This document shows positions 1 to 64,000 of a stretch of 64,000 nucleotides of DNA, one piece after another. Under the pieces are notes generated by a model. That model made no database searches. It had not been told where the DNA came from and saw only the letters and a program-made list of their open reading frames with translations. The first letter of the stretch is position 1, and every line of letters starts with the position of its first letter. The DNA lies in contig CANJVR010000002.1 of NCBI GenBank assembly GCA_947478395.1, forward strand, positions 256,001-320,000, in the 5' to 3' direction. The stretch is from Opitutia bacterium. Its GTDB lineage: Bacteria > Verrucomicrobiota > Verrucomicrobiia > Opitutales > Opitutaceae. The position numbers and the translations under genes were made by a program.

Positions 1-771
1 GATGGCGAGCTCGCGGCGGAGGTTACGCGTCGCGGTCGGGAGTTGCTGCAGGCCCTGATCGACGAGTTTGCGCAGCGCGGCTGCACGATTCTGGAGGCCG
101 ACACCGACGGTATTTATTTGTCGTCGGAAACCTATTTCGAAGATCCCGACGCGTTACTGGCGTTAGTGGCGCCAAGTCTGCCCGCGGGCATCGAACTTGA
201 GCACGACGGACGCTACACCGCTATGTTTTGCTACAAGGCCAAGAACTATGCGCTGTATGACGGCAAGAAACTCACGCTGCGTGGGAGCGCGCTGCGTTCG
301 CGCGGGACTGAACCGTATCTCCGGAAGCTCTCGCGACAGCTGTTTCATTTTTTAGTCGGAGCGACATCTGATTCTCCTCTGACGATGCTGGAGGATTATC
401 GGACCCGCTTCGCTACGCGCGCGATGCCGGTGGGCGAACTCGCGAAGAGCGAGACACTCAGCATGAATCCCGATGCCTATGAGCGGTTCATCGCTGAAGG
501 CGGAAAACCGCGGCGAGCTTCGGCTGAAGCGGCGTTGCTCTTGGTCCCGCGTCCACGCATGGGCGACCGGGTGACCTACTACGTGACTCCAAAGCAAAAA
601 GGAAAGACGAGCGACTGGCAGCGGGCGCGGCCAGTGGAGTTATACGATGCGTCCGCTGCGCCCTACGATCCGAGTTACTATCTGGAAAAATTGGACGACT
701 GGATCGAGCGCTACGGAAAATTTATCGGCGCGAAACCACCACCGCCGGCGCAGGGCGAGTTGTTTGGGTAA
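1..771 (+). CDS. Family B DNA polymerase (Pol II-like), C-terminal part; 5' end lies outside the window
   Basis: Frame is open from base 1. It has the catalytic DTDG motif (EADTDGIY), KAKNYAL, the C-terminal YDPSYYL and a clamp-binding-like tail QGELF. Confidence 0.85.
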   Translation, partial: DGELAAEVTRRGRELLQALIDEFAQRGCTILEADTDGIYLSSETYFEDPDALLALVAPSLPAGIELEHDGRYTAMFCYKAKNYALYDGKKLTLRGSALRSRGTEPYLRKLSRQLFHFLVGATSDSPLTMLEDYRTRFATRAMPVGELAKSETLSMNPDAYERFIAEGGKPRRASAEAALLLVPRPRMGDRVTYYVTPKQKGKTSDWQRARPVELYDASAAPYDPSYYLEKLDDWIERYGKFIGAKPPPPAQGELFG

Positions 772-817
772 GCGAATTTGTCCGGACAGCGCGAGTGCGA
801 CGGCCGACTCCGCGCAT

Positions 818-847
818 AAAAAAGGCCCGACCGAAGTCGGGCCTTTG
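818..847. terminator. Probable bidirectional rho-independent terminator
   Basis: Stem AAGGCCCGAC/GTCGGGCCTT with CGAA loop, flanked by A and T runs, between convergent genes. Confidence 0.75.
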
Positions 848-863
848 TGAAAACGTAGACCGT

Positions 864-3095
864 TTAGCTCCAGCGCAGATCGGCGCGCGAGAACGGGAAC
901 TGGCGCACGCGTTTGCCGGTGGCGGCAAAGATCGCGTTGGCCAGTGCCGGTGCGACCGGCGGGATCGGGGGTTCGCCCAAGCCCGTCGGGGGATTATTTG
1001 ATTTGAGGAAGTGCACCTCGATCTTCGTGGGTGCGTCCGGCATGCGGATCATCGGATAGTCGGTGAAGTTGCTCTGGACCATCCGGCCGCGCTCGATGTT
1101 CAGCTCTTGGAACATGGCCACGCCGATACCGTCGCAGATGCAGCCTTCGACTTGGTTTTCAGCGCCGCTGAGGTTTACGATTTGCGAGCCGACGTCGCAC
1201 ACACAGACGAAGCGGTCGACTTTGACCTGGCCTTCCTTCGACACGGTGACTTCGGCGACTTGGGCGATGAAGCCGCTGTGGCTGAAGTGGAATGAAATGC
1301 CTTGGCCCTGGCCCTTCGGGAATTTCTTCGGATTCCAGCCGGCTTTTTCCGCGACGAGTTTGAGCGCGCCCGTCATGCGGGCGGCGTCATAACCACCGCT
1401 GAGTTTTTGCGACAGGAGTTCGAGCCGGACCTCGAGGGGATCGCGACCGGCGGCGTGAGCGAGTTCGTCGATGAAGCTCTGCATGACGAACGAGAAACAG
1501 TTGTTGTTCGGTGCGCGCCACGGCCCCGAGGGGATGTTACACGGCATGACCGTTTGTTCCGCCTGATAGTTCGGGAGAAATTTCGCGGGGAATTGTTCGG
1601 CATCGAGCGGATGGATCGGCCGCAGGGAGAGCGCGGTGTCCGGGCCGCGACCGGCGCTCATCGTGCCGAACGTGACAAACCGGTTTTGCCAACCGACGAT
1701 TTTCCCAGCGGCATTAATGCCACCCTTGAGGAAGTGAAAGCCGCCCGGCCGGAAGTGATCGTGGCGCATGTCGTCTTCGCGGGACCACGTCAGTTTTACC
1801 GGTAAGCCGGGTACTTTGTGGGCGATCGCTGCGGCATCGAGGACGTAATCGGTACTGAGTCTCCGACCGAATCCGCCACCGCTGCGGGTGAGGTGAACCG
1901 TCACCTTTTCTTTGGCGACGCCGAATTGCGTGACGACCGCGGTTTGCGCGGCGCCTGGATTTTGGGAGGGCGCCCAAATTTCGAACGCGCCGTCCTTAAA
2001 CAAAACGGTGCAGTTCTGCGGCTCGATGCTGGCGTGGGAAATGAAGGGATAGCTGTATGCGCCCTCGATGACCTTCGTGGCTCCGGCGAACGCGGCGGTT
2101 ACGTCGCCGTCCTTATGAATGGTGGTTGTCCCGGGCTGCTTGGAGAGCTCAACGGCCTTGTTGCTGAACTCATCCCAGCTGTCGTTGGCAAATTTGCCCT
2201 CATCCCAGACTACCTTGAGCTGCTTGCGGGCGCTGAAAGCGGCCCACGTCGAGTCGGCGACAATGGCGACGCCGGACAGCAACCCCGTGAGGTTTGTGCC
2301 GCCTTCGATGATGAAGGCGTCTTTCACCCCGGGGAGGGACTTGATCGTGTCGAGATTGGCGCTGACGGCCTTGCCTGCGAAAACCGGGCATTTTTCGTAG
2401 GCGGCGTAGAGCATACCCGGCAACTTGACGTCGATCCCGAAGAGCGGCTGGCCAGAGACGATCTTTGGATTGTCGACACCGGAAATACGCGTACCGAGCA
2501 GCTTGAAGTCCTTCGGATCTTTCAACTTCACGGCGGCGGCATCGGGAACGGGCAGCGTGGCAGCCTTGGCGACGAGTTCGCCGAATTTCAGCGAGCGCTT
2601 GCTCGCGGCGTGATGGACGGCGGTGCCGGCGGCCACACATTCGCTGGCGGGCACACCCCAGGTTTGGGCGGCGGCTTCGACGAGCATGGTGCGCGCGGTG
2701 GCGCCCAGTTTGTGAAACTCAGCGTAGTTGGTCGGGGTGGAGCGGCTGCCGCCGGCGCTCTGGCCGCCGTAAGCTGCATCGAGATCGCCTTGGACAATCA
2801 CAACGTCCTTCCAGTTCACCTCGAGTTCTTCGGCGATGATCATCGGGAGCGAGGTTTTCACCCCTTGGCCGATCTCAGGCTGTTTCGAAACGATCGTGAC
2901 GACGCTCTCGGGACTGATCCGGATAAAAGCGTTGGGCTTGAATTCCATGCCCGCCGTTGGTTTCACGACTTCCGCCGCGAACGTGGTACCGGTTGAGCGT
3001 AGGTAATAACCAAGGACTAAGCCGCCGCCGGCAATGCCGGTGAATTTCAGAAAATCGCGACGGGCGACGGGACCGGAAAGGGTAGGAGTGCTCAT
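864..3095 (-). CDS. iorB: Xanthine dehydrogenase family molybdopterin-binding subunit (isoquinoline 1-oxidoreductase beta-like)
   Basis: Twin-arginine-like [23 protein letters not shown] and GLGEPP motifs. The ATG at 3095 overlaps the stop of the upstream 2Fe-2S gene (ATGA). Confidence 0.9.
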
Positions 3096-3583
3096 TTGGC
3101 GGCCTCCTGCTTGGGAGCTACAGCGGTCCCGATTTGCGCGGCGCGTTTGATGCCAGCGCGGATGCGGAGATAGGTCGCGCAACGGCAGAGATTATTGGCC
3201 ATCGCACCGTCGATATCTTCATCGCTCGGTTGCGGATTGTCCTTGAGGAGCGCCGCGGCGGTCATGATTTGACCGGCCTGGCAGTATCCGCACTGCGGTA
3301 CGTCGAGTTCGCACCATGCCTGTTGGAGCGGGTGGGAGTGCTTGGCATCGAGCCCTTCGATGGTGGTGATTTGTTTGCGGCCGACCGTCGAGACGGCGGT
3401 CATGCATGCGCGCATCGAGACACCATTGATGTGGATGGAACACGCCCCGCATTGACCGACGCCGCAGCCGAACTTGGTCCCGGGAAGATTTAGGTGATCA
3501 CGCAGCACCCACAGCATCGGGGTGTCGGAAGCCACGTCCACAGTGTGGGCCTGGCCATTAATTTGGAGGGTGTACTTGCTCAT
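3092..3583 (-). CDS. iorA: (2Fe-2S)-binding small subunit of a molybdo-oxidoreductase
   Basis: [23 protein letters not shown] and NLCRC motifs. Confidence 0.92.
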
Positions 3584-3682
3584 GGGTAAATAATTCGGGG
3601 CGGGGGTGAACGGTCGGTTGAACGTTGCGGGGAGAGAGAAAACAAAAGCGGGGAGAGAATTGGGGACAAATTGCGGAAACTG

Positions 3683-4216
3683 CTACCTTTTTTTAGCGCT
3701 GCTACGGTTTGTCACCCACTCGATGATTGGCGCCTCGTCTTCGCCGGCCCGCCACACGAGGTTCAGGAATTCGTGGGGCAGAATATCGTGGGCTTTAAAA
3801 AACGCCCGGTCGCCGCCGCAACCGTACATGAGCGAAGCGGGCAGCTCGCCGCGCAGCTTGGCTCGCGCCTTGGGTAGAAGGCGGGGCAGCCATTCGATGC
3901 CGCGGACCGACGCTGACTTCGCGGGCAGCGTGGCGGGATCGAGGACCGTCGTCGATGGACGGGAAAGCTGGGCGTTAATAAAATAGTCGCGCCGGACCAG
4001 TTCGATGCCGAGCGCCTGCTCAAAGTTTGGTTCACCGTGGTTCGCGAAATCTTCGATGTAGTCGAAGAGATGCTGAGCCGTGATGCCGTTGGCGGCGAGA
4101 AACGCGATGTCGGTGGGTGAGCCTAATGTGGCGGCAGTCGCTCCGCCTTGGGCATATCGGGCGGCGGCTCGGTCGTAGACCATGCGAAACGTAGCAGCGA
4201 AGGTGTAGTGTGACAT
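3683..4216 (-). CDS. DUF5069-like protein
   Basis: GIEWLPRLLPKARAKLRGELP..LMYGCGGDRAF resembles the DUF5069 family (recognised from memory). Confidence 0.65.
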   Translation of the reverse strand: MSHYTFAATFRMVYDRAAARYAQGGATAATLGSPTDIAFLAANGITAQHLFDYIEDFANHGEPNFEQALGIELVRRDYFINAQLSRPSTTVLDPATLPAKSASVRGIEWLPRLLPKARAKLRGELPASLMYGCGGDRAFFKAHDILPHEFLNLVWRAGEDEAPIIEWVTNRSSAKKR

Positions 4217-4442
4217 GAGAGACGAGGTAATTGGGGGAAGCTAAAACCCGGATTCAAGGCACTCGGAGATGGCGTCAAGGCAAGCCGCACGGGGAAATTT
4301 TAGCCGCACCGATCTTTCATCGTACCGCAAACGCTCCAGTCCGCCTGCCCACTAGAAAGGCAGGGCGTGCGATCTCCAAAGCGCCGGTTGGGCGTTGCTT
4401 GTTTAGTGAGTTGATTCGCAGCGGGGGATAAACCGCCCGATC

Positions 4443-6185
4443 TCAATTTTTGCGTTTCTTTTGGGATACTGGGGCGGACCGCGCCGTTGGCAGCGAACCA
4501 TCCGTCGCCATCTCTTTCAGTAGGCTCGTGAGATAGGGAATGAGCTGTTTCTTGCGACTCACGATGCCGGGCAGGTCGAAAATTTCGTCCTGCTCCACGT
4601 GTGCGTACGTGATGCGTTCGATGATGCCCGGTTCGCCTTTCACCAGGAGGAGAGAGTTCTGCGTGTTGATGTCAGTGACCAGCAGCGCGGCGAAGGCCAG
4701 CTTCTCGTCGTCGCGCAATTCCCGGAGTGCGGAGGCGATGGGCTTGGCGTGCTGCCAGAAATTGCCGAAGCCGAGTTCCTCAACTTGGGAGACGGCAAAG
4801 CGCAGGCCTTCCTCCTCGTAAATCTTGAAGTCGGAGCGAACGATTTTTTCCGGCGGCTGGGCGAGGATGACAGATCCCGAGTTGAATATCTCGTCCGCCA
4901 GCGTCTTGGAGTTAATGCCTGCGATCTCGGCGAGCCATTCGAGGATGATGGTGTCCTTGCGCGTCGTGGTGGGGCCTTTGAGGTGCAGCGTGTCGGAGAT
5001 AAGCCCGGACATCATGATGCCAGCGATGGAAGGCGATGGCTTTAGGCCCTCGCGACGGAAAAGATCGGCGACAATCGTACAGGTGGAGCCCACCGGCTCG
5101 TTAATAAAGAGGATGGGCTGCGCGGTGTTGAGGGAGCCGAGGCGGTGGTGATCGATGATCTCCGAAATGGTGACTTCCTCGGCCCCGGTGACCGCCTGGG
5201 TCATTTCATTGTGATCGACTAGCACGAGCCGGGTTTGCACGGGCTTGAGGAGGTCGCTTTTTGAAAGCACGCCCACGAGTTTGCCGTCGTCATCGACAAC
5301 CATTGCGGCCGGGGCGGTGAACGATGACATTTTCCGGCGCACCTCGCCGATGCGGGCGTCGGGGTGAAACGATGTGAACTCCTTCTCGATTACCCGACTG
5401 ATGGTCGAGGCCGTGCGCACGCCCCACGCGGTGGTGGCCGAGTCCCAGGGGCTGATGATGAGACTGACCCCGCTCGCCTTGGCTTGAGCGACGATGTCGT
5501 CGTCGACGGGCAGACCGCCCGAGATGATGATCACTCGCACGCCGAGTGCGATGGCGCGTTCCTGAATATCCCGCCGGTCGCCAACGATGATGAGTGACTG
5601 GGCTGGCGGGATGTTTTCGCGTTCGGAAATTTTCCAAAACGTGCGGACGTCCATCGCCCCGAGGCGGACGAAAAGTTCTTCCGTGCGGCTTTCGGCGACG
5701 AGGTGCAGCGCCGTGGCTTTCAACGCGCGTACGATGTGGGCGAGTGACGTGTGCACCTGGCGCATCAAGCGCGGTTCACTGATGCGGGGAATGAAGATCC
5801 CTCCGAGGTGCGGCAGGGAAATCGAGCCGACAACATGACGGCTTTCGTCGGTGACAGGGAGGAGCCGGATATCGTGCCGATCGATCAATTCCAGGGCCTC
5901 AGCGCACGTAGCCTGCGGGGAAACCGAGACGACGTTCGAAATCATGAAATCACGCACCCGGGGCGAGACATCGCTGACGTAAGCTGGAAGCGGCTGTTCG
6001 AAGCGTGAAAGAATCGTATCGATGCGGGCGTTGGAGTTTCCGCAGCGCGCCGCGACGTACCCGGTCTCGCCTTTGGCCGCTTTGAAAGCCGCGTAGGCAA
6101 TCGCCGAGCAGATGGCGTCGGCGTCGGGATTTTTGTGTCCGATGATGTAAGTCGTGTTGGCGGCGGGCTCGTTGACAGGCGGCAT
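4443..6185 (-). CDS. ppaC: Mn-dependent family II inorganic pyrophosphatase with CBS and DRTGG domains
   Basis: GHKNPDAD, LVDHNE, IIDHH, SDTL and VSRKKQ motifs, plus an inserted CBS/DRTGG region (IVGDR). Confidence 0.9.
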   Translation of the reverse strand: MPPVNEPAANTTYIIGHKNPDADAICSAIAYAAFKAAKGETGYVAARCGNSNARIDTILSRFEQPLPAYVSDVSPRVRDFMISNVVSVSPQATCAEALELIDRHDIRLLPVTDESRHVVGSISLPHLGGIFIPRISEPRLMRQVHTSLAHIVRALKATALHLVAESRTEELFVRLGAMDVRTFWKISERENIPPAQSLIIVGDRRDIQERAIALGVRVIIISGGLPVDDDIVAQAKASGVSLIISPWDSATTAWGVRTASTISRVIEKEFTSFHPDARIGEVRRKMSSFTAPAAMVVDDDGKLVGVLSKSDLLKPVQTRLVLVDHNEMTQAVTGAEEVTISEIIDHHRLGSLNTAQPILFINEPVGSTCTIVADLFRREGLKPSPSIAGIMMSGLISDTLHLKGPTTTRKDTIILEWLAEIAGINSKTLADEIFNSGSVILAQPPEKIVRSDFKIYEEEGLRFAVSQVEELGFGNFWQHAKPIASALRELRDDEKLAFAALLVTDINTQNSLLLVKGEPGIIERITYAHVEQDEIFDLPGIVSRKKQLIPYLTSLLKEMATDGSLPTARSAPVSQKKRKN

Positions 6186-6238
6186 GGATCAGGTGTCCGG
6201 AGGTTGTGCGGACGCGGGGGGCGGGGGAAGCGGTAAAT

Positions 6239-6268
6239 AAAAAACCCGGCCGAGGGGCCGGGTTTAAA
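6239..6268 (-). terminator. Rho-independent terminator downstream of the prepilin-like gene
   Basis: AAACCCGGCC/GGCCGGGTTT hairpin with an A run on the + strand side. Confidence 0.65.
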
Positions 6269-6288
6269 ATCAAGACTGATGCTGACGA

Positions 6289-7077
6289 TTACGGCCCGCG
6301 TTGGGCCGCTGCGCCGGCGGCCGTCCCGATCATGCCGGCGGCGCCGGACGTCGGAGGAATCGCATAGATGCGCGCGCTGTTGGCGGCGTTGGTGGCGTTG
6401 AAGGGAATGGCTTGTTGAATGTTGGCTAATTTGTTGCCGCTGGTGCTGGCGGAATTATTCGATACGAACAGTCCTGCGGTGGACGAGTAGAAGGAAACGT
6501 TACCGCCCAGGAAGGCGATATACCCGCCGTTATCTTTGTAGACTCCGCTCGTGGGGCTCCAGGTGCCGGCGGTGGTCAGGCCACGGGTATAAACGACCGG
6601 CGTCGTCGCCGGGTCGCTCATTTTCACGCCGCCCACGAATTCCCAAGCCATCGTGCCGGCGGAGTTGTTAGTGAAAGAAGTGTGCAGCGTATTCCGAGCG
6701 GTACTCGGTTGGATAATGAACGTGGGGTAAGTGCCGGTGAAAGCGGCGTCGTTTTTCGAAAAATAAAATGTAGGGTCGGTAAGAATGTTGTTTTTGGCCA
6801 GAATACCGGGCCAGCGATAGGCGGCAGAGGGCGCGGTCAAAGTAGTCGCGGCGATCCTCTGCGGGTCGGGAAGACTGTCGCTGTTGTCCTGAGCGTAGAT
6901 CGTCGCCGCCTTCAGGATTTCCCGCAGATTATTCGCGTCGACGGCGCGCTGAGCCTTGTCGCGGACGGTGCCGACGGTGGGGATGATGATCGCAGCAAGA
7001 ATGCCGATGATCGCGATGACGGTGAGAAGCTCGATCAGCGTGAAGCCGGCCGGAAACCGACGGATGGTAGTGCGCAT
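6289..7077 (-). CDS. Prepilin-type N-terminal cleavage/methylation domain protein
   Basis: G|FTLIELLTVIAIIGILAAIIIP class III signal. The C-terminal YIAFLGGNV resembles the PVC H-X9-DG-type tail. Confidence 0.85.
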   Translation of the reverse strand: MRTTIRRFPAGFTLIELLTVIAIIGILAAIIIPTVGTVRDKAQRAVDANNLREILKAATIYAQDNSDSLPDPQRIAATTLTAPSAAYRWPGILAKNNILTDPTFYFSKNDAAFTGTYPTFIIQPSTARNTLHTSFTNNSAGTMAWEFVGGVKMSDPATTPVVYTRGLTTAGTWSPTSGVYKDNGGYIAFLGGNVSFYSSTAGLFVSNNSASTSGNKLANIQQAIPFNATNAANSARIYAIPPTSGAAGMIGTAAGAAAQRGP

Positions 7078-7168
7078 GTGCAGTTGGGATGGGTACTGGA
7101 AAGCGGAACAGTACCCGGTAAATTCGGCCGAACCAGAAGGAGCACAAGCAGATTTTGACCGGGTGGAC

Positions 7169-7198
7169 TGGACAAAGCTTTTTCCGCACGCCTAGGCT
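7169..7198 (+). promoter_or_regulatory. Putative leaderless sigma70 promoter of ilvE
   Basis: TGGACA-18 nt-TAGGCT, ending 6 nt before ATG 7205. No Shine-Dalgarno is present. Confidence 0.45.
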
Positions 7199-7204
7199 GC
7201 GCGG

Positions 7205-8071
7205 ATGAAGATCTATCTCGATGGCAAATTCGTCGACTCGGCCGACGCCAAGGTTTCCGTTTTCGATCACGGCCTGCTCTACGGCGATGGCGTATTCGAG
7301 GGCATTCGGCTTTACGGGGGAAACATTTTCCGACTCGAAGAGCATCTCGAGCGGCTGGAATATTCGGCGAAGGCGATCATGCTCGAGCTGCCGCTGACGC
7401 GGAAGGAACTGAGCTGGGCCACTTGCGAGACGTGCCGGCAGAACAATCTCTCCGACGCCTACATCCGGCTAGTGGTCACGCGTGGCGTCGGCGATCTTGG
7501 TTTGTCGCCCTGGCTCTGTCCAAAGCCCACCGTTTTCATTATCGCGAGCAAGATCTCGCTTTATCCGCAGGAGCATTACGACAACGGCCTCGCGATTGTC
7601 ACGGTTCCCACGCGACGCATCGGCCCGGCCGCGTTGCCCGCCACGATCAAGTCGCTCAATTACCTGAACAACATCCTTGGCAAGATCGAGGCGAAGCAGT
7701 TTGGCGCGCTCGAAGCCATCATGTTGAACGATCAGGGCTACGTGGCCGAGTGTACCGCGGATAACGTTTTCATCGTGCACAAGGGCGCGATCATTACGCC
7801 GTCGACCTCGCAGGGCGCGCTGAAAGGCATCACGCGGGACTCCGTGGTCGACATCGCGCGGGAACTGGGCGTTCCGCTGCGCGAGAGCAATATGACCCGC
7901 TACGATATTTGGTGCGCGGACGAATGTTTTCTGACGGGTTCGGGTGCGGAGGTGATCCCGGTGGTGAAGCTCGACGGCCGCGTGATCGGCGCCGGTATTC
8001 CAGGCCCGATCACCCAACGCGTCCTCACCGCGTTTCGTCAGCGCGTCCTCGTCGAAGGCACGCGGATCTGA
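7205..8071 (+). CDS. ilvE: Branched-chain amino acid aminotransferase (class IV)
   Basis: DHGLLYGDGVFEGIR, IKSLNYLNNI and EcTAdNVF motifs. Confidence 0.93.
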   Translation: MKIYLDGKFVDSADAKVSVFDHGLLYGDGVFEGIRLYGGNIFRLEEHLERLEYSAKAIMLELPLTRKELSWATCETCRQNNLSDAYIRLVVTRGVGDLGLSPWLCPKPTVFIIASKISLYPQEHYDNGLAIVTVPTRRIGPAALPATIKSLNYLNNILGKIEAKQFGALEAIMLNDQGYVAECTADNVFIVHKGAIITPSTSQGALKGITRDSVVDIARELGVPLRESNMTRYDIWCADECFLTGSGAEVIPVVKLDGRVIGAGIPGPITQRVLTAFRQRVLVEGTRI

Positions 8072-8272
8072 GCTCAATTTGCGCCGGCCCACGCCTATTT
8101 TAATGCCGCGATCGGCGCATCACGTCCTTCGTTCGCGGGTTCGTCCTGCGCCAATCCAACCCGTCGGGGCGGACCTATCGCGCCATTGTCGCACAGGGCT
8201 CGGGTCGTTGCGCGCGACGCTTGCCAGCGCGCGCGCGTGTGGCATGTTCTGTGCAGATTAATTTTTCGAAAA

Positions 8273-8779
8273 ATGGCCAACCCTCTCAAATGCGACCTGT
8301 GCTCGAAGCCGGCGACCGTCCATCTCACCCAGATTTTGAACAACAAGGTTCACAAGGTCGACATGTGCGAGGCGTGCGCGCAGGCGAAGGGCGTCACCGA
8401 CCCGAGTGGTTTTTCCCTCGCCGACCTTTTGCTGAAAGCATCGCTCAATCCCGAGCTGGCGGAAGGCAAGGCGCATTGCGAGCAGTGCGGCTTCACTCAA
8501 GCAGATTTTAAGAAACAAGGGCGCTTCGGCTGCGCCGCCTGCTACGAAACTTTCAAAGACATGCTCGAGCCTATGCTTGAGGGCATGCACAAGGGCACTT
8601 CGCATTCCGGCAAGGTTCCCCAAACGGCGCTGGCCCGCAAATCCCTGCACGACCGGCTGAGTAAACTCGAACTCGACCTCAGCGCCGCCATCAAAAGCGA
8701 GCGTTACGAAGATGCGGCGCGGGCCCGCGACGAAATGAATCATGCCAAGCAAGCCATCGATCAGAAACCGCAGCGCTAA
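8273..8779 (+). CDS. mcsA: McsA-like activator (CxxC motifs plus UvrB/UvrC domain)
   Basis: Four CxxC motifs, GRFGCAACY, H.GKVP and ERYEDAARARD. Lies directly upstream of the arginine kinase and clpC. Confidence 0.88.
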   Translation: MANPLKCDLCSKPATVHLTQILNNKVHKVDMCEACAQAKGVTDPSGFSLADLLLKASLNPELAEGKAHCEQCGFTQADFKKQGRFGCAACYETFKDMLEPMLEGMHKGTSHSGKVPQTALARKSLHDRLSKLELDLSAAIKSERYEDAARARDEMNHAKQAIDQKPQR

Positions 8780-8786
8780 GCCTGTC

Positions 8787-9878
8787 ATGACGATCGCCTC
8801 GCTCATCGACACCCCTTCCGAGCTGACCGACGCGGCCAGCACCAAAACCGCGGTGGTGCTGATGACTCGGATTCGTCTCGCACGCAATCTTGCCGGCCAG
8901 CCGTTCCCCGGCTGGGCCAAGCCCGCGCAACGCGCCGAGATCAATGCGAAATGCCGCGCGGCCGTTGCCGCCGCTCCCGTGCTCAAACGTAGTTTGAATA
9001 TCGCGGTCGAAGATCTCAACGAACTGGAAAAGCAAATCCTTGTTGAGCGTCACCTGATTAGCCGCGAACTGAGCGGCGCAAAGCCCGGCAGCGGTGTGGT
9101 CATCAGCAAGGACCAGTCCGTCTCTGTCATGATCAACGAGGAGGACCATCTGCGCATTCAAGTTCTGCGCTCAGGGTTTCAGCTCAAGAAGACTTGGAAT
9201 ATCATCAACGAGCTCGATACCGCACTCGAAAGCAGTCTTGATTTCGCGTTTTCGCCTTCACTGGGCTACCTCACCGCCTGCCCCACGAATCTAGGCACCG
9301 GCATGCGCGCCTCGGCGATGATGCATCTTCCGGCCCTCGTAATCGCGAACCAGATGGAGAAGGTCGTTCGCGCCGTTAATCAACTCGGCATGGTCGTCCG
9401 CGGTCTGTTTGGCGAAGGGTCGGATGCCAACGGCAGCATTTTTCAAATTTCCAATCAGACGACCCTCGGCGAATCCGAAGAAGCAATTTTGAAGCGACTT
9501 TCGAGTGTGCTGCAATCGATCATTGAACATGAATTGAACGCGCGGGAAAAACTACTCGAGGCCGACGCGGGGAAATTCTTCGACAAGATCGGCCGGGCTT
9601 TTGGCATTCTGCAAAACAGTCACATGCTGAGTTCGGGCGAAGCGATGAATCTGCTGTCGCTGATTCGCCTTGGCGTCGACCTCGGCGCTTTTCCGGACGC
9701 GAATCGCTCCATGATCGACCGCCTTTTTATCGAGGCCCAGCCCGGGCATCTGCAACACGTACAAAAGGGCGAGTTCGAGCCCGGTCAGCGCGATCTGCTG
9801 CGCGCGGCCCGGCTGCGCACCGAATTTGCAAATTTCGTCCGGCCGGACTTTTCTTTTAATACGAACGGAAAAAACTAA
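8787..9878 (+). CDS. mcsB: Protein-arginine kinase
   Basis: RIRLARN, INEEDHLR and CPTNLGTGMRAS phosphagen kinase motifs. Confidence 0.92.
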   Translation: MTIASLIDTPSELTDAASTKTAVVLMTRIRLARNLAGQPFPGWAKPAQRAEINAKCRAAVAAAPVLKRSLNIAVEDLNELEKQILVERHLISRELSGAKPGSGVVISKDQSVSVMINEEDHLRIQVLRSGFQLKKTWNIINELDTALESSLDFAFSPSLGYLTACPTNLGTGMRASAMMHLPALVIANQMEKVVRAVNQLGMVVRGLFGEGSDANGSIFQISNQTTLGESEEAILKRLSSVLQSIIEHELNAREKLLEADAGKFFDKIGRAFGILQNSHMLSSGEAMNLLSLIRLGVDLGAFPDANRSMIDRLFIEAQPGHLQHVQKGEFEPGQRDLLRAARLRTEFANFVRPDFSFNTNGKN

Positions 9879-9899
9879 ATCGATCCAAGACCCACGCCC

Positions 9900-12428
9900 A
9901 TGTCCCAAGAACCGATGAATAATTTCACGCCGCGCGCCCAGCAGGTGCTCGCGCTCGCCCGCAAGGAAGCGGATCGCTTCCACCACAACTACGTTGGCAC
10001 GGAGCACATTCTGCTCGGGCTGATCAAGCTGGGGCAGGGCGTCGCCGTGAGCGTGCTCCAAAAGATGGGCCTCGATTTGGAGACCGTCCGCGCCGCCGTG
10101 GAAAAACAGGTCGGCACGGGCCAGGAAACAAAAACCCAAGGCAGCATTCCCTACACGCCCCGCGTTAAAAAAGTCCTCGCTCTCGCCGGCAAGGAGGCGA
10201 AGACGCTCAATCACTCTTATGTTGGCACGGAGCACATTCTTCTCGGTCTGCTGCGCGAAGGTGAAGGCGTCGCGGCCCGCGTCTTGAAGTCGCTCGACAT
10301 CGACATCGAACGCACCCGTAACGAAATTCTGCGTGAGCTCGATCCGCAGTTCACCGGCAGCAATCCCCCCGATGGCACGCCGGGCGAGGAGGCGGCCGCC
10401 GGAATCCCGCAGCGTACCTCCGGGACCACCGACGATAAAAAGGAATTAAAAACCCCGGCGCTCAAGGCGTTTGGCCGGGACCTCACCGAGCTCGCCCGCA
10501 AGGGCGAGATGGACCCGGTCGTGGGCCGCAAAAACGAAATCCGCCGCGTCATCCAGATTCTCTGCCGGCGCACGAAGAACAACCCCGTCCTCATCGGCGA
10601 GGCCGGCGTCGGCAAGACCGCGATCGCCGAGGGTCTCGCCCAGGAAATCGTGGCCGGCAACGTGCCCGAAATTCTCTTCGATAAAAAAGTCATCACGCTT
10701 GATCTCGCCCTCATGGTCGCCGGCACGAAATACCGCGGTCAGTTCGAGGAACGCATCAAGGCCGTGATGGATGAAATTAAGCGCGCCAAAAACATCATCC
10801 TTTTCATCGACGAGCTCCACACCATCGTCGGTGCTGGCGCCGCCGAGGGTGCGATGGACGCCTCGAATATCTTCAAGCCCGCGCTTTCCCGCGGCGAATT
10901 GCAGTGCATCGGAGCGACCACGCTCAACGAATATCGCAAGCACATCGAGAAGGACTCCGCCCTCGACCGCCGTTTCCAAAACGTGAAGGTCGAGCCGCCG
11001 TCCGTCGAGGACACGATCACGATCCTTAAGGGTATTCGCAGCAAGTATGAGGATCACCACAAAGCGATCTTCACGGACAAATCGCTCGAATCGGCGGCGA
11101 AACTTTCCGATCGTTATATCACCGGCCGCTTCCTGCCCGACAAAGCGATCGACGTCATGGACGAGGCGGGCTCGCGCGCCCGTATCGCTGCCCTCACGCG
11201 TCCGCCAGACATCGAAAATCTGATCAAGGAGATCGAGGCCGTTTGCGCGCAAAAAGAAAAAGCGATCGCCGAACAACATTTCGAGGAGGCCGCGAAATAT
11301 CGCGACACCGAGAAGCAGCTGCGGGCAAAGCAGGAGCAGGTCACCGAGGATTGGAAGAAATCTCGCGACGAAAAACGCGTCACCATCGACGAAGATCTCA
11401 CCATGCAAGTTGTTGCCGACTGGACGGGCATACCGCTTTCGCGCATGGAAAAGAAGGAGAGCGAAAAGCTGCTCACCCTCGAGCTGGAGATTCAGAAGAG
11501 TGTCGTCGGTCAGGAAATCGCCGCCAGTGCCATTGCGCGCGCGTTGCGCCGTTCCCGCGCGGATCTGAAAGACCCGCGACGTCCGATTGGATCTTTCATG
11601 TTTGTCGGCCCGACCGGGGTGGGCAAAACCGAGACGGCCAAGCAGCTCGCCGCGCAAATGTTCGGCAACCAAGACGCGCTCATCCAGATCGACATGAGCG
11701 AGTACATGGAGAAGTTCGCCGTCTCGCGCCTCGTCGGCTCGCCTCCGGGCTACGTGGGCTACGAGGAAGGCGGGCAGCTCACCGAGGCGGTGCGGCGCCG
11801 GCCCTATGCCGTGATCCTGTTCGACGAAGTCGAGAAGGCGCACCCGGACGTGCTCCAGCTGCTCCTCCAGATTCTGGAGGATGGCCGGCTCACGGATTCC
11901 CTCGGGCGCACAGTCGATTTCCGCAACACGATCATCATCATGACGAGCAATGTCGGCGCCGCGTTGCTGCAACGCCAGACGTCGATGGGCTTCTCGGCCG
12001 CGTCCACGACTTTCAACGACGCTGAGAAAATGCGCGAAAAGGTGCTCGAGGAAGCCAAGCGCATCTTCAAGCCCGAGTTCCTAAACCGGATCTCGGACAT
12101 CGTGTTCTTCCGTCCGCTCGATAAAAACGATCTGACGAAGATCGTCGACATCGAGGTCGCCAAATTCGCGAAGCGTCTCACCGACCGCAAAATCACGCTC
12201 GAGTTTTCCGCCGAGGCCAAAGTGCTGCTCATCGAAAAAGGTTACGATGAAAAGTACGGCGCCCGTCCGCTCCGGCGCGCGGTTGAGCACTACGTGGAGG
12301 ATCCTCTCGCCGAAGCGCTGCTCCGCGGCGAGGTGAAGGAAGGCGAAGCCGTTATGGTGGAACGCGACGGTGATAAATTAACGTTCAAACAGAAGACACC
12401 GCCCGCCACCACCGGCGTGGCGCCCTAA
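9900..12428 (+). CDS. clpC: ATP-dependent Clp protease ATP-binding subunit ClpC
   Basis: Two Clp-N repeats ([11 protein letters not shown]), two AAA+ modules ([16 protein letters not shown]), a UVR middle domain and the MGF loop. Confidence 0.95.
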
Positions 12429-12451
12429 ACCAGGACGGCCTAGGCCGTCGC

Positions 12452-12493
12452 AAAAAAACCCCGGCCACCGCGATCAAGGTGTCCGGGGTTTTT
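12452..12493 (+). terminator. Rho-independent terminator after clpC
   Basis: AAAAACCCCGG...CCGGGGTTTTT hairpin followed by a T run. Confidence 0.75.
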
Positions 12494-12925
12494 GCTTTCC
12501 GCATGGTGCGCACCCCCTCCGGCATCCTCGTCGCCGAGGCTTTGCCGCCAACCACCCACTGCGGTCTGGCGCTCGGGCGTTGGCTCAATCGCCGCATGGC
12601 ACGCGGTCGTGCCGCGGCTGCACCCGGCCGGCGCAGCGGGCGTACGATCAGGGAAAATTGACCGGGCCGTGGACAAGACGATGAACGTACCCCCGGGCGA
12701 CATTCATCGCCCAATCTCGCGTGCGTATGTGCCCGACCTGGCTCGCTGCAAAAAACCCGGTGTTGCTTCCGGCACAACGCGCGCAGCGGACGTTGAATGG
12801 CGAACCGCGCAGTCCGTTTGAAAAAGAGCTCAAGAAGCGGCTCACGAAATTACCGGGCCAGTGAACGACGCCAGACCGACGAAGTTTTTCGTGTCTTTCC
12901 CGTGGTTCGTGGTTCTTTGCGTAGC

Positions 12926-14698
12926 ATGACCAAGAACGAAATCGCCGACGTGCTGAACGAGATTGGGGTGTTGCTGGAGTTGAAGGGCGAGAATCCGTTC
13001 AAGGTTCGCGCCTATCAAAATGGCGCCCGCGTGCTCGAGGCCCTCGAAGAGGCGGAGCTGGGGCGTTTGGTCGATGCCGCCGAATTGAATTCGGTGAAAG
13101 GGATCGGTGAGGCACTCGTGCAAAAAATCACGGAACTGCACGCAACCGGGCGGCTGGAATATTTTGAAACACTGAAAAGTTCCGTGGCTCCGGGATTGGT
13201 GGAGTTGCTGCAGATTCCCGGACTCGGTCCGAAGAAAATCAAGGTGCTCAACGATAAGCTCGGGGTGAGCGACATCGCGACGTTGGTGGCGGCGTGTACC
13301 GACGGCCGGGTGGCGGAACTAGCGGGTTTCGGCGCGAAGACGCAGGCGAAAATTATCGAGGGCGTTAAAAATCGCGAGGCGTATGGGCGCCGCCACCTCT
13401 GGTGGGACGCGGCGGCGATCGCGGGCCCGATCGTGGCTGGGTTGAGAGCCTTAGCGCAAGTGGAGCGCGCGGAAGCGGCGGGCAGTTTGCGTCGCGGATT
13501 GGAGACGGTGGGCGATCTCGATTTTATCGTGGCGGCAAAGGACACCGCACCCGTCATGACGTGGTTCACCGCGCTGCCCGGCGTGAAAGAGGTGACGGCG
13601 CAGGGGGAGACGAAAGCGAGCGTGCGTTTTGAGAGTGGCCTGCAGGCGGATTTGCGGATCGTGCCGGCGGAGCAGTTCGCGTTCGCTCTGCACCACTTTA
13701 CGGGCTCGAAAGATCACAACGTGCAACTGCGCCAGCGCGCGCTGAGCCGCGGCCTCAGTTTGAGCGAGTGGGGGCTTGTACCGGCGGAGGGTGAAGGCAC
13801 GGCCAAGGAAAAGGCCGAGAACCCCGGGTTGCGCCGGAATGCGGAGACCGAGACGGAAATTTTCTCGGCGCTTGGCCTGGGCTTCATTCCGCCCGAATTG
13901 CGCGAAGGCTTGGGCGAAATCGAGGCTGCTGAACGCGGGCCGCTGCCCCGGCTCGTGGAAGCGGAGGATTTGCGCGGCGCGTTTCATAATCACACGACGG
14001 AATCGGACGGGAGAAACACGCTGGCCGAAATGACCGCCGCAGCGGAAGACCTCGGCTGGGATTACCTCGGTATCGCGGACCATTCGAAGTCGAGTGTGCA
14101 GGCTCGGGGACTGACGGAGGGGCGGTTGCGGGCGCAGTTAGAGGAAATTCGTGCGCTCAATCGCTCCGGCAAATTCAAGACCCACGTTTTCGCGGGCACG
14201 GAATGCGATATTCTCCCCGACGGTCAGCTCGACTTCGATGACGGACTACTGGGCGAATTGGATTACGTCGTAGTTTCGGTGCATAGTGCGTTTGCACAGG
14301 ACGAGGAGACCATGACCGCGCGTATTATCCGCGCCATCGAGCACCCGAGCGCGACGATGCTGGGCCACCTTTCGGGTCGGTTGTTACTCAGGCGCGAACC
14401 GTATCGGGTCAACGTCGGTAAGATCATCGACGCCGCGATCGCGCATCGCGTCGTGATCGAATTGAACGCGAGCCCGTGGCGGCTCGATCTGGATTGGCGT
14501 TACTGGCGGCTGGCGGCGGAGCGTGGGTTGATGTGCGCCATCAATCCGGACGCGCACGAAACGGAAGGGCTCACGCATGTGCGTGCGGGCATCAACGTGG
14601 CGCGGAAAGGCTGGCTTACGCGTGAGCAGATCTTGAATACCCGTACACGCCTGGAGGTTGAGCAGTGGTTCAAGCAGCGGGGGCGATCGCAAACCTAG
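12926..14698 (+). CDS. polX: DNA polymerase X / PHP 3'-5' exonuclease
   Basis: ENPFKVRAY, HhH motifs, [22 protein letters not shown], and a PHP domain (HNHT, DHS, NPDAH). Confidence 0.92.
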
Positions 14699-15101
14699 AT
14701 AGAACAACTTCGCGTTTGTAGCCCGTGCAACAGGTGGGAGGCCGCGGGTTGCCGGTCGCCGGGACGAGCGGGGTCGTGCTCATTGCGGAAGCGGCAGCAG
14801 GGTGCCGTTTTGCCGCAACCGACCTCGCCGAAGATCGCGATTAATTCCTTTTTTTCCTGCACCGCGAAGTTAAGAAGCTGCAGCGTATACGTATGAATTT
14901 TAATAAGATACAGAAAACAGAAAACGGGCAGTGATGTTGAAGTGCATCTCTTTTAAACCGTCGTAGCTCTGCTCGATCGATTTCGAGCAGCCTGTCCCGG
15001 TCCAAAACGCACGCTCAAATCGTGCGATTTCCGCGAACCGCGCGATTTGAAATCTCCTTTACTCACCGGATCGCCCCCGCGTTTCATGACTGCCTACTTG
15101 C

Positions 15102-15386
15102 GTGAATCTGAATCGCTTCATTCTCAGCCTCTATCTCCTGTTCATCTTGGGGTTGGCGCTGGCGGCCGGGCTCTATTTTCACGAAAGCCAGGCCGAGTAC
15201 GCCCGGCTGCGGCGGATTGAGGTCGAGAACCGCCGCCGCGTTGATGAAGCGCAGGCGCGCCTGAAACTGCAGGAGAAAATCCTCGAACGCATGCGCCATG
15301 ATCCGGTCTACGTCGACCAGGTGATCCGGCAAAAACTCGGCTACGCGAAGCCCGAGGAATATATTTATCGTTTTGAGAATAATTGA
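15102..15386 (+). CDS. Septum formation initiator (FtsB/DivIC family)
   Basis: N-terminal TM helix, coiled coil and DP.YV....RQKLGYAKPEE motif. Confidence 0.8.
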   Translation: MNLNRFILSLYLLFILGLALAAGLYFHESQAEYARLRRIEVENRRRVDEAQARLKLQEKILERMRHDPVYVDQVIRQKLGYAKPEEYIYRFENN

Positions 15387-15439
15387 TCCGGGTCGCGCGA
15401 CTCGGATCCGGTCTTTTGCCCAACATTTCAACTTTTTCC

Positions 15440-16876
15440 ATGGCTGCCACGGCTCAACTTATCGATCGCTTCCAACGCGCCGGGCAGGGGCAAGTCTTCG
15501 CCTTTTTTGACCAGCTCACGCCGGCGGAACAACAGAACCTGCTCAGCGAAGCCGGCGAAATCGATCTCGCGGAAGTGGAACAGCTGAATCGCACCCTCGT
15601 CGCGAAAACTGCCGGCGCGGTCGGCGTAGATCTCGAGGGCCTCGCGCCCGCGCCCTACGAGCTGCTGCCGGCCAACGGCGGCGACGCCGCGGCCTGGGCC
15701 GCGGCGAAACAGACCGGTGAAGCGGCGCTCCGGGCGGGTCGGGTCGCGGCTTTCACGGTGGCCGGCGGTCAAGGTACGCGCCTCGGCTACGACGGTCCGA
15801 AGGGCACGTTCCGGGTGACGCCCGTGAAACAGAAATCTCTCTTCCAGATTTTCGCCGAAAAAATTCTGGCGGCCGGAAATCGCTACGGCCAGCCGCTGCA
15901 TTGGTTTATTATGACCAGCCACCAAAATCACGTGGCGACGGAGGCGTTTTTTGGGGAGCACAATCATTTCGGACTCGATCGCGCGCGGGTGCATTTTTTT
16001 CGGCAGGGGCGCATGCCGGCGGTAAGTTTCGAGGGCAAAATTTTGCTTGAGACCAAAAGCTCGCTGGCGCTGTCGCCCGACGGCCACGGCGGTTCCCTGC
16101 GTGCGCTCGCGCGCAGCGGCGCACTCGATGTGATGGAGCGGGCGGGCATCGACACGCTCAGCTATTTCCAAGTGGACAACCCGCTCGTCCGCGCGATCGA
16201 CCCCGCGTTCATTGGCTGGCATCTCATCAAGCGTTCTGAGCTGACGAGCAAGATGGTGCCGAAAGCCTACGCCGAGGAAAAGGTCGGCCATTTTTGCACC
16301 CAGCGCGGCAAGTTGATCGTGGTCGAGTATTCGGATTTGCCGATGGCGATTCAGCGCGAGACGGACGCCGCGGGCAAACTGCGGTACCTCGCGGGCAGCG
16401 TCGCGATCCATATGCTCGACCGCGATTTCATCCGGCGCATGGGCCAGTCGGCCGGCGATGCCGGCGTCGCATTGCCGTTTCATCGCGCCGATAAAAAAAT
16501 CCCGACGGTCGATGCGACGGGCGCGGCGGTGAAACCGGAAAAGGCCAATGGCGTTAAATTTGAGATGTTCGTTTTTGATGCGCTGCCATTCGCCACAAAT
16601 CCGCTCGTGATTGAAGCGCGCCGGGCGGACGATTTTTCTCCGGTGAAAAATGCCGATGGCCTCGATTCGCCGAAAACCTGCCGCGAGGATCAGCTGCGGC
16701 AATTTGCGCGCTGGCTGGTGGCTAACGGCGTTTCGCTTCCGACCGATGCGACTGGCCTACCGGCCATCACGGGCGAAGTTTCGCCGTTGTTTGGCTACGA
16801 CGAAGATTCGTTCGCCGCCAGCTGGGCGGCGTGCGCGGTCAAGCCCGCGATCGTCGAGGGTTTTTATCTGACCTGA
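15440..16876 (+). CDS. UDP-N-acetylhexosamine pyrophosphorylase (UDPGP type 1 family)
   Basis: AGGQGTRLG..PKG, SPDGHGG, VDNPL, KFEMFVFD and FSPVKN motifs. Confidence 0.88.
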   Translation: MAATAQLIDRFQRAGQGQVFAFFDQLTPAEQQNLLSEAGEIDLAEVEQLNRTLVAKTAGAVGVDLEGLAPAPYELLPANGGDAAAWAAAKQTGEAALRAGRVAAFTVAGGQGTRLGYDGPKGTFRVTPVKQKSLFQIFAEKILAAGNRYGQPLHWFIMTSHQNHVATEAFFGEHNHFGLDRARVHFFRQGRMPAVSFEGKILLETKSSLALSPDGHGGSLRALARSGALDVMERAGIDTLSYFQVDNPLVRAIDPAFIGWHLIKRSELTSKMVPKAYAEEKVGHFCTQRGKLIVVEYSDLPMAIQRETDAAGKLRYLAGSVAIHMLDRDFIRRMGQSAGDAGVALPFHRADKKIPTVDATGAAVKPEKANGVKFEMFVFDALPFATNPLVIEARRADDFSPVKNADGLDSPKTCREDQLRQFARWLVANGVSLPTDATGLPAITGEVSPLFGYDEDSFAASWAACAVKPAIVEGFYLT

Positions 16877-16914
16877 ATTTTAAACGTAGCTCTTCTTTCT
16901 TCTCCTTTTGCTCC

Positions 16915-18864
16915 ATGACCACGCTTCAACGAATTCAGTCCGCCGTCAGCGCGGGCCAGCTCATGCCCGGCAGCGGCGAAAATCTCGCGGCATTTCTTGG
17001 CGCCCGGCTGCCCGAGTGGGCGCTCGAGAGCATCGAGGAGCTGGTCGCGCGGGGTGCGTGGTCGGAACTTAACGATCGTTTCTATCGCTACCTGGAATTT
17101 GGCACCGGGGGCATGCGTGGCCGCACCATCGGGGTCGTTACGGCCGCCGCCGAAACCGGTGCACTCAGTCCGACTGGTTCGCCCGTGCACGCGGCGATCG
17201 GGAGTAATTTGTTGAATGACTTCACCCTCGTGCGGGCGACGGTGGGCCTGTTTCGCTACACCCAAAAATATCTGCGCGAGCAGGGCATCACGACGAAACC
17301 TCGTTTTGTAATCGCACACGACGTCCGCCATTTTTCGCGTCACTTCTGCGAACTCGCGGCCTCGGCGTGGACCAAGCTCGGTGGCGAGGCGTTTATCTTC
17401 GACGGCCCGCGGCCCACGCCGCAACTTAGTTTCAGTGTGCGCTGGTTGAAGGCGCACGCCGGTGTCGTCATTACGGCGAGCCACAATCCGCCCCACGACA
17501 ACGGCTTTAAAGCCTACTTCGACGACGGTGGGCAGGTCGTCCCGCCCCACGACAAAGGCATCGTCGCCGAGGTCAACGCCGTGCCGCTGTCCGAGCTGGC
17601 CGATTTTCTCGTCCCCAATTTGGCGGGCGTGACCACGCTCGGTCGCGAGGCGGACGATGCTTATCTTACCGTGGCGAGCGAAGCCGCGATCGATCATGCC
17701 GTCCTTAAAAAGACGAAGCTGAAAATCGCGTTCACGAACATTCACGCGACGGGCGCGATCCATTCGATCCCGCTTTTGATCCATGCTGGCTGCGACGTGC
17801 ACCCCGTGAAGGAGCAGCTGAATTTTGACGCCCGGTTTCCCACTGTGAAATCGCCGAACCCTGAGAATGCCGACGCGCTGGCGATGGCCGTGGCCCTCGC
17901 GGAGCGCGATCAATGTGACGTCGTGCTGGCGACGGATCCCGACTGCGACCGGATGGGCTGTGCCGTACGCAGCCGGGCGGGCAAAATGGAGCTATTGACC
18001 GGCAATCAGATTGGCGCGCTGCTCGCCGACTATCGTCTGATGAAGTACAAGGAGCTCGGTTGGATTCCGCGCGAAGGCTCCGAACGGGCGGCGATCATCA
18101 AGACCTACGTGACGACCCAGCTGCAGGACGCGATCGGCCGGGCACACGGCGTAAAGGTCGTCAACACGCTCACGGGCTTCAAGTGGATCGCCGCCAAGAT
18201 GCGCGGCTATGAGGAAAAACTCGGTCGCGCGATGGGCCCCGGGTTTGACTACGACGCGACGCCCTTTGCGGAGCGCGCCCAATTGCTGATGAAGCACAGC
18301 ACGTTTTACGCGTTTGGTTGCGAGGAAAGCTACGGTTACCTGCCCAACGACTACGTGCGCGACAAGGACGGTAATGCCGCGTGCCTGATGTTTGCGGAGG
18401 TGTGTGCGTGGGTGAAGAGCCGCGGGCTCACCGTGCCCGAATATTTAGACGAAATCTTTTTGCGCTGCGGATTCTACCTCGAAGGCGTGATTAACCTCTA
18501 CTACGAAGGCGCGAGCGGAAACGCGAAGATCAAGCGTATCCTCGACACTTACCGCGCCAGTCCGCCGCGCGCGTTTGGGGACGTCGCCGTAACGAAGTTT
18601 CAGGATTTTGGGCGCGAGGATATCCGCGATGCGGACGGCGAAATGATACCGAAACAGGATCTTTATCTCGTTTCGCTGGCCAACGGCTACAGCTTCGCGG
18701 CGCGTGGAAGTGGCACGGAGCCCAAGATGAAATTCTATCTCTTCGCGAACGCGAACGTCGGCAGCGCGGCGGAACTTCCTGCCGTCAAGGCGCGTGTGCG
18801 GGCGACGCTTGATGGCCTGATTAAATGGATCGAAGCGGACGCCAAGAAACGCGCGGAAGGGTAG
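16915..18864 (+). CDS. Phospho-sugar mutase (PGM/PMM)
   Basis: FGTGGMRG, TASHNP, DPDCDR, EESYGY and SGTEPK motifs. Confidence 0.92.
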   Translation: MTTLQRIQSAVSAGQLMPGSGENLAAFLGARLPEWALESIEELVARGAWSELNDRFYRYLEFGTGGMRGRTIGVVTAAAETGALSPTGSPVHAAIGSNLLNDFTLVRATVGLFRYTQKYLREQGITTKPRFVIAHDVRHFSRHFCELAASAWTKLGGEAFIFDGPRPTPQLSFSVRWLKAHAGVVITASHNPPHDNGFKAYFDDGGQVVPPHDKGIVAEVNAVPLSELADFLVPNLAGVTTLGREADDAYLTVASEAAIDHAVLKKTKLKIAFTNIHATGAIHSIPLLIHAGCDVHPVKEQLNFDARFPTVKSPNPENADALAMAVALAERDQCDVVLATDPDCDRMGCAVRSRAGKMELLTGNQIGALLADYRLMKYKELGWIPREGSERAAIIKTYVTTQLQDAIGRAHGVKVVNTLTGFKWIAAKMRGYEEKLGRAMGPGFDYDATPFAERAQLLMKHSTFYAFGCEESYGYLPNDYVRDKDGNAACLMFAEVCAWVKSRGLTVPEYLDEIFLRCGFYLEGVINLYYEGASGNAKIKRILDTYRASPPRAFGDVAVTKFQDFGREDIRDADGEMIPKQDLYLVSLANGYSFAARGSGTEPKMKFYLFANANVGSAAELPAVKARVRATLDGLIKWIEADAKKRAEG

Positions 18865-19015
18865 GGCGGGCAGGGTGTGTTATCCCTAACGCGCCGGTTC
18901 CATGCCACCCTTTCGGCGACCCTAGTCGCCGCCGGCGGGTGTGCTTTTACAACGAGCTTTCGAGGCACTTTCGGTGTCCTTGGTAGTCCGTACACGTTGT
19001 CCTCAAGGACTCCCC

Positions 19016-20338
19016 ATGAAATTCCGCCCCGCTCGATTCATCGTTCTGGCCCTTTTTCTGGCGGCTTCGGTTTTCGCCGCGGCCTCTGCGTCAGTGCCGT
19101 CGGCCGCGATTTCCGCGCCGTCGTTGGCACCGGACCAATTGGCAAAACTCCTCGGCCCGATCGCGCTTTATCCCGATCCGTTGATCGCGTTGATGCTCCC
19201 CGCGTCAACCGTGCCGCTCGACGTCGTTTTGGCGGCCCGTTATTTCAATCAGAACGGTGACCCGGCGCGGGTCGACGAGCAGCCCTGGGACGACAGCGTG
19301 AAAGGTCTGGCGCACTACCAGAACGTGATCATCTGGATGGATGAAAATTTGGCGTGGTCCCTTCAGTTAGGCGAGGCGTTCATCAATCAGCCGGCCGAGG
19401 TTATGAAAACCATCCAATATCTCCGCGCCGAAGCCCGTGCGGCGGGCACCTTGGTGGATACGCCGCAGCAGCAACTCGAGGAGGTCGGCGGCAATATCAT
19501 CATCGTACCAGCCCAGCCCAATGTGATCTACGTTCCAGTGTACGATGCGGACGTCGTGTATCTTGCCCGGCAGAGTTTCTATGCGGGTCCATTCCTAACC
19601 TTTGGCGTGGGCTATGCCACCGGAGTTTGGCTCGGCTACGATTTCGACTGGGAGCGTCGTCGCTTCTGGATAATTAATGAACGCGAGCGGGAGCGGTATT
19701 GGCGTGATCGTCGCGAGCTGCATCGCCCAAATTTTCCCGGTCCCGCGGGAATCTCCGTTGATCGTATGCACACGCCCTGGGTGCCGAATCCCGCTCGTTT
19801 TCATCCCACTGTCCCCTTGGGAAATCGTCCGAGGCCCGACATCGTCAGGCCGTCTCCCTATTCCCTCGATCGTGATCGCCGATCACTCGATGGCCCGCGC
19901 GGACCTGGCTCTGTCCCTTTCGAGCATGGGCCCGTCGGGCGCGATCAGGCGCCGTTTCCACCTCGCGAGCAAATGCCCTCGCCTGATCGGGCGCGGCTTC
20001 CGCCGCGCCGGCCGGAGCTTGTTTCGCCTCCGCCGGCCGTACCGGTGCAGCCTCAGTCCCAGGCGCCGGCGCCAGGGTACAATCGTGGCGTGCGTGTGGC
20101 GCCCGAGGATCGTCCGAGGATCAATCCTTCGAATAATACGCCCCCGAACGCTCCGGCCGCGGGCGGACTAATCCGTCCGCCGGTTCAACTCAACATGAAT
20201 AGCCCGCAGCCAGCGCCCGCGGCCTCACGTCAGGATCGTCGTCCGCCGGCCGCGCCACCGCAACCGGTGCCGCCTGCACAGCCGGCTGCGTCCTCGCCGC
20301 CTCAGGACGAAAAAGCCTCGGGCCGCGGCCAAAATTAA
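19016..20338 (+). CDS. DUF3300 domain protein with signal peptide and Pro-rich tail
   Basis: L.PIALYPDPL, WDDSVK.L, LGEAF and YVPVYD motifs. Confidence 0.8.
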   Translation: MKFRPARFIVLALFLAASVFAAASASVPSAAISAPSLAPDQLAKLLGPIALYPDPLIALMLPASTVPLDVVLAARYFNQNGDPARVDEQPWDDSVKGLAHYQNVIIWMDENLAWSLQLGEAFINQPAEVMKTIQYLRAEARAAGTLVDTPQQQLEEVGGNIIIVPAQPNVIYVPVYDADVVYLARQSFYAGPFLTFGVGYATGVWLGYDFDWERRRFWIINERERERYWRDRRELHRPNFPGPAGISVDRMHTPWVPNPARFHPTVPLGNRPRPDIVRPSPYSLDRDRRSLDGPRGPGSVPFEHGPVGRDQAPFPPREQMPSPDRARLPPRRPELVSPPPAVPVQPQSQAPAPGYNRGVRVAPEDRPRINPSNNTPPNAPAAGGLIRPPVQLNMNSPQPAPAASRQDRRPPAAPPQPVPPAQPAASSPPQDEKASGRGQN

Positions 20339-21183
20339 CCCGCTTGCCTCCGCGCCAGCCAAACGGCGCCGGCCATGAGCGCACCGCCGCAGAAAAGGCG
20401 GGTCAGTTCGGCCTGTTCGCCAAAGACCACGAGAGAGCAGGCAACAGCGAGAGGGATCTTTGCATTGTTCATCGCCGCGAGCGTACCGGCGCTTACCTGT
20501 GTTGCCCCGCGATTCCACAGGAAAAATCCAACCCCTGATGCGGCGACGCCCAGATAGAGCAATATCGCCACGTTGGGCAGAGTCAGGGTCAGCGCCGTGA
20601 AATGGGTGCGGAGCAAACTGAACGGAAGCGAGACGGCGAAGGCGCCGGCGTAGAGCAAACCGAACACATCGCGATCTCGGATTGTTGCGACTGCGGTCGC
20701 GGTGCGCCACCGACGGTAGAGTACTTGACCGAGCGCGAAGGCGAGATTGGACAGCTGCACGAGCGTGACTCCAACCAAGGCTCCGGGCGCGGGCGTTGCT
20801 TTGACAACAATCACGGCGCCACCCAGCACGGCGAGCAAGGCGGCGAAGAGCGCCGACGCCCTTAAGGTGCGATCGAACGCATCGGCCAGCAGCGTCACCA
20901 GGATCGGCGTGGTGAGCGTGAAAACGGCGATTTCGTAGCTTTTCAGAAACCGGAAGCTCTCGTTGTAAGCGAGGTACATGAGCCCAAATTGCACCGCGCC
21001 GATGCCGGCGAGGGTGAACCTCGTGCGCGTGTTGATGCCGCGGAGACGGAGAAATGGCAAAAAGACGAGCAGGGCTACGGCGAGCCGGGCCGCGGCGATG
21101 AAGGCTCCATCGAGTCCCGTGAGTCGTGGGACGAGCCCGAACGAAAATGCCCAGATGACGGAAACGAGAAGCAGGAGCAGCAC
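20335..21183 (-). CDS. EamA/DMT family transporter
   Basis: About 10 hydrophobic helices, IWAFSFG, and YLGVAASGVGFFLWN.G. Confidence 0.85.
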   Translation of the reverse strand: MLLLLLVSVIWAFSFGLVPRLTGLDGAFIAAARLAVALLVFLPFLRLRGINTRTRFTLAGIGAVQFGLMYLAYNESFRFLKSYEIAVFTLTTPILVTLLADAFDRTLRASALFAALLAVLGGAVIVVKATPAPGALVGVTLVQLSNLAFALGQVLYRRWRTATAVATIRDRDVFGLLYAGAFAVSLPFSLLRTHFTALTLTLPNVAILLYLGVAASGVGFFLWNRGATQVSAGTLAAMNNAKIPLAVACSLVVFGEQAELTRLFCGGALMAGAVWLARRQAG

Positions 21184-21306
21184 GCCGCTGAGCCCAAATC
21201 ACGCGCAGGAATTATCAATCGGAAAGGCGCTTTGGGGCGCACTCCGCTTCGGCCCCAGGGAAAATACTTGGCGCCCGGGCGTAAGTTTTCGTCATCATGA
21301 CCCTCC

Positions 21307-22485
21307 ATGTCTCCGGCCCTTCCGCTCATCGTGCACCTCGATGCGGACGCATTTTTTGTCGCCTGCGAACAGGCGCTTCGGCCCGAGTTGCGCGGGACTA
21401 AATGCGCCGTTGGCGGCACCCAGCGTGGAATCATTTCGTCGGCCAGCTATGAGGCTCGAGCCTGCGGCGTTTACACGCCGATGCCCACGGTGTCCGCGCG
21501 GAAAATATGCCCGGACCTGATTATGATTCCCCACACCCGTGGGCTCTACGGCACCGTGTCACGGCAGATGTTTGACCGATGCGAAAGCCTGACGCCCGTT
21601 GTGCAGCGCAACTCGATCGACGAAGGCTATCTTGATTTAGGACCGTGCGGTCTGCGGGATTTGCAAGCGGTGGAAATGGCCGTCCGCGGGTTGCAGGAGA
21701 AGATCTGGGCTGACCTAAAAATTACCGTTTCGATGGGCATAGCGGCGAATAAACTGGTGGCCCAGATCGCGAGCAAATTGAGCAAGCCTCGCGGGTTTGT
21801 CGTGGTGCCGGTGGGTGAGGAGGAGGAATTTCTCGCGCCGCTGGGCATCGGCAAGCTCCCGGGCATCGGGGCGAAAGCGGAGGCCGGACTGGACGCCCAA
21901 GGGTTTCGGCTCGTGGGCGATATTTTGACCCGGAACGAAGGTGATCTGGCCCGGGCGTTTGGTGACGGATGGCGTGAAGTCGTTGCGATGGCCCGGGGCC
22001 AAGATACCCGCCCGGTTGAGATGACCGACGAAGATGCGAAGAGCTACTCACAACAGGAAACGTTTCACGAGGACCTCGGCGATTTCGCGGCCGTGGCGCG
22101 CATTGCCAAGCGCATGGTTGACGAGCTCCTCGCTCTGGTGAGAGCCGATGGCAAGCGGGTGAAGACGATCACGGTGAAAGTGCGCTACGGCGATTTCACC
22201 CAAATGGCGCACGGCCGGAGTCTGGCAACTGCGTCAGATTTGGAAGTGCGGTTTTATCCCCTCGTGGAAACGCTGCTGAGGGAGGCGTGGACCCAGCGCC
22301 GCAAGCTACGGCTGGTGAGCGTAAGATTTTCGGGAGTCGAGCACGGGGCTGAGCAGTTGGAAATGTTCAACCAGTCCGACGAGAAACGGCGAAAGCTGGC
22401 GGCCGTGTTGGACCGGATGAATGCCGGAGAGAAAAAGCCGCGGGTCCTGCACGGCCATCAGCTTGGGGCAGAAGAGCCATCCTGA
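21307..22485 (+). CDS. dinB: DNA polymerase IV (Y family)
   Basis: VHLDADAFF, SYEAR, SIDEGYLD, KP.G and the clamp motif QLEMF. Confidence 0.93.
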   Translation: MSPALPLIVHLDADAFFVACEQALRPELRGTKCAVGGTQRGIISSASYEARACGVYTPMPTVSARKICPDLIMIPHTRGLYGTVSRQMFDRCESLTPVVQRNSIDEGYLDLGPCGLRDLQAVEMAVRGLQEKIWADLKITVSMGIAANKLVAQIASKLSKPRGFVVVPVGEEEEFLAPLGIGKLPGIGAKAEAGLDAQGFRLVGDILTRNEGDLARAFGDGWREVVAMARGQDTRPVEMTDEDAKSYSQQETFHEDLGDFAAVARIAKRMVDELLALVRADGKRVKTITVKVRYGDFTQMAHGRSLATASDLEVRFYPLVETLLREAWTQRRKLRLVSVRFSGVEHGAEQLEMFNQSDEKRRKLAAVLDRMNAGEKKPRVLHGHQLGAEEPS

Positions 22486-22534
22486 GCCGGCGTGAGCTTG
22501 CGACGCGGCGGTAGCGGACTAACCCGTTAGGCGC

Positions 22535-23086
22535 ATGCCGATCTACGAGTACTACTGCCAGGACAACCACACGGTTTATCAGTTTTATGCGAAGACGCTG
22601 GCGCAGGGCCGCACGGTACCGAAATGCCCGGACAATCCGAAGTACCGCATGGAAAAAATGGTGTCGGCATTTGCCGTCACATCGGGCGGAAAAAAGGGTG
22701 ACGAGCCTCCGCCGTCGCCAGCCGCAGCCAGTGGTGATTCAGCGGAAGACGCGCGGATGGAGGGGGCGCTGGGCGCGATGGAGCGGGAATTTTCCTCAAT
22801 CGATGAAAACGATCCGCGAGCGATGGGGCGCATGATGCGGCGCATGGCGGAATTATCTGGAGAAAAAATCGACGGCGAGATGGAGGCGGTCGTGCGCAAA
22901 CTTGAGGAGGGAACTGATCCAGATTCGCTGGAGGAACAGCTCGGCGGTGAAGCGACTTCCCCCTTGGAAGATCCTGATGCCGGAGCCGGTGCCCCGCCGC
23001 CGCCAACGCAAAAAGAAGCCCGCGCACGATGGAAGGCGCGGCGCCGCACGCCGACGCGGGACCCGAAACTTTACGACTACGAGTGA
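22535..23086 (+). CDS. FmdB-family zinc-ribbon-like regulatory protein
   Basis: MPIYEYYC start and DENDPRAMGRMMR C-terminal module. Confidence 0.7.
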   Translation: MPIYEYYCQDNHTVYQFYAKTLAQGRTVPKCPDNPKYRMEKMVSAFAVTSGGKKGDEPPPSPAAASGDSAEDARMEGALGAMEREFSSIDENDPRAMGRMMRRMAELSGEKIDGEMEAVVRKLEEGTDPDSLEEQLGGEATSPLEDPDAGAGAPPPPTQKEARARWKARRRTPTRDPKLYDYE

Positions 23087-23163
23087 AGCCCTCGCGTCGC
23101 GTCCCACCTCAGGCAGTGGATTTATAAATTAGATTGAGGCAGAACGCGGATTGCCGCGCATTC

Positions 23164-23979
23164 ATGCCGATGCCATCGCCCGACCTCCTGAATCGAATCG
23201 AAGCCGCGAAGCGCGCCGTCTCGGCGCAAACCGAACTCCTCCACCGCGAGTTTGGCCGAGCGGAGAGCAAATGGAAGAGCGACGGTACGCGGGTGACAGC
23301 CATCGATATCGCGATCTCGGAAAATATTTTTAACGAGCTCGCGGCTCTGTTTCCGGCGGATCAATTTTTCAGCGAGGAACTAGCGAACACCGATGCGGCG
23401 ATTCCGGTGATATCACGGTTTTCATGGGTGCTCGATCCGATCGACGGCACGAATAACTTCGCCCTGGGCATTCCCCATTGCGCGATCTCGCTTGGCCTGT
23501 GTGAAAACGGCACGCCGGTCTATGGCGTGGTGTACGATTTGAGCCGCCGCACCCTGATGCACGGCGGGCCTGAATTCGGGACGTTCGACGGCGAGCGGCG
23601 CGTCAGCGTTCTGAACATTGCGCCGCACGCGGAGAGCATCGTGGGCTTTCACCGTCCGTTCGACCCTGCGCTATTGCCCGCCTGCAATGCGGTGCTCGGT
23701 CAGTTCAAGATCCGCGGCTTGGGCAGTGCCACGCTGCACCTGGCTTACACCGCGGTCGGGCTGTTCGACGGCTGCGTAGACTTTAACGTCAAAATATGGG
23801 ACCTCGCCGCGGCGATCGCCCTCCTGCGCGGCGCGGGCGGCGAGATTCGGTTTCTCAACGGCGAACAACTGCCGATGCGGACTTTCGATCTGAAAATGGG
23901 CCGGATCGTCTACATCGCCGGAGGCCCGCTTGCACTCGCGCGGCTGGCGGAACTCGTCGCATTCCCGTCGAAAAGCTGA
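23164..23979 (+). CDS. Inositol monophosphatase family protein
   Basis: SEE, WVLDPIDGTNNF and WDLAA motifs. Confidence 0.9.
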   Translation: MPMPSPDLLNRIEAAKRAVSAQTELLHREFGRAESKWKSDGTRVTAIDIAISENIFNELAALFPADQFFSEELANTDAAIPVISRFSWVLDPIDGTNNFALGIPHCAISLGLCENGTPVYGVVYDLSRRTLMHGGPEFGTFDGERRVSVLNIAPHAESIVGFHRPFDPALLPACNAVLGQFKIRGLGSATLHLAYTAVGLFDGCVDFNVKIWDLAAAIALLRGAGGEIRFLNGEQLPMRTFDLKMGRIVYIAGGPLALARLAELVAFPSKS

Positions 23980-24168
23980 TCCGGATTTTCTGGCGTGGAG
24001 CGCCGCAAAATCGGCTGCGGGCGGACGTTTCCAGCGTAAGGGAGGCCTTGAGAATTAGCTGCCGTTGGCCGTACCGAATGCGGTCAAACTACCAGACGAT
24101 TTCGCGCCGAAATGCTTACGCGTTCCGCGACGCGGGAGACTGGACGTCGGGCGATTAGGCCGGCTTGG

Positions 24169-25527
24169 TCAAACTTGGTACGTCTGCAACGGAACCGGAT
24201 CAAGGATCTTCGAGTTCGGCATCTGCGCGGTGAGTTGCTCCATGAACCAAGCCCTCGCGGCCGGATCGCCGTGGGTCAAAATCACGCTGCGCGCTTGGGT
24301 CTGAACGGAAAACTGAACAAGTTCATCGCGATCCGCGTGGCCGCTGAGCTCGAAGCGTTCGACGCGAGCCTTGATCTTCGTTTTTACGTTGGCGGTCTTG
24401 AAAAGAAAGGTGTCGCCCGGTGCGCATGCGAGCAGTTCGCCGCCCGGCGTCTCGGGATCGCAATAGCCGACAAATCCGATCGTGTTGCGGGCATTGCCGA
24501 GCAGACCTGAAGCGAGCGTGTAACTCGGCGTGCGTTCCACGAGCATACCCGAGCTAATGATATAAAGTGCGTTTTGACCGGGGTCCTCACCGGGATTCAG
24601 TTTCCGCGGAGTGGGCTTGATCTTGAGTTCTTTGATGATGCCGCGGTTGAAATTCACATGCTTCGTCTTGCGGCTGATCTCATCGAGGTAGTCCGCGAGA
24701 TCCATGCCGAGGCCCGAGGCGAAGATGGGGCAATCGACCAGCTTCCCGAATTTCCGGGCGTCGTGGATGATCGCGAGCACTTCCTGCATGCGGCCGAGCG
24801 CAAACACCGGGATCAGAAAAGAACCCCCGCGCTGGATCGTGTCGTTGATGCTGGTGACAAGGCGGATCATCTCTTCCGACCGGCTTTTCCCGGGCGCGCG
24901 TTCCGTCGTGCCGCGGGTGGTCTCGGTGACGACCGTATCGAAGTGACCGGCGGGAAAACGGGCGCCGGGTAGCGTGCGTTGGTCGGTGAAGAGCACGTCA
25001 CCCGTGAAAAAGATGCTGCGGTGCTTGTGGTGAATCTCGACGCCTGCCGCCCCGGCAACATGGCCGGCGGGATGGAAGATCAGTTCGATTTCGTCTTTGC
25101 CGCCGCTGAACTTTTTCGCGTGGTTGAAATTCAACCCGACCATGCGTTTGCCGCAGCGGTCAATTTCTTCGTGCGTAAAAAGCGGGTAATCGGGAATGTT
25201 GTTCTCCTCGCGCTGCCGTATCATCACGTTCGCGGAATTGTGCAGCATCCGTTCGATCAGCATGCGGCTGGAAGTGGTCATCACGACCGGCGTGTTGGGA
25301 TGCTCGCGCATGACGACCGGTAAGCTACCGATATGGTCGAGATGGCAGTGCGTGATGATGATCAGATCCAAATTTTGGCCGCGCAAAGGGCTCAGGTCGG
25401 GCGAGGCGCCGCGGCCAATTTTTTTTGGATTCAAGCCGCAATCGATTAGAATCCGGAGATCTCCGAGCTGAATAAATAGGGAGTTGGCACCGATCCCGCC
25501 GTCGCGGTTGAGGTCTGTTAGCTTCAT
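24169..25527 (-). CDS. MBL-fold beta-CASP ribonuclease-like protein
   Basis: [29 protein letters not shown] and SGHAD motifs. Confidence 0.85.
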
Positions 25528-25587
25528 GAACGGTCCAGAGAGAACGAGAAGACGGTCGAGAACGAGAACCAATTTTTTCCTGCGAAA

Positions 25588-25983
25588 TTAGCCGGGCGGC
25601 GGAGGCGGCACGCGCATTTCGAACGACGGCACCAGGACGTGAATCTTGCGGCCGAGCTCGTCAATGCCGTGAAAGCTGCCGTGCGCGACGGCATCGCAGC
25701 CCGTCACATGGTAGCTGTTGTAGGAAAATTCTTCGCCGACCGCGAGGCGCGGCGTCTCGCCCACAATCTTGTCGCCTTCGATCACGAGCCGAGAACCGTC
25801 CGCATGCTCTACGACCCATTTACGGCCGAGCAGCGTGACGGCGTGGTCCGCCCCGTTGCGAATCGTGACGAAATAAACGAAAGCGTGCGGTTTGTCGACG
25901 GGCAGACTCACCCCGGCGTGATGGTACGCGAGTTTGTCCAAGCGGGCAGTCAGGCCAGGAAGCGCATGCGAAGAACAGGACAT
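25588..25983 (-). CDS. apaG: ApaG domain protein
   Basis: [31 protein letters not shown]. This is the 3' part of the long listed ORF 25588..27033. Confidence 0.8.
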
Positions 25984-26091
25984 GCTCGCAAAGAGAACTG
26001 GGAACGGCTTTCGGGCAAGCGCGGCGTGCAGCGCGCCAGAAAACGCTTCGGGCTTGCTGCGCGCCGGACGGCTGCGCACAAACGCGTTTCC

Positions 26092-27648
26092 ATGGCTAAA
26101 CTGGCTTTGCTTTCTGTTAGCGACAAACAAGGTCTCGTCGAATTCGCCGCCGCCTTGGTGCGCAACCACGGGTACACGCTGCTCTCCACGGGTGGCACGG
26201 CGAAACTGCTCGCCGAAAAAGGCCTTCCCGTCACCGAGGTTGGGCAGCACACGGGCTTTCCTGAAATCATGGAGGGTCGCGTGAAGACGCTGCACCCCAA
26301 GATCCACGGTGGCCTCCTCTGCCGCCGCGATAAACCGGAGCACCTCGCCCAGGCGGCGAAGAACGACATCGCGCTGATTGATCTGGTCGTGGTGAACCTC
26401 TATCCGTTCGAGCAAACCGTCGCGAAGCCGCACGTGGAATTCGAGGAGGCGATCGAGAACATCGATATCGGCGGTCCTTCCATGTTGCGCAGCGCGGCTA
26501 AGAATCACGAGAGCGTGACGGTGGTTTGCGATCCTGCCGATTACCCGGCGGTGCTCACGGCGCTGGCGGCCGGCGAGGGGAGCGAGGCGTTGCTCGCGTT
26601 GCGACGGAAGCTCGCGTTGAAAGTGTTTCAGCGCACGGCGAGCTACGACGGAGCGATCGCTAAATATCTCGAGGCGCAGGCGACCGAGCCGGATTTGGAA
26701 ACGCTCAGCGGATTTCCCGCCACGCTTTCGCTCTCGTGGAAGAAGGCGCAGAGCCTGCGCTACGGGGAAAATCCGCACCAGCAGGCCGCTTTGTACGGGA
26801 CGTTCCACGAACACTTCGAGCAACTCCAGGGCAAGGAACTGAGCTATAATAATATTTTGGATATCACGGCGGCGACGTACCTGATCGGTGAATTTGAACG
26901 GCCGACGGTGGCAATTTTGAAGCACACGAATCCGTGCGGCGTGGCGAGTGCCGAGACCTTGATCGAGGCGTGGGACAAAGCCTACGCGACCGACAAGCAG
27001 GCGCCGTTTGGCGGCATCATCATCGTGAATCAAACGCTCGACGGTGCCCTAGCGGCGGCGATCGCGGAGATTTTCACGGAGGTCATCATCGCCCCGCGCT
27101 TCAGCGACGAAGCGCTCACCATCTTCGGCAAAAAGAAAAACCTGCGGCTCATGATCGCTAAAGGCGGCATCGGCGCCGATGCGTTGCAGGAGATTCGCTC
27201 GGTGGTAGGCGGCGTGCTCGTCCAAGATCGCGACCGCACGCTTGGCAACGTCCGCGAATTCAAGGTCGTGACGAAGCGTGAACCGACGCCGGATGAATGG
27301 GCGGCTATGATGTTCGGCTGGAAAGTCGGGAAGCACGTGAAGTCGAACTCGATTGTTTATGTCCGGGGCGAGCAGACGCTCGGGGTGGGAGCGGGGCAAA
27401 TGGCCCGCGTCGACAGCTCCCGCATCGCGGTCTGGAAGGCCGGCGAAGCCAAACTTGATTTACGCGGATCCGTCGTGGCCAGCGAGGCCCTGTTTCCTTT
27501 CGCCGATGGCTTGATCGCTGCGGCCGACGCCGGAGCGACGTCCGCCATTCAGCCCGGTGGATCGGTGCGCGATGCGGAAGTGATTGCGGCGGCCGACGCG
27601 CGTGGGATGGCGATGGTGTTCACGGGTTCCCGGCACTTTAAGCACTGA
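26092..27648 (+). CDS. purH: Bifunctional AICAR transformylase / IMP cyclohydrolase
   Basis: [37 protein letters not shown] and RHFKH motifs. Confidence 0.95.
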
Positions 27649-27725
27649 GTACGTCTGCGGGTAGGCGTCGGCCCGTTCGCATATCGTTTGTGGTTTGGGT
27701 GCGAAGGCTTCTAGTTACTAACCAT

Positions 27726-29819
27726 ATGAAAACTTGGCTGGTTTTTTTCGGTTCGTTGATGATTCCGGCCCTGCTTGTCGCGGCGCCGCTCAAGACATTG
27801 GAGGAATTTCAAAAAACGGCCGCGCCGTTTCATGCGGAAATTCGTGTGCCGACGTTTCCCACCACGCCGAAACAAATCGAGGCCGACAAGACGGCCGCGA
27901 TTCGCGCCGGTAATGCGGCTCTCGATCAGATCGCGCGTCAGGATCCGAAGAAGCTCACTCTCGAAAGCACGTTCGGTGCACTGGATAATCTGTACTACAA
28001 CGTGAACCGCGCGGCAGGCGTGATCGACTTCGTGCAGCAGACTAACCCCACGCGCGCCGTGCGGGACGCGGCGGAGAATGCCTCGAAGGCGCTGCAAGCA
28101 TGGACGATCGGGGTTCTTTACCGGAGCGACGTTTACGCGGCGCTGAAGGCTTTCGCCGCGACCAAGCCGGAGTTGACTGGTGAAGATCGCCGCCTGGTTG
28201 ACGAGACGATGCTCGACTACCGCCGCGCGGGCCTCGATTTGCCCGGCGCCGAGCGCAAACGGGTCGAAGCTCTGCGTAAGCAGCTCTCCGGGCTCGAGAC
28301 CGATTTCAGTTCAAACATCGTGAAGACGAAGCTGCCGATGGTATTCACCAAGGCGGAACTCGCCGGCGTGCCTGACGATTTTCTCAATTCGCCTGGCGTT
28401 AAAACCGGCGCCGACGCGTACACGATTCTCATCAACGTCACGCCGCAGCGGTTGATGGTGGAGACCAATTGTTCCGTGGCAGCGACGCGCCAACGCGTGA
28501 CGGCCGCCGAGTACGGCCTGGCCCAAAAGACCAACGTCCCGCTTTTGAATAAGATCGTCGAGCTGCGGGCGGACATCGCCCGCAAGCTGGGCTACGCTTC
28601 CTGGGACGATTATCAAATCGAGGAGAAAATGGCGAAAAACGGGGCGACGGCGAAGGCGTTCATCCAGAGTCTGGTCCATGACATTCAGCCGAAGTTCGAG
28701 GCGGAGATCGCGACGATGCAGCAGCTGAAAGCCAGCGAAACACACGATCCCGGCGCGAAGATCGAACTGGCGGATTGGCGCTATTATCAAAATCAACTGA
28801 TGCGAAAAAACTACTCGATCGATACCGAGGCGTTGCGGGTGTACTTCCCCTACGAGCGCGTGCTGCAGGGCATGTTCTCCATCTACCAGTCAATCTTTGG
28901 TCTGAAATTCGAGCAGCTCCAGGCGCCGTATTCTTGGTTCGATGGCGTCACGCTCTGGGCGGTAAGCGACGCGCGCACGAATGAACCAATGGGCCTGTTC
29001 TATCTCGACATGTTTCCCCGCGAAGGAAAATACAACCACTTCGCGCAATTCAGCATCCAGCCGGGAACTCGCTTGGCGGATGGCAGCTATTTGCGGCCGA
29101 CGGTCGCTCTGCTTTGCAACTTTCCGCCGCCCGCGAACGGCGCGCCATCGCTGCTAGATCACCGTGAGGTGGAGACGCTTTTCCATGAGTTCGGACATTG
29201 CATGCACTCCATCCTTACTCGCGCCAATCGTGGCCGCTTCTCGGGCACGAATGTGCCGGGCGACTTCGTGGAAGCGCCCTCGCAAATGCTGGAAAACTGG
29301 ACCTTCGATAAGGCGGTGCTCGACACGTTCGCCGCGGATTATCGCGACCCATCGAAAAAGATTCCCGCGGAAATTATCGGGAAATTGAAAGAGGCGCGAG
29401 TCGCGACGATCGGCACGACCTACCGCCGGCAGTTTTCGTTCGGGTTGCTCGATCTCGCGCTGCACGGACCGCGTGCGACCGGGGCGCGCGTCGATGCGCA
29501 GACGGAAACGAATGCAATTCTCAGCGATGTATTTTTTCCCGTGGATAGCCGCACCGCATTCGTGGCGTTCTTCGGGCATCTGATGGGCTACGACGGCGGC
29601 TACTATGGCTACGCGTGGGCGGATGCCATTGCGGCGGACATGGCGACGGTCTTTGAGCAATCGAAGGGCGGTTATCTTGACCGGGAGACGGGCATGCGGC
29701 TGCGCGACGAAGTCTATGCCGCGGGCAGTGCGCGCGATGTGACCGAATCGATCGAGAAATTCCTCGGCCGGAAACAGTCCAATCTGCCGTTCCTGAAAAC
29801 CCTTGGCTTGGGAAATTAG
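27726..29819 (+). CDS. M3A family oligopeptidase (thimet oligopeptidase-like) with signal peptide
   Basis: FHEFGH zinc motif, DFVEAPSQMLENW and YYGYAWA. Confidence 0.9.
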   Translation: MKTWLVFFGSLMIPALLVAAPLKTLEEFQKTAAPFHAEIRVPTFPTTPKQIEADKTAAIRAGNAALDQIARQDPKKLTLESTFGALDNLYYNVNRAAGVIDFVQQTNPTRAVRDAAENASKALQAWTIGVLYRSDVYAALKAFAATKPELTGEDRRLVDETMLDYRRAGLDLPGAERKRVEALRKQLSGLETDFSSNIVKTKLPMVFTKAELAGVPDDFLNSPGVKTGADAYTILINVTPQRLMVETNCSVAATRQRVTAAEYGLAQKTNVPLLNKIVELRADIARKLGYASWDDYQIEEKMAKNGATAKAFIQSLVHDIQPKFEAEIATMQQLKASETHDPGAKIELADWRYYQNQLMRKNYSIDTEALRVYFPYERVLQGMFSIYQSIFGLKFEQLQAPYSWFDGVTLWAVSDARTNEPMGLFYLDMFPREGKYNHFAQFSIQPGTRLADGSYLRPTVALLCNFPPPANGAPSLLDHREVETLFHEFGHCMHSILTRANRGRFSGTNVPGDFVEAPSQMLENWTFDKAVLDTFAADYRDPSKKIPAEIIGKLKEARVATIGTTYRRQFSFGLLDLALHGPRATGARVDAQTETNAILSDVFFPVDSRTAFVAFFGHLMGYDGGYYGYAWADAIAADMATVFEQSKGGYLDRETGMRLRDEVYAAGSARDVTESIEKFLGRKQSNLPFLKTLGLGN

Positions 29820-29903
29820 GAAGGCCGGGGATGCACGAATAACGGCGTTCGCTCATGCGGCGATAAGTTCGCGGTAAGATTGTTTCATGGGGCGCTTTTC
29901 CGA

Positions 29904-29932
29904 TTGGCGCACGCTGGCGATTTGAGTACGTT
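29904..29932 (+). promoter_or_regulatory. Putative leaderless sigma70 promoter of the M20 peptidase gene
   Basis: TTGGCG-17 nt-TACGTT, ending 5 nt before ATG 29938. Confidence 0.4.
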
Positions 29933-29937
29933 GGGAA

Positions 29938-31314
29938 ATGTTCGATCCCGTCGAAAAACTTAAGGAATTCATTCGCTGTCCGTCGGTCTCCGCCGACTCG
30001 AAATTTCGCGAAGGCATGCGCGGGGCCCAGGAATTTGTGGCCAATCTGCTCGGTGGCATGGGCTTCGCCGTCGAAGTGGTGAAGACGGATTTGCATCCGA
30101 TCATTCTCGCGACCCGCGGGGGCGATGCGAGCTGGCCGCATGTCGTGATTTACGGCCACTACGACGTGCAGCCGGCCGATCCTCTGAGCCTTTGGACGAC
30201 GCCACCGTTTGAGCCGACGATTCGTGGCAACCGCATCTTTGGTCGTGGTGCGGCGGACAACAAAGGGCCGCTAATGACGAACATCACCGCCGTCGCGCGT
30301 CTGTTGGAAGCGAATCCAGCGCTGCCGCTGCGGATCACCTTTCTCGTCGAAGGCGAGGAGGAGATGGGCAGTCCGAGTTTCCCGAAATTTCTTGAGGCGC
30401 GTCGAGCGCAGCTCAGCGCGGCGGATTTTGTTTACCTATCCGACACGGCGCTGCCCAATGAACAACAGGTCGTGCTGACCTGCGGGTTGCGCGGACTCGC
30501 GCTATTCGATGTGCAGATCACCGGGGCGAAGGGCGATCTGCATTCCGGGCTGCACGGCGGTGTCCTGCTTAATCCAATTCAGGCCCTGGCGGAAATCATC
30601 GCGACGCTGCACTCCCCCGATGGACGGGTCAACGTCCCGGGTTTTTATGATGACGTCCTCGACGTGCATCCTTGGGAACGCGAGGAATTGAAGAAACTCG
30701 GGGCTGACGAAAAAAATTATGCAGAGTTTTTGGGCATCGATTCGTTTTACACGATGCCCGGTTACTCGCCTTTCGAGGCGGTGCGATTCATGCCCACGCT
30801 GGAGTTTAACGGCATCGGTGGCGGCTATCAGGGCGAGGGCACGAAAACCGTGATCCCGAGCAAGGCCTTCGCCAAGATCAGCTGCCGCCTCGTGCCGAAT
30901 CAGCAGCCGGACAAGATCAAGAAGTTGGTGATGGATGCGATCCGGGCGCGGACGCCGAAAGGGGTGAAATTGGAGTTCGTCGACCAGCATAAAGGCGATC
31001 CTTACGTCGTGGTGCCGCCGGGGCGCTCGAATACGCCGCCGGATCAATCGCCGGTATTGGCGCGGGCTTTTCGTGCGGCCGATGCAGCCGTAACCAAGAT
31101 TTGGGGGCGGCCCCCGCTGTATCTGCGCGAAGGCGGAAGCGTGCCAATCATCGCGGATATCAAGCGTGTCACGGGACTCGATTCGGTCATGTTCGGTCTG
31201 TTTTTGCCGGAAGATAACCTGCATGCGCCGAACGAAAGCTTTAATCTCGATGTCATGCAGAAAGGGATCGAGACCACCCAGTGTATGTTAGCGGCGTTGG
31301 CGGCGGGGAAGTAG
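29938..31314 (+). CDS. M20 family dipeptidase / metallo-hydrolase
   Basis: YGHYDVQP, GRGAADNKG, EGEEE, DLHSG and HAPNE motifs. Confidence 0.9.
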   Translation: MFDPVEKLKEFIRCPSVSADSKFREGMRGAQEFVANLLGGMGFAVEVVKTDLHPIILATRGGDASWPHVVIYGHYDVQPADPLSLWTTPPFEPTIRGNRIFGRGAADNKGPLMTNITAVARLLEANPALPLRITFLVEGEEEMGSPSFPKFLEARRAQLSAADFVYLSDTALPNEQQVVLTCGLRGLALFDVQITGAKGDLHSGLHGGVLLNPIQALAEIIATLHSPDGRVNVPGFYDDVLDVHPWEREELKKLGADEKNYAEFLGIDSFYTMPGYSPFEAVRFMPTLEFNGIGGGYQGEGTKTVIPSKAFAKISCRLVPNQQPDKIKKLVMDAIRARTPKGVKLEFVDQHKGDPYVVVPPGRSNTPPDQSPVLARAFRAADAAVTKIWGRPPLYLREGGSVPIIADIKRVTGLDSVMFGLFLPEDNLHAPNESFNLDVMQKGIETTQCMLAALAAGK

Positions 31315-31427
31315 GCGCGCGACTGTCGGAACAGCGCGATGCTTTAGAGCGCTTTCGGTTAAACCGGCCCGGTACGCGCTCGGGAAATCTAAAAAAGCGG
31401 GCAGAAGCAGCGCGCCACTTAGGAAAT

Positions 31428-31456
31428 AAAAAGCCCCGGTCTTGCGACCGGGGCTT
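31428..31456 (-). terminator. Rho-independent terminator after the pal-like gene
   Basis: AAGCCCCGGTC/GACCGGGGCTT hairpin with an A run on the + strand side. Confidence 0.75.
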
Positions 31457-31484
31457 GGTGGTTCGCGCAACGCGGCGCGCAAAA

Positions 31485-32048
31485 TTACTTCTGGGCTTTG
31501 ATGATCACGAGTTCGACGCGGCGATCTTTTTTCATCTCGTCGTCCGTGCCGCTCTTCTTGGATTCTTCGCTGCCTTTGGAAAGGGTTTCGAGTTTGTCCG
31601 CCGCGACCATGACCGTAGTGAGGTATTTTTTCGCTGCATTGGCGCGGCGATCACCGAGGCCGAGATTATATTCTGATGTCCCGCGCCAGTCGGCGTGACC
31701 TTCGAGGAGCAGGCGCTGCGTCGGATTTTTCGCGAGATATTCCTTGGCCGCGTCGAGTTTCGCGCGTTCAGCGGGAGAGATGCTCGACTTGTCGAACTCG
31801 AAATATACGGGCTGCAGAAGACCGCGAATGGTGTGGCCATCATCGATCGCTCCGTCGGGCAGACGATTTTCGAGACCCAGCGACGCGTCGGGCGCACTGG
31901 AGACGTCAGTGGGGTTAATATTTCCGCCGGTATTCGGACCGATGAGCGTCGAGCTCGGATCGGGGCGAACGGGTTTCTTAGTACAGCCCGTGAAAAGTGC
32001 CGCGGCGCTGAGGGCGATGAGGAAAAAAGACTTCGGGACGAGTTTCAT
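31485..32048 (-). CDS. pal: Peptidoglycan-associated lipoprotein (OmpA family)
   Basis: Lipobox FTGC, VYFEFD, EGHAD.RG..EYNL.LG.RRA and DRRVE motifs. Confidence 0.85.
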   Translation of the reverse strand: MKLVPKSFFLIALSAAALFTGCTKKPVRPDPSSTLIGPNTGGNINPTDVSSAPDASLGLENRLPDGAIDDGHTIRGLLQPVYFEFDKSSISPAERAKLDAAKEYLAKNPTQRLLLEGHADWRGTSEYNLGLGDRRANAAKKYLTTVMVAADKLETLSKGSEESKKSGTDDEMKKDRRVELVIIKAQK

Positions 32049-32117
32049 GGAGGATCAATTAGTAAGACGTGAAGGAAACCTTTGGGCCAAGCTTTTTGGG
32101 GCGGCAAGGGTTTTGTT

Positions 32118-32765
32118 TCAGTCCGTCTTTTTCGGTGTGATGATGCCGACTTCGCGCGCGTAGCGCGTATGGCTGCCCGCATCGTGTAAATCCAGTTTCC
32201 GCGTGAGATTCGGGAGGTGGTTATCGGACCGGCTTCACGCTGATGAGAAGTTTCGTGGGAATTCCGCACGTATTTTGCCTCTCGGCGACAAGTCGAAGAA
32301 CCTCCCGCTCACTCCCGGTGCTAAAATCCGGAGTTCGGCTGGCCATCGGATTCGCGATGGTGTTGCGGAGCAGTCCGGCGCCGGCCGGGCCGAGGGACGT
32401 GCCGCCGTTCGCGCCGGTCTCGAGCCCTTTCTTGGCTCAAAGAGTCTGGCGGTTTTTCCAGGAAGCCGTGTGCATCGGCTTCAAACGTTTCTCGGAGGAG
32501 GACCGGATTTTCGCGCCCTGAGCAGACCAGTACGCGGTACGAAGGGAACTTTCTTTGGGACGCGCCTATGCAGGTCGACGCCGTTGGGAGAGGGCATTTT
32601 GGGATCGAGAACCAGGACATCAGGGTTCTCGTCGAGGATCAGCAGGACGGCGGGCTGGCCGTCTCCGGCTTCGTGGATAAGTTCGTAACTGGGTTCGAGG
32701 CGGACGATTTCCGCGCGCATTTCGCAGCTGGCGGTCTCCTCTTCGGTGACGCCGGGTCGCTTCAC
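32118..32765 (-). pseudogene. Decayed NarL/FixJ-family response regulator (receiver plus LuxR HTH)
   Basis: Four successive frames give EAGDGQ..DVLVLD..MP..NGVD, RVLVCSGRENPVLLRE..EADAHGFLEK, KKGLET.ANGGT..EREVLRLVAE..KLLISVK and DNH..NL.RKLDLHD....TRYAREVGII*. At least 3 frameshifts. Confidence 0.8.
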
Positions 32766-32814
32766 GTTAGAACGTAAATCCGCTTTGTTTTGCTGGCGGC
32801 AGCGACTCCAAGGG

Positions 32815-32889
32815 TGGTGGGTTGGCCGGGACTCGAACCCGGAACCAACAACTTAAAAGGATGCTGCTCTACCATTGAGCTACCAACCC
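32815..32889 (-). tRNA. tRNA-Lys (anticodon TTT)
   Basis: Reverse complement GGGTTGGTAGCTCAATGGTAGAGCA..CTTTTAA..GGTTCGAGTCC..CCAACCCACCA. It has D and T loops, an acceptor stem and an encoded CCA. Confidence 0.93.
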
Positions 32890-33063
32890 GAACCCGTGGA
32901 AGGGTCAAAAATGCATTTCGCGCGGCGCGCATGGCAAGAAATTTCTCGGAAGCTTGTCGCGCGGCGATTGACCCGCGAGGTTGGCGGCCCTAATTCACCG
33001 CGCAGTTTCGAAAATCTCGTGGGAACAATTCAAAAATACGCCGATCAGAGCGAGGCTGACCGT

Positions 33064-33666
33064 ATGTCAACCAAAGCTCACGAAGTGGCCCTCGATCACG
33101 CGCTCGTTCACCGTTTCAAGGGGGGAGATCAAGCGGCGTTTGACGAGATGGTGAGCCGTTACTGGGATCGCATCTATTCAATGGTGCACCAGTTGCTCCG
33201 CAATCAACAGGATGCCGAAGAAGTTACGCAGGATGCGTTTATTCGTGCGCACCGCGGGTTGGCGAATTTTCGCGGGGAATCCGCTTTCTCCACTTGGCTC
33301 TATCAGATCGCAACGAATCTTGCGCGCAACCGCTACTGGTATTGGTGGCGGCGAAAACGGGATAAATCCATTTCCTTCGACGCCCCCGTGAGCATGGACA
33401 ACGACACGACCCTGGCCGACATCATCCCTGCGGAGGTGGAAAGCCCCGACGATATTGCTGTCACGTCCGAGTTCGTCGCCCGGATTGCGCGGGGTATGGA
33501 GCGCCTCAGCGCCAAACATCGTGAAATTTTAACCCTCCGAAATGTGAAAAACTTGTCCTACGAGGAGATTGCCGAAATCCTGCACATCTCCGTGGGGACC
33601 GTTAAGAGTCGGATTGCGCGGGCCCGCGACAGCCTAAAAGCCAAACTGGGGGAAGATTTTAAATGA
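33064..33666 (+). CDS. ECF sigma-70 factor (RpoE-like); alternative GTG start at 33019
   Basis: DAEEVTQDAF, FSTWLYQIATN and LSYEEIAEIL.ISVGTVKSRIARAR motifs. Confidence 0.92.
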   Translation: MSTKAHEVALDHALVHRFKGGDQAAFDEMVSRYWDRIYSMVHQLLRNQQDAEEVTQDAFIRAHRGLANFRGESAFSTWLYQIATNLARNRYWYWWRRKRDKSISFDAPVSMDNDTTLADIIPAEVESPDDIAVTSEFVARIARGMERLSAKHREILTLRNVKNLSYEEIAEILHISVGTVKSRIARARDSLKAKLGEDFK

Positions 33667-34370
33667 AAGACTCCGAATTCATCGAACTCCTTAATCTCTA
33701 CCTCGACCATGAGATCGGCGCAGCCGATGCGGCGCGGCTTGAGGCTGAAGTCCAAAAGCATCCGCACCGGCGGAACATTTACCACGAATATTGCCGCATG
33801 CAGAAAGCGTGCGTCGTGCTCGCGCAGCAATCCGAGGATGCGGCCGTTTCAGCCCCGCAACGGGTGGTGGCGTTTGAGCCCGGTCTACGGTGGGGGTTGG
33901 GCACCTACGCGCTCAGTTTGGGTGCGGCAGCCGCCTGTATAGCGCTCGTGTTCGTGGTGCGTAATCGGACTGTTCCGATCAGCGAGCCGACTCAAATGCC
34001 AGCTGCGATCGCCGTTTCCTCTCCCGCGCTGGCCGCGGCGGTTGCGCAAGCCCAGCCGGAGGGTTGGCCCGCGCGATCCATAGCCCGGACGGTTTCTGTG
34101 ACGCCGCGCGCGGTCGAACTAAAATCCGTACTTGTTTCGCAGGCCTTGGCCCTCTCGCGCGACACCGCGCAAACGGCGGATCTTTTGCCCGTTAGCGACA
34201 GCCGCTTTGAATGGATGAACCGGGTCCAAGTTTCGTCGCTGCGTCTCGTTCCGGCGGATGAGCTCGTTTTCGAGGTAAAGCCGGTGCGGCCTTCTGCAAC
34301 TCGTACCATCACGAGCCAGCGTTTAAATGAGGGCCAAGTTGAGTGGACGGCTTATCAGTTCCAACGCTGA
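33663..34370 (+). CDS. Putative anti-sigma factor
   Basis: ELLNLYLDHEI anti-sigma-like N-terminus, one TM helix, and overlap with the sigma gene stop. Confidence 0.7.
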   Translation: MKDSEFIELLNLYLDHEIGAADAARLEAEVQKHPHRRNIYHEYCRMQKACVVLAQQSEDAAVSAPQRVVAFEPGLRWGLGTYALSLGAAAACIALVFVVRNRTVPISEPTQMPAAIAVSSPALAAAVAQAQPEGWPARSIARTVSVTPRAVELKSVLVSQALALSRDTAQTADLLPVSDSRFEWMNRVQVSSLRLVPADELVFEVKPVRPSATRTITSQRLNEGQVEWTAYQFQR

Positions 34371-34390
34371 TTCAAAAACCGTCGGGCGCT

Positions 34391-34993
34391 TCAGCTCAGC
34401 GCTCTTTTGATGAGCGCCTCGGTCGTCGCTTTCAGGCCGAGGACGAGGGCCGCCTGACGGACAGCAGCATCGGCGTCGCTCGCCTTGTAGCCGAGTGCAA
34501 CCAATGCGGCTACCGCGTCCTGATGCGCATTGCTGGCTGCACGAGGTTCGGCTGAATTCGGCGCCAGGGCCGTTTCATTGTTAGTACTGGCGCCGACTTT
34601 GGATTTGAGTTCCACGACGAGGCGCTCGGCGGTTTTTTTCCCGATGCCGGGACATTTCGCGAGCGTGGCGATGTCGCCGCTTCGGATTGCACTTTCAAGC
34701 AGAGGCACCGAAAGCCGGCTCATGATCCCGATCGCCCCCTTGGGGCCCACGCCGGTCACGTGTTCGATCATCAACCGGAAAAAATCGCGATCCGCCGGTG
34801 TCGCAAAACCGTACAGCGTCTGGGCGTCCTCCCGATAAATCACATGCGTGTGCAATTTGACGGTCGAACCCACGGCGGGCATTTTTTCCGCCGTCGTTAA
34901 CGGAACGTTCACCTCATAGCCGAAGCCATTGAGTTCAATGGTGGCGTGAAGCGCGGTGGCCGCGGTAAGCAGGCCCTGAATCGAAGTTATCAT
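34391..34993 (-). CDS. ruvA: Holliday junction branch migration protein RuvA
   Basis: GFGYEV, REDAQTLYGF, VTGVGPK, PGIGKKTAER and ALVALGY motifs. Confidence 0.93.
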   Translation of the reverse strand: MITSIQGLLTAATALHATIELNGFGYEVNVPLTTAEKMPAVGSTVKLHTHVIYREDAQTLYGFATPADRDFFRLMIEHVTGVGPKGAIGIMSRLSVPLLESAIRSGDIATLAKCPGIGKKTAERLVVELKSKVGASTNNETALAPNSAEPRAASNAHQDAVAALVALGYKASDADAAVRQAALVLGLKATTEALIKRALS

Positions 34994-35724
34994 TACTTCA
35001 GTCCGAGCACGTCCTGCATGTCGTAAACTCCGGGCGTCTGTCCGACGACCCATTGTGCAGCGCGCAATGCCCCTGACGCGAAGATGCCGCGGTCGCTGGC
35101 GCGGTGCGTGAGTTCAATGCGCTCTCCAAGGGCAGCGAACATGACGGTGTGATCGCCCACGACATCGCCACCGCGCAGTGCGTGAATTCCAACTTCGGTT
35201 GAGGTTCGTTCGCCAACGATGCCCTCGCGTCCGTGACGCAGGGCGGAGGATGTCAGCTTGCGTTCCTCGAGGATAATCTCGAGCAGCCGCGCGGCCGTGC
35301 CGCTGGGGGCGTCCTTCTTGAACCGATGATGCATCTCAATCACCTCGGCGTCGTAGTCGGCGCCGAGTACGCTGGCGGCGCGGCGGGTGAGGGCAAAAAG
35401 AAGATTCACGCCGACGGAAAAATTTCCTGCCCACACGCATGGCACGTTGGCAGCAAGTTCGAGCAACTTTGTTTTCTCTTCGGCGCTGTGTCCGGTGGTG
35501 CCGATCACGACTGCCTTGTGCCGCGCAACCGCGAGTTCGAGCAAATTTCGCGTGGCGCGATGCGAGCTGAAATCGATCACCACGTCGCACGTGTCGAGGT
35601 GCGTGGCGAGATCGTCTCCGGCGTCGATCGCTGCAGAGACGGTGATTCCAAGCAGCGGCGCGGCCGCCGCGATGGCCTGGCCCATGCGGCCCTTGGCGCC
35701 ATTTAGAAGTACGTTAATTGCCAT
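34993..35724 (-). CDS. dapB: 4-hydroxy-tetrahydrodipicolinate reductase
   Basis: GAKGRMG, IGTTG and EMHHRFKKDAPSGTA motifs. Confidence 0.95.
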   Translation of the reverse strand: MAINVLLNGAKGRMGQAIAAAAPLLGITVSAAIDAGDDLATHLDTCDVVIDFSSHRATRNLLELAVARHKAVVIGTTGHSAEEKTKLLELAANVPCVWAGNFSVGVNLLFALTRRAASVLGADYDAEVIEMHHRFKKDAPSGTAARLLEIILEERKLTSSALRHGREGIVGERTSTEVGIHALRGGDVVGDHTVMFAALGERIELTHRASDRGIFASGALRAAQWVVGQTPGVYDMQDVLGLK

Positions 35725-35740
35725 GACGCGGAGGAACAAT

Positions 35741-36628
35741 TCAGCGCGCCAGACTGGCGAGCACGTGGCGGAGCGCTGGGATATTGGCCGCTGTCATTTC
35801 GCTCAGCGGTAGTCGCACCTCCGGCGAACCGATGACCCCAGCGTCGGCCAATGCGAGTTTGATTGGAGAGGGGTTCGACTCGACAAAGATCGCCTTGAAC
35901 ATCGGGTAGAGCCGGCGGTGCAACGTCACGGCCTTCGCAAAGTCACCGGCGAGAGCGAGGCGCACAAGTTTGCTGACCTCGCGCACGTACATGTTTGACG
36001 CCACGCTGATCACACCTTCCGCGCCCAAGGCCATGAAGGGCAGGGTGAGGGAGTCGTCGCCACTCAACACCGTGATGTCGCGACCGAGCGCCTGCTTGAG
36101 TTGATCGACGCGATCGACGCTGCCGCCGGCTTCTTTGATCCAGCGCACGTGATTGTATTTCGCGCGCAGCCGCTCGACCACGGGCACGCCGATCTCTATA
36201 CCGCAACGACCGGGAATGGAGTAGAGAATGATCGGCCGGTCGGTTGCCTCGGCGACGGCGCTGAAATGGCGAAACAGGCCTTCGGCCCCGGGCTTGTTGT
36301 AGTAAGGCGCGACGACGAGCATCGCGTCCGCCCCCGCGGCGTGCGCTTGCTGGGTGAGATCGACCGCCTCTTGCGTCGAGTTCGAGCCGGTGCCAGCGAT
36401 GACGGGCACCCGACCTCGCGCGGCCACGACGGTGGCGCGAATCACCTCGATGTGCTCTTCGTGATTGAGCGTCGGTGACTCTCCGGTGGTGCCGACCGGG
36501 ACCAAGCCATCGATCCCGCCCTTGATCTGGTATTCCACCAGCTTTTTCAAATCGTCATAGGCAACCTGACCTTGGCGAAAGGGGGTGACGAGGGCGGTGA
36601 TCGCACCGGTAAGCGGACGAAGTTTCAT
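35741..36628 (-). CDS. dapA: 4-hydroxy-tetrahydrodipicolinate synthase
   Basis: GTTGESPTL, PYYNKP, IKEA and LSGDD motifs. Confidence 0.95.
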   Translation of the reverse strand: MKLRPLTGAITALVTPFRQGQVAYDDLKKLVEYQIKGGIDGLVPVGTTGESPTLNHEEHIEVIRATVVAARGRVPVIAGTGSNSTQEAVDLTQQAHAAGADAMLVVAPYYNKPGAEGLFRHFSAVAEATDRPIILYSIPGRCGIEIGVPVVERLRAKYNHVRWIKEAGGSVDRVDQLKQALGRDITVLSGDDSLTLPFMALGAEGVISVASNMYVREVSKLVRLALAGDFAKAVTLHRRLYPMFKAIFVESNPSPIKLALADAGVIGSPEVRLPLSEMTAANIPALRHVLASLAR

Positions 36629-37066
36629 GAGAGTTTTGCGAAGGCGAGGATTGGTGCCTCGCCGATGAAAGCAGGGCGATTTAAAGATTCCGCAACGCTT
36701 TTTTGCCTAGGGCCGACATCACCCTAATCGCTGAAATTTTCCACGACCGGTTCAAGCTCGTGGCGGACCCTGGGGCCAGCCAGAGCGTGAGCGAATCGGA
36801 CAAGTCGGGTTACTTTCGCCCTCCAGGCCGCTTGAACATGGACCGCGGGCTTTAAAAAATGAGCAGACGAGGGGCAAATCGACTTTGCTTACGAGGCCGG
36901 AAATATTGGACGTTTTCCGCGGAGGAATCCGATTTCGCCGACGCTTTCCGCGATCTAGCCGAGTTCACTTCCTGGCCGGTGGCCGCGCGAAAATATTTCC
37001 CACAATTGAAGCGTTTTTAGGGCTTGGTTTTCATCTGGGCGGGCGATTGTCTAACCGGTTTCAAAC

Positions 37067-37972
37067 ATGGGACTGGCACTTTTATTTGCAGGACAAGGCG
37101 CCCAGAAGGTGGGCATGGGAAAATCGCTCCACGACGGTTCCCCGGCCGCCCGGGCGGTTTACGCCGAGGCTAATCGTGTTTTGGGCTGGGATCTCGCCGC
37201 CATCAGCTTCGCTGGTCCTGAAGCCGATCTCACGCCGACGAAGGTCTGCCAGCCGGCGCTTTTTGTGCACGGTCTAGCCGTCCTCGCCGCTTTGCGCGAA
37301 CAGGGCAAGGCGCAGATGATCGATTTTGCGCTGGGTCTGAGTCTCGGTGAAGTCACGGCGTATACCGCCGCGGGAGTTTTCGATTTTGCGACCGGATTGA
37401 AGGTGGTCGCCGAACGCGGACGACTCATGCAGCAGGCCTGCGAGCGAACTGTCGGCGGGATGGCGGCGATCATCGGCGAGGAACGCGCGAAAGTCGCCGA
37501 GTTGTGCCGCGAGTTCGATATCGAGGCGGCCAATTTCAACGCGCCGGGACAAATCATCGTCTCCGGTGAAAAATCGAAGGTGGAGTCGGCGGTGGCCGCC
37601 GCCAAGGAGCGTGGTATTAAAAAGGCGATCCCGCTGAACGTCGCCGGCGCCTATCATTCGCGGCTGATGGAGCCGGCGCGCGTGGCCTTCGCGGCGTTTT
37701 TGGACGGTATCACTTTTTCTGCGCCGCACTTCACCGTGCTGACCAACACCACCGGGCAGATCGTGCGCGATCCCGCCGCGATCAAGGCCGCGCTGGTGAA
37801 GCAAGTGGTGTCGCCCGTACTCTGGGAAGATTGTACGCGCGCCGCCGTCGCGGCTGGGGCCACGGAGTTCTGGGAACTTGGACCGGGCGGAGTCCTGGCC
37901 GGTTTGGCGCGACGCACCGACAAGGCCTGGAATGTGAAAAGTTTTTCCGAGTTTACTGATCTGACCGCCTGA
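37067..37972 (+). CDS. fabD: Malonyl-CoA:ACP transacylase
   Basis: FAGQGAQ, GLSLGE, AGAYHS and ELGPG motifs. Confidence 0.93.
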   Translation: MGLALLFAGQGAQKVGMGKSLHDGSPAARAVYAEANRVLGWDLAAISFAGPEADLTPTKVCQPALFVHGLAVLAALREQGKAQMIDFALGLSLGEVTAYTAAGVFDFATGLKVVAERGRLMQQACERTVGGMAAIIGEERAKVAELCREFDIEAANFNAPGQIIVSGEKSKVESAVAAAKERGIKKAIPLNVAGAYHSRLMEPARVAFAAFLDGITFSAPHFTVLTNTTGQIVRDPAAIKAALVKQVVSPVLWEDCTRAAVAAGATEFWELGPGGVLAGLARRTDKAWNVKSFSEFTDLTA

Positions 37973-37974
37973 AA

Positions 37975-39771
<1,797 letters not shown>

Positions 39772-39785
39772 CACCGTTCCCCGCT

Positions 39786-41087
39786 ATGTTCGGTTTCTTC
39801 GCCTCACCGGAAAAGAAAATGCGCGACAACGCGGCCAACTGGATCGAGCTGGCCGAGAAGATTTACCATTTCCGCCGCGATGTGCTGCCGCACGACCAGC
39901 TGTCCCGGCTCGTCCAGCAAACTGCGGCGTTGAAGCAAGGCGTGAAACAGCGGGTCGAGACGGCGAAGCTCAAGCTGATCATCGAGGAAACGGAGGCGGT
40001 TCTGCGCGAGACGGGCGGGACGCTTTATCCACGGGGTTCGCTGGTGGAGAACATCGAATTTTTCGTCGTAGCGGCCATCGTGATCCTCGGCATTCGCACG
40101 TATTTTGTGCAGCCGTTTAAGATTCCCACGAATTCAATGTGGCCGAGCTACTACGGTATGACGGGGGAAAATATTCCATCGGACGGGCCGTCGCCCAGTT
40201 TTGTGCAGCGGGCCTTTCGACTCGTGGCGTTTGGCGCGCAGCGCAAGGAAGTGATTGCGCCCCGCAGCGGCGAGGTTTCGGCGTTGTTTACGGAGTCCGG
40301 TACCATGCTGGCGGCACCGCGCAACGGTCGCAACTGGTTCGTTTTTCCGGCGACGATGAGCGAGTATACGTTCTTCGTGGACGGTCAGCCGGCGACGGTG
40401 CGCGTCCCGGTCGACTTCCACGATTTCGATCGCATGGTGATCGAGACTTATTTTGGAACGCAGGCTAAGTTCGAGTCTGAGTGGAACCGGCTTTTCAAGG
40501 AGCGGGGCTTGGAGTCGACCACGGCGAAATACGACGAAGCCGGCCACATGGTGCGGGCGATTCGCATGCCGTTGGGCAAGGTGGCGAAGTCGGGAGAACC
40601 CGTGCTGCGTTTCGATTTGTTAACGGGCGACCAGCTTTTGGTCGACCGCATGAGTTATCATTTTGTCCGGCCTTCCGTCGGGCAGGGCTTTGTTTTTCGC
40701 ACCGACAACATTCGCAGCGAAATGATGCGTGATCGGGCCGGGCAGCAAATTGTTTCCTATTACATCAAACGTCTCGTGGGCACGCCGGGTGATACACTGG
40801 AGGTCAGGCCCCCGCAGATTTTCCGTAATGAAAAGCCGATCACGGGAGCGTCGGCTTTTGAGGCCAACGCGCAGCGCAGCGGAAAATACACCGGCTACGT
40901 GAATGCGTATCTGCTGGGTTCAGGAAAAACCGTGACCGTGCCGCCGCGGAGCTACTTCGCGATGGGCGACAACTCGAGCAACAGCCAGGACAGCCGCTAC
41001 TGGGGTTTTGTCCCGTCCAAGGATGTCGTGGGCCGACCGATTTTCATCTATTATCCCTTTACCAAACGCTGGGGCGCGGCGAAGTGA
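39786..41087 (+). CDS. lepB: Signal peptidase I
   Basis: FKIPTNSM, YIKRLVG and MGDNS.NS.DSRYWG motifs. Follows lepA. Confidence 0.92.
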   Translation: MFGFFASPEKKMRDNAANWIELAEKIYHFRRDVLPHDQLSRLVQQTAALKQGVKQRVETAKLKLIIEETEAVLRETGGTLYPRGSLVENIEFFVVAAIVILGIRTYFVQPFKIPTNSMWPSYYGMTGENIPSDGPSPSFVQRAFRLVAFGAQRKEVIAPRSGEVSALFTESGTMLAAPRNGRNWFVFPATMSEYTFFVDGQPATVRVPVDFHDFDRMVIETYFGTQAKFESEWNRLFKERGLESTTAKYDEAGHMVRAIRMPLGKVAKSGEPVLRFDLLTGDQLLVDRMSYHFVRPSVGQGFVFRTDNIRSEMMRDRAGQQIVSYYIKRLVGTPGDTLEVRPPQIFRNEKPITGASAFEANAQRSGKYTGYVNAYLLGSGKTVTVPPRSYFAMGDNSSNSQDSRYWGFVPSKDVVGRPIFIYYPFTKRWGAAK

Positions 41088-41706
41088 GCTGGATGCGGTG
41101 TTGAGTCGGGTTCGCGGGAATTTCCCGCGCCGTGCCGGCCCCACGATGATCCAAACGTGGTTCGATGGGACGGATGGCGACGATTTGGGCGCGAGCGCTC
41201 CACGATGATGTAGATGCGTCGCATTCCCAATCTAACCCCTGAAACGAGAGATCATAGTGCGTTTTATAATCGCGGTGAATTCAGCAGCACGGGTGGGCTG
41301 ATTACGAAAGAGCGTTTCGAGAGCGACGATGTTGCGACGCAAAAAGCCAGATTACGGCCAGCGTTGATACGTTGCCGTAATTCAGATTCTGGCATCACCC
41401 GCTTTCCGTAGTCGGAACGAGGTGACGGAGTACGAAACCGGAGAATCGCGACGCTCTGAGAAGGGAAGTAACCTCCAAGCGTCAGAAGATTTTGTGGGAT
41501 CAGGTCTCGGTTCCAAAGCAAAGTGGGGGCGCGGTCCAAAACCATAAGCCATGTCCACACCGATGGCGGGGTCAGAGCGGAGAGCGGGACCTCGCTCCAA
41601 CGCGAAGCGGAAGAAATTCGAGGACGAAAAAAGGGGCCAAGGCCCGCGTGTTCAGTCGTCTTTTGCGATTCACTGTCTTTTCCGTGGAAGCACAGCGGCG
41701 CCCAAT

Positions 41707-42126
41707 TCAGGGTTGGGCTAATTTCCTAGCTTTGGTCTTGGGAAGTTTATTTTGCGCCTGCTCGATGCAGTTCAAAATTCGCTTAACATCGCCCGCACTG
41801 AACCAATCCTGCCTGTTAAGTGCCAGGAACAATTTGAGATCCATCAAAGGGCCATCGCTTTCAATAATGTAGCACGGTAACCAGCGAAACTGTTTTTCGT
41901 GCCCGTTATTTTGCAGCTCCCAAACCGCCTTTAAAATGAGGCGACCCTTCAAAACGACGTAACAATGGTCATCGCTGGCTCGAACGACTATAGGAGAAAG
42001 GATGCCGTATTCTAAGATTTCCGCCATCAGAGGGGCCAGAGGCGCTGTGAACTGCCGTTCCGGGAACGACATCGACAGCGTAAGTTGAGCGGGTTTCAGA
42101 TGAACGAAGCGTCGATTTGCAGGCAT
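41707..42126 (-). CDS. Degenerate ParB/Srx N-terminal domain protein
   Basis: L.AEILEYGILSPIVVR....YVVLKGRLILKA...LPCYII follows the ParBc pattern (SI...G..QPI.V...Y.I..G.RR..A), but the RR residues are lost. Confidence 0.6.
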   Translation of the reverse strand: MPANRRFVHLKPAQLTLSMSFPERQFTAPLAPLMAEILEYGILSPIVVRASDDHCYVVLKGRLILKAVWELQNNGHEKQFRWLPCYIIESDGPLMDLKLFLALNRQDWFSAGDVKRILNCIEQAQNKLPKTKARKLAQP

Positions 42127-42131
42127 GGCCT

Positions 42132-42139
42132 AATTAAGG
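42132..42139 (-). promoter_or_regulatory. Island motif CCTTAATT, 5 nt before the ParB-like ATG
   Basis: Minus strand reads ggccgCCTTAATTaggccATG. Confidence 0.6.
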
Positions 42140-42242
42140 CGGCCCAAGCCTGGACATCTCCGCCCCCTGCTTAGCGTCAGTGATCTGATGCAGGACGGCC
42201 GGAAGATATTGATTACCGCCCCGTATTTAGGGGGTTTTTGGC

Positions 42243-44351
42243 CTAAGAGTCCTGGGGATCTTCCAGCGTATCATCTTTGCTTTGTTTGGTGAGGATAACT
42301 CGTTGATTTCGACTGCCAGGGGTCATTTGCAACGATGCCCCCTCCGGAGATTTTTTCGCGTAGGATGAAATCAAACGCTTAACTCGCAATTTGCCCTCGT
42401 TCAATTCGTGCTCGCTGAAGCGCTTCAAGGCTTCATTTGCGGATGTGGCCTGTAGCAAAACCGAAAGGGCTAATTCCTCGGAGGGAGAGAAAAATTTGTT
42501 TAAAATTGCTCGAACCTCGAGCGCGGCTTCTTCGAGTTGAGAGCTGGTGATCGGGTTTTCGGTATGCGTAGCCCAATCGAGGTCTATAGTTCTCGATTCG
42601 TCATCGCCTTCCTTGGTCACGGAGAGGCTTTGAGTTTGAGAAAAAAGCAGTAGATCTGCGACCTGCGCAGCAGAAAGAGAGTGTTTCCCGCTGCCTCCAT
42701 ACAGCAGATTATAGCGTTCGGCGATATCAACGTAGTAATTCGGGTCGGAACACAAAAGCTCACTTTCCGTTGAAAGATGATAAACTCGCGGTTGAGCAGT
42801 GGTAAGATCTGCGCTCAATTTTATAGCTTGGCGCTCTTGATGCGGCTTTCGCCGCAACTCCATGTTTATTCGATTGAAAGCGTAGGTGGAGAAATAATTA
42901 CCTGATGTGTAATTAAAACTTGCGATGGTCTTTAACATTTCCTCCTTCACCATTGAACTTACATTTTCTTTGTCGTGCGATGAGTAGGATGCGTTCTTGC
43001 TATAAAAACTTCCTGTGATCGCGCCACATAAGCCGCGATTATGCGAGTAGAGTATGTTAAGGAAACTGTGGATTTCCTCCGCTTTCTTCCCGAAATTATT
43101 GGAAAGAATACGAGCTTCCTCGATTGTTTTGCCGTTCAGGAAATTCAACGCATCATCACGCCTAAGGATCGCGGGCAAAGCGCGCACCCAGCCCACAAGT
43201 TTTAGCGCATTGATGTGTTTGAAGGCGAGGCCGCCGGCTTTGTTCTTTGCGGCTGTAATGCATCCCGCGAGGATCGCCGGGTCACGCGCGTGATTCTCCC
43301 GCGCAGAAACCTCTTTAAACGAATGAATTATGTGCGTTAAAGCCTGGTGAATCGCGCCGCATTCAGCGTGAGTAAACTCGAAGCGGCGGCCATCGGGAAG
43401 GCTCTCCGCTGCTTTTGACGTCGAAGTCTCTTTCGACCAAAACAGCATCGGAAACTCGGCCATGACGAGCTCGCCAAACAGAGATTCCTGCAATCGGCCA
43501 AAGTGCCGGTGGGTTTGATGGAGCAGTTCCGGCGTTATTTTTTTCAGAACATAATCATAAACGAAATCAGCGTTTTTTTGTTTTGATAATGGGACTGCTG
43601 TTACCAGATTCGAAGCGATAAAATTAGCGCGATCTTTGAGTTGTTCGCGCCCTTCGGCCTTTAAGGTCAGCTCACCAGAAAGACTAAAGAGTTGGCTCGT
43701 TTTGACTTCAGTTGAAGTTTCTTCGCGGCTCGGGTCTGGTATAATCTTGGTGAAGTCTTCAACTTTTTGTAAGATGGAATCCGAAAAATAAGAAACGACC
43801 CGAACTGAGTAATTCGCCGTGTTATCACGCTGCTTAGATTTGGACCAGTCGATAAATCTGACCGCTGTGTTGACGGATTGTAGGGGCTGGAAGATGGGCA
43901 GATGGTCCCACCAGGCCTCATTTTTTCTGCGAGATATCGCGCCGTACCAAAATAGCGCGAACGCGTGTAAGTCCCTGAGTGAGCCGGCGGTAAAATGTTC
44001 ACACAGGAATTGGGCGCCGTCTAAGATTGGTTTCGACGGGTCTGCTCTGTCAGAACTTAGCCTCTGGTTATATAATCTGATTAATTTATCGCGGGCCGAA
44101 TTGTAGCTCATTTTCCCGGACGCGCCCTCGCGAAATACCGGGACCCAAGATTTGGATGTTGCTGGTAAAGGCGCAAACCACGGAGCGAGGGGCCAGTTTA
44201 GTGCATGGGCGAGGATCTGCCAAGTGGGTGGTTGTTTGGCCAACTGCCACGCCTCCTCCTCAAGAATCCTTGAGATGTGGAGTAAATCACTAGACAGTAA
44301 ACGTTTGTCTGCGAATGAAAGCGGCTTTTTATCTGAGGTGATGCACGCCAT
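42243..44351 (-). CDS. Large, highly diverged sigma70-family-like protein
   Basis: HNRGLCGAI..MLKTIASFNYTSGNYFSTYAFNRINMELRR....RQAIKLS matches region 2. LSAAQVADLL..SQTQSLSVTKEGDDES matches region 3.2. EVRAILNKFFSPSEELAL matches region 4.1. Confidence 0.65.
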   Translation of the reverse strand: MACITSDKKPLSFADKRLLSSDLLHISRILEEEAWQLAKQPPTWQILAHALNWPLAPWFAPLPATSKSWVPVFREGASGKMSYNSARDKLIRLYNQRLSSDRADPSKPILDGAQFLCEHFTAGSLRDLHAFALFWYGAISRRKNEAWWDHLPIFQPLQSVNTAVRFIDWSKSKQRDNTANYSVRVVSYFSDSILQKVEDFTKIIPDPSREETSTEVKTSQLFSLSGELTLKAEGREQLKDRANFIASNLVTAVPLSKQKNADFVYDYVLKKITPELLHQTHRHFGRLQESLFGELVMAEFPMLFWSKETSTSKAAESLPDGRRFEFTHAECGAIHQALTHIIHSFKEVSARENHARDPAILAGCITAAKNKAGGLAFKHINALKLVGWVRALPAILRRDDALNFLNGKTIEEARILSNNFGKKAEEIHSFLNILYSHNRGLCGAITGSFYSKNASYSSHDKENVSSMVKEEMLKTIASFNYTSGNYFSTYAFNRINMELRRKPHQERQAIKLSADLTTAQPRVYHLSTESELLCSDPNYYVDIAERYNLLYGGSGKHSLSAAQVADLLLFSQTQSLSVTKEGDDESRTIDLDWATHTENPITSSQLEEAALEVRAILNKFFSPSEELALSVLLQATSANEALKRFSEHELNEGKLRVKRLISSYAKKSPEGASLQMTPGSRNQRVILTKQSKDDTLEDPQDS

Positions 44352-44357
44352 TTCGGT

Positions 44358-44363
44358 AGAATA
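44358..44363 (-). promoter_or_regulatory. Putative host-type -10 box (TATTCT) 6 nt before the ATG of the sigma-like gene
   Basis: Minus strand reads TATTCTaccgaaATG, the same geometry as at ilvE. Confidence 0.4.
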
Positions 44364-44389
44364 TGGCGCGAAACGTTCGCGATAAACTT

Positions 44390-44425
44390 AGTTTTTACAA
44401 GATATTTACGAGAAGTTTTTACAAG
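44390..44425. repeat. Direct repeats AGTTTTTACAAG x2 with an intervening degenerate copy
   Basis: Exact 12-mers at 44390-44401 and 44414-44425, and GATATTTACGAG at 44401-44412, in the AT-rich divergent intergenic region. Confidence 0.7.
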
Positions 44426-44494
44426 TTAATAAGTCGATGTATAACAAGGAGCTTCCGTATTAATCGAAATTAGGCCTATAATTAACGAACAATT

Positions 44495-44502
44495 CCTTAA
44501 TT
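44495..44502 (+). promoter_or_regulatory. Island motif CCTTAATT, 5 nt before ATG 44508
   Basis: Reads CCTTAATTaaaaaATG. A canonical TATAAT also lies at 44477-44482. Confidence 0.55.
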
Positions 44503-44507
44503 AAAAA

Positions 44508-46172
44508 ATGAAACTGGAATATACCAGCTCAGGCCTTGCAAAGTATTCAATCCTGCCGCCCAACAATCCGGAGCGGCGCGATTGGCTAATTTTTTCGGAA
44601 GCGTTACACCTCGATCAACCGGAAAAGCCAGCGGACGGTGCGACATCGGCCCAAGCGGCAGATCATATGCGCGCTCTCCTTTTCAAATGCCTAAAATCCA
44701 GGGAAAGCTTCGACGCGATTATCTTAAAATGTGCAGGCGGCGCTATTTCACGGCGAACCAACGAGGATACCGCGGCCAAACCCAAATTTACGGAAGTGAT
44801 GTCGTTCGTTAGGACGCGGCTTTGGAATTGCGACTTCGATGGCAGCAAAACCGTAAGTAGCGTCGGGCGCGGACACTCCTCGAACGATATCGTTTTATCG
44901 TGGAATCCGGAGGCGGGTGGTATTGGGCACTATATTGCGGTTAATGTCTCGAAGATCCTTAATCGCGATTGGAAAGCGGCGACGATGGAGCTATCAGACG
45001 CCCAGCAGCTTTCGGGGGATTTTCCGGAGCGAAAACAGGGCCATCTCGATTCAACGGGCAGAATTTCAGGACCGGCCGCGGCGCAGCCAGAGAATGATGC
45101 GCCAGATTACGTCGAGGGTGACTCGGTCCTAGAAAAAGCCCCGCAAAATTTTTCGGTCACAAGTAAGGGCCAGGCATCGGATGGGGAGAACGGCCTAGAG
45201 CGGCTGCAAGCCACCAGCTTAGAACAGAGCACTGAGAAAGACAAAATTCCTGGGATTCGGCCCCACGAAGGACCTCCAGTTACTGAGTTGAGGCGGGAGT
45301 TTGATACCGCGCTAATAGCTTCCCGGATTTCTACGCCCCAATCGGAAGTGTTACGCAGTCCTCAGCATCCCGATTTCAGGGTATTTGCTGCGGCGCTTAT
45401 TGAGGATGTGACAGAGCCTGAGCTCGACGAGCCCGGTAGAACAGCCCAGCTGCGCGATTTGGCCGGTAGGGTACTGGCCATGCACTGTGCTGATCTCGAT
45501 GATTACGAAGGGTCGCGGGAAGCCCTGCTTGAGTGGCGTCCTGCCGAGGTGCCTTTCGCGCGATATTTCCCCGAGGTATGCCTCCAAGTGGCTGACTCGC
45601 TCAACCGCGTCGAGGTGCAGAAGGTGCGCGATCAACCGCTGCAGCTTGAGTTCGCGGCTGAGTTTCTAATTATCGGTAGCGAGATAACCCGTCAGTCGAA
45701 AAATCTAAATCCTCGTCCTCAGGGGATGTCGGCAGACGAATGGGCTGAAATCACAGATAAGGCCAAAAACTGGTTGGAGCGTGAATGCACTTCGAGCGAG
45801 GAATTGTTGAGTGCAGATCGACCCGATTATATTGCGTTGTGCCACCTCACCGGCAGGCTGATTGATCGTAAGATTGAGCCAGAAGTTATGGGGGAAAGGC
45901 TCAGGACGATGTATAGGGAGTGGACGGACGATCGCTTTTATGCCGCTTGGAGTAGGGCTGATCCGGTATTCAGCGCGTCGCCTGCTTGGTCGGAAAACCG
46001 TGAAAGCATAAACGAAATGAATAAGAGCATGGAAACGTGGGAACCGCTGAAGGACGGTTTTGCCGGTGAAACCATGAAGCGCCACTTGCATCAGGCGCGG
46101 TTAGAAATTGAATCGAGGGAAGAGATTGCGCGCCATGCCCGAAACGAGCCAACGGGTAAATCTCGAGGCTAG
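44508..46172 (+). CDS. Hypothetical protein (554 aa), possible sigma region-2-like N-terminal part
   Basis: Long ORF with no long competing frame. EVMSFVRTRLW..LSWNPEAGGIGHYIAVNVSKILNRDWK is weakly sigma-2-like. Confidence 0.7.
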   Translation: MKLEYTSSGLAKYSILPPNNPERRDWLIFSEALHLDQPEKPADGATSAQAADHMRALLFKCLKSRESFDAIILKCAGGAISRRTNEDTAAKPKFTEVMSFVRTRLWNCDFDGSKTVSSVGRGHSSNDIVLSWNPEAGGIGHYIAVNVSKILNRDWKAATMELSDAQQLSGDFPERKQGHLDSTGRISGPAAAQPENDAPDYVEGDSVLEKAPQNFSVTSKGQASDGENGLERLQATSLEQSTEKDKIPGIRPHEGPPVTELRREFDTALIASRISTPQSEVLRSPQHPDFRVFAAALIEDVTEPELDEPGRTAQLRDLAGRVLAMHCADLDDYEGSREALLEWRPAEVPFARYFPEVCLQVADSLNRVEVQKVRDQPLQLEFAAEFLIIGSEITRQSKNLNPRPQGMSADEWAEITDKAKNWLERECTSSEELLSADRPDYIALCHLTGRLIDRKIEPEVMGERLRTMYREWTDDRFYAAWSRADPVFSASPAWSENRESINEMNKSMETWEPLKDGFAGETMKRHLHQARLEIESREEIARHARNEPTGKSRG

Positions 46173-46329
46173 GCTGGTGAAAGGAACCGGACATGTTGCT
46201 CTCAGGCCCACCAGCGTATGTTCCGTACCCCTTAAGTCCTGAAACGACTTATGCACAGACTTGTGGTTCGGCCCCGTTCTTGCACACAGTGCGCCTGCCA
46301 AGCTGCATAAAGCTAAGGATTTTCACCCA

Positions 46330-47256
46330 ATGAACGGTTTAGCCTTTGAGCATTATGTCGATCAACCTTGGTTGTTATTTCAACTGGGGCACACGGAACT
46401 GCTCCAAACGAAACTCAGGAACAGTGTCGAAGAAGCCATCGATGCGCGGCGCCAAATTGACGATCTTACGGTCGCCCGGTTGCGGTGGTATCCCTCACTT
46501 GTCGGAGGGTTGATTATGGAGGGACTCATCACAGCCCCAGATATCGAGCGAATCCTAAATAATCCGGTTTCCCGATTTTACGCCCTGGCCAGTCATTATG
46601 AAGCTTTGGCTCCAGTTCTAGAATCGAAGCTCCTGGTTGATCCTGAAGGGGTCGAACGTATGGTGCGGTGGTTACGGTACAAAAAATACAAACCCTTTCG
46701 CGATGAGCGGGAGTACATGGCTATGTTGGGTGACGATCCGAATCGTCAGTATCGACTCACGCCGCCGGCGGAAAGAATAAGTCCAGAGCAGGTCAAGGCT
46801 GAGGCGGAAAAAAGGAAGTATCAGTCCGCGGCCTGGGCTTACCTTTTTGTGAGTAGCAGCCAAGATCCGCTCCTGGATTCCTCGCTTCTTTCCGTGCTAA
46901 AAAGCAACGAGGAATATGCCTATTTGAGCGCCTATATCCTGCGCCGGAGAAATCTAGAAATGTCACGTTGGGTGGAGTTAGTTTCGGAAATCAGGAATCC
47001 TCGCTGGGCTTTCCATGTGATGCGCGACATTGAACCCGGCGGAGCTATGCCTATTGGCATCCGGTCCCGTTTGCTTCGTTGCGTGCATACGTCGCCCCCG
47101 TGGGCCGTCCAACTGTGGGTAAGTCGCGGTTGGCGCGGTGAGCACCTTGGGTTAGTTTCCTGCGAATGCGGTCTGCTTTCAGCCGGGCACGAATGCGAAA
47201 TTGAGCTCAGCGCGTGGTTGCGGTTAGCAAAATTAAACGCCGGCCGAAAATCCTAG
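46330..47256 (+). CDS. Hypothetical alpha-helical repeat protein
   Basis: Long ORF with recurring (D/N/S)P.WA(Y/F)-like units: DPNRQY, SAAWAY, NEEYAY, NPRWAF, SPPWAV. Confidence 0.65.
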   Translation: MNGLAFEHYVDQPWLLFQLGHTELLQTKLRNSVEEAIDARRQIDDLTVARLRWYPSLVGGLIMEGLITAPDIERILNNPVSRFYALASHYEALAPVLESKLLVDPEGVERMVRWLRYKKYKPFRDEREYMAMLGDDPNRQYRLTPPAERISPEQVKAEAEKRKYQSAAWAYLFVSSSQDPLLDSSLLSVLKSNEEYAYLSAYILRRRNLEMSRWVELVSEIRNPRWAFHVMRDIEPGGAMPIGIRSRLLRCVHTSPPWAVQLWVSRGWRGEHLGLVSCECGLLSAGHECEIELSAWLRLAKLNAGRKS

Positions 47257-47392
47257 AAGCGGAAGCTGGCCAGGCACAGATCTGACTCGTCATAATTTGG
47301 TCGAAAAAGACCGAACGTTTTAGAATTCTTGCTGGCATTCGAAATCCCGATAAGCGTTATATATTGCTCCCTAAAATTAACTCGCGCGCCAC

Positions 47393-48175
47393 ATGATGTT
47401 CCGACCCAAAATAATATTGGCTCGAGGACTTCCGGGCTCTGGTAGGACCAATGCGATCAACGATTTGCGGAAATATTACCCCGGGATGGTTTATGTTGAT
47501 GCTGATCCTCCGGAACAAGGGGAGGACTTCTCGGATCCTGAAAAGCACGAACAAGCCCTAAGCCAAGCTACTGCGGATATTGAGCTGTTTGTGGAGCACG
47601 GCATCAAGGTCATCGCCGTTGAAACCTCGACGCCATCAAGCCAGAATGTGCGAAAACTGATTTCCCCGGCGCTGGCTGCAAATTACGCGCTAGAAATCAC
47701 GGATTTTGCCATAAACGAGCCTTTCGAGGTGATGAGCTATGTTAGGAATAGCAGCCACAAGCCAGATCCAGGATTTCTTTATGGCCTCGTGGCTAAGTGG
47801 GAAGAGTTTGATTTGGCGGTAAGCACTCCGACCAGAGAAAACGAGAGAGCACGGGAAAGACTCAGAAGAAAGGAAGCGTGGTCGGTATATGCTCAAGCTT
47901 TAGCTGCGGTTACGGAAGATGAGGCTAGAGTTTTACTGAAGCGTGTTTTTGACGAATACCCTGACGAAGCTGAGGCTTTGATGCTGATTGCGGGTCCCCA
48001 GTGGGGGCGTTTGAATTTAATTACCGAGCCTCCTGCATTCCCATGGGCGCGAGTCAGTCCCTATTGGAAAGACGTGGAAAACGAGTCGGCCGGGATTGTT
48101 TCAGACAAAGGATATGGCCGGCCTAAAAAGCCGCGTCCAACTCAAGTTTCGCCGGAGCAGAGGCAGGAGCTTTGA
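47393..48175 (+). CDS. P-loop kinase-like protein (AAA_33 / PNK-like)
   Basis: IILARGLPGSGRT Walker A-like motif with K replaced by R, followed by VIAVETS and a later H..W lid-like segment. Confidence 0.6.
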   Translation: MMFRPKIILARGLPGSGRTNAINDLRKYYPGMVYVDADPPEQGEDFSDPEKHEQALSQATADIELFVEHGIKVIAVETSTPSSQNVRKLISPALAANYALEITDFAINEPFEVMSYVRNSSHKPDPGFLYGLVAKWEEFDLAVSTPTRENERARERLRRKEAWSVYAQALAAVTEDEARVLLKRVFDEYPDEAEALMLIAGPQWGRLNLITEPPAFPWARVSPYWKDVENESAGIVSDKGYGRPKKPRPTQVSPEQRQEL

Positions 48176-48238
48176 TTTGGAAGAGGTGACAGCAGCAGAG
48201 AAATCAGTAACCGCATCCCGTGAGATGGCACCGATTCA

Positions 48239-48607
48239 TCAAACGTAGCGAAACTCAATCCGCGCCATAATAGAATCTAAGGTGGCCGCTTTGTGCCGCG
48301 CGAAAATTTGAGCCACTCGGGCTGACGGCGAAATGATACTCGAGATACCCTCGAGTCGTAGTTCGCGCTGACCGTACTCAATATCGTCGATAATCGCGCG
48401 TAATGGCTCGGGTTTCACTGATATAACTTCCAGCGTGCCCAACAAGGGGACTTTAATTGGGCAAATAAGCATCCAATCAGAGGACACGGCCTCGATTATG
48501 GTACCTGGATTGATGGGGAGATATTTGCTGCCAAAGCGGCGCGTCACCGTTTGCTGACGTTCTCGGATGGCGTGAGCAGTTTCTGAAAACACTAAACGCA
48601 TCGTCAT
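48239..48607 (-). CDS. ASCH/PUA-domain-like protein
   Basis: F......I....QTVTRR....I.PG..., V..EPL..I, R.EG and RIEFRYV, the pattern of small phage/ICE ASCH proteins. Confidence 0.7.
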   Translation of the reverse strand: MTMRLVFSETAHAIRERQQTVTRRFGSKYLPINPGTIIEAVSSDWMLICPIKVPLLGTLEVISVKPEPLRAIIDDIEYGQRELRLEGISSIISPSARVAQIFARHKAATLDSIMARIEFRYV

Positions 48608-48619
48608 GATTTTTGGGGT

Positions 48620-50701
48620 TCACAGATGCGTGCTAAGAAACATATCGCGGTGTAATCCTGAGGCGAACGAGCTGAGGGCGGTGATTTCCCGAGAAATGGA
48701 GGAATCTAACACCACATGTTGCTTACGCAGCGTCGATAGATAGGTATCCATCGAATTAAGCTCTTCGATCATGCCTTTGAGGCGGTCGGACAAAATCGCC
48801 GGCTCGCGCCCTTGAGTTTTAAACTCGCCTATAGAATTGAGCTCTCGCGAAAAACCCACGAGCGAAGCTCGTACCTTGCCAAGAGATGCCTCTTTGGGGT
48901 CAAAAATGGGGCGGTCGAAGCTGGGGTCTTCGGGCCATACCCTAGGCAAAAGCCGAGTAAACGAGCTATGCTGCGGCCGTAAAATACGCGGCGTGATGTA
49001 GACCATCATGTTCGAACGGGTCGCTTTGTCGCTGTCCGCGCGAAAAAGTCTCCCGGCGAATGGGATGTCGCCTAGGAAGGGGACCTTCTTGCTTATCCGA
49101 TTAACGGAACTCGAGACTAGCCCGCCGATGGCCAGAGTTTCACTTTCATTGACCTCTGCTGAGAACTCAAAGCGACGTCGGGCGGTGACTGGTACGGGAT
49201 TTCCGTCGATCAATTTTTCGCCGATCAAAGAGGATACGACCAGAGAAACATGGAGGCGGATTATTTTTTTGCCGTCATCGGTTTTCCGCACGATGGGGAA
49301 GATATTAACGATCGTTCCGATATCGAGGCGCTCGACCGACGAGCTGCTTGAAGTGCCTGAAGTCGAGCTGCCGACATTGAAACTGCTTTGCGCGTAGGGC
49401 ACTTGGGTGGTGGCATCGAGGACAGTTTTACGATTGGGCATGCCTAAGACGGATGGATTCTGGACGACTGCGCTCTCACTGTCTTGGGCCGTGAATTTCA
49501 TGGCCGCCGCAAACTGAAACGCGGACAGAATACTGGCTCGAGGAATGGTGAAGCGTTCCGCGGGACCCGAATTTCCGTCAGCGCTTACGTTAATGGCGGT
49601 GTCCCAATTTAACCCGATTTCGCGCTGTGGGTCTCGCGACGATTCAACGAAATATGTGGAGAATTCGATTTGATCGAGGGGTTGATCTACTTTCGCTAAG
49701 TATTGCTGCACCAAGCCGTGGTGAAATTTGCTCGCGAGGACGAACAAGTCGCCGGTTTCAGCGATGTATTTTACTTTGCCGCCGGTAGCCGTTGGGCCGG
49801 CTTTATCCTTATCAGCCCCAATGGAAGCAGGGCCTGGAGCGGTCAGCAGGTCTGCTATATCTTTTTCCAGCGCGGTATAACTGACCTTAAAAGAGCCGTT
49901 GCTGCTCGATCCCGATCCGCCACCACTCGAGTTCGAATTCGATCCGCTGGCGCCTTGTCCACTGCTACCGCTGCTTGTGTTGATGGTGGGCGAACTGATA
50001 TCCACCTCTTCGCGGTTATTATTTTTTATCCGGTAAGTTTTTAACACGAGTGAATCCGGTGCAGCTTTAGAGAAACGCCAAATTCCGTGACCAAATTCGA
50101 GGGACGCTCCGTAGTGGTCTTGGAGGACATCCAGCAAATCGAGGATGTTATAGACTCCGGAGATTGAAACCGTTGCGGATAATGCTTCGGATGACAGCGA
50201 GATGTAACGCATTTGAGCGTGCTCCGCTAAGGCGCGAATGACGTCGCCCAGCGCAGCATTGCGAAATTGCGCTTCGAAGTCACCGCTCTGTCGAATCCGC
50301 GCGCGCTCTTTGGTCAGCGCATCCAGCTCAAGGTCGGAGGACGTCTCAGGGTTGAGCTCAGCGATGACCTTATCCATGGAGTCCTCTGGTTTTTTGTCGG
50401 AAAAAATCGTGTTCCCGCCTCCCGTCACCGAAGGAAGTGATGGGGTTGGCGCAGGTACTTGCTCTTGTTGGATTGGTTTTAAGCTGATGGTGGCCTCCCT
50501 TTCGGCCTTTTCCATCGCGGCTGCACTGATGGAAACCAAAAGCGGCGCCGGGTTGGCTTGGACCGTAGGCGCCGGGCTTATGGCAGTTTCAAGGGGGGGG
50601 ATTTGCGCGCGCTCAGCCGCCGAGGGAGGTGACTCCGCTAAGGCAAAGTTCACAATGCCCGTGCACACTACGACAGATAGTCCCCAAAAAGAGTGCTTCA
50701 T
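48620..50701 (-). CDS. Secretin (PilQ/GspD family)
   Basis: Signal peptide, N-domain FRNAALGDVIR.LA, a Ser/Gly loop, VDQP..QI, IG.NW, and TLAIGGL..KVPFLGDIP..GRLFR..MVYITPRIL. Confidence 0.9.
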   Translation of the reverse strand: MKHSFWGLSVVVCTGIVNFALAESPPSAAERAQIPPLETAISPAPTVQANPAPLLVSISAAAMEKAEREATISLKPIQQEQVPAPTPSLPSVTGGGNTIFSDKKPEDSMDKVIAELNPETSSDLELDALTKERARIRQSGDFEAQFRNAALGDVIRALAEHAQMRYISLSSEALSATVSISGVYNILDLLDVLQDHYGASLEFGHGIWRFSKAAPDSLVLKTYRIKNNNREEVDISSPTINTSSGSSGQGASGSNSNSSGGGSGSSSNGSFKVSYTALEKDIADLLTAPGPASIGADKDKAGPTATGGKVKYIAETGDLFVLASKFHHGLVQQYLAKVDQPLDQIEFSTYFVESSRDPQREIGLNWDTAINVSADGNSGPAERFTIPRASILSAFQFAAAMKFTAQDSESAVVQNPSVLGMPNRKTVLDATTQVPYAQSSFNVGSSTSGTSSSSSVERLDIGTIVNIFPIVRKTDDGKKIIRLHVSLVVSSLIGEKLIDGNPVPVTARRRFEFSAEVNESETLAIGGLVSSSVNRISKKVPFLGDIPFAGRLFRADSDKATRSNMMVYITPRILRPQHSSFTRLLPRVWPEDPSFDRPIFDPKEASLGKVRASLVGFSRELNSIGEFKTQGREPAILSDRLKGMIEELNSMDTYLSTLRKQHVVLDSSISREITALSSFASGLHRDMFLSTHL

Positions 50702-50706
50702 GGCTC

Positions 50707-50714
50707 AATTAAGG
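50707..50714 (-). promoter_or_regulatory. Island motif CCTTAATT, 5 nt before the secretin ATG
   Basis: Minus strand reads aaccgCCTTAATTgagccATG. Confidence 0.6.
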
Positions 50715-50788
50715 CGGTTCTGGTTGATGGAATCGTCCCTGTTTTTGTAATTACGATCCAGAGAGCCTTTCTTGAATCGGCTCCTGGC

Positions 50789-52543
50789 TTAGCGCGATTT
50801 CCAAACCTCGATCGACTGGGTTCGCGTCGGGCTAGGGCCAAACCAAATCTGCAGATCTGGGCTAGGATAATTCCGCGCGTTCACGGTTCGCGTATAAACT
50901 CCCTGAACCACACTGAACGCTAGGTTCGCCGAAGAGGTAAGGCCCTGTTCGTGGGTGGCGATCACCTCAAACGTGTAGACCCCGGTTGTAGTTGGAGTAA
51001 AAGGGTGACTTCCAATTAACGACGGAAGCGGTCCAATAAATCTACTCCATATAGTTGCTCCCGATGGTTTTATGACGCGCCAGTCGTAGTAGGCAATGTT
51101 ACCTTGGTTTGCATCGACCCGAGCATTTAAAGCGAGCACATCATTGGGGAATATGAGCGCTAGACTGGTGATGCTGAGGGAGATGGTGGGAGGCAATACT
51201 TCGGCTGTCGCAGTGCCGGTAAGATCGTAGGCGATGGTTGGGAGTAAACCATCTGTGGTTATGGCTACTAACCGTCCACTGCGCGATCCCAGCGCGGATC
51301 CCTGAGGATTAAAAGTAACGGTATTCGTGATGTTGGAGTCGCCGGCGATGCTTCCGAGATTCGAACTTACAGAAAAATCCGGTGAGCCACTGATAATTTG
51401 AACAGCGCGGAGTTCGATGGATCCGTTCCCGACATTAGCCATGATCAAATCGCGCAATGCACTATTTTTTCCCGTGCCGCTGGGGATCGAGGCGGGGCCG
51501 AAATCTATCGTCGATTGAGTGGTGATATTACTAACGTCCACAAATCTCGCTGTAAGACTGTAAGCCGCAGACATCAATATGGCGCCCGGGTTGGCGAGTG
51601 CCGAAGTAAGGCTTCCGGCGTCAGGACCATACCAGCCAGCGAAAACAAAACCTGCATTTGCAGAAGCTGCAGGAGTAGCGGTTGCGCCGCTGGCATAAAG
51701 GCCGGCCCCTGCGACGCTGCCACCAGAGTCGGAGGTTAGAGTTAAGGTGAAGGAGGGGGTTACCGTAATGCTCGCAGATGCTACGTTTGACGCTAGGTAG
51801 TTAGTGCTACTGAGGTTTTGGACGGTGACCGTGTACGTCCCAGCAACAGGAAAATAAACTGTTTTGGTTATTCCGGTTCCAGTGACGCCAGCGGTGCCAC
51901 CCCAACTGTAGCTATTAACTCCGCCCGATACCGTTAAGGTCACAGACTCGGTCGCTAAAATCGCCGATGACGTTGGGGTGATGACGATCGACTGAGGAGC
52001 CTTAGCGACCGAAAAAATCTGAGATACGTTAGTTGCGGCGCTGTAGAAAGTATTACCCGATTGTGAGGCCGCGACGGTTACGGTTCCAGCACCCGTCAGG
52101 GTGATCGTGTTGCCGCTAATTATTGCTGGGCCGCTTGAGATCGCCAAGCTTACGGGTAAGCCTGAGCTTGCAGTCGCTGAGACTGCAAATGGAGCGTCGC
52201 CATATGTTTTGTTTGGAATGGCTCCAAAACTGATCGTCTGAGCAATCTTGGCGATCGACCAGGCGACCTGGCTAGAGGTTCCGGTGTAATTCCCGGTCGC
52301 TGTCACCGTGACGGAGTAGGAGCCGACGTTGGTCGCGGTTGCCGTACCGGAGGTGGAGTAGGTGGCGCCTGCGGGCGAAGACGTGATGGTCGGGCCTTGA
52401 GCCGCGCCATTGTAGGTGAAGGTGGTAGGCGAGACGGTGAAGGTCGTCGGGATCGAGTTAAGATTAGCGGCTTGAGTGGTAAAATTTAACCCGGATATCA
52501 ACACCGCAGCTAAAACGAGGTTTTTTGTTTTAAAAAGAATCAT
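50789..52543 (-). CDS. Secreted Ig-like/MBG-like repeat surface protein with B-repeat and ASH-like domains
   Basis: Signal peptide, Thr/Ser/Gly/Ala-rich beta modules, QTISF..IPNKTYGDAPF...ATASSGLPV, GFVFAGW, and IDFG..N.G...TVTFNP..G.RSG.L. Confidence 0.8.
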   Translation of the reverse strand: MILFKTKNLVLAAVLISGLNFTTQAANLNSIPTTFTVSPTTFTYNGAAQGPTITSSPAGATYSTSGTATATNVGSYSVTVTATGNYTGTSSQVAWSIAKIAQTISFGAIPNKTYGDAPFAVSATASSGLPVSLAISSGPAIISGNTITLTGAGTVTVAASQSGNTFYSAATNVSQIFSVAKAPQSIVITPTSSAILATESVTLTVSGGVNSYSWGGTAGVTGTGITKTVYFPVAGTYTVTVQNLSSTNYLASNVASASITVTPSFTLTLTSDSGGSVAGAGLYASGATATPAASANAGFVFAGWYGPDAGSLTSALANPGAILMSAAYSLTARFVDVSNITTQSTIDFGPASIPSGTGKNSALRDLIMANVGNGSIELRAVQIISGSPDFSVSSNLGSIAGDSNITNTVTFNPQGSALGSRSGRLVAITTDGLLPTIAYDLTGTATAEVLPPTISLSITSLALIFPNDVLALNARVDANQGNIAYYDWRVIKPSGATIWSRFIGPLPSLIGSHPFTPTTTGVYTFEVIATHEQGLTSSANLAFSVVQGVYTRTVNARNYPSPDLQIWFGPSPTRTQSIEVWKSR

Positions 52544-55520
52544 GAAAAACTCCCCTTATAGGTTCCTTATGGCGGACCATGAAGGGACCAGAATCCCCTC
52601 CACTCCAAGGCCAGTTAGAACCAAGTTAAACGTAGGGTTATTTGTCGACGTGTTGATAATTGAGAGTGTCCCGGGGCGTGTTCCCGGCGCGGTCGCGTTG
52701 AATGTGATCGTCAGTGTCACCGAGGATCCCGCCCCTATAGTTACCGGATATGTCACGCCTCCAGCGTTGATCGATGTAATCGAAAAATCTCCGTTGGTCG
52801 AAGCGCCTGTAACACTCATTGAAATCCCCCCCGTATTACTGAGCGTAAAAGTCTGAGTTGAGGTGAGGGGGGATCCGGTATTAACGCGGATAGTGCCGAA
52901 GTCGGTGACACCGTAGACTGAAAGCAGAGCGGGTGGGACGACCGTAATGGTCGAGGTGGCAACGTTTGATGCCGCGTAGTTGCCGCCAGCCGAACTCTGC
53001 GCTGAGACCGTGAAGGCGCCTAGCGAAGAGAAGGTAATCGTTCTTGTGGCGCCGATACCGGAAGCCCCGGCGGTGCCGGACCAGGAGTAATTATTTTGGC
53101 CACCCGAAGGGGTAAAGGTGAGCGAAGTGCCTTGAACGACGGTTTGGTCGGAGGGGGCAAGGATCACAGTCGGGATGGCCTGAACGATGGACCATGAAAC
53201 CGAACTAGAACCGGAATAAAGGCCGGTTGCGTTGGCTGTGACAGAGAAATTCCCAACGTTAATAGCGGAAGTGGTTCCGCTGGTCGTGAAGGTGGCGCCC
53301 GCGGGCGACGGCGTGATGGTTGGACCTTGAGCCGCGCCATTATAGGTAAAGGTGGTAGGCGAGAAGGTAAATGAAGTGGCGATCGGGATAACCGTGAGTG
53401 TAAAGTTAGCCGTGGTGGCGGATTGATTGTAGTTACTATCGGCCGCTCTGTAGCATTTGAAAACGACGGTGCCGACGCTCGAAGCGGAGACGACGCCGGT
53501 GGAAGCGTTAATCGCGGCGCCGGCTGCGGTAGAACCTGTGCCCAACGCCCAGACGATGGCCCCGCTGCCATTACCGCCGCTAGCTGTCGCTGTGTAGGAG
53601 TTGCCAACCGTGCTCGTTGAACTCGAGGTGATCGAGACAGCGCCTTGGTTGGCTTTCGTGATCGTCCAGGCGACCGCGCCAGAAGTCCCGGTGTAATTCC
53701 CATTCGCCGTGGCCGTGACGGAGTAGGAACCGACGTTGGTCGCGGTGGCGGTACCCGAGGTCAAATAGGTGGTGGCGGCGGGTGACGGCGTGATGGTCGG
53801 GCCTTGAGCCGCGCCATTATAGGTAAAAGTGGTAGGCGAGACGGTATACCAGGTGGCGATCGGGATAACCGTGAGTGTAAAGTTAGCCGTGGTCGCGGAT
53901 TGATTATAGTTACCATCGGCCGCTCTGTAGCAGTTGAAAACAACGGTGCCGACGCTCAGAGCGGTGACAACGCCGGTGGAAGCGTTAATCGCGGCGCCGG
54001 CTGCGGTCGATCCAGGACCCAGCGCCCAGACGATGGCTCCGCTGCCACTACCGCCGCTAGCTGTCGCCGTGTAGGAGTTGCCGAGCGTGCTCGTCGTATT
54101 AGAGGTGATCGAGACGGCGCCCTGATTAGCTTTCGCGATGGTCCAAGCGACCGCGCCAGAGGTCCCGGAGTAAATTCCATTCGCGGTGGCCGTGACGGAG
54201 TAGGAACCGACGTTAGTCGCGGTTGCCGTTCCGGAGATGGAGTAGGTGGCGCCCGCGGGCGACGGCGTGATGGTCGGGCCTTGGGTTGAACCCGAGTAAA
54301 CGAAGCTGAGGGGACTAATCGAAAAAGTAGCCGTGACAGGTAAAACGGTGATCGTGGCAGTAGCTACGTTTGAAGCATTCCAGTTAGCGCCGCCCGGATC
54401 CTGCACGGTGACGGTGAATGTGCCGATCGTGGTAAAGGAAACCGTGGTGGTAGCCCCGGCGCCGGCGGCCCCGGCAGATCCAGCCCAAATGTAGCTATTT
54501 TGCCCGCCGGAAGCATTAAAGGTGATTGAGCCACCTACGGTGACCGATGGAGCAGTGGGTGAAATCAATACACTCTGCGTGCCCTTGCCGATCGTCCACG
54601 CGACGGCGCCAGAGCTTCCAGTGTAACTGCCGTTCGCCGTGGCCGTGACGGAGTAGGAACCGGCGTTCGTCGCGGTTGCTGTACCGGAGGTGGAGTAGGT
54701 GGCGCCCGCGGGCGACGGCGTGATGGTCGGGCCTTGAGCCGCGCCAGTATAGGTAAAGGTGGTGGGCGAGACGGTAAATGAGACGGTAGGCTGGCTACTA
54801 ATGGTAAGAGTAAAATTAGCCGTAGTGGCGGACTGATTGTAGTTACTATCGGCCGCTCTGTAGCATTTGAAAACGACGGTGCCGATGCTCGAAGCGGAGA
54901 CAACGCCGGTGGAAGCGTTAATTGCGGCGCCGGCTGCGGTAGAACCTGTGCCGAGCGCCCAGACAATAGCCCCGCTGCCATTACCGCCGCTGGCTGTCGC
55001 CGTGTAGGAGTTGCCGAGCGTGCTCGTCGAACTCGAGGTGATCGAGACGACGCCCTGGTTAGCTTTCGCGATTGTCCAAGCGACGGCGCCAGAGCTTCCG
55101 GTGTAATTGCCGTTCGCCGTCGCCGTGACGGAGTAGGAACCGGCGTTCGTCGCGCTTGCGGTACCCGTGGTCGTGTAGGTGGTGGCCGCGGGCGACGGTG
55201 TGATGGTCGGGCCTTGAGCCGCGCCATTATAGGTAAAAGTGGTAGGCGTTACAGAAAACGTGGCTGGAGTGGCCCCAGTTGTTACCGTGATATTTGCAGT
55301 GGCATCAGCCGACGCATTCCAGTCGGAGTTTCCGGGGTCTTTAACGGTTACGGTAAAGGAGCCGGTCGTGGGAAAAGTAACGGTCTTGGTTGCGCCTGTC
55401 CCAGTTGCTCCAGAGGTGCCACCCCATACGTACCCCGTTTGTGCGCCTGAGGCGGTAAAAGTAATCGACTGCCCAGCCGTGATCGTCCGAGCGGTCGGGG
55501 ATATGGTTACATTGGTCGAC
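52253..55520 (-). repeat. Intragenic and intergenic modular repeats in the two adhesin genes
   Basis: Module B (267 bp) at 54803-55069, 53870-54136 and 53393-53659. Module A core (GPTIT(P/S)SP) near 55200, 54720, 54270, 53790, 53315 and 52385. Module C (S..F..SG....Y.W.G..G) occurs three times in the large gene and once in the small one. Confidence 0.85.
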
Positions 55521-56236
55521 CCTTTGTTTACAATAATGGTAGCCGTCGATGGAGTAACGGTCTGCCACCAAGTCCAATTAGATTCGATGGTGGTGCGTAC
55601 ATAGGTTTTAAATATGTAGGTGCCCGCGGCTGATGGACTAAAAGTATAATCAATATTGCCGGGACCGTACCCCGCCACTATAGTTTGAGCCCCACTAGGA
55701 TCTGTCATGTCGATCCGATTTTGGACCAGGAAATCAACTCCCGTATCCAAGGAATAAAGGCCGTGAACAACCGTAGATTGTCCTAGGTTGAGCACCGAGG
55801 TATCAGATCTCACCCAAGCCTTAACAGGGTTTGCTACTTTAACCGTAAAAGACGTCGTGGAATTGAACCACCCGAACCCGGCTTCCAAGCCACAATAATA
55901 GTAAGTGTAGGTCTGGGGAATGCCTGGTGCTTGCCAGGTGAACGTCCCGCTCCGGCTGGCCCCTAGGCCTACGCCATTGGCCGAGATTGAGGACTTTGCA
56001 TTGAAGGAACCGTCGCGAACCATCGCATAGTGATTCGAGTCAAAAGGTTTGGAGCCATTGTTGGTGAAAGTGGCATCGGCCGTAAAGTAGGTATCGGGAT
56101 AAACGGGGCCATGCACTGTAAACGAAGTGTAGGCGATTGAGTTCTCTTGTATCGGAGGGATTGATTTAAGTTCAGTTTTCGTCCCTATAACGATAAATAC
56201 GACTACAAGCGCCAAATAATTAAAAATGCTCTTCAT
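52556..56236 (-). CDS. Large secreted repeat adhesin-like protein (~1226 aa) with C-terminal ASH-like domain
   Basis: Hydrophobic N-terminus, tandem beta-rich repeats, and terminal DFG..TFTLSNTG..TITFNATAPGTR.GTLSI..L.LTG.G. Confidence 0.85.
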   Translation of the reverse strand: MKSIFNYLALVVVFIVIGTKTELKSIPPIQENSIAYTSFTVHGPVYPDTYFTADATFTNNGSKPFDSNHYAMVRDGSFNAKSSISANGVGLGASRSGTFTWQAPGIPQTYTYYYCGLEAGFGWFNSTTSFTVKVANPVKAWVRSDTSVLNLGQSTVVHGLYSLDTGVDFLVQNRIDMTDPSGAQTIVAGYGPGNIDYTFSPSAAGTYIFKTYVRTTIESNWTWWQTVTPSTATIIVNKGSTNVTISPTARTITAGQSITFTASGAQTGYVWGGTSGATGTGATKTVTFPTTGSFTVTVKDPGNSDWNASADATANITVTTGATPATFSVTPTTFTYNGAAQGPTITPSPAATTYTTTGTASATNAGSYSVTATANGNYTGSSGAVAWTIAKANQGVVSITSSSTSTLGNSYTATASGGNGSGAIVWALGTGSTAAGAAINASTGVVSASSIGTVVFKCYRAADSNYNQSATTANFTLTISSQPTVSFTVSPTTFTYTGAAQGPTITPSPAGATYSTSGTATATNAGSYSVTATANGSYTGSSGAVAWTIGKGTQSVLISPTAPSVTVGGSITFNASGGQNSYIWAGSAGAAGAGATTTVSFTTIGTFTVTVQDPGGANWNASNVATATITVLPVTATFSISPLSFVYSGSTQGPTITPSPAGATYSISGTATATNVGSYSVTATANGIYSGTSGAVAWTIAKANQGAVSITSNTTSTLGNSYTATASGGSGSGAIVWALGPGSTAAGAAINASTGVVTALSVGTVVFNCYRAADGNYNQSATTANFTLTVIPIATWYTVSPTTFTYNGAAQGPTITPSPAATTYLTSGTATATNVGSYSVTATANGNYTGTSGAVAWTITKANQGAVSITSSSTSTVGNSYTATASGGNGSGAIVWALGTGSTAAGAAINASTGVVSASSVGTVVFKCYRAADSNYNQSATTANFTLTVIPIATSFTFSPTTFTYNGAAQGPTITPSPAGATFTTSGTTSAINVGNFSVTANATGLYSGSSSVSWSIVQAIPTVILAPSDQTVVQGTSLTFTPSGGQNNYSWSGTAGASGIGATRTITFSSLGAFTVSAQSSAGGNYAASNVATSTITVVPPALLSVYGVTDFGTIRVNTGSPLTSTQTFTLSNTGGISMSVTGASTNGDFSITSINAGGVTYPVTIGAGSSVTLTITFNATAPGTRPGTLSIINTSTNNPTFNLVLTGLGVEGILVPSWSAIRNL

Positions 56237-56585
56237 AATTACCCGGTTATTGCGCCGGTAAGACGCGAGAAACATTTACGCCGGAGCCACATTTTTTTGG
56301 CGCCACTGCGGACACCAACGCAGCGTGAGTTTTCTGCCGGTCTGGAATCCCGAAGGAGGCAGCGCCTGCCGGCACGCTTCGCTCGGCGATCGGTCGGCAC
56401 AGTGCGATTTCCATTCCCCAAGTATGGGGGGGGCAGCCGGCTCAAACGTCGCTAGTACTCCCCAAGGGGCGACGCGCTTGCATGCCGCACCGCGCGGTCC
56501 CGACTCCATTTCTGGGGTCAAAGGGTGAAAACCCATCCGCCTCGGTGAAAGACGGCGGGCTCGCTCCTGAAATTCTACTTTTGAC

Positions 56586-57104
56586 TTACGGCTTCGTAGC
56601 CACCGGAGCGGCCGTTTTGGACGGTCCAACTTTCTCGAGCGCTTTTTGGATTTTATCGCCCACCTCTTTGGCCCCTAGATCTGATTCTAAGGCCTTTTTG
56701 CGCAAGACTTCCAATTCGGCCTGTAATACCTGCATCTCTTTAACGTGGACCATGATTTTGTCGTTCAGGATTTTGATTTCCGGCTGGTTACGCAGGTAGG
56801 TCTGGTATTCGACATATTTTTTGAACTCTTCGACCGTCACAACACCCTCGAGGTACTTCGGAAGCGGCGCCTCTTGAATTGGGGCCGCGGGGGCAGGGGC
56901 TGAAGAGCCAAGTTTAGGGGCCAACTTACCGGCGGGAGCTTGCGGTGCAATCGCCGCCGGCATCGGCTGCTTACTCATCGATGATGCTGGGGCGATATTG
57001 GCTTGGGCGATCACCGGAATTTGAAAAGCACAGGCGAAATTTGGCGCTAACAGGAAGCTGGCCAAAATGCTGATCCTGATTGAGCGAGATTTTAGCATTT
57101 CCAT
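56586..57104 (-). CDS. Secreted hypothetical protein with Pro/Ala linker and coiled coil
   Basis: Signal peptide (ACA-F), PA-rich linker and a helical C-terminus. Co-oriented within the pilus cluster. Confidence 0.7.
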   Translation of the reverse strand: MEMLKSRSIRISILASFLLAPNFACAFQIPVIAQANIAPASSMSKQPMPAAIAPQAPAGKLAPKLGSSAPAPAAPIQEAPLPKYLEGVVTVEEFKKYVEYQTYLRNQPEIKILNDKIMVHVKEMQVLQAELEVLRKKALESDLGAKEVGDKIQKALEKVGPSKTAAPVATKP

Positions 57105-57153
57105 AAAAAGGTTCCGGGCGCAACGAAGTCAGACGGGGCAAAGGCCTGCTTTG

Positions 57154-58482
57154 TTATTTGGCCCCTCCCTTGAGCGCATCAAGGAGTAGGGTAAATGTCG
57201 GCAGAAACACCGCCATAACGAGTGCGCCTATAATAACGGTCGCAAGGACTGTGACCAACGGGCCGAGCAGCTTTGGCAGGGCATCTAATTTGGCGTCGGC
57301 GGTTTCCTTCAAAATGGTGGCCGTTACACTCAAAGACTCGGAAATCTGGCCAGTCACGCTGGCGGATTCCATGCGCGCCGCAATATCAGCTCCTTCGGGA
57401 CCGATCCGATGACGTTCCGACATGAAAGCCGAAAAGGGCTTTCTGCCTTTGAGCAGCTGTTTTAAAACTTCATGAAAAAAATCGCTGTATTCGTAATGAC
57501 CGGAAACTTTAGCGGCTAGTTTGTAGCAACGCTCAAGGGGAACAGCCTCGGCGTTAAGCAGGGCCAAAGCGTCAAGCGCACGCGCCATGATGATCAGCCG
57601 GTAGGCCGTACCGACCACTGGAACGCGAACAGAGAAACGCTGGAACCATTTGGCGGCAAAAATAGCTCTCCAGCCAAAAAATATCGTTATAAAACTCCCA
57701 ATGGGAATCGCCCAGATGACGGGATAATTGCGAATAAAGTTCGAGACGCCGACCACGATTTGCGTGGGAAGGGGGAGGACGCTGCCGTTGAGCCGAATGG
57801 CTTTGAAATTATCCTCTAAAGTCGGGAAGACGAAGAAATGCAGGATCGTCATCGCCGCGAAAACGAAAAACAGCGTCACGCCGGGGGTCACGAGCGCTGA
57901 GAGGAATTTGCTAGTCAAACTGCGTGACGAAGCGGAGCGCACGGCAAGCCGCGCAAAAATCACGGCTTGCTGGCCGGAAGTTTCACCCGCTCGCACGAGG
58001 GCGACCGCGACCTCATCAAAAGCGGACGGAAATTGCTCCATGGCCTCGCCCAATTTTTGGCCATGCTGCTCTAGCAGATAGCGTAATCCGGACATGACGC
58101 CGCGGAAGTACGGCGATTTGCAAAGCGGCGTAACGAGCTTGAGCGACTGCGCGGGCGGTAGGCCTGCGCGCAGGCAGCGCTCCATTTCAGAAAAAAACGA
58201 TTCAAGTTCTGGGCCTGATACGCGTTTTGACGTCGTGGCCCGAGTGAGGCTCGCGCTAGCCGCGTCAAACGGATGCGGCGTCACAACCTCATCGGCCGCG
58301 GCACCGGTGCTTGAGGCGGCGTACTGAGGGAAAGGGGCCAAAACGATGACGACTCGCTCCGTATTGCGGTAGCGGACGCGAAAGCGCATGGCCTTCCAGG
58401 TCGAAGGCGGGCCTGCGCGTGGCACCCGCGAAGCCACGGCCTGCGTTTGCACCGTTGGCGCACCGAGTGGATCTGATGTCAT
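57154..58482 (-). CDS. pilC: Type II secretion system F / PilC platform protein
   Basis: AGLP..QSL, FP..FD....LVRAGETSG, LPLPTQI, two T2SSF halves and AVFLP.F. Confidence 0.85.
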   Translation of the reverse strand: MTSDPLGAPTVQTQAVASRVPRAGPPSTWKAMRFRVRYRNTERVVIVLAPFPQYAASSTGAAADEVVTPHPFDAASASLTRATTSKRVSGPELESFFSEMERCLRAGLPPAQSLKLVTPLCKSPYFRGVMSGLRYLLEQHGQKLGEAMEQFPSAFDEVAVALVRAGETSGQQAVIFARLAVRSASSRSLTSKFLSALVTPGVTLFFVFAAMTILHFFVFPTLEDNFKAIRLNGSVLPLPTQIVVGVSNFIRNYPVIWAIPIGSFITIFFGWRAIFAAKWFQRFSVRVPVVGTAYRLIIMARALDALALLNAEAVPLERCYKLAAKVSGHYEYSDFFHEVLKQLLKGRKPFSAFMSERHRIGPEGADIAARMESASVTGQISESLSVTATILKETADAKLDALPKLLGPLVTVLATVIIGALVMAVFLPTFTLLLDALKGGAK

Positions 58483-58487
58483 CGCTA

Positions 58488-58495
58488 AATTAAAT
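58488..58495 (-). promoter_or_regulatory. Variant island motif ATTTAATT, 5 nt before the pilC ATG
   Basis: Minus strand reads ccgcgATTTAATTtagcgATG. Confidence 0.45.
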
Positions 58496-58504
58496 CGCGG
58501 TCGG

Positions 58505-60628
58505 TCAATCCCAGCCGCTGGTGAGTCGGGCCGCTTCCGTGATGCTGATTATGCCGGCTGCCGCTTTGACTAACGTGTGGTAGGAGAGCGGCCGAAATCC
58601 CTCCTGTTTGCAGATATCCTGGATTTCAGATTCGCTGGCCTTCTGGATAACAGCCCGACGTAGCCGGCGGTTAAATTTAACAATTTCAAAAATCGGCAGT
58701 AAGCCCCGAATCCCGTTATGGCACTGCGGGCAGCCGTCGTGATTGGGTTCGAATATTGAGGTGGGCGCAGTTATTTCGGCGCGGGCAAAAATTGCTTTGT
58801 CCTGATCGTCCGGCGTGCGGTGAATTTTACAGTTTGGGCACAGCCGTGGGACGAGGCGTTGCGCGATCAGCGTCAGAAGCGAACCGTCAAGCTCGTGAGC
58901 CGGAATCCCCATCCCGAGCAGTCGAGCGATGGTCTCGACCGCGCCATTGGTGTGAAGGGTTGAAAAAACCAAGTGGCCGGTTCGAGCCGCTTCAATGGCC
59001 GTCGTGGCGGTTTCGAGGTCGCGAATTTCACCGACTAGAATGACATCCGGATCTTGCCGCAAAAACACTTTCAAGGCTCTCGCAAAGGGAACGTGTTTGG
59101 TGACGGAGATTTGTTGGACTCCATCGATGGTGTATTCGACCGGGTCTTCGATGGTAATAATTTTTTGCGGTTCCTTATTGGAGGGATCCAAACCTCCGGT
59201 CGCAAGGTGCTTGAGCATCGCGTTGAGCGTGGTCGTTTTGCCCGAGCCCGTCGGGCCCGTAACTAAAACGATGCCGTCCGGTTTGCCCATGGTCGCCAGC
59301 AGGATCTGCAATTCCTCCTTTTCCAGCATCAGATCGTTGAGGGATTTTACGCCTCCGTCTTTGGGCAAGAAACGTAAGACCGCAAAACCTTGCCCAGAAA
59401 TAGCGGCGTCGCCGGCCGGTAGAATACTGACTCGAACATCGAAGTACTTATCGTCGAGGCGGAGCGTGAATTTGCCGTCGACCGGTTGGAGGTCTCCCCC
59501 GTTGGCATCGATGTACACGCGCAGCAACTGGATCAGAGCGGCCAGGCGATCCAGCTTGAACCGGCCGGAATCGAGGTAACGCATGGTGCCGTGCTGACGA
59601 ATGCGCATGCTGCCCATTCCAGCCGACGAATCGATGTGCAAGTCGGAGGCCCCTGCAGCGATTGCGCGTAGGCACGCCAACTGGAGCAGCGTCGTGTCGC
59701 TGATGTTTTGGGCGTCGATGCGAATTTTGGCCAAGTCCTTTTGCTTGATCGTCATCTTGGCGACCACCGCAACTGCCGCCTGGATCACGCCACGATTAAC
59801 CGTGGTTGGGACGATCGCCTGCTTTGCTGCGCGCTTCGTGATGACCGAGCGCGCGCTGGCCGGGCACAAAATCAACGCGAGGCGCGCGTTGGCCGCGGTC
59901 CCGGTGCGGACGGTTTTCCAAGCGCTTTGGATAGATTTGGGCTGGGAGCCGTAAGCGGTATTAGGCCCAGCGGCGTAGAGGGTTTCCCCCTCAAAGACTA
60001 TGGGGATGAGTTGGTGTTCGGTCGCAAAGCTTTCCGGCATCAGCTCGGCAACACCGGGCGGAACCGAGAACGATGTCAGGTCGAGCAACGGGCAATCGTG
60101 TTGGATCGACAGGATCGCCTCACGCCAGCCCGCCGGGAGAGCTTCGAGTAATTGAGTAGGTTCGGTAACGCCCGAACCCAAGATGGCTTCAATGGCCAGC
60201 TGATCAGCTTTAGCTCCGGGAAAACGGGCTAGCGTCTGCACTAGCTGCCGCGTGCCCTCGATTCCGTGCTTTTCATTTGGTAGACGGATTTGAGCGGAAT
60301 CAAATTCGTACTCTTGGACATCGGGCGAACAAAGCCGATCCGCGGTAAGCACGCTAAGAACCTTATGCGATTCTAACGAGATACGGGTGAGGCCGAACGC
60401 CCAGAGAGGAAACTTAGGCGGTGCCGCGCTTTCGGGACTGGGATGTCCGAGCACGACCATGGGGCCAACGCGTCCTACCGGCACCCACATGTTGTCGGCT
60501 GGCGTTTGATCCATGTACGCCAGGCTCCAAGCGCAATACATGGCGAGCGCTTCGACCGGCGGCTGCGTCAACTCAATCGGGCAAGGCGCAATACGGGCTT
60601 TCAGGTCTTCGGTGATAGCAATCGGCAT
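58505..60628 (-). CDS. pilB: GspE/PilB-family assembly ATPase
   Basis: ASDLHI, GPTGSGKTTT, IEDPVEY, LRQDPDVILVGEIRD, GHLVFSTLHTN, AQRLV and the tetracysteine CPNC..CPQC. Confidence 0.9.
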   Translation of the reverse strand: MPIAITEDLKARIAPCPIELTQPPVEALAMYCAWSLAYMDQTPADNMWVPVGRVGPMVVLGHPSPESAAPPKFPLWAFGLTRISLESHKVLSVLTADRLCSPDVQEYEFDSAQIRLPNEKHGIEGTRQLVQTLARFPGAKADQLAIEAILGSGVTEPTQLLEALPAGWREAILSIQHDCPLLDLTSFSVPPGVAELMPESFATEHQLIPIVFEGETLYAAGPNTAYGSQPKSIQSAWKTVRTGTAANARLALILCPASARSVITKRAAKQAIVPTTVNRGVIQAAVAVVAKMTIKQKDLAKIRIDAQNISDTTLLQLACLRAIAAGASDLHIDSSAGMGSMRIRQHGTMRYLDSGRFKLDRLAALIQLLRVYIDANGGDLQPVDGKFTLRLDDKYFDVRVSILPAGDAAISGQGFAVLRFLPKDGGVKSLNDLMLEKEELQILLATMGKPDGIVLVTGPTGSGKTTTLNAMLKHLATGGLDPSNKEPQKIITIEDPVEYTIDGVQQISVTKHVPFARALKVFLRQDPDVILVGEIRDLETATTAIEAARTGHLVFSTLHTNGAVETIARLLGMGIPAHELDGSLLTLIAQRLVPRLCPNCKIHRTPDDQDKAIFARAEITAPTSIFEPNHDGCPQCHNGIRGLLPIFEIVKFNRRLRRAVIQKASESEIQDICKQEGFRPLSYHTLVKAAAGIISITEAARLTSGWD

Positions 60629-60650
60629 CTTGTGACTCCAGTGAGCGCGA

Positions 60651-61178
60651 TCAGCGCTGCATGAACTCCAGCAGAATCACCGGTACATTTAGGGGAGGGT
60701 GATCGGGGTCTAGAATATGCTTAACCGAAAGTTGCAGCGCTTGCGCAGTGACGCTGGTCAGGATGACGATATGATCGGCGACAAGCGGAATACCGGTGCG
60801 AGATTTTGCGGTGAATTGCTGGAGCTTCTGTCCCTCCCGATAGATATTCCCTCCCAAAATAATAGTGCCGGCGCAAATCGGCGTTGAGGGTATAACGCCG
60901 GTCAAACCCATTTCGGTGAATTTTGCCAACACGGCTGATACATTAGGCCCGGATGGTTTGACCTGAGCAGCTGCCTGATCAGCGCGGGCTTCCGGTTTTT
61001 TGAAGGGGCTAATGTCGGTACTTTCCAATTTAGAAACCTGACGATAACTCGGGGTGCGCAAAAATGGATCAGCTGCCGCGGTTTGAATAGGCGCGCTCGG
61101 GGGAGTTGACGTGGCAGAAAAACCCAAGGGAACGCACGCCACTGAGACCGAAATCAAAACAAGCATTCGAGTTTTCAC
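60651..61178 (-). CDS. Putative PilP/GspC-like protein
   Basis: Signal peptide, SPF motif, and LTGVI...IILGGNIYREGQ beta domain. Position after the PilO-like gene. Confidence 0.5.
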   Translation of the reverse strand: MKTRMLVLISVSVACVPLGFSATSTPPSAPIQTAAADPFLRTPSYRQVSKLESTDISPFKKPEARADQAAAQVKPSGPNVSAVLAKFTEMGLTGVIPSTPICAGTIILGGNIYREGQKLQQFTAKSRTGIPLVADHIVILTSVTAQALQLSVKHILDPDHPPLNVPVILLEFMQR

Positions 61179-61738
61179 GGTGAAGAAAGAGATTTTCCGT
61201 CCGTTAAAAACGTGGGGTATGAAATTTTGAGGGCGAGCTGGAGCGACTGACCTTTTTGCTCCAAAGCAATTTGCTCAAAACGGGATAGGGGCCAGGCGCG
61301 TTCCATTTCTCCGAGCCAATTCATCAAGCGGTAATATTCGCTCGAGACCCCGGTGGCTTCGGCGAATCGGACCCGCTGGGGCTTGCCGCGCCAACTGTAG
61401 TCCGAGATTCCTGACTTTCGATTTTGGACTGAAATGGTAGATTCCGTGCCGAGACGAGTTAGATCGGTCAGCATGGCGGTCTCGTCGCGTTCAGCCCCGA
61501 GGGCTGAGTTCCAGGCGGCGATGAAGGTGTTGGCGGGCGAGGACGCCTTTTTCATGCTGTCCAGCGTAAGACTTTTGATTTTGAGGGAGTTCTCGATGGC
61601 GACCGCTTTCTCCTTGTTTTGATCGAGCGACGCGGTGGCGAGGGTTAAACTTTTGTGACTCTTAAACACCGCGAACGCGAAAATACAGACGACGCAAAGC
61701 AAGATGACCGAGGGCAATAAATAGCGGTTCGATTCCAT
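61175..61738 (-). CDS. Putative PilO/GspM-like protein
   Basis: N-terminal TM, coiled coil, and Y..LMNWLGEMER..PL.R...I.L ferredoxin-like tail. Confidence 0.6.
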   Translation of the reverse strand: MESNRYLLPSVILLCVVCIFAFAVFKSHKSLTLATASLDQNKEKAVAIENSLKIKSLTLDSMKKASSPANTFIAAWNSALGAERDETAMLTDLTRLGTESTISVQNRKSGISDYSWRGKPQRVRFAEATGVSSEYYRLMNWLGEMERAWPLSRFEQIALEQKGQSLQLALKISYPTFLTDGKSLSSP

Positions 61739-61739
61739 T

Positions 61740-62333
61740 TTAGTTTAATTTTTCCCGTTTCAGCAGGGAGAAGTCCCCATTGCGGGGCAGGGCGACAATG
61801 GCGGAGAATTTCCAGCCCTCAGGGGAAGGGGAGTCGGTGTCGATCGTTGCCGTGCGAAAGCCAGCGAGATCGAGTGCGGACTGAATTTTAGCTATCTGGC
61901 GCGTGGCGGATTCTTGCTTAGAGGTCGTCAGCTCGACGGTAATTTTTGCGTTGGGCTGGGCCTGCTCCATCTCGATCGCTAGCCGAGAAAACGTCACGTT
62001 GGGTTCGAGTTGCTGCGTGATTAAAATAACTAGGGCTTGAGCCGGCGGGGTGATACTGAGCCAGTCGGACAAATCGCCGGCTTTGGCTCGGAGTTGCGCA
62101 ATACTATCGGCCTCTTTTTCGATCGCGCTTAGCTTCGATTCGTCCAACAAAAATTGCTTGGCTAGGATTTCGGATTCGGCCGTGACGCGAACCCCTTTTA
62201 GCACGGTGGTCCCGATGTAGATCGAAAAAGCAAGGATGGTCACATAAAACAGGACGATAGCGTTACTCAGCGCTGGCTTAAGCGGCCTTGGCAGCTCAGG
62301 CGGATTTATTTGGAGATCGTGCGCTAAAGTCAT
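61740..62333 (-). CDS. Putative PilN-like protein
   Basis: IN.P, TM helix, coiled coil, I...L.PNVTFSRL.I, and ..FS.... Position between the PilM-like and PilO-like genes. Confidence 0.55.
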   Translation of the reverse strand: MTLAHDLQINPPELPRPLKPALSNAIVLFYVTILAFSIYIGTTVLKGVRVTAESEILAKQFLLDESKLSAIEKEADSIAQLRAKAGDLSDWLSITPPAQALVILITQQLEPNVTFSRLAIEMEQAQPNAKITVELTTSKQESATRQIAKIQSALDLAGFRTATIDTDSPSPEGWKFSAIVALPRNGDFSLLKREKLN

Positions 62334-62337
62334 AATA

Positions 62338-63240
62338 TTAATTGAGCACCGTTGAGTGAAACGCGAGGTGCGGGGTTTGCTTCATCACATCGAATTTGCG
62401 CGTTTCAGGGATGTCCCCGATCAAGTTGGAAAAATCCGCCATGCCCCCGTCGACGTAGGCGAGGCGACCGGATTCCCCGGGGGGCAGGGCATCGGCAATC
62501 GCCGTGGCAATCGCGCTGGCAGTGCTTTCATCGACGCTCGGATCGTACAGGATGGAGTGCCATCCCTCGTGATCAACGCGCAGAAACATATAGCTGCTTG
62601 GAAGCGTAATGAGCAGCGCGCGCACGTCTTTGGCGGCGGATAAACCTGATGCGTAAGCCAATTGAAGCATTTGGGCTTGTTCGCTCACGATTCTGACCAG
62701 ATGGAGGCCGGCGACATTGCAGATCTCAGCGATCTGATTGATTTCGGCCGCGCGGATTTTAAAGCGGGCGCTCGAATTACTCGACTCAGGGTGATGCACC
62801 AAAGCGTTTACGTCGTCGGTAATTTTATCATCCGGGAACAGAATCATCGGCTCGGTTCGCATCACTTTCATGGTTTCGACGTCGGCCAATATGCTAACCG
62901 AGGATAGAGCGGTTACGCTAAAACCATAGCCCAAGCCTACGGCGATATAGGTCGTATTATGTTTCGCGGCATAGGCACGGAGCGAATCGTTGAACTTATC
63001 GCGATCGGATAACGAAAAAAGCTGCTCATCGAAGAAAGACGGCCGGCCTTCTGCATCAAAAACGGCCAGAACCACCCTCCAGCTGTTTTTCGAGACGGAA
63101 GCCACCATGATTCGATTTTTACCGAGTTTGAAAAATCCCAAAAGCTTTCGCTCCATGAACCGACTGGAAATCGTTGATTCGATATCCAAGGGATCGGGTC
63201 GAAACCCGGAGAAGGAAAGTAGCGCCGTGAGTGGGTTCAC
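62338..63240 (-). CDS. Putative PilM/GspL-like cytoplasmic protein (GTG start)
   Basis: Soluble 300-aa protein with I.....AGL....I..E..., LLI......F and YVDGG, consistent with an actin-like PilM fold. Upstream of the pilN/O-like genes. Confidence 0.5.
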   Translation of the reverse strand: MNPLTALLSFSGFRPDPLDIESTISSRFMERKLLGFFKLGKNRIMVASVSKNSWRVVLAVFDAEGRPSFFDEQLFSLSDRDKFNDSLRAYAAKHNTTYIAVGLGYGFSVTALSSVSILADVETMKVMRTEPMILFPDDKITDDVNALVHHPESSNSSARFKIRAAEINQIAEICNVAGLHLVRIVSEQAQMLQLAYASGLSAAKDVRALLITLPSSYMFLRVDHEGWHSILYDPSVDESTASAIATAIADALPPGESGRLAYVDGGMADFSNLIGDIPETRKFDVMKQTPHLAFHSTVLN

Positions 63241-63245
63241 GACTC

Positions 63246-63253
63246 AATTAAGG
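63246..63253 (-). promoter_or_regulatory. Island motif CCTTAATT, 5 nt before the PilM-like GTG
   Basis: Minus strand reads ccgccCCTTAATTgagtcGTG. Confidence 0.6.
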
Positions 63254-63271
63254 GGCGGCCGACTGAACAGA

Positions 63272-64000
63272 TTACAGCATTCCTGCAGCGATCCGCTTCA
63301 GCCTGGATTGTTCGAACAATTGCATGCCTTCGTTCGTCCCAACCTCAATGTCCTGCTTAAGGTGACCATAACGCCCGCCTCGGATTTTTGAGCTTATGGA
63401 CTGGTTCCAGGTCAATATCTCGTGGATCGGCACGACGGCCCGACGCTGATTAGCGGGATAAAGGAGTTGTTGCGCGACGCATATGCTCAGAGCCATGGCT
63501 AATGCGCCGGCTCCGCTTGAGCCAATTTCGGCGACCAGATCGCCCATGCGTTGCATGGCGCTCCCCACATCTTGTCCATGGATGGTGGAGACCACTTTAA
63601 CCCCCGTTAACGAAGCTTCCAGGGCGACTTCTGCTTCGTCCGAGTCCCGGATTTCACCCACCATGATGATGTCAGCGTGCATGCGTAGAGCCCGCTTCAG
63701 CGCTGAGGCAAACGTGGCGGTATGGGGGCCAACGGAAATCGAGGTGAAGCTGCTGCCGTTAGGTAAATCTTGGAACTCGAACTCGACCGGATCCTCGATG
63801 GTAACGACTCGAACTGGCCGGCGTTTCGCGTTTTCAACTAGAAGTGAAGCGATCGAGGTGGATTTTCCGTTGCCGGTTGATCCCGCGAACAGGACTAGAC
63901 CCGATTTGAGCTGCACGAATCGGTCCACCAAATCTGGAGGTAATAATAGATCCTCTGGCTTGGGTGCGACCCGAGGCAAAACTCGAAGGGTAAATTCTTC
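63272..64000 (-). CDS. pilT: PilT/PilU-family retraction ATPase, 5' end beyond the window
   Basis: Frame is open to 64000. GLVLFAGSTGNGKSTS, TIEDPVEF, ALRMHADIIMVGEIRD, STIH and GMQ.FEQS motifs, with no tetracysteine motif. Confidence 0.8.
   Translation of the reverse strand, partial: EEFTLRVLPRVAPKPEDLLLPPDLVDRFVQLKSGLVLFAGSTGNGKSTSIASLLVENAKRRPVRVVTIEDPVEFEFQDLPNGSSFTSISVGPHTATFASALKRALRMHADIIMVGEIRDSDEAEVALEASLTGVKVVSTIHGQDVGSAMQRMGDLVAEIGSSGAGALAMALSICVAQQLLYPANQRRAVVPIHEILTWNQSISSKIRGGRYGHLKQDIEVGTNEGMQLFEQSRLKRIAAGML

Follow-up and report, generated by a model that had tools for sequence, protein, structure and literature searches.

A low-G+C island in an Opitutaceae chromosome carries a second, type IVa-like pilus together with a sigma-70-like protein and its predicted partner

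The window analysed here, the whole stretch of 64,000 nucleotides, changes its character behind lepB, the gene for the host signal peptidase (39786..41087, plus strand; PF10502; GC3 at the 37th percentile). An island of low G+C content fills the rest of the window (41100..64000) and continues for 10 kb past its end. It measures about 33 kb in total (G000:C2:297100-329966, the left edge being approximate) and is bordered by lepB on the left and by a single dif-like site on the right. Its G+C content of 0.539 compares with a mean of 0.615 (SD 0.010) for 987 other 33-kb windows and lies below the lowest of them (0.548). Measured against 2279 other genes, none of the 27 island genes exceeds the 5.9th percentile of GC3; five flanking genes range from the 26th to the 90th. 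The compositional fall after lepB that an earlier sequence-only reading had noticed was thus borne out. The lepB neighbourhood in relatives agrees with it: a member of the same genus (G003) has the empty site, in the order lepB-dif-hydrolase, and none of the 17 genus relatives carries the pilus described below. The genome is 98.8% complete and consists of 9 contigs. The host is a lake bacterium, and the island sits at the replication end of its chromosome.

The pilus genes of the window are all co-oriented on the minus strand, in the order claimed for them by the sequence-only reading: pilT-M-N-O-P-B-C, a secreted protein, two adhesins, the secretin and a 122-aa ORF. The PilT-like ATPase (358 aa) occupies 63272..64000 and starts 348 bases past the window end (L001:3272-4348). 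PilT was its best NCBIfam model (TIGR01420, 181 bits, under the cut-off of 319), and a profile of the family retrieved PilT structures from the PDB with an E value of 2e-69, DotB with 2e-46 and PilB-type ATPases with 6e-38 or weaker. The adjacent gene (62338..63240) encodes a protein with a PilM/EpsL fold in its predicted structure (pLDDT 75), for which Foldseek returned EpsL (E 2.8e-11) and PilM (E 6e-11) at a TM of about 0.5. PilM is therefore supported by fold among the PilMNOP-like genes proposed earlier, while the PilP-, PilO- and PilN-like genes (60651..62333) take their names from position and size alone; their order is conserved across the family loci, they had no match in the profile libraries searched, and PDB sequence searches with PilMN and PilO profiles gave nothing significant. 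The extension ATPase PilB (58505..60628) has the predicted tetracysteine motif (CPNC/CPQC) and matches TIGR02538 best, with 331 bits under a cut-off of 676. It is followed by the platform protein PilC (57154..58482; PF00482, with GspF as the top-scoring model) and by a 172-aa protein with a signal-peptide-like N-terminus (56586..57104), which occupies the same place in genome G031. The two adhesin-like proteins have 1239 aa (52556..56275; five MBG stretches, Ig-like) and 584 aa (50789..52543; MBG, InlB B-repeat, Ig-like). The secretin (48620..50701; PF00263, E 2.7e-32) scores 135 bits with GspD and 95 with PilQ. The 122-aa ORF (48239..48607) had been labelled ASCH, a label that is not confirmed, as no Pfam, NCBIfam or PHROG match was found.

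Past position 64000 the locus runs on with six pilin-type or pilus-accessory genes on the minus strand (L001:4351-9113): a CHB/Fn3 protein, a PilX-like and a PilW-like protein, a minor pilin and two major pilins. Three of the pilins give N_methyl matches over the cut-off and have the short class III leader. On the plus strand follow an HDOD gene (L001:10716-11600), a 264-aa orphan that is the predicted sigma partner (L001:12030-12824) and two receiver-domain genes (L001:12994-13960). Next come the 28-base dif-like site (L001:13967-13994) and a CRISPR remnant (L001:14009-14156), whose spacer has no match elsewhere in the genome. The island encodes no prepilin peptidase; the host has one, of the A24 type, at C3:94989.

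Family matches of PilT, PilB, PilC and the secretin, with PilM added by fold, agree with the earlier description of a type IVa-like, PilT-bearing system. The island encodes a full single-locus type IVa-like pilus beside the host's own pilus and type II secretion system (T2SS), the core pilus genes lying at C1:214-221 kb and C2:653-665 kb and the T2SS-type loci on C4. In an ATPase tree of 39 rows the island PilT clades apart from the host copies and forms its own clade. A motif filter removed several PilB rows of the family and one ATPase of G146 from this tree, and the positions of its long branches (TraJ, the type IVb ATPase, the T4SS ATPase of G031) are uncertain, as is that of PilT relative to TraJ. 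The secretin likewise forms its own clade, apart from three host secretins. Separate clades, host core systems elsewhere and the empty site together uphold the view of a foreign island distinct from the vertically inherited pilus.

Near its left end the island carries a gene for a 702-aa sigma-70-like protein (42243..44351, minus strand) with similarity to regions 1.2 and 2. The protein consists of an N-terminal extension of 270 residues, region 1.2, an insertion, region 2, a region-3-like part and a remodelled C-terminus. For region 1.2, the insertion and region 2, 15 of the top 17 VIA rows were sigma entries (Z 6.3-8.4). These fold matches are middling, the best having a Z of 8.4 and Foldseek giving none with E below 0.001. 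The homologue in G031 matches PF04542 with a weak score (E 3.8e-4), and a PDB sequence search with the sigma profile returned nothing significant. Region 4 has no profile match, and the single-chain model of the C-terminus stays below a pLDDT of 50. The earlier sigma-like call is supported weakly but consistently, and the gene belongs with the pilus. Only 10 representatives were found at E below 1e-30 among 1.84 billion proteins. The gene is under purifying selection (dN 0.19 at a dS of about 3.4, which is near saturation) and occurs in 2 of 301 and in 1 of 5 further genomes.

The 264-aa gene is present in 4 of 401 family genomes; its product has no family in the libraries searched and no usable match in the ESM Atlas. 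Each of the three genomes that carry this pilus sub-clade has both genes, and pilus, sigma gene and partner gene are found in company again in two other genera. A second low-GC cassette of 18.5 kb, at another site in G344, holds the 264-aa gene, the pilus operon and the sigma gene. Genome G031 has the operon and the sigma and 264-aa genes on different contigs, and in G009, which lacks both sigma gene and pilus, the 264-aa gene is partial. What is new here is this accompaniment of one pilus sub-clade by a sigma-like protein and a 264-aa partner. Complex modelling predicts that the 264-aa protein binds the remodelled C-terminus of the sigma-like protein, with a score of 0.89 against 0.00 for the best of 3 controls. 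Such a score was reached by 116 of 157 solved pairs and by 2 of 215 mismatched pairs; the model runs had at least 69% of contacts in common, with a partner pLDDT of at least 72. A short search for a promoter motif common to the pilin, sigma and partner genes of the three genomes covered upstream sequences at most 350 bases long and allowed 1 mismatch in 10-mers and 2 in 12-mers; it found none.

The left part of the island holds further genes. Divergent from the sigma gene, a pairing repeated in L038, lies a 554-aa orphan (44508..46172, plus strand), with homologues of its N-terminal part in two conjugative elements (E 8e-13 and 6e-11). A protein search of five genomes with it found nothing, nor had the ESM Atlas a usable match (scores up to 0.84). 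A 331-aa orphan (46261..47256, plus strand) also has homologues in two conjugative elements, at 26-30% identity. The gene once described as kinase-like (47393..48175, plus strand; 260 aa) retains a P-loop and a weak match to phrog_2071 (E 6.4e-5); for the supposed ParB-like protein (41707..42126, minus strand; 139 aa) there is just a weak match to PF02195, at E 5.5e-4 and below the cut-off. A DNA search of G031 for this left cargo found nothing. A defence system was considered and rejected, none of 8 orphan or regulatory ORFs matching PADLOC. A phage origin was rejected as well: all four viral-contig scans were empty, and 11 orphan ORFs compared with PHROGs yielded three weak matches outside the virion proteins and no virion, packaging or replication gene. 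The cargo had been called phage-like, a description that is not supported, since its relatives sit in conjugative elements.

The element had been proposed to be an ICE, phage-plasmid or island. Four PF00589 matches exist in the genome, none of them in the island, and no Pfam recombinase was found among the island ORFs scanned. PF03432, the relaxase family searched individually, is absent from the genome, and queries with the relaxase and coupling protein of G146 and with the VirB4/5/6/8/9/10-like proteins of G031 found nothing there. Self-BLAST of the island revealed no repeat joining its two ends, and the nearest tRNA is 8 kb away. With integrase, relaxase, coupling protein, VirB4 and att repeat all undetected, the island is not an intact ICE or phage, and the proposal of a working element is not supported.

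The island pilus belongs to a divergent Opitutaceae lineage, which lies beside VirB4-type T4SS genes in several genomes. The PilMN profile detects it in 21 of 401 family genomes and 11 of 63 genera. A single contig of G368 carries its genes intermingled with those for VirB4 and VirB5-like proteins; a VirB4-like gene lies 6 kb from the pilins in G079, and in G095 the distance from the pilins to a VirB10-like gene is 4 kb. The sigma and 264-aa homologues of G031 stand beside a T4SS cluster. The 331-aa, 554-aa and 1239-aa proteins all have homologues in the full conjugative elements of G146 and G244, the closest full elements, which carry a different pilus-like set. Close VirB4 genes were found in only 6 of 20 other pilus-positive genomes. 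All 5 genera with a close VirB4 fall among the 10 with the pilus, an association that Fisher tests overstate, as kin are not independent. Many family loci stand among host genes at host G+C content; the lineage is therefore often chromosomal. The literature searched held no description of these Opitutaceae conjugative elements.

We put at about 60% the reading that this island was acquired horizontally and encodes a second type IVa-like pilus, that the sigma-like protein and its partner probably switch the pilus genes, and that the island is probably the stranded remnant of a conjugative element. The region of the chromosome terminus accumulates foreign DNA, and the pilus might be a stand-alone adhesion cassette spread by recombination or transformation without any conjugative past, its T4SS neighbours being passengers or coincidence. 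The G344 cassette has no transfer gene and most family loci inspected have no T4SS genes nearby, as such a history would predict. We consider it unlikely nonetheless, given the direct linkage in G368, G079 and G095, the position of sigma and partner genes beside the T4SS in G031, the three island genes common to full conjugative elements and, with the caveat of kinship, the distribution of close VirB4 genes. Less probable still is an island that remains mobile, integrating at dif through host XerCD and moved by a helper element. The site at the right end we take to be dif, from its likeness to the 28-base layout of such sites, its single copy and the GC skew. The host has two XerC/D-like genes, and the lepB-dif slot takes other inserts: in G031 a prophage-like insert of 13.7 kb lies between a half site and an intact site, and G007 has a half site behind lepB. 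However, the island has no second dif-like site, the best other score, 9.1 bits, staying under the 9.5 bits of the best background match, although the same scan does pick up the G031 half site. Near L001:10238 a stretch resembling dif did not score. The G344 cassette and the G031 operon are at other sites without a dif-like match, and among the joints and loose ends shown none indicated excision, though contigs drop rare forms.

It might also be thought that the genes build a T2SS-like machine exporting the two adhesins rather than a long pilus. The secretin favours GspD over PilQ, PilC scores best on GspF, EpsL heads the fold matches of the PilM-like protein level with PilM, and the adhesin genes lie between pilC and the secretin gene. 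On the other hand PilB scores higher as PilB than as GspE, the major pilins are in tandem and the G344 cassette has no adhesin genes. Nearly all of the inspected loci also retain a PilT-like gene, and the available part of PMC6668835 states that the T2SS has lost PilT. We regard secretion as improbable. That the locus is the host's vertically inherited pilus, or an assembly chimera, is largely refuted. The left junction was not seen to be bridged by any contig whose study is certain to be independent; a contig of X5, 3055 bases long, crosses it without difference, but X5 is possibly the assembly's own source. The island is nevertheless covered in all four runs, from 4 studies, at a depth similar to its flanks, and vertical descent conflicts with the host systems located elsewhere and the 17 genus relatives without this pilus.

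The pilus is likely retractable: the two major pilins would form a filament that passes through the secretin, extended by PilB and retracted by PilT, the pilins would be cut by the host's single prepilin peptidase, and the two Ig/MBG proteins may be surface or tip adhesins. The partner may clamp the remodelled last domain of the sigma-like protein, either holding it off as an anti-sigma factor or replacing the lost -35 reader as a co-activator. The pilus would first have caught and held mating partners for a T4SS and might now serve the host in attachment or cell contact. Tentatively, and with slightly less than an even chance, we suggest that the pilus regulon is portable. In this reading the sigma-like protein stands for a new and very small family of sigma-70 factors, in which the last domain has turned into the docking site for a dedicated partner, the pair moving between Opitutaceae genera with one conjugation-derived retractile pilus sub-clade and staying intact after loss of the transfer genes. 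If true, sigma and partner would make up a switch of new architecture, and the island would show clearly how a host adopts a mating pilus. The sigma-like protein and its predicted partner belong to no described family in the libraries searched and permit a direct two-protein test. A single-locus type IVa-like lineage that moves between genera, tied to a T4SS in some genomes and domesticated-looking in others, offers a natural series for asking how mating pili turn into host organs of adhesion or motility.

With the type IVa pilus the island has in common PilB, PilT, PilC, a PilM-fold protein, the secretin and short-leader pilins. A prepilin peptidase encoded apart, as here, is permitted by the T4aP model of the TFF superfamily, and the same available part of PMC6668835 describes T4aP as almost always multi-locus and less often transferred than single-locus systems. 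In contrast, the island is one locus with its own sigma-like gene, its PilN, PilO and PilP are unrecognisable by profile, and its PilT, PilB and secretin all belong to an Opitutaceae lineage on a long branch, the two ATPases scoring under curated cut-offs. The type IVb pili of plasmids TP114 and R64, which act in mating-pair stabilisation as far as the accessible text of PMC9045228 goes, resemble it in the single locus, the adhesins and, in its relatives, the position beside a conjugative T4SS; the original job, catching recipients in liquid, was likely the same. Such plasmid pili have a single PilQ-type ATPase and generally no PilT, whereas the island has type IVa-like parts with PilT. Its ATPases are far in the tree from that of the IncI-type pilus, and it has no shufflon and no T4SS left in the genome.

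PilT on a mobile element had been thought unprecedented, which is not the case: the annotated plasmids pGSUB1 (NZ_CP010312.1), CP114559.1 and pMESIL02 (NC_014214.1) each have a single locus with genes for PilT, a PilB-type ATPase, PilC and pilin-type proteins, and on the first two the PilT-bearing cluster adjoins conjugation genes. The plasmid PilT, however, groups with canonical PilT and not with the island lineage, and no sigma gene was present in the stretches viewed. Integrative mobile elements exploiting Xer (IMEX), as characterised in the portion of their description at hand, share with the island the position at a dif-like site and the lack of an own integrase; the island differs in having no second dif-like site, no replication or phage genes found, and cassette relatives away from dif. 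Domain 4 of sigma-70 factors of groups 1-3 is bound by small proteins such as the anti-sigma factor FlgM and AsiA of phage T4, and T4 gp55 acts with the co-activator gp33. Compared with these factors the island protein is set apart by its N-terminal extension, the missing region 4 profile match, its very small family and a partner without family, but it shares with them region 1.2, the insertion and region 2, and a small partner is predicted to sit on its last domain.

Past lepB in the window (G000:C2:256001-320000), the G+C content of the source genome (G000; 3.31 Mb in 9 contigs, 98.8% complete) falls from about 0.60 to 0.49-0.60, mostly below 0.57, and recovers near 330 kb of contig C2, 10 kb beyond the window end. 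The 33-kb island so delimited (G000:C2:297100-329966) has a G+C content of 0.539, compared with a mean of 0.615 (SD 0.010) and a lowest value of 0.548 across the 987 other windows of this size. In GC3, none of the 27 island genes exceeds the 5.9th percentile of 2279 other genes, and five flanking genes range from the 26th to the 90th percentile. The AT-rich shift noted by the sequence-only reading is thus confirmed. The island is real and foreign, and it is not self-mobile. The metagenome runs best containing the locus come from lake and freshwater.

The pilus genes form a minus-strand operon that starts with two major pilins, a minor pilin, PilW-like and PilX-like proteins, a CHB/Fn3 protein and PilT, continues with PilM, PilN-, PilO- and PilP-like proteins, PilB, PilC and a 172-aa protein, and ends with two adhesin-like proteins, a secretin and a 122-aa ORF, for which the earlier ASCH label remained unconfirmed. 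The pilins, which the sequence-only reading proposed to look for downstream, are present past the window end, upstream of PilT in this operon. Family matches back PilT, PilB, PilC, the secretin, three pilin leaders and MBG/Ig domains, with equivalog scores all below cut-offs; the PilN/O/P, PilW and PilX labels are based on place, size and N-terminal pattern. Structure comparison of the 300-aa PilM-like protein (model pLDDT 75) gave EpsL at E 2.8e-11 and PilM at 6e-11. Against solved structures, a profile of 11 PilT-like sequences matched PilT (E 2e-69) and DotB (2e-46), and PilB-type ATPases only at E 6e-38 or weaker. Among the motifs that we take to be those of PilT, Walker A, the Asp box and Walker B are retained, as is the second His; the first His and AIRNLIRE are changed. 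The only prepilin peptidase found in the genome is a host gene on contig C3, so that the island itself has none. Apart from unrecognised PilN/O/P, the tested core features of type IVa pili are present, and it is well supported that the system works like a type IVa pilus. The premise that mobile pilus loci lack PilT was too strong: annotated PilT clusters occur on pGSUB1, CP114559.1 and pMESIL02. Two tandem duplications lie in the island, one of the major pilins (L001:8121-9113, 88% identical; L001 is the stretch crossing the window end) and one of stand-alone receiver domains (L001:12994-13960, 90% identical). Together with an HDOD gene the latter may provide signal input to the pilus.

The host has its own systems, called from ORF starts and BLAST matches: a pilB-pilT-pilB-pilC locus, a pilM-to-secretin locus and T2SS-type loci. 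As proposed, trees were built against these copies, and the island PilT and secretin fell into separate clades. The island PilT joins 11 family members (support 98/97) away from the host PilT, which falls with canonical PilT, and the three host secretins fall outside a group of 16 family secretins (FastTree 1.00).

The sequence-only reading had also envisaged an ICE, phage-plasmid or island, and named an assembly chimera as a possible error. Four tyrosine-recombinase matches exist in the genome, none within the island; no MobA/VirD2 relaxase was found, nor end repeats joining the island edges, and queries with the VirB4, VirB5/6/8/9/10-like, coupling protein, relaxase and primase sequences of related elements had no match in G000. 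Integrase, T4SS/relaxase and att repeat are thus all missing from the island by these searches, and by its features it is not an ICE, an IMEX or a prophage. Both a chimera and a replicating element are opposed by coverage and depth like those of the flanks: in all four metagenome runs, from four studies, contigs cover both compared stretches (28-30 and 25-30 of 30 bins, flanks counted) and depth across the island is about that of the flanks. Divergence of the listed pieces from run X9 is 0.3-1.7% for the island and 0.3-1.5% for the flanks, and the left junction is bridged by one contig of run X5, possibly the source of the assembly. Coverage and junction fit a fixed island.

In the 13 genus relatives compared at lepB, the 200-1500 bases available next to it contain no island genes. 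A conserved 24-base motif lies about 100 bases or less from lepB in three of them, and half of the motif in one; gene order differs in six, and in three the contig stops within 206 bases. G003, with the order lepB, motif, hydrolase (the right-hand flank of the island in G000), represents the empty site. In layout the motif resembles dif. It is present once in G000 and in 12 of 18 genus genomes (reversed-pattern control 0). Its distance to the GC-skew maximum of C2 is 10-20 kb, and PMC3025954 describes such a position for dif sites. Other DNA has entered the slot between lepB and dif too: the 13.7-kb insert of G031 (L114:4800-18600; G031:C4:469808-483636), which is prophage-like and carries a P2-type coat gene, lies between a half and an intact dif-like site and is a candidate Xer-integrating tailless phage. 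No second dif-like site above background was found in G000 (best 9.1 vs 9.5 bits), so entry of the island via Xer is possible at most. G004 has a second site two mismatches from its first (L147; G004:C15:45100-45123), which may mark another Xer-type insert. Directly behind the dif-like site of G000 lies an orphan CRISPR remnant made up of two repeats of 37 bases and part of a third (L001:14009-14156; G000:C2:330009-330156) that differs among strains; a contig of run X11 runs from it into a presumably cas3-like gene start beside a glyoxalase gene.

The pilus travels with two further genes, encoding a 702-aa sigma-like protein (42243..44351, minus strand) and a 264-aa protein (L001:12030-12824). 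The nearest pilus operons, in G031 (43-63% identity) and G344 (32-54%), form one secretin clade with that of G000 (1.00). The sigma-like gene occurs in two of 301 family genomes (G000 and G031), one of 18 genus genomes and one of five further genomes (G344), and the 264-aa gene in four of 401 (G000, G031, G344 and, as a partial copy, G009). G344 holds all three components in one 18.5-kb block (G+C about 0.51 vs 0.65 in the flanks) at another site, where no integrase, tRNA or dif-like match was seen; in G031 one contig has the sigma-like and 264-aa genes next to a T4SS cluster, and a different contig has the pilus. The sigma-like family is small (10 representatives at E <1e-30, 15 in total), and the gene is conserved (dN 0.19, dS near saturation). 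Its protein model is weak (pLDDT 62). Foldseek returned RNA-polymerase or sigma entries in 48 of 50 rows, none at E <0.001, and a VIA search sigma entries in 15 of the 17 top rows (Z 6.3-8.4), most covering residues 271-506, which may be read from the model as region 1.2, an insertion and region 2; region 4 was not recognisable. In the predicted complex the 264-aa protein docks at residues 600-688 of the sigma-like protein (score 0.89, best control 0.00), a mark reached by 116 of 157 solved pairs and 2 of 215 mismatched ones, counts that are only rough as own alignments were used. Between runs, 69% or more of the contacts recur, the partner has a pLDDT of 72 or higher, and the tightest contacts join two conserved stretches, sigma 642-649 and partner 120-131. 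The predicted complex supports binding of the two proteins. No shared promoter word was found across the upstream stretches of the three genomes.

A PilMN profile detected the wider lineage in 21 of 401 family genomes (including two weak and three strong matches counted by profile score alone), in 11 of 63 genera and in none of 17 genus relatives; 12 loci, every one in Opitutaceae or Verrucomicrobiae, came out of a pattern scan over the contigs of all genomes. Gene order is conserved, and many loci lie among host genes with host-like G+C content. In G368, secretin, PilO/N/M, PilT, pilins and PilC are intermixed with VirB4 and VirB5-like genes; a VirB4-like gene lies 6 kb upstream of the pilins in G079, which G127 resembles by eye, and a VirB10-like gene 4 kb upstream in G095. 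Close VirB4 (E <1e-70) occurs in 12 of 401 genomes, six of which belong to the 20 other genomes with the pilus. A distant branch (L033, L035, L043-L045, L111) has PilM and PilN fused, and several of its loci carry an operon-borne prepilin peptidase gene, absent from the island.

Two complete-looking 90-kb conjugative elements of Opitutaceae occupy the same host site (G146:C16:91000-185000, covered by L102, L082-L084, L103 and L104; G244:C23:74000-163000). That of G146 has two integrases, a coupling protein, a weak relaxase match, a T4SS, ArdC and RadC, and that of G244 matches it; both hold two sigma-70 genes, two PilB-type ATPases, pilin/secretin genes and CBASS-type modules, and their own pilus-like genes are of a different kind from the island pilus. 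Because they contain homologues of the 331-aa (46261..47256), 554-aa (44508..46172) and 1239-aa (52556..56275, minus strand) genes of the island, the left cargo is that of conjugative elements and not, as had been supposed, of phages. A separate PilB-like ATPase clade (100/99) resides in T4SS regions of three elements (L054:6368-8026, L095:5950-7626, L103:4251-5831), its G146 member adjoining a relaxase-like gene. A small block of VirB4, VirB5-like and VirB6-like genes without VirB8-10 nearby stands amid housekeeping genes in G163 (L086), G384 (L097), G405 (L098), G292 (L099), G128 (L091), G211 (L092-L093) and G189 (L096). In two of these genomes a pilC-like gene follows, together with a pilin; the block could be what is left of a conjugation system after domestication, comparable to DNA-import systems.

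We favour, with a probability of about 0.6, a history in which a pilus module associated with a T4SS arrived next to dif, bringing its own transcription switch. The transfer genes would have been lost, or never brought in, and the host would have kept the pilus for attachment or cell contact. A search of the titles and abstract openings of mostly open-access papers found none on the pilus lineage, the conjugative elements or the sigma family. PMC6668835 describes type IVa pili as almost always spread over many loci and notes more frequent transfer for single-locus systems. According to PMC9045228, mating in liquid requires a plasmid type IVb pilus, and this was likely also the ancestral role of the island pilus. 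Taken alone, the pilus is a new divergent member within a known pilus type; it is set apart by the sigma-like protein that travels with it and by that protein's predicted dedicated partner.
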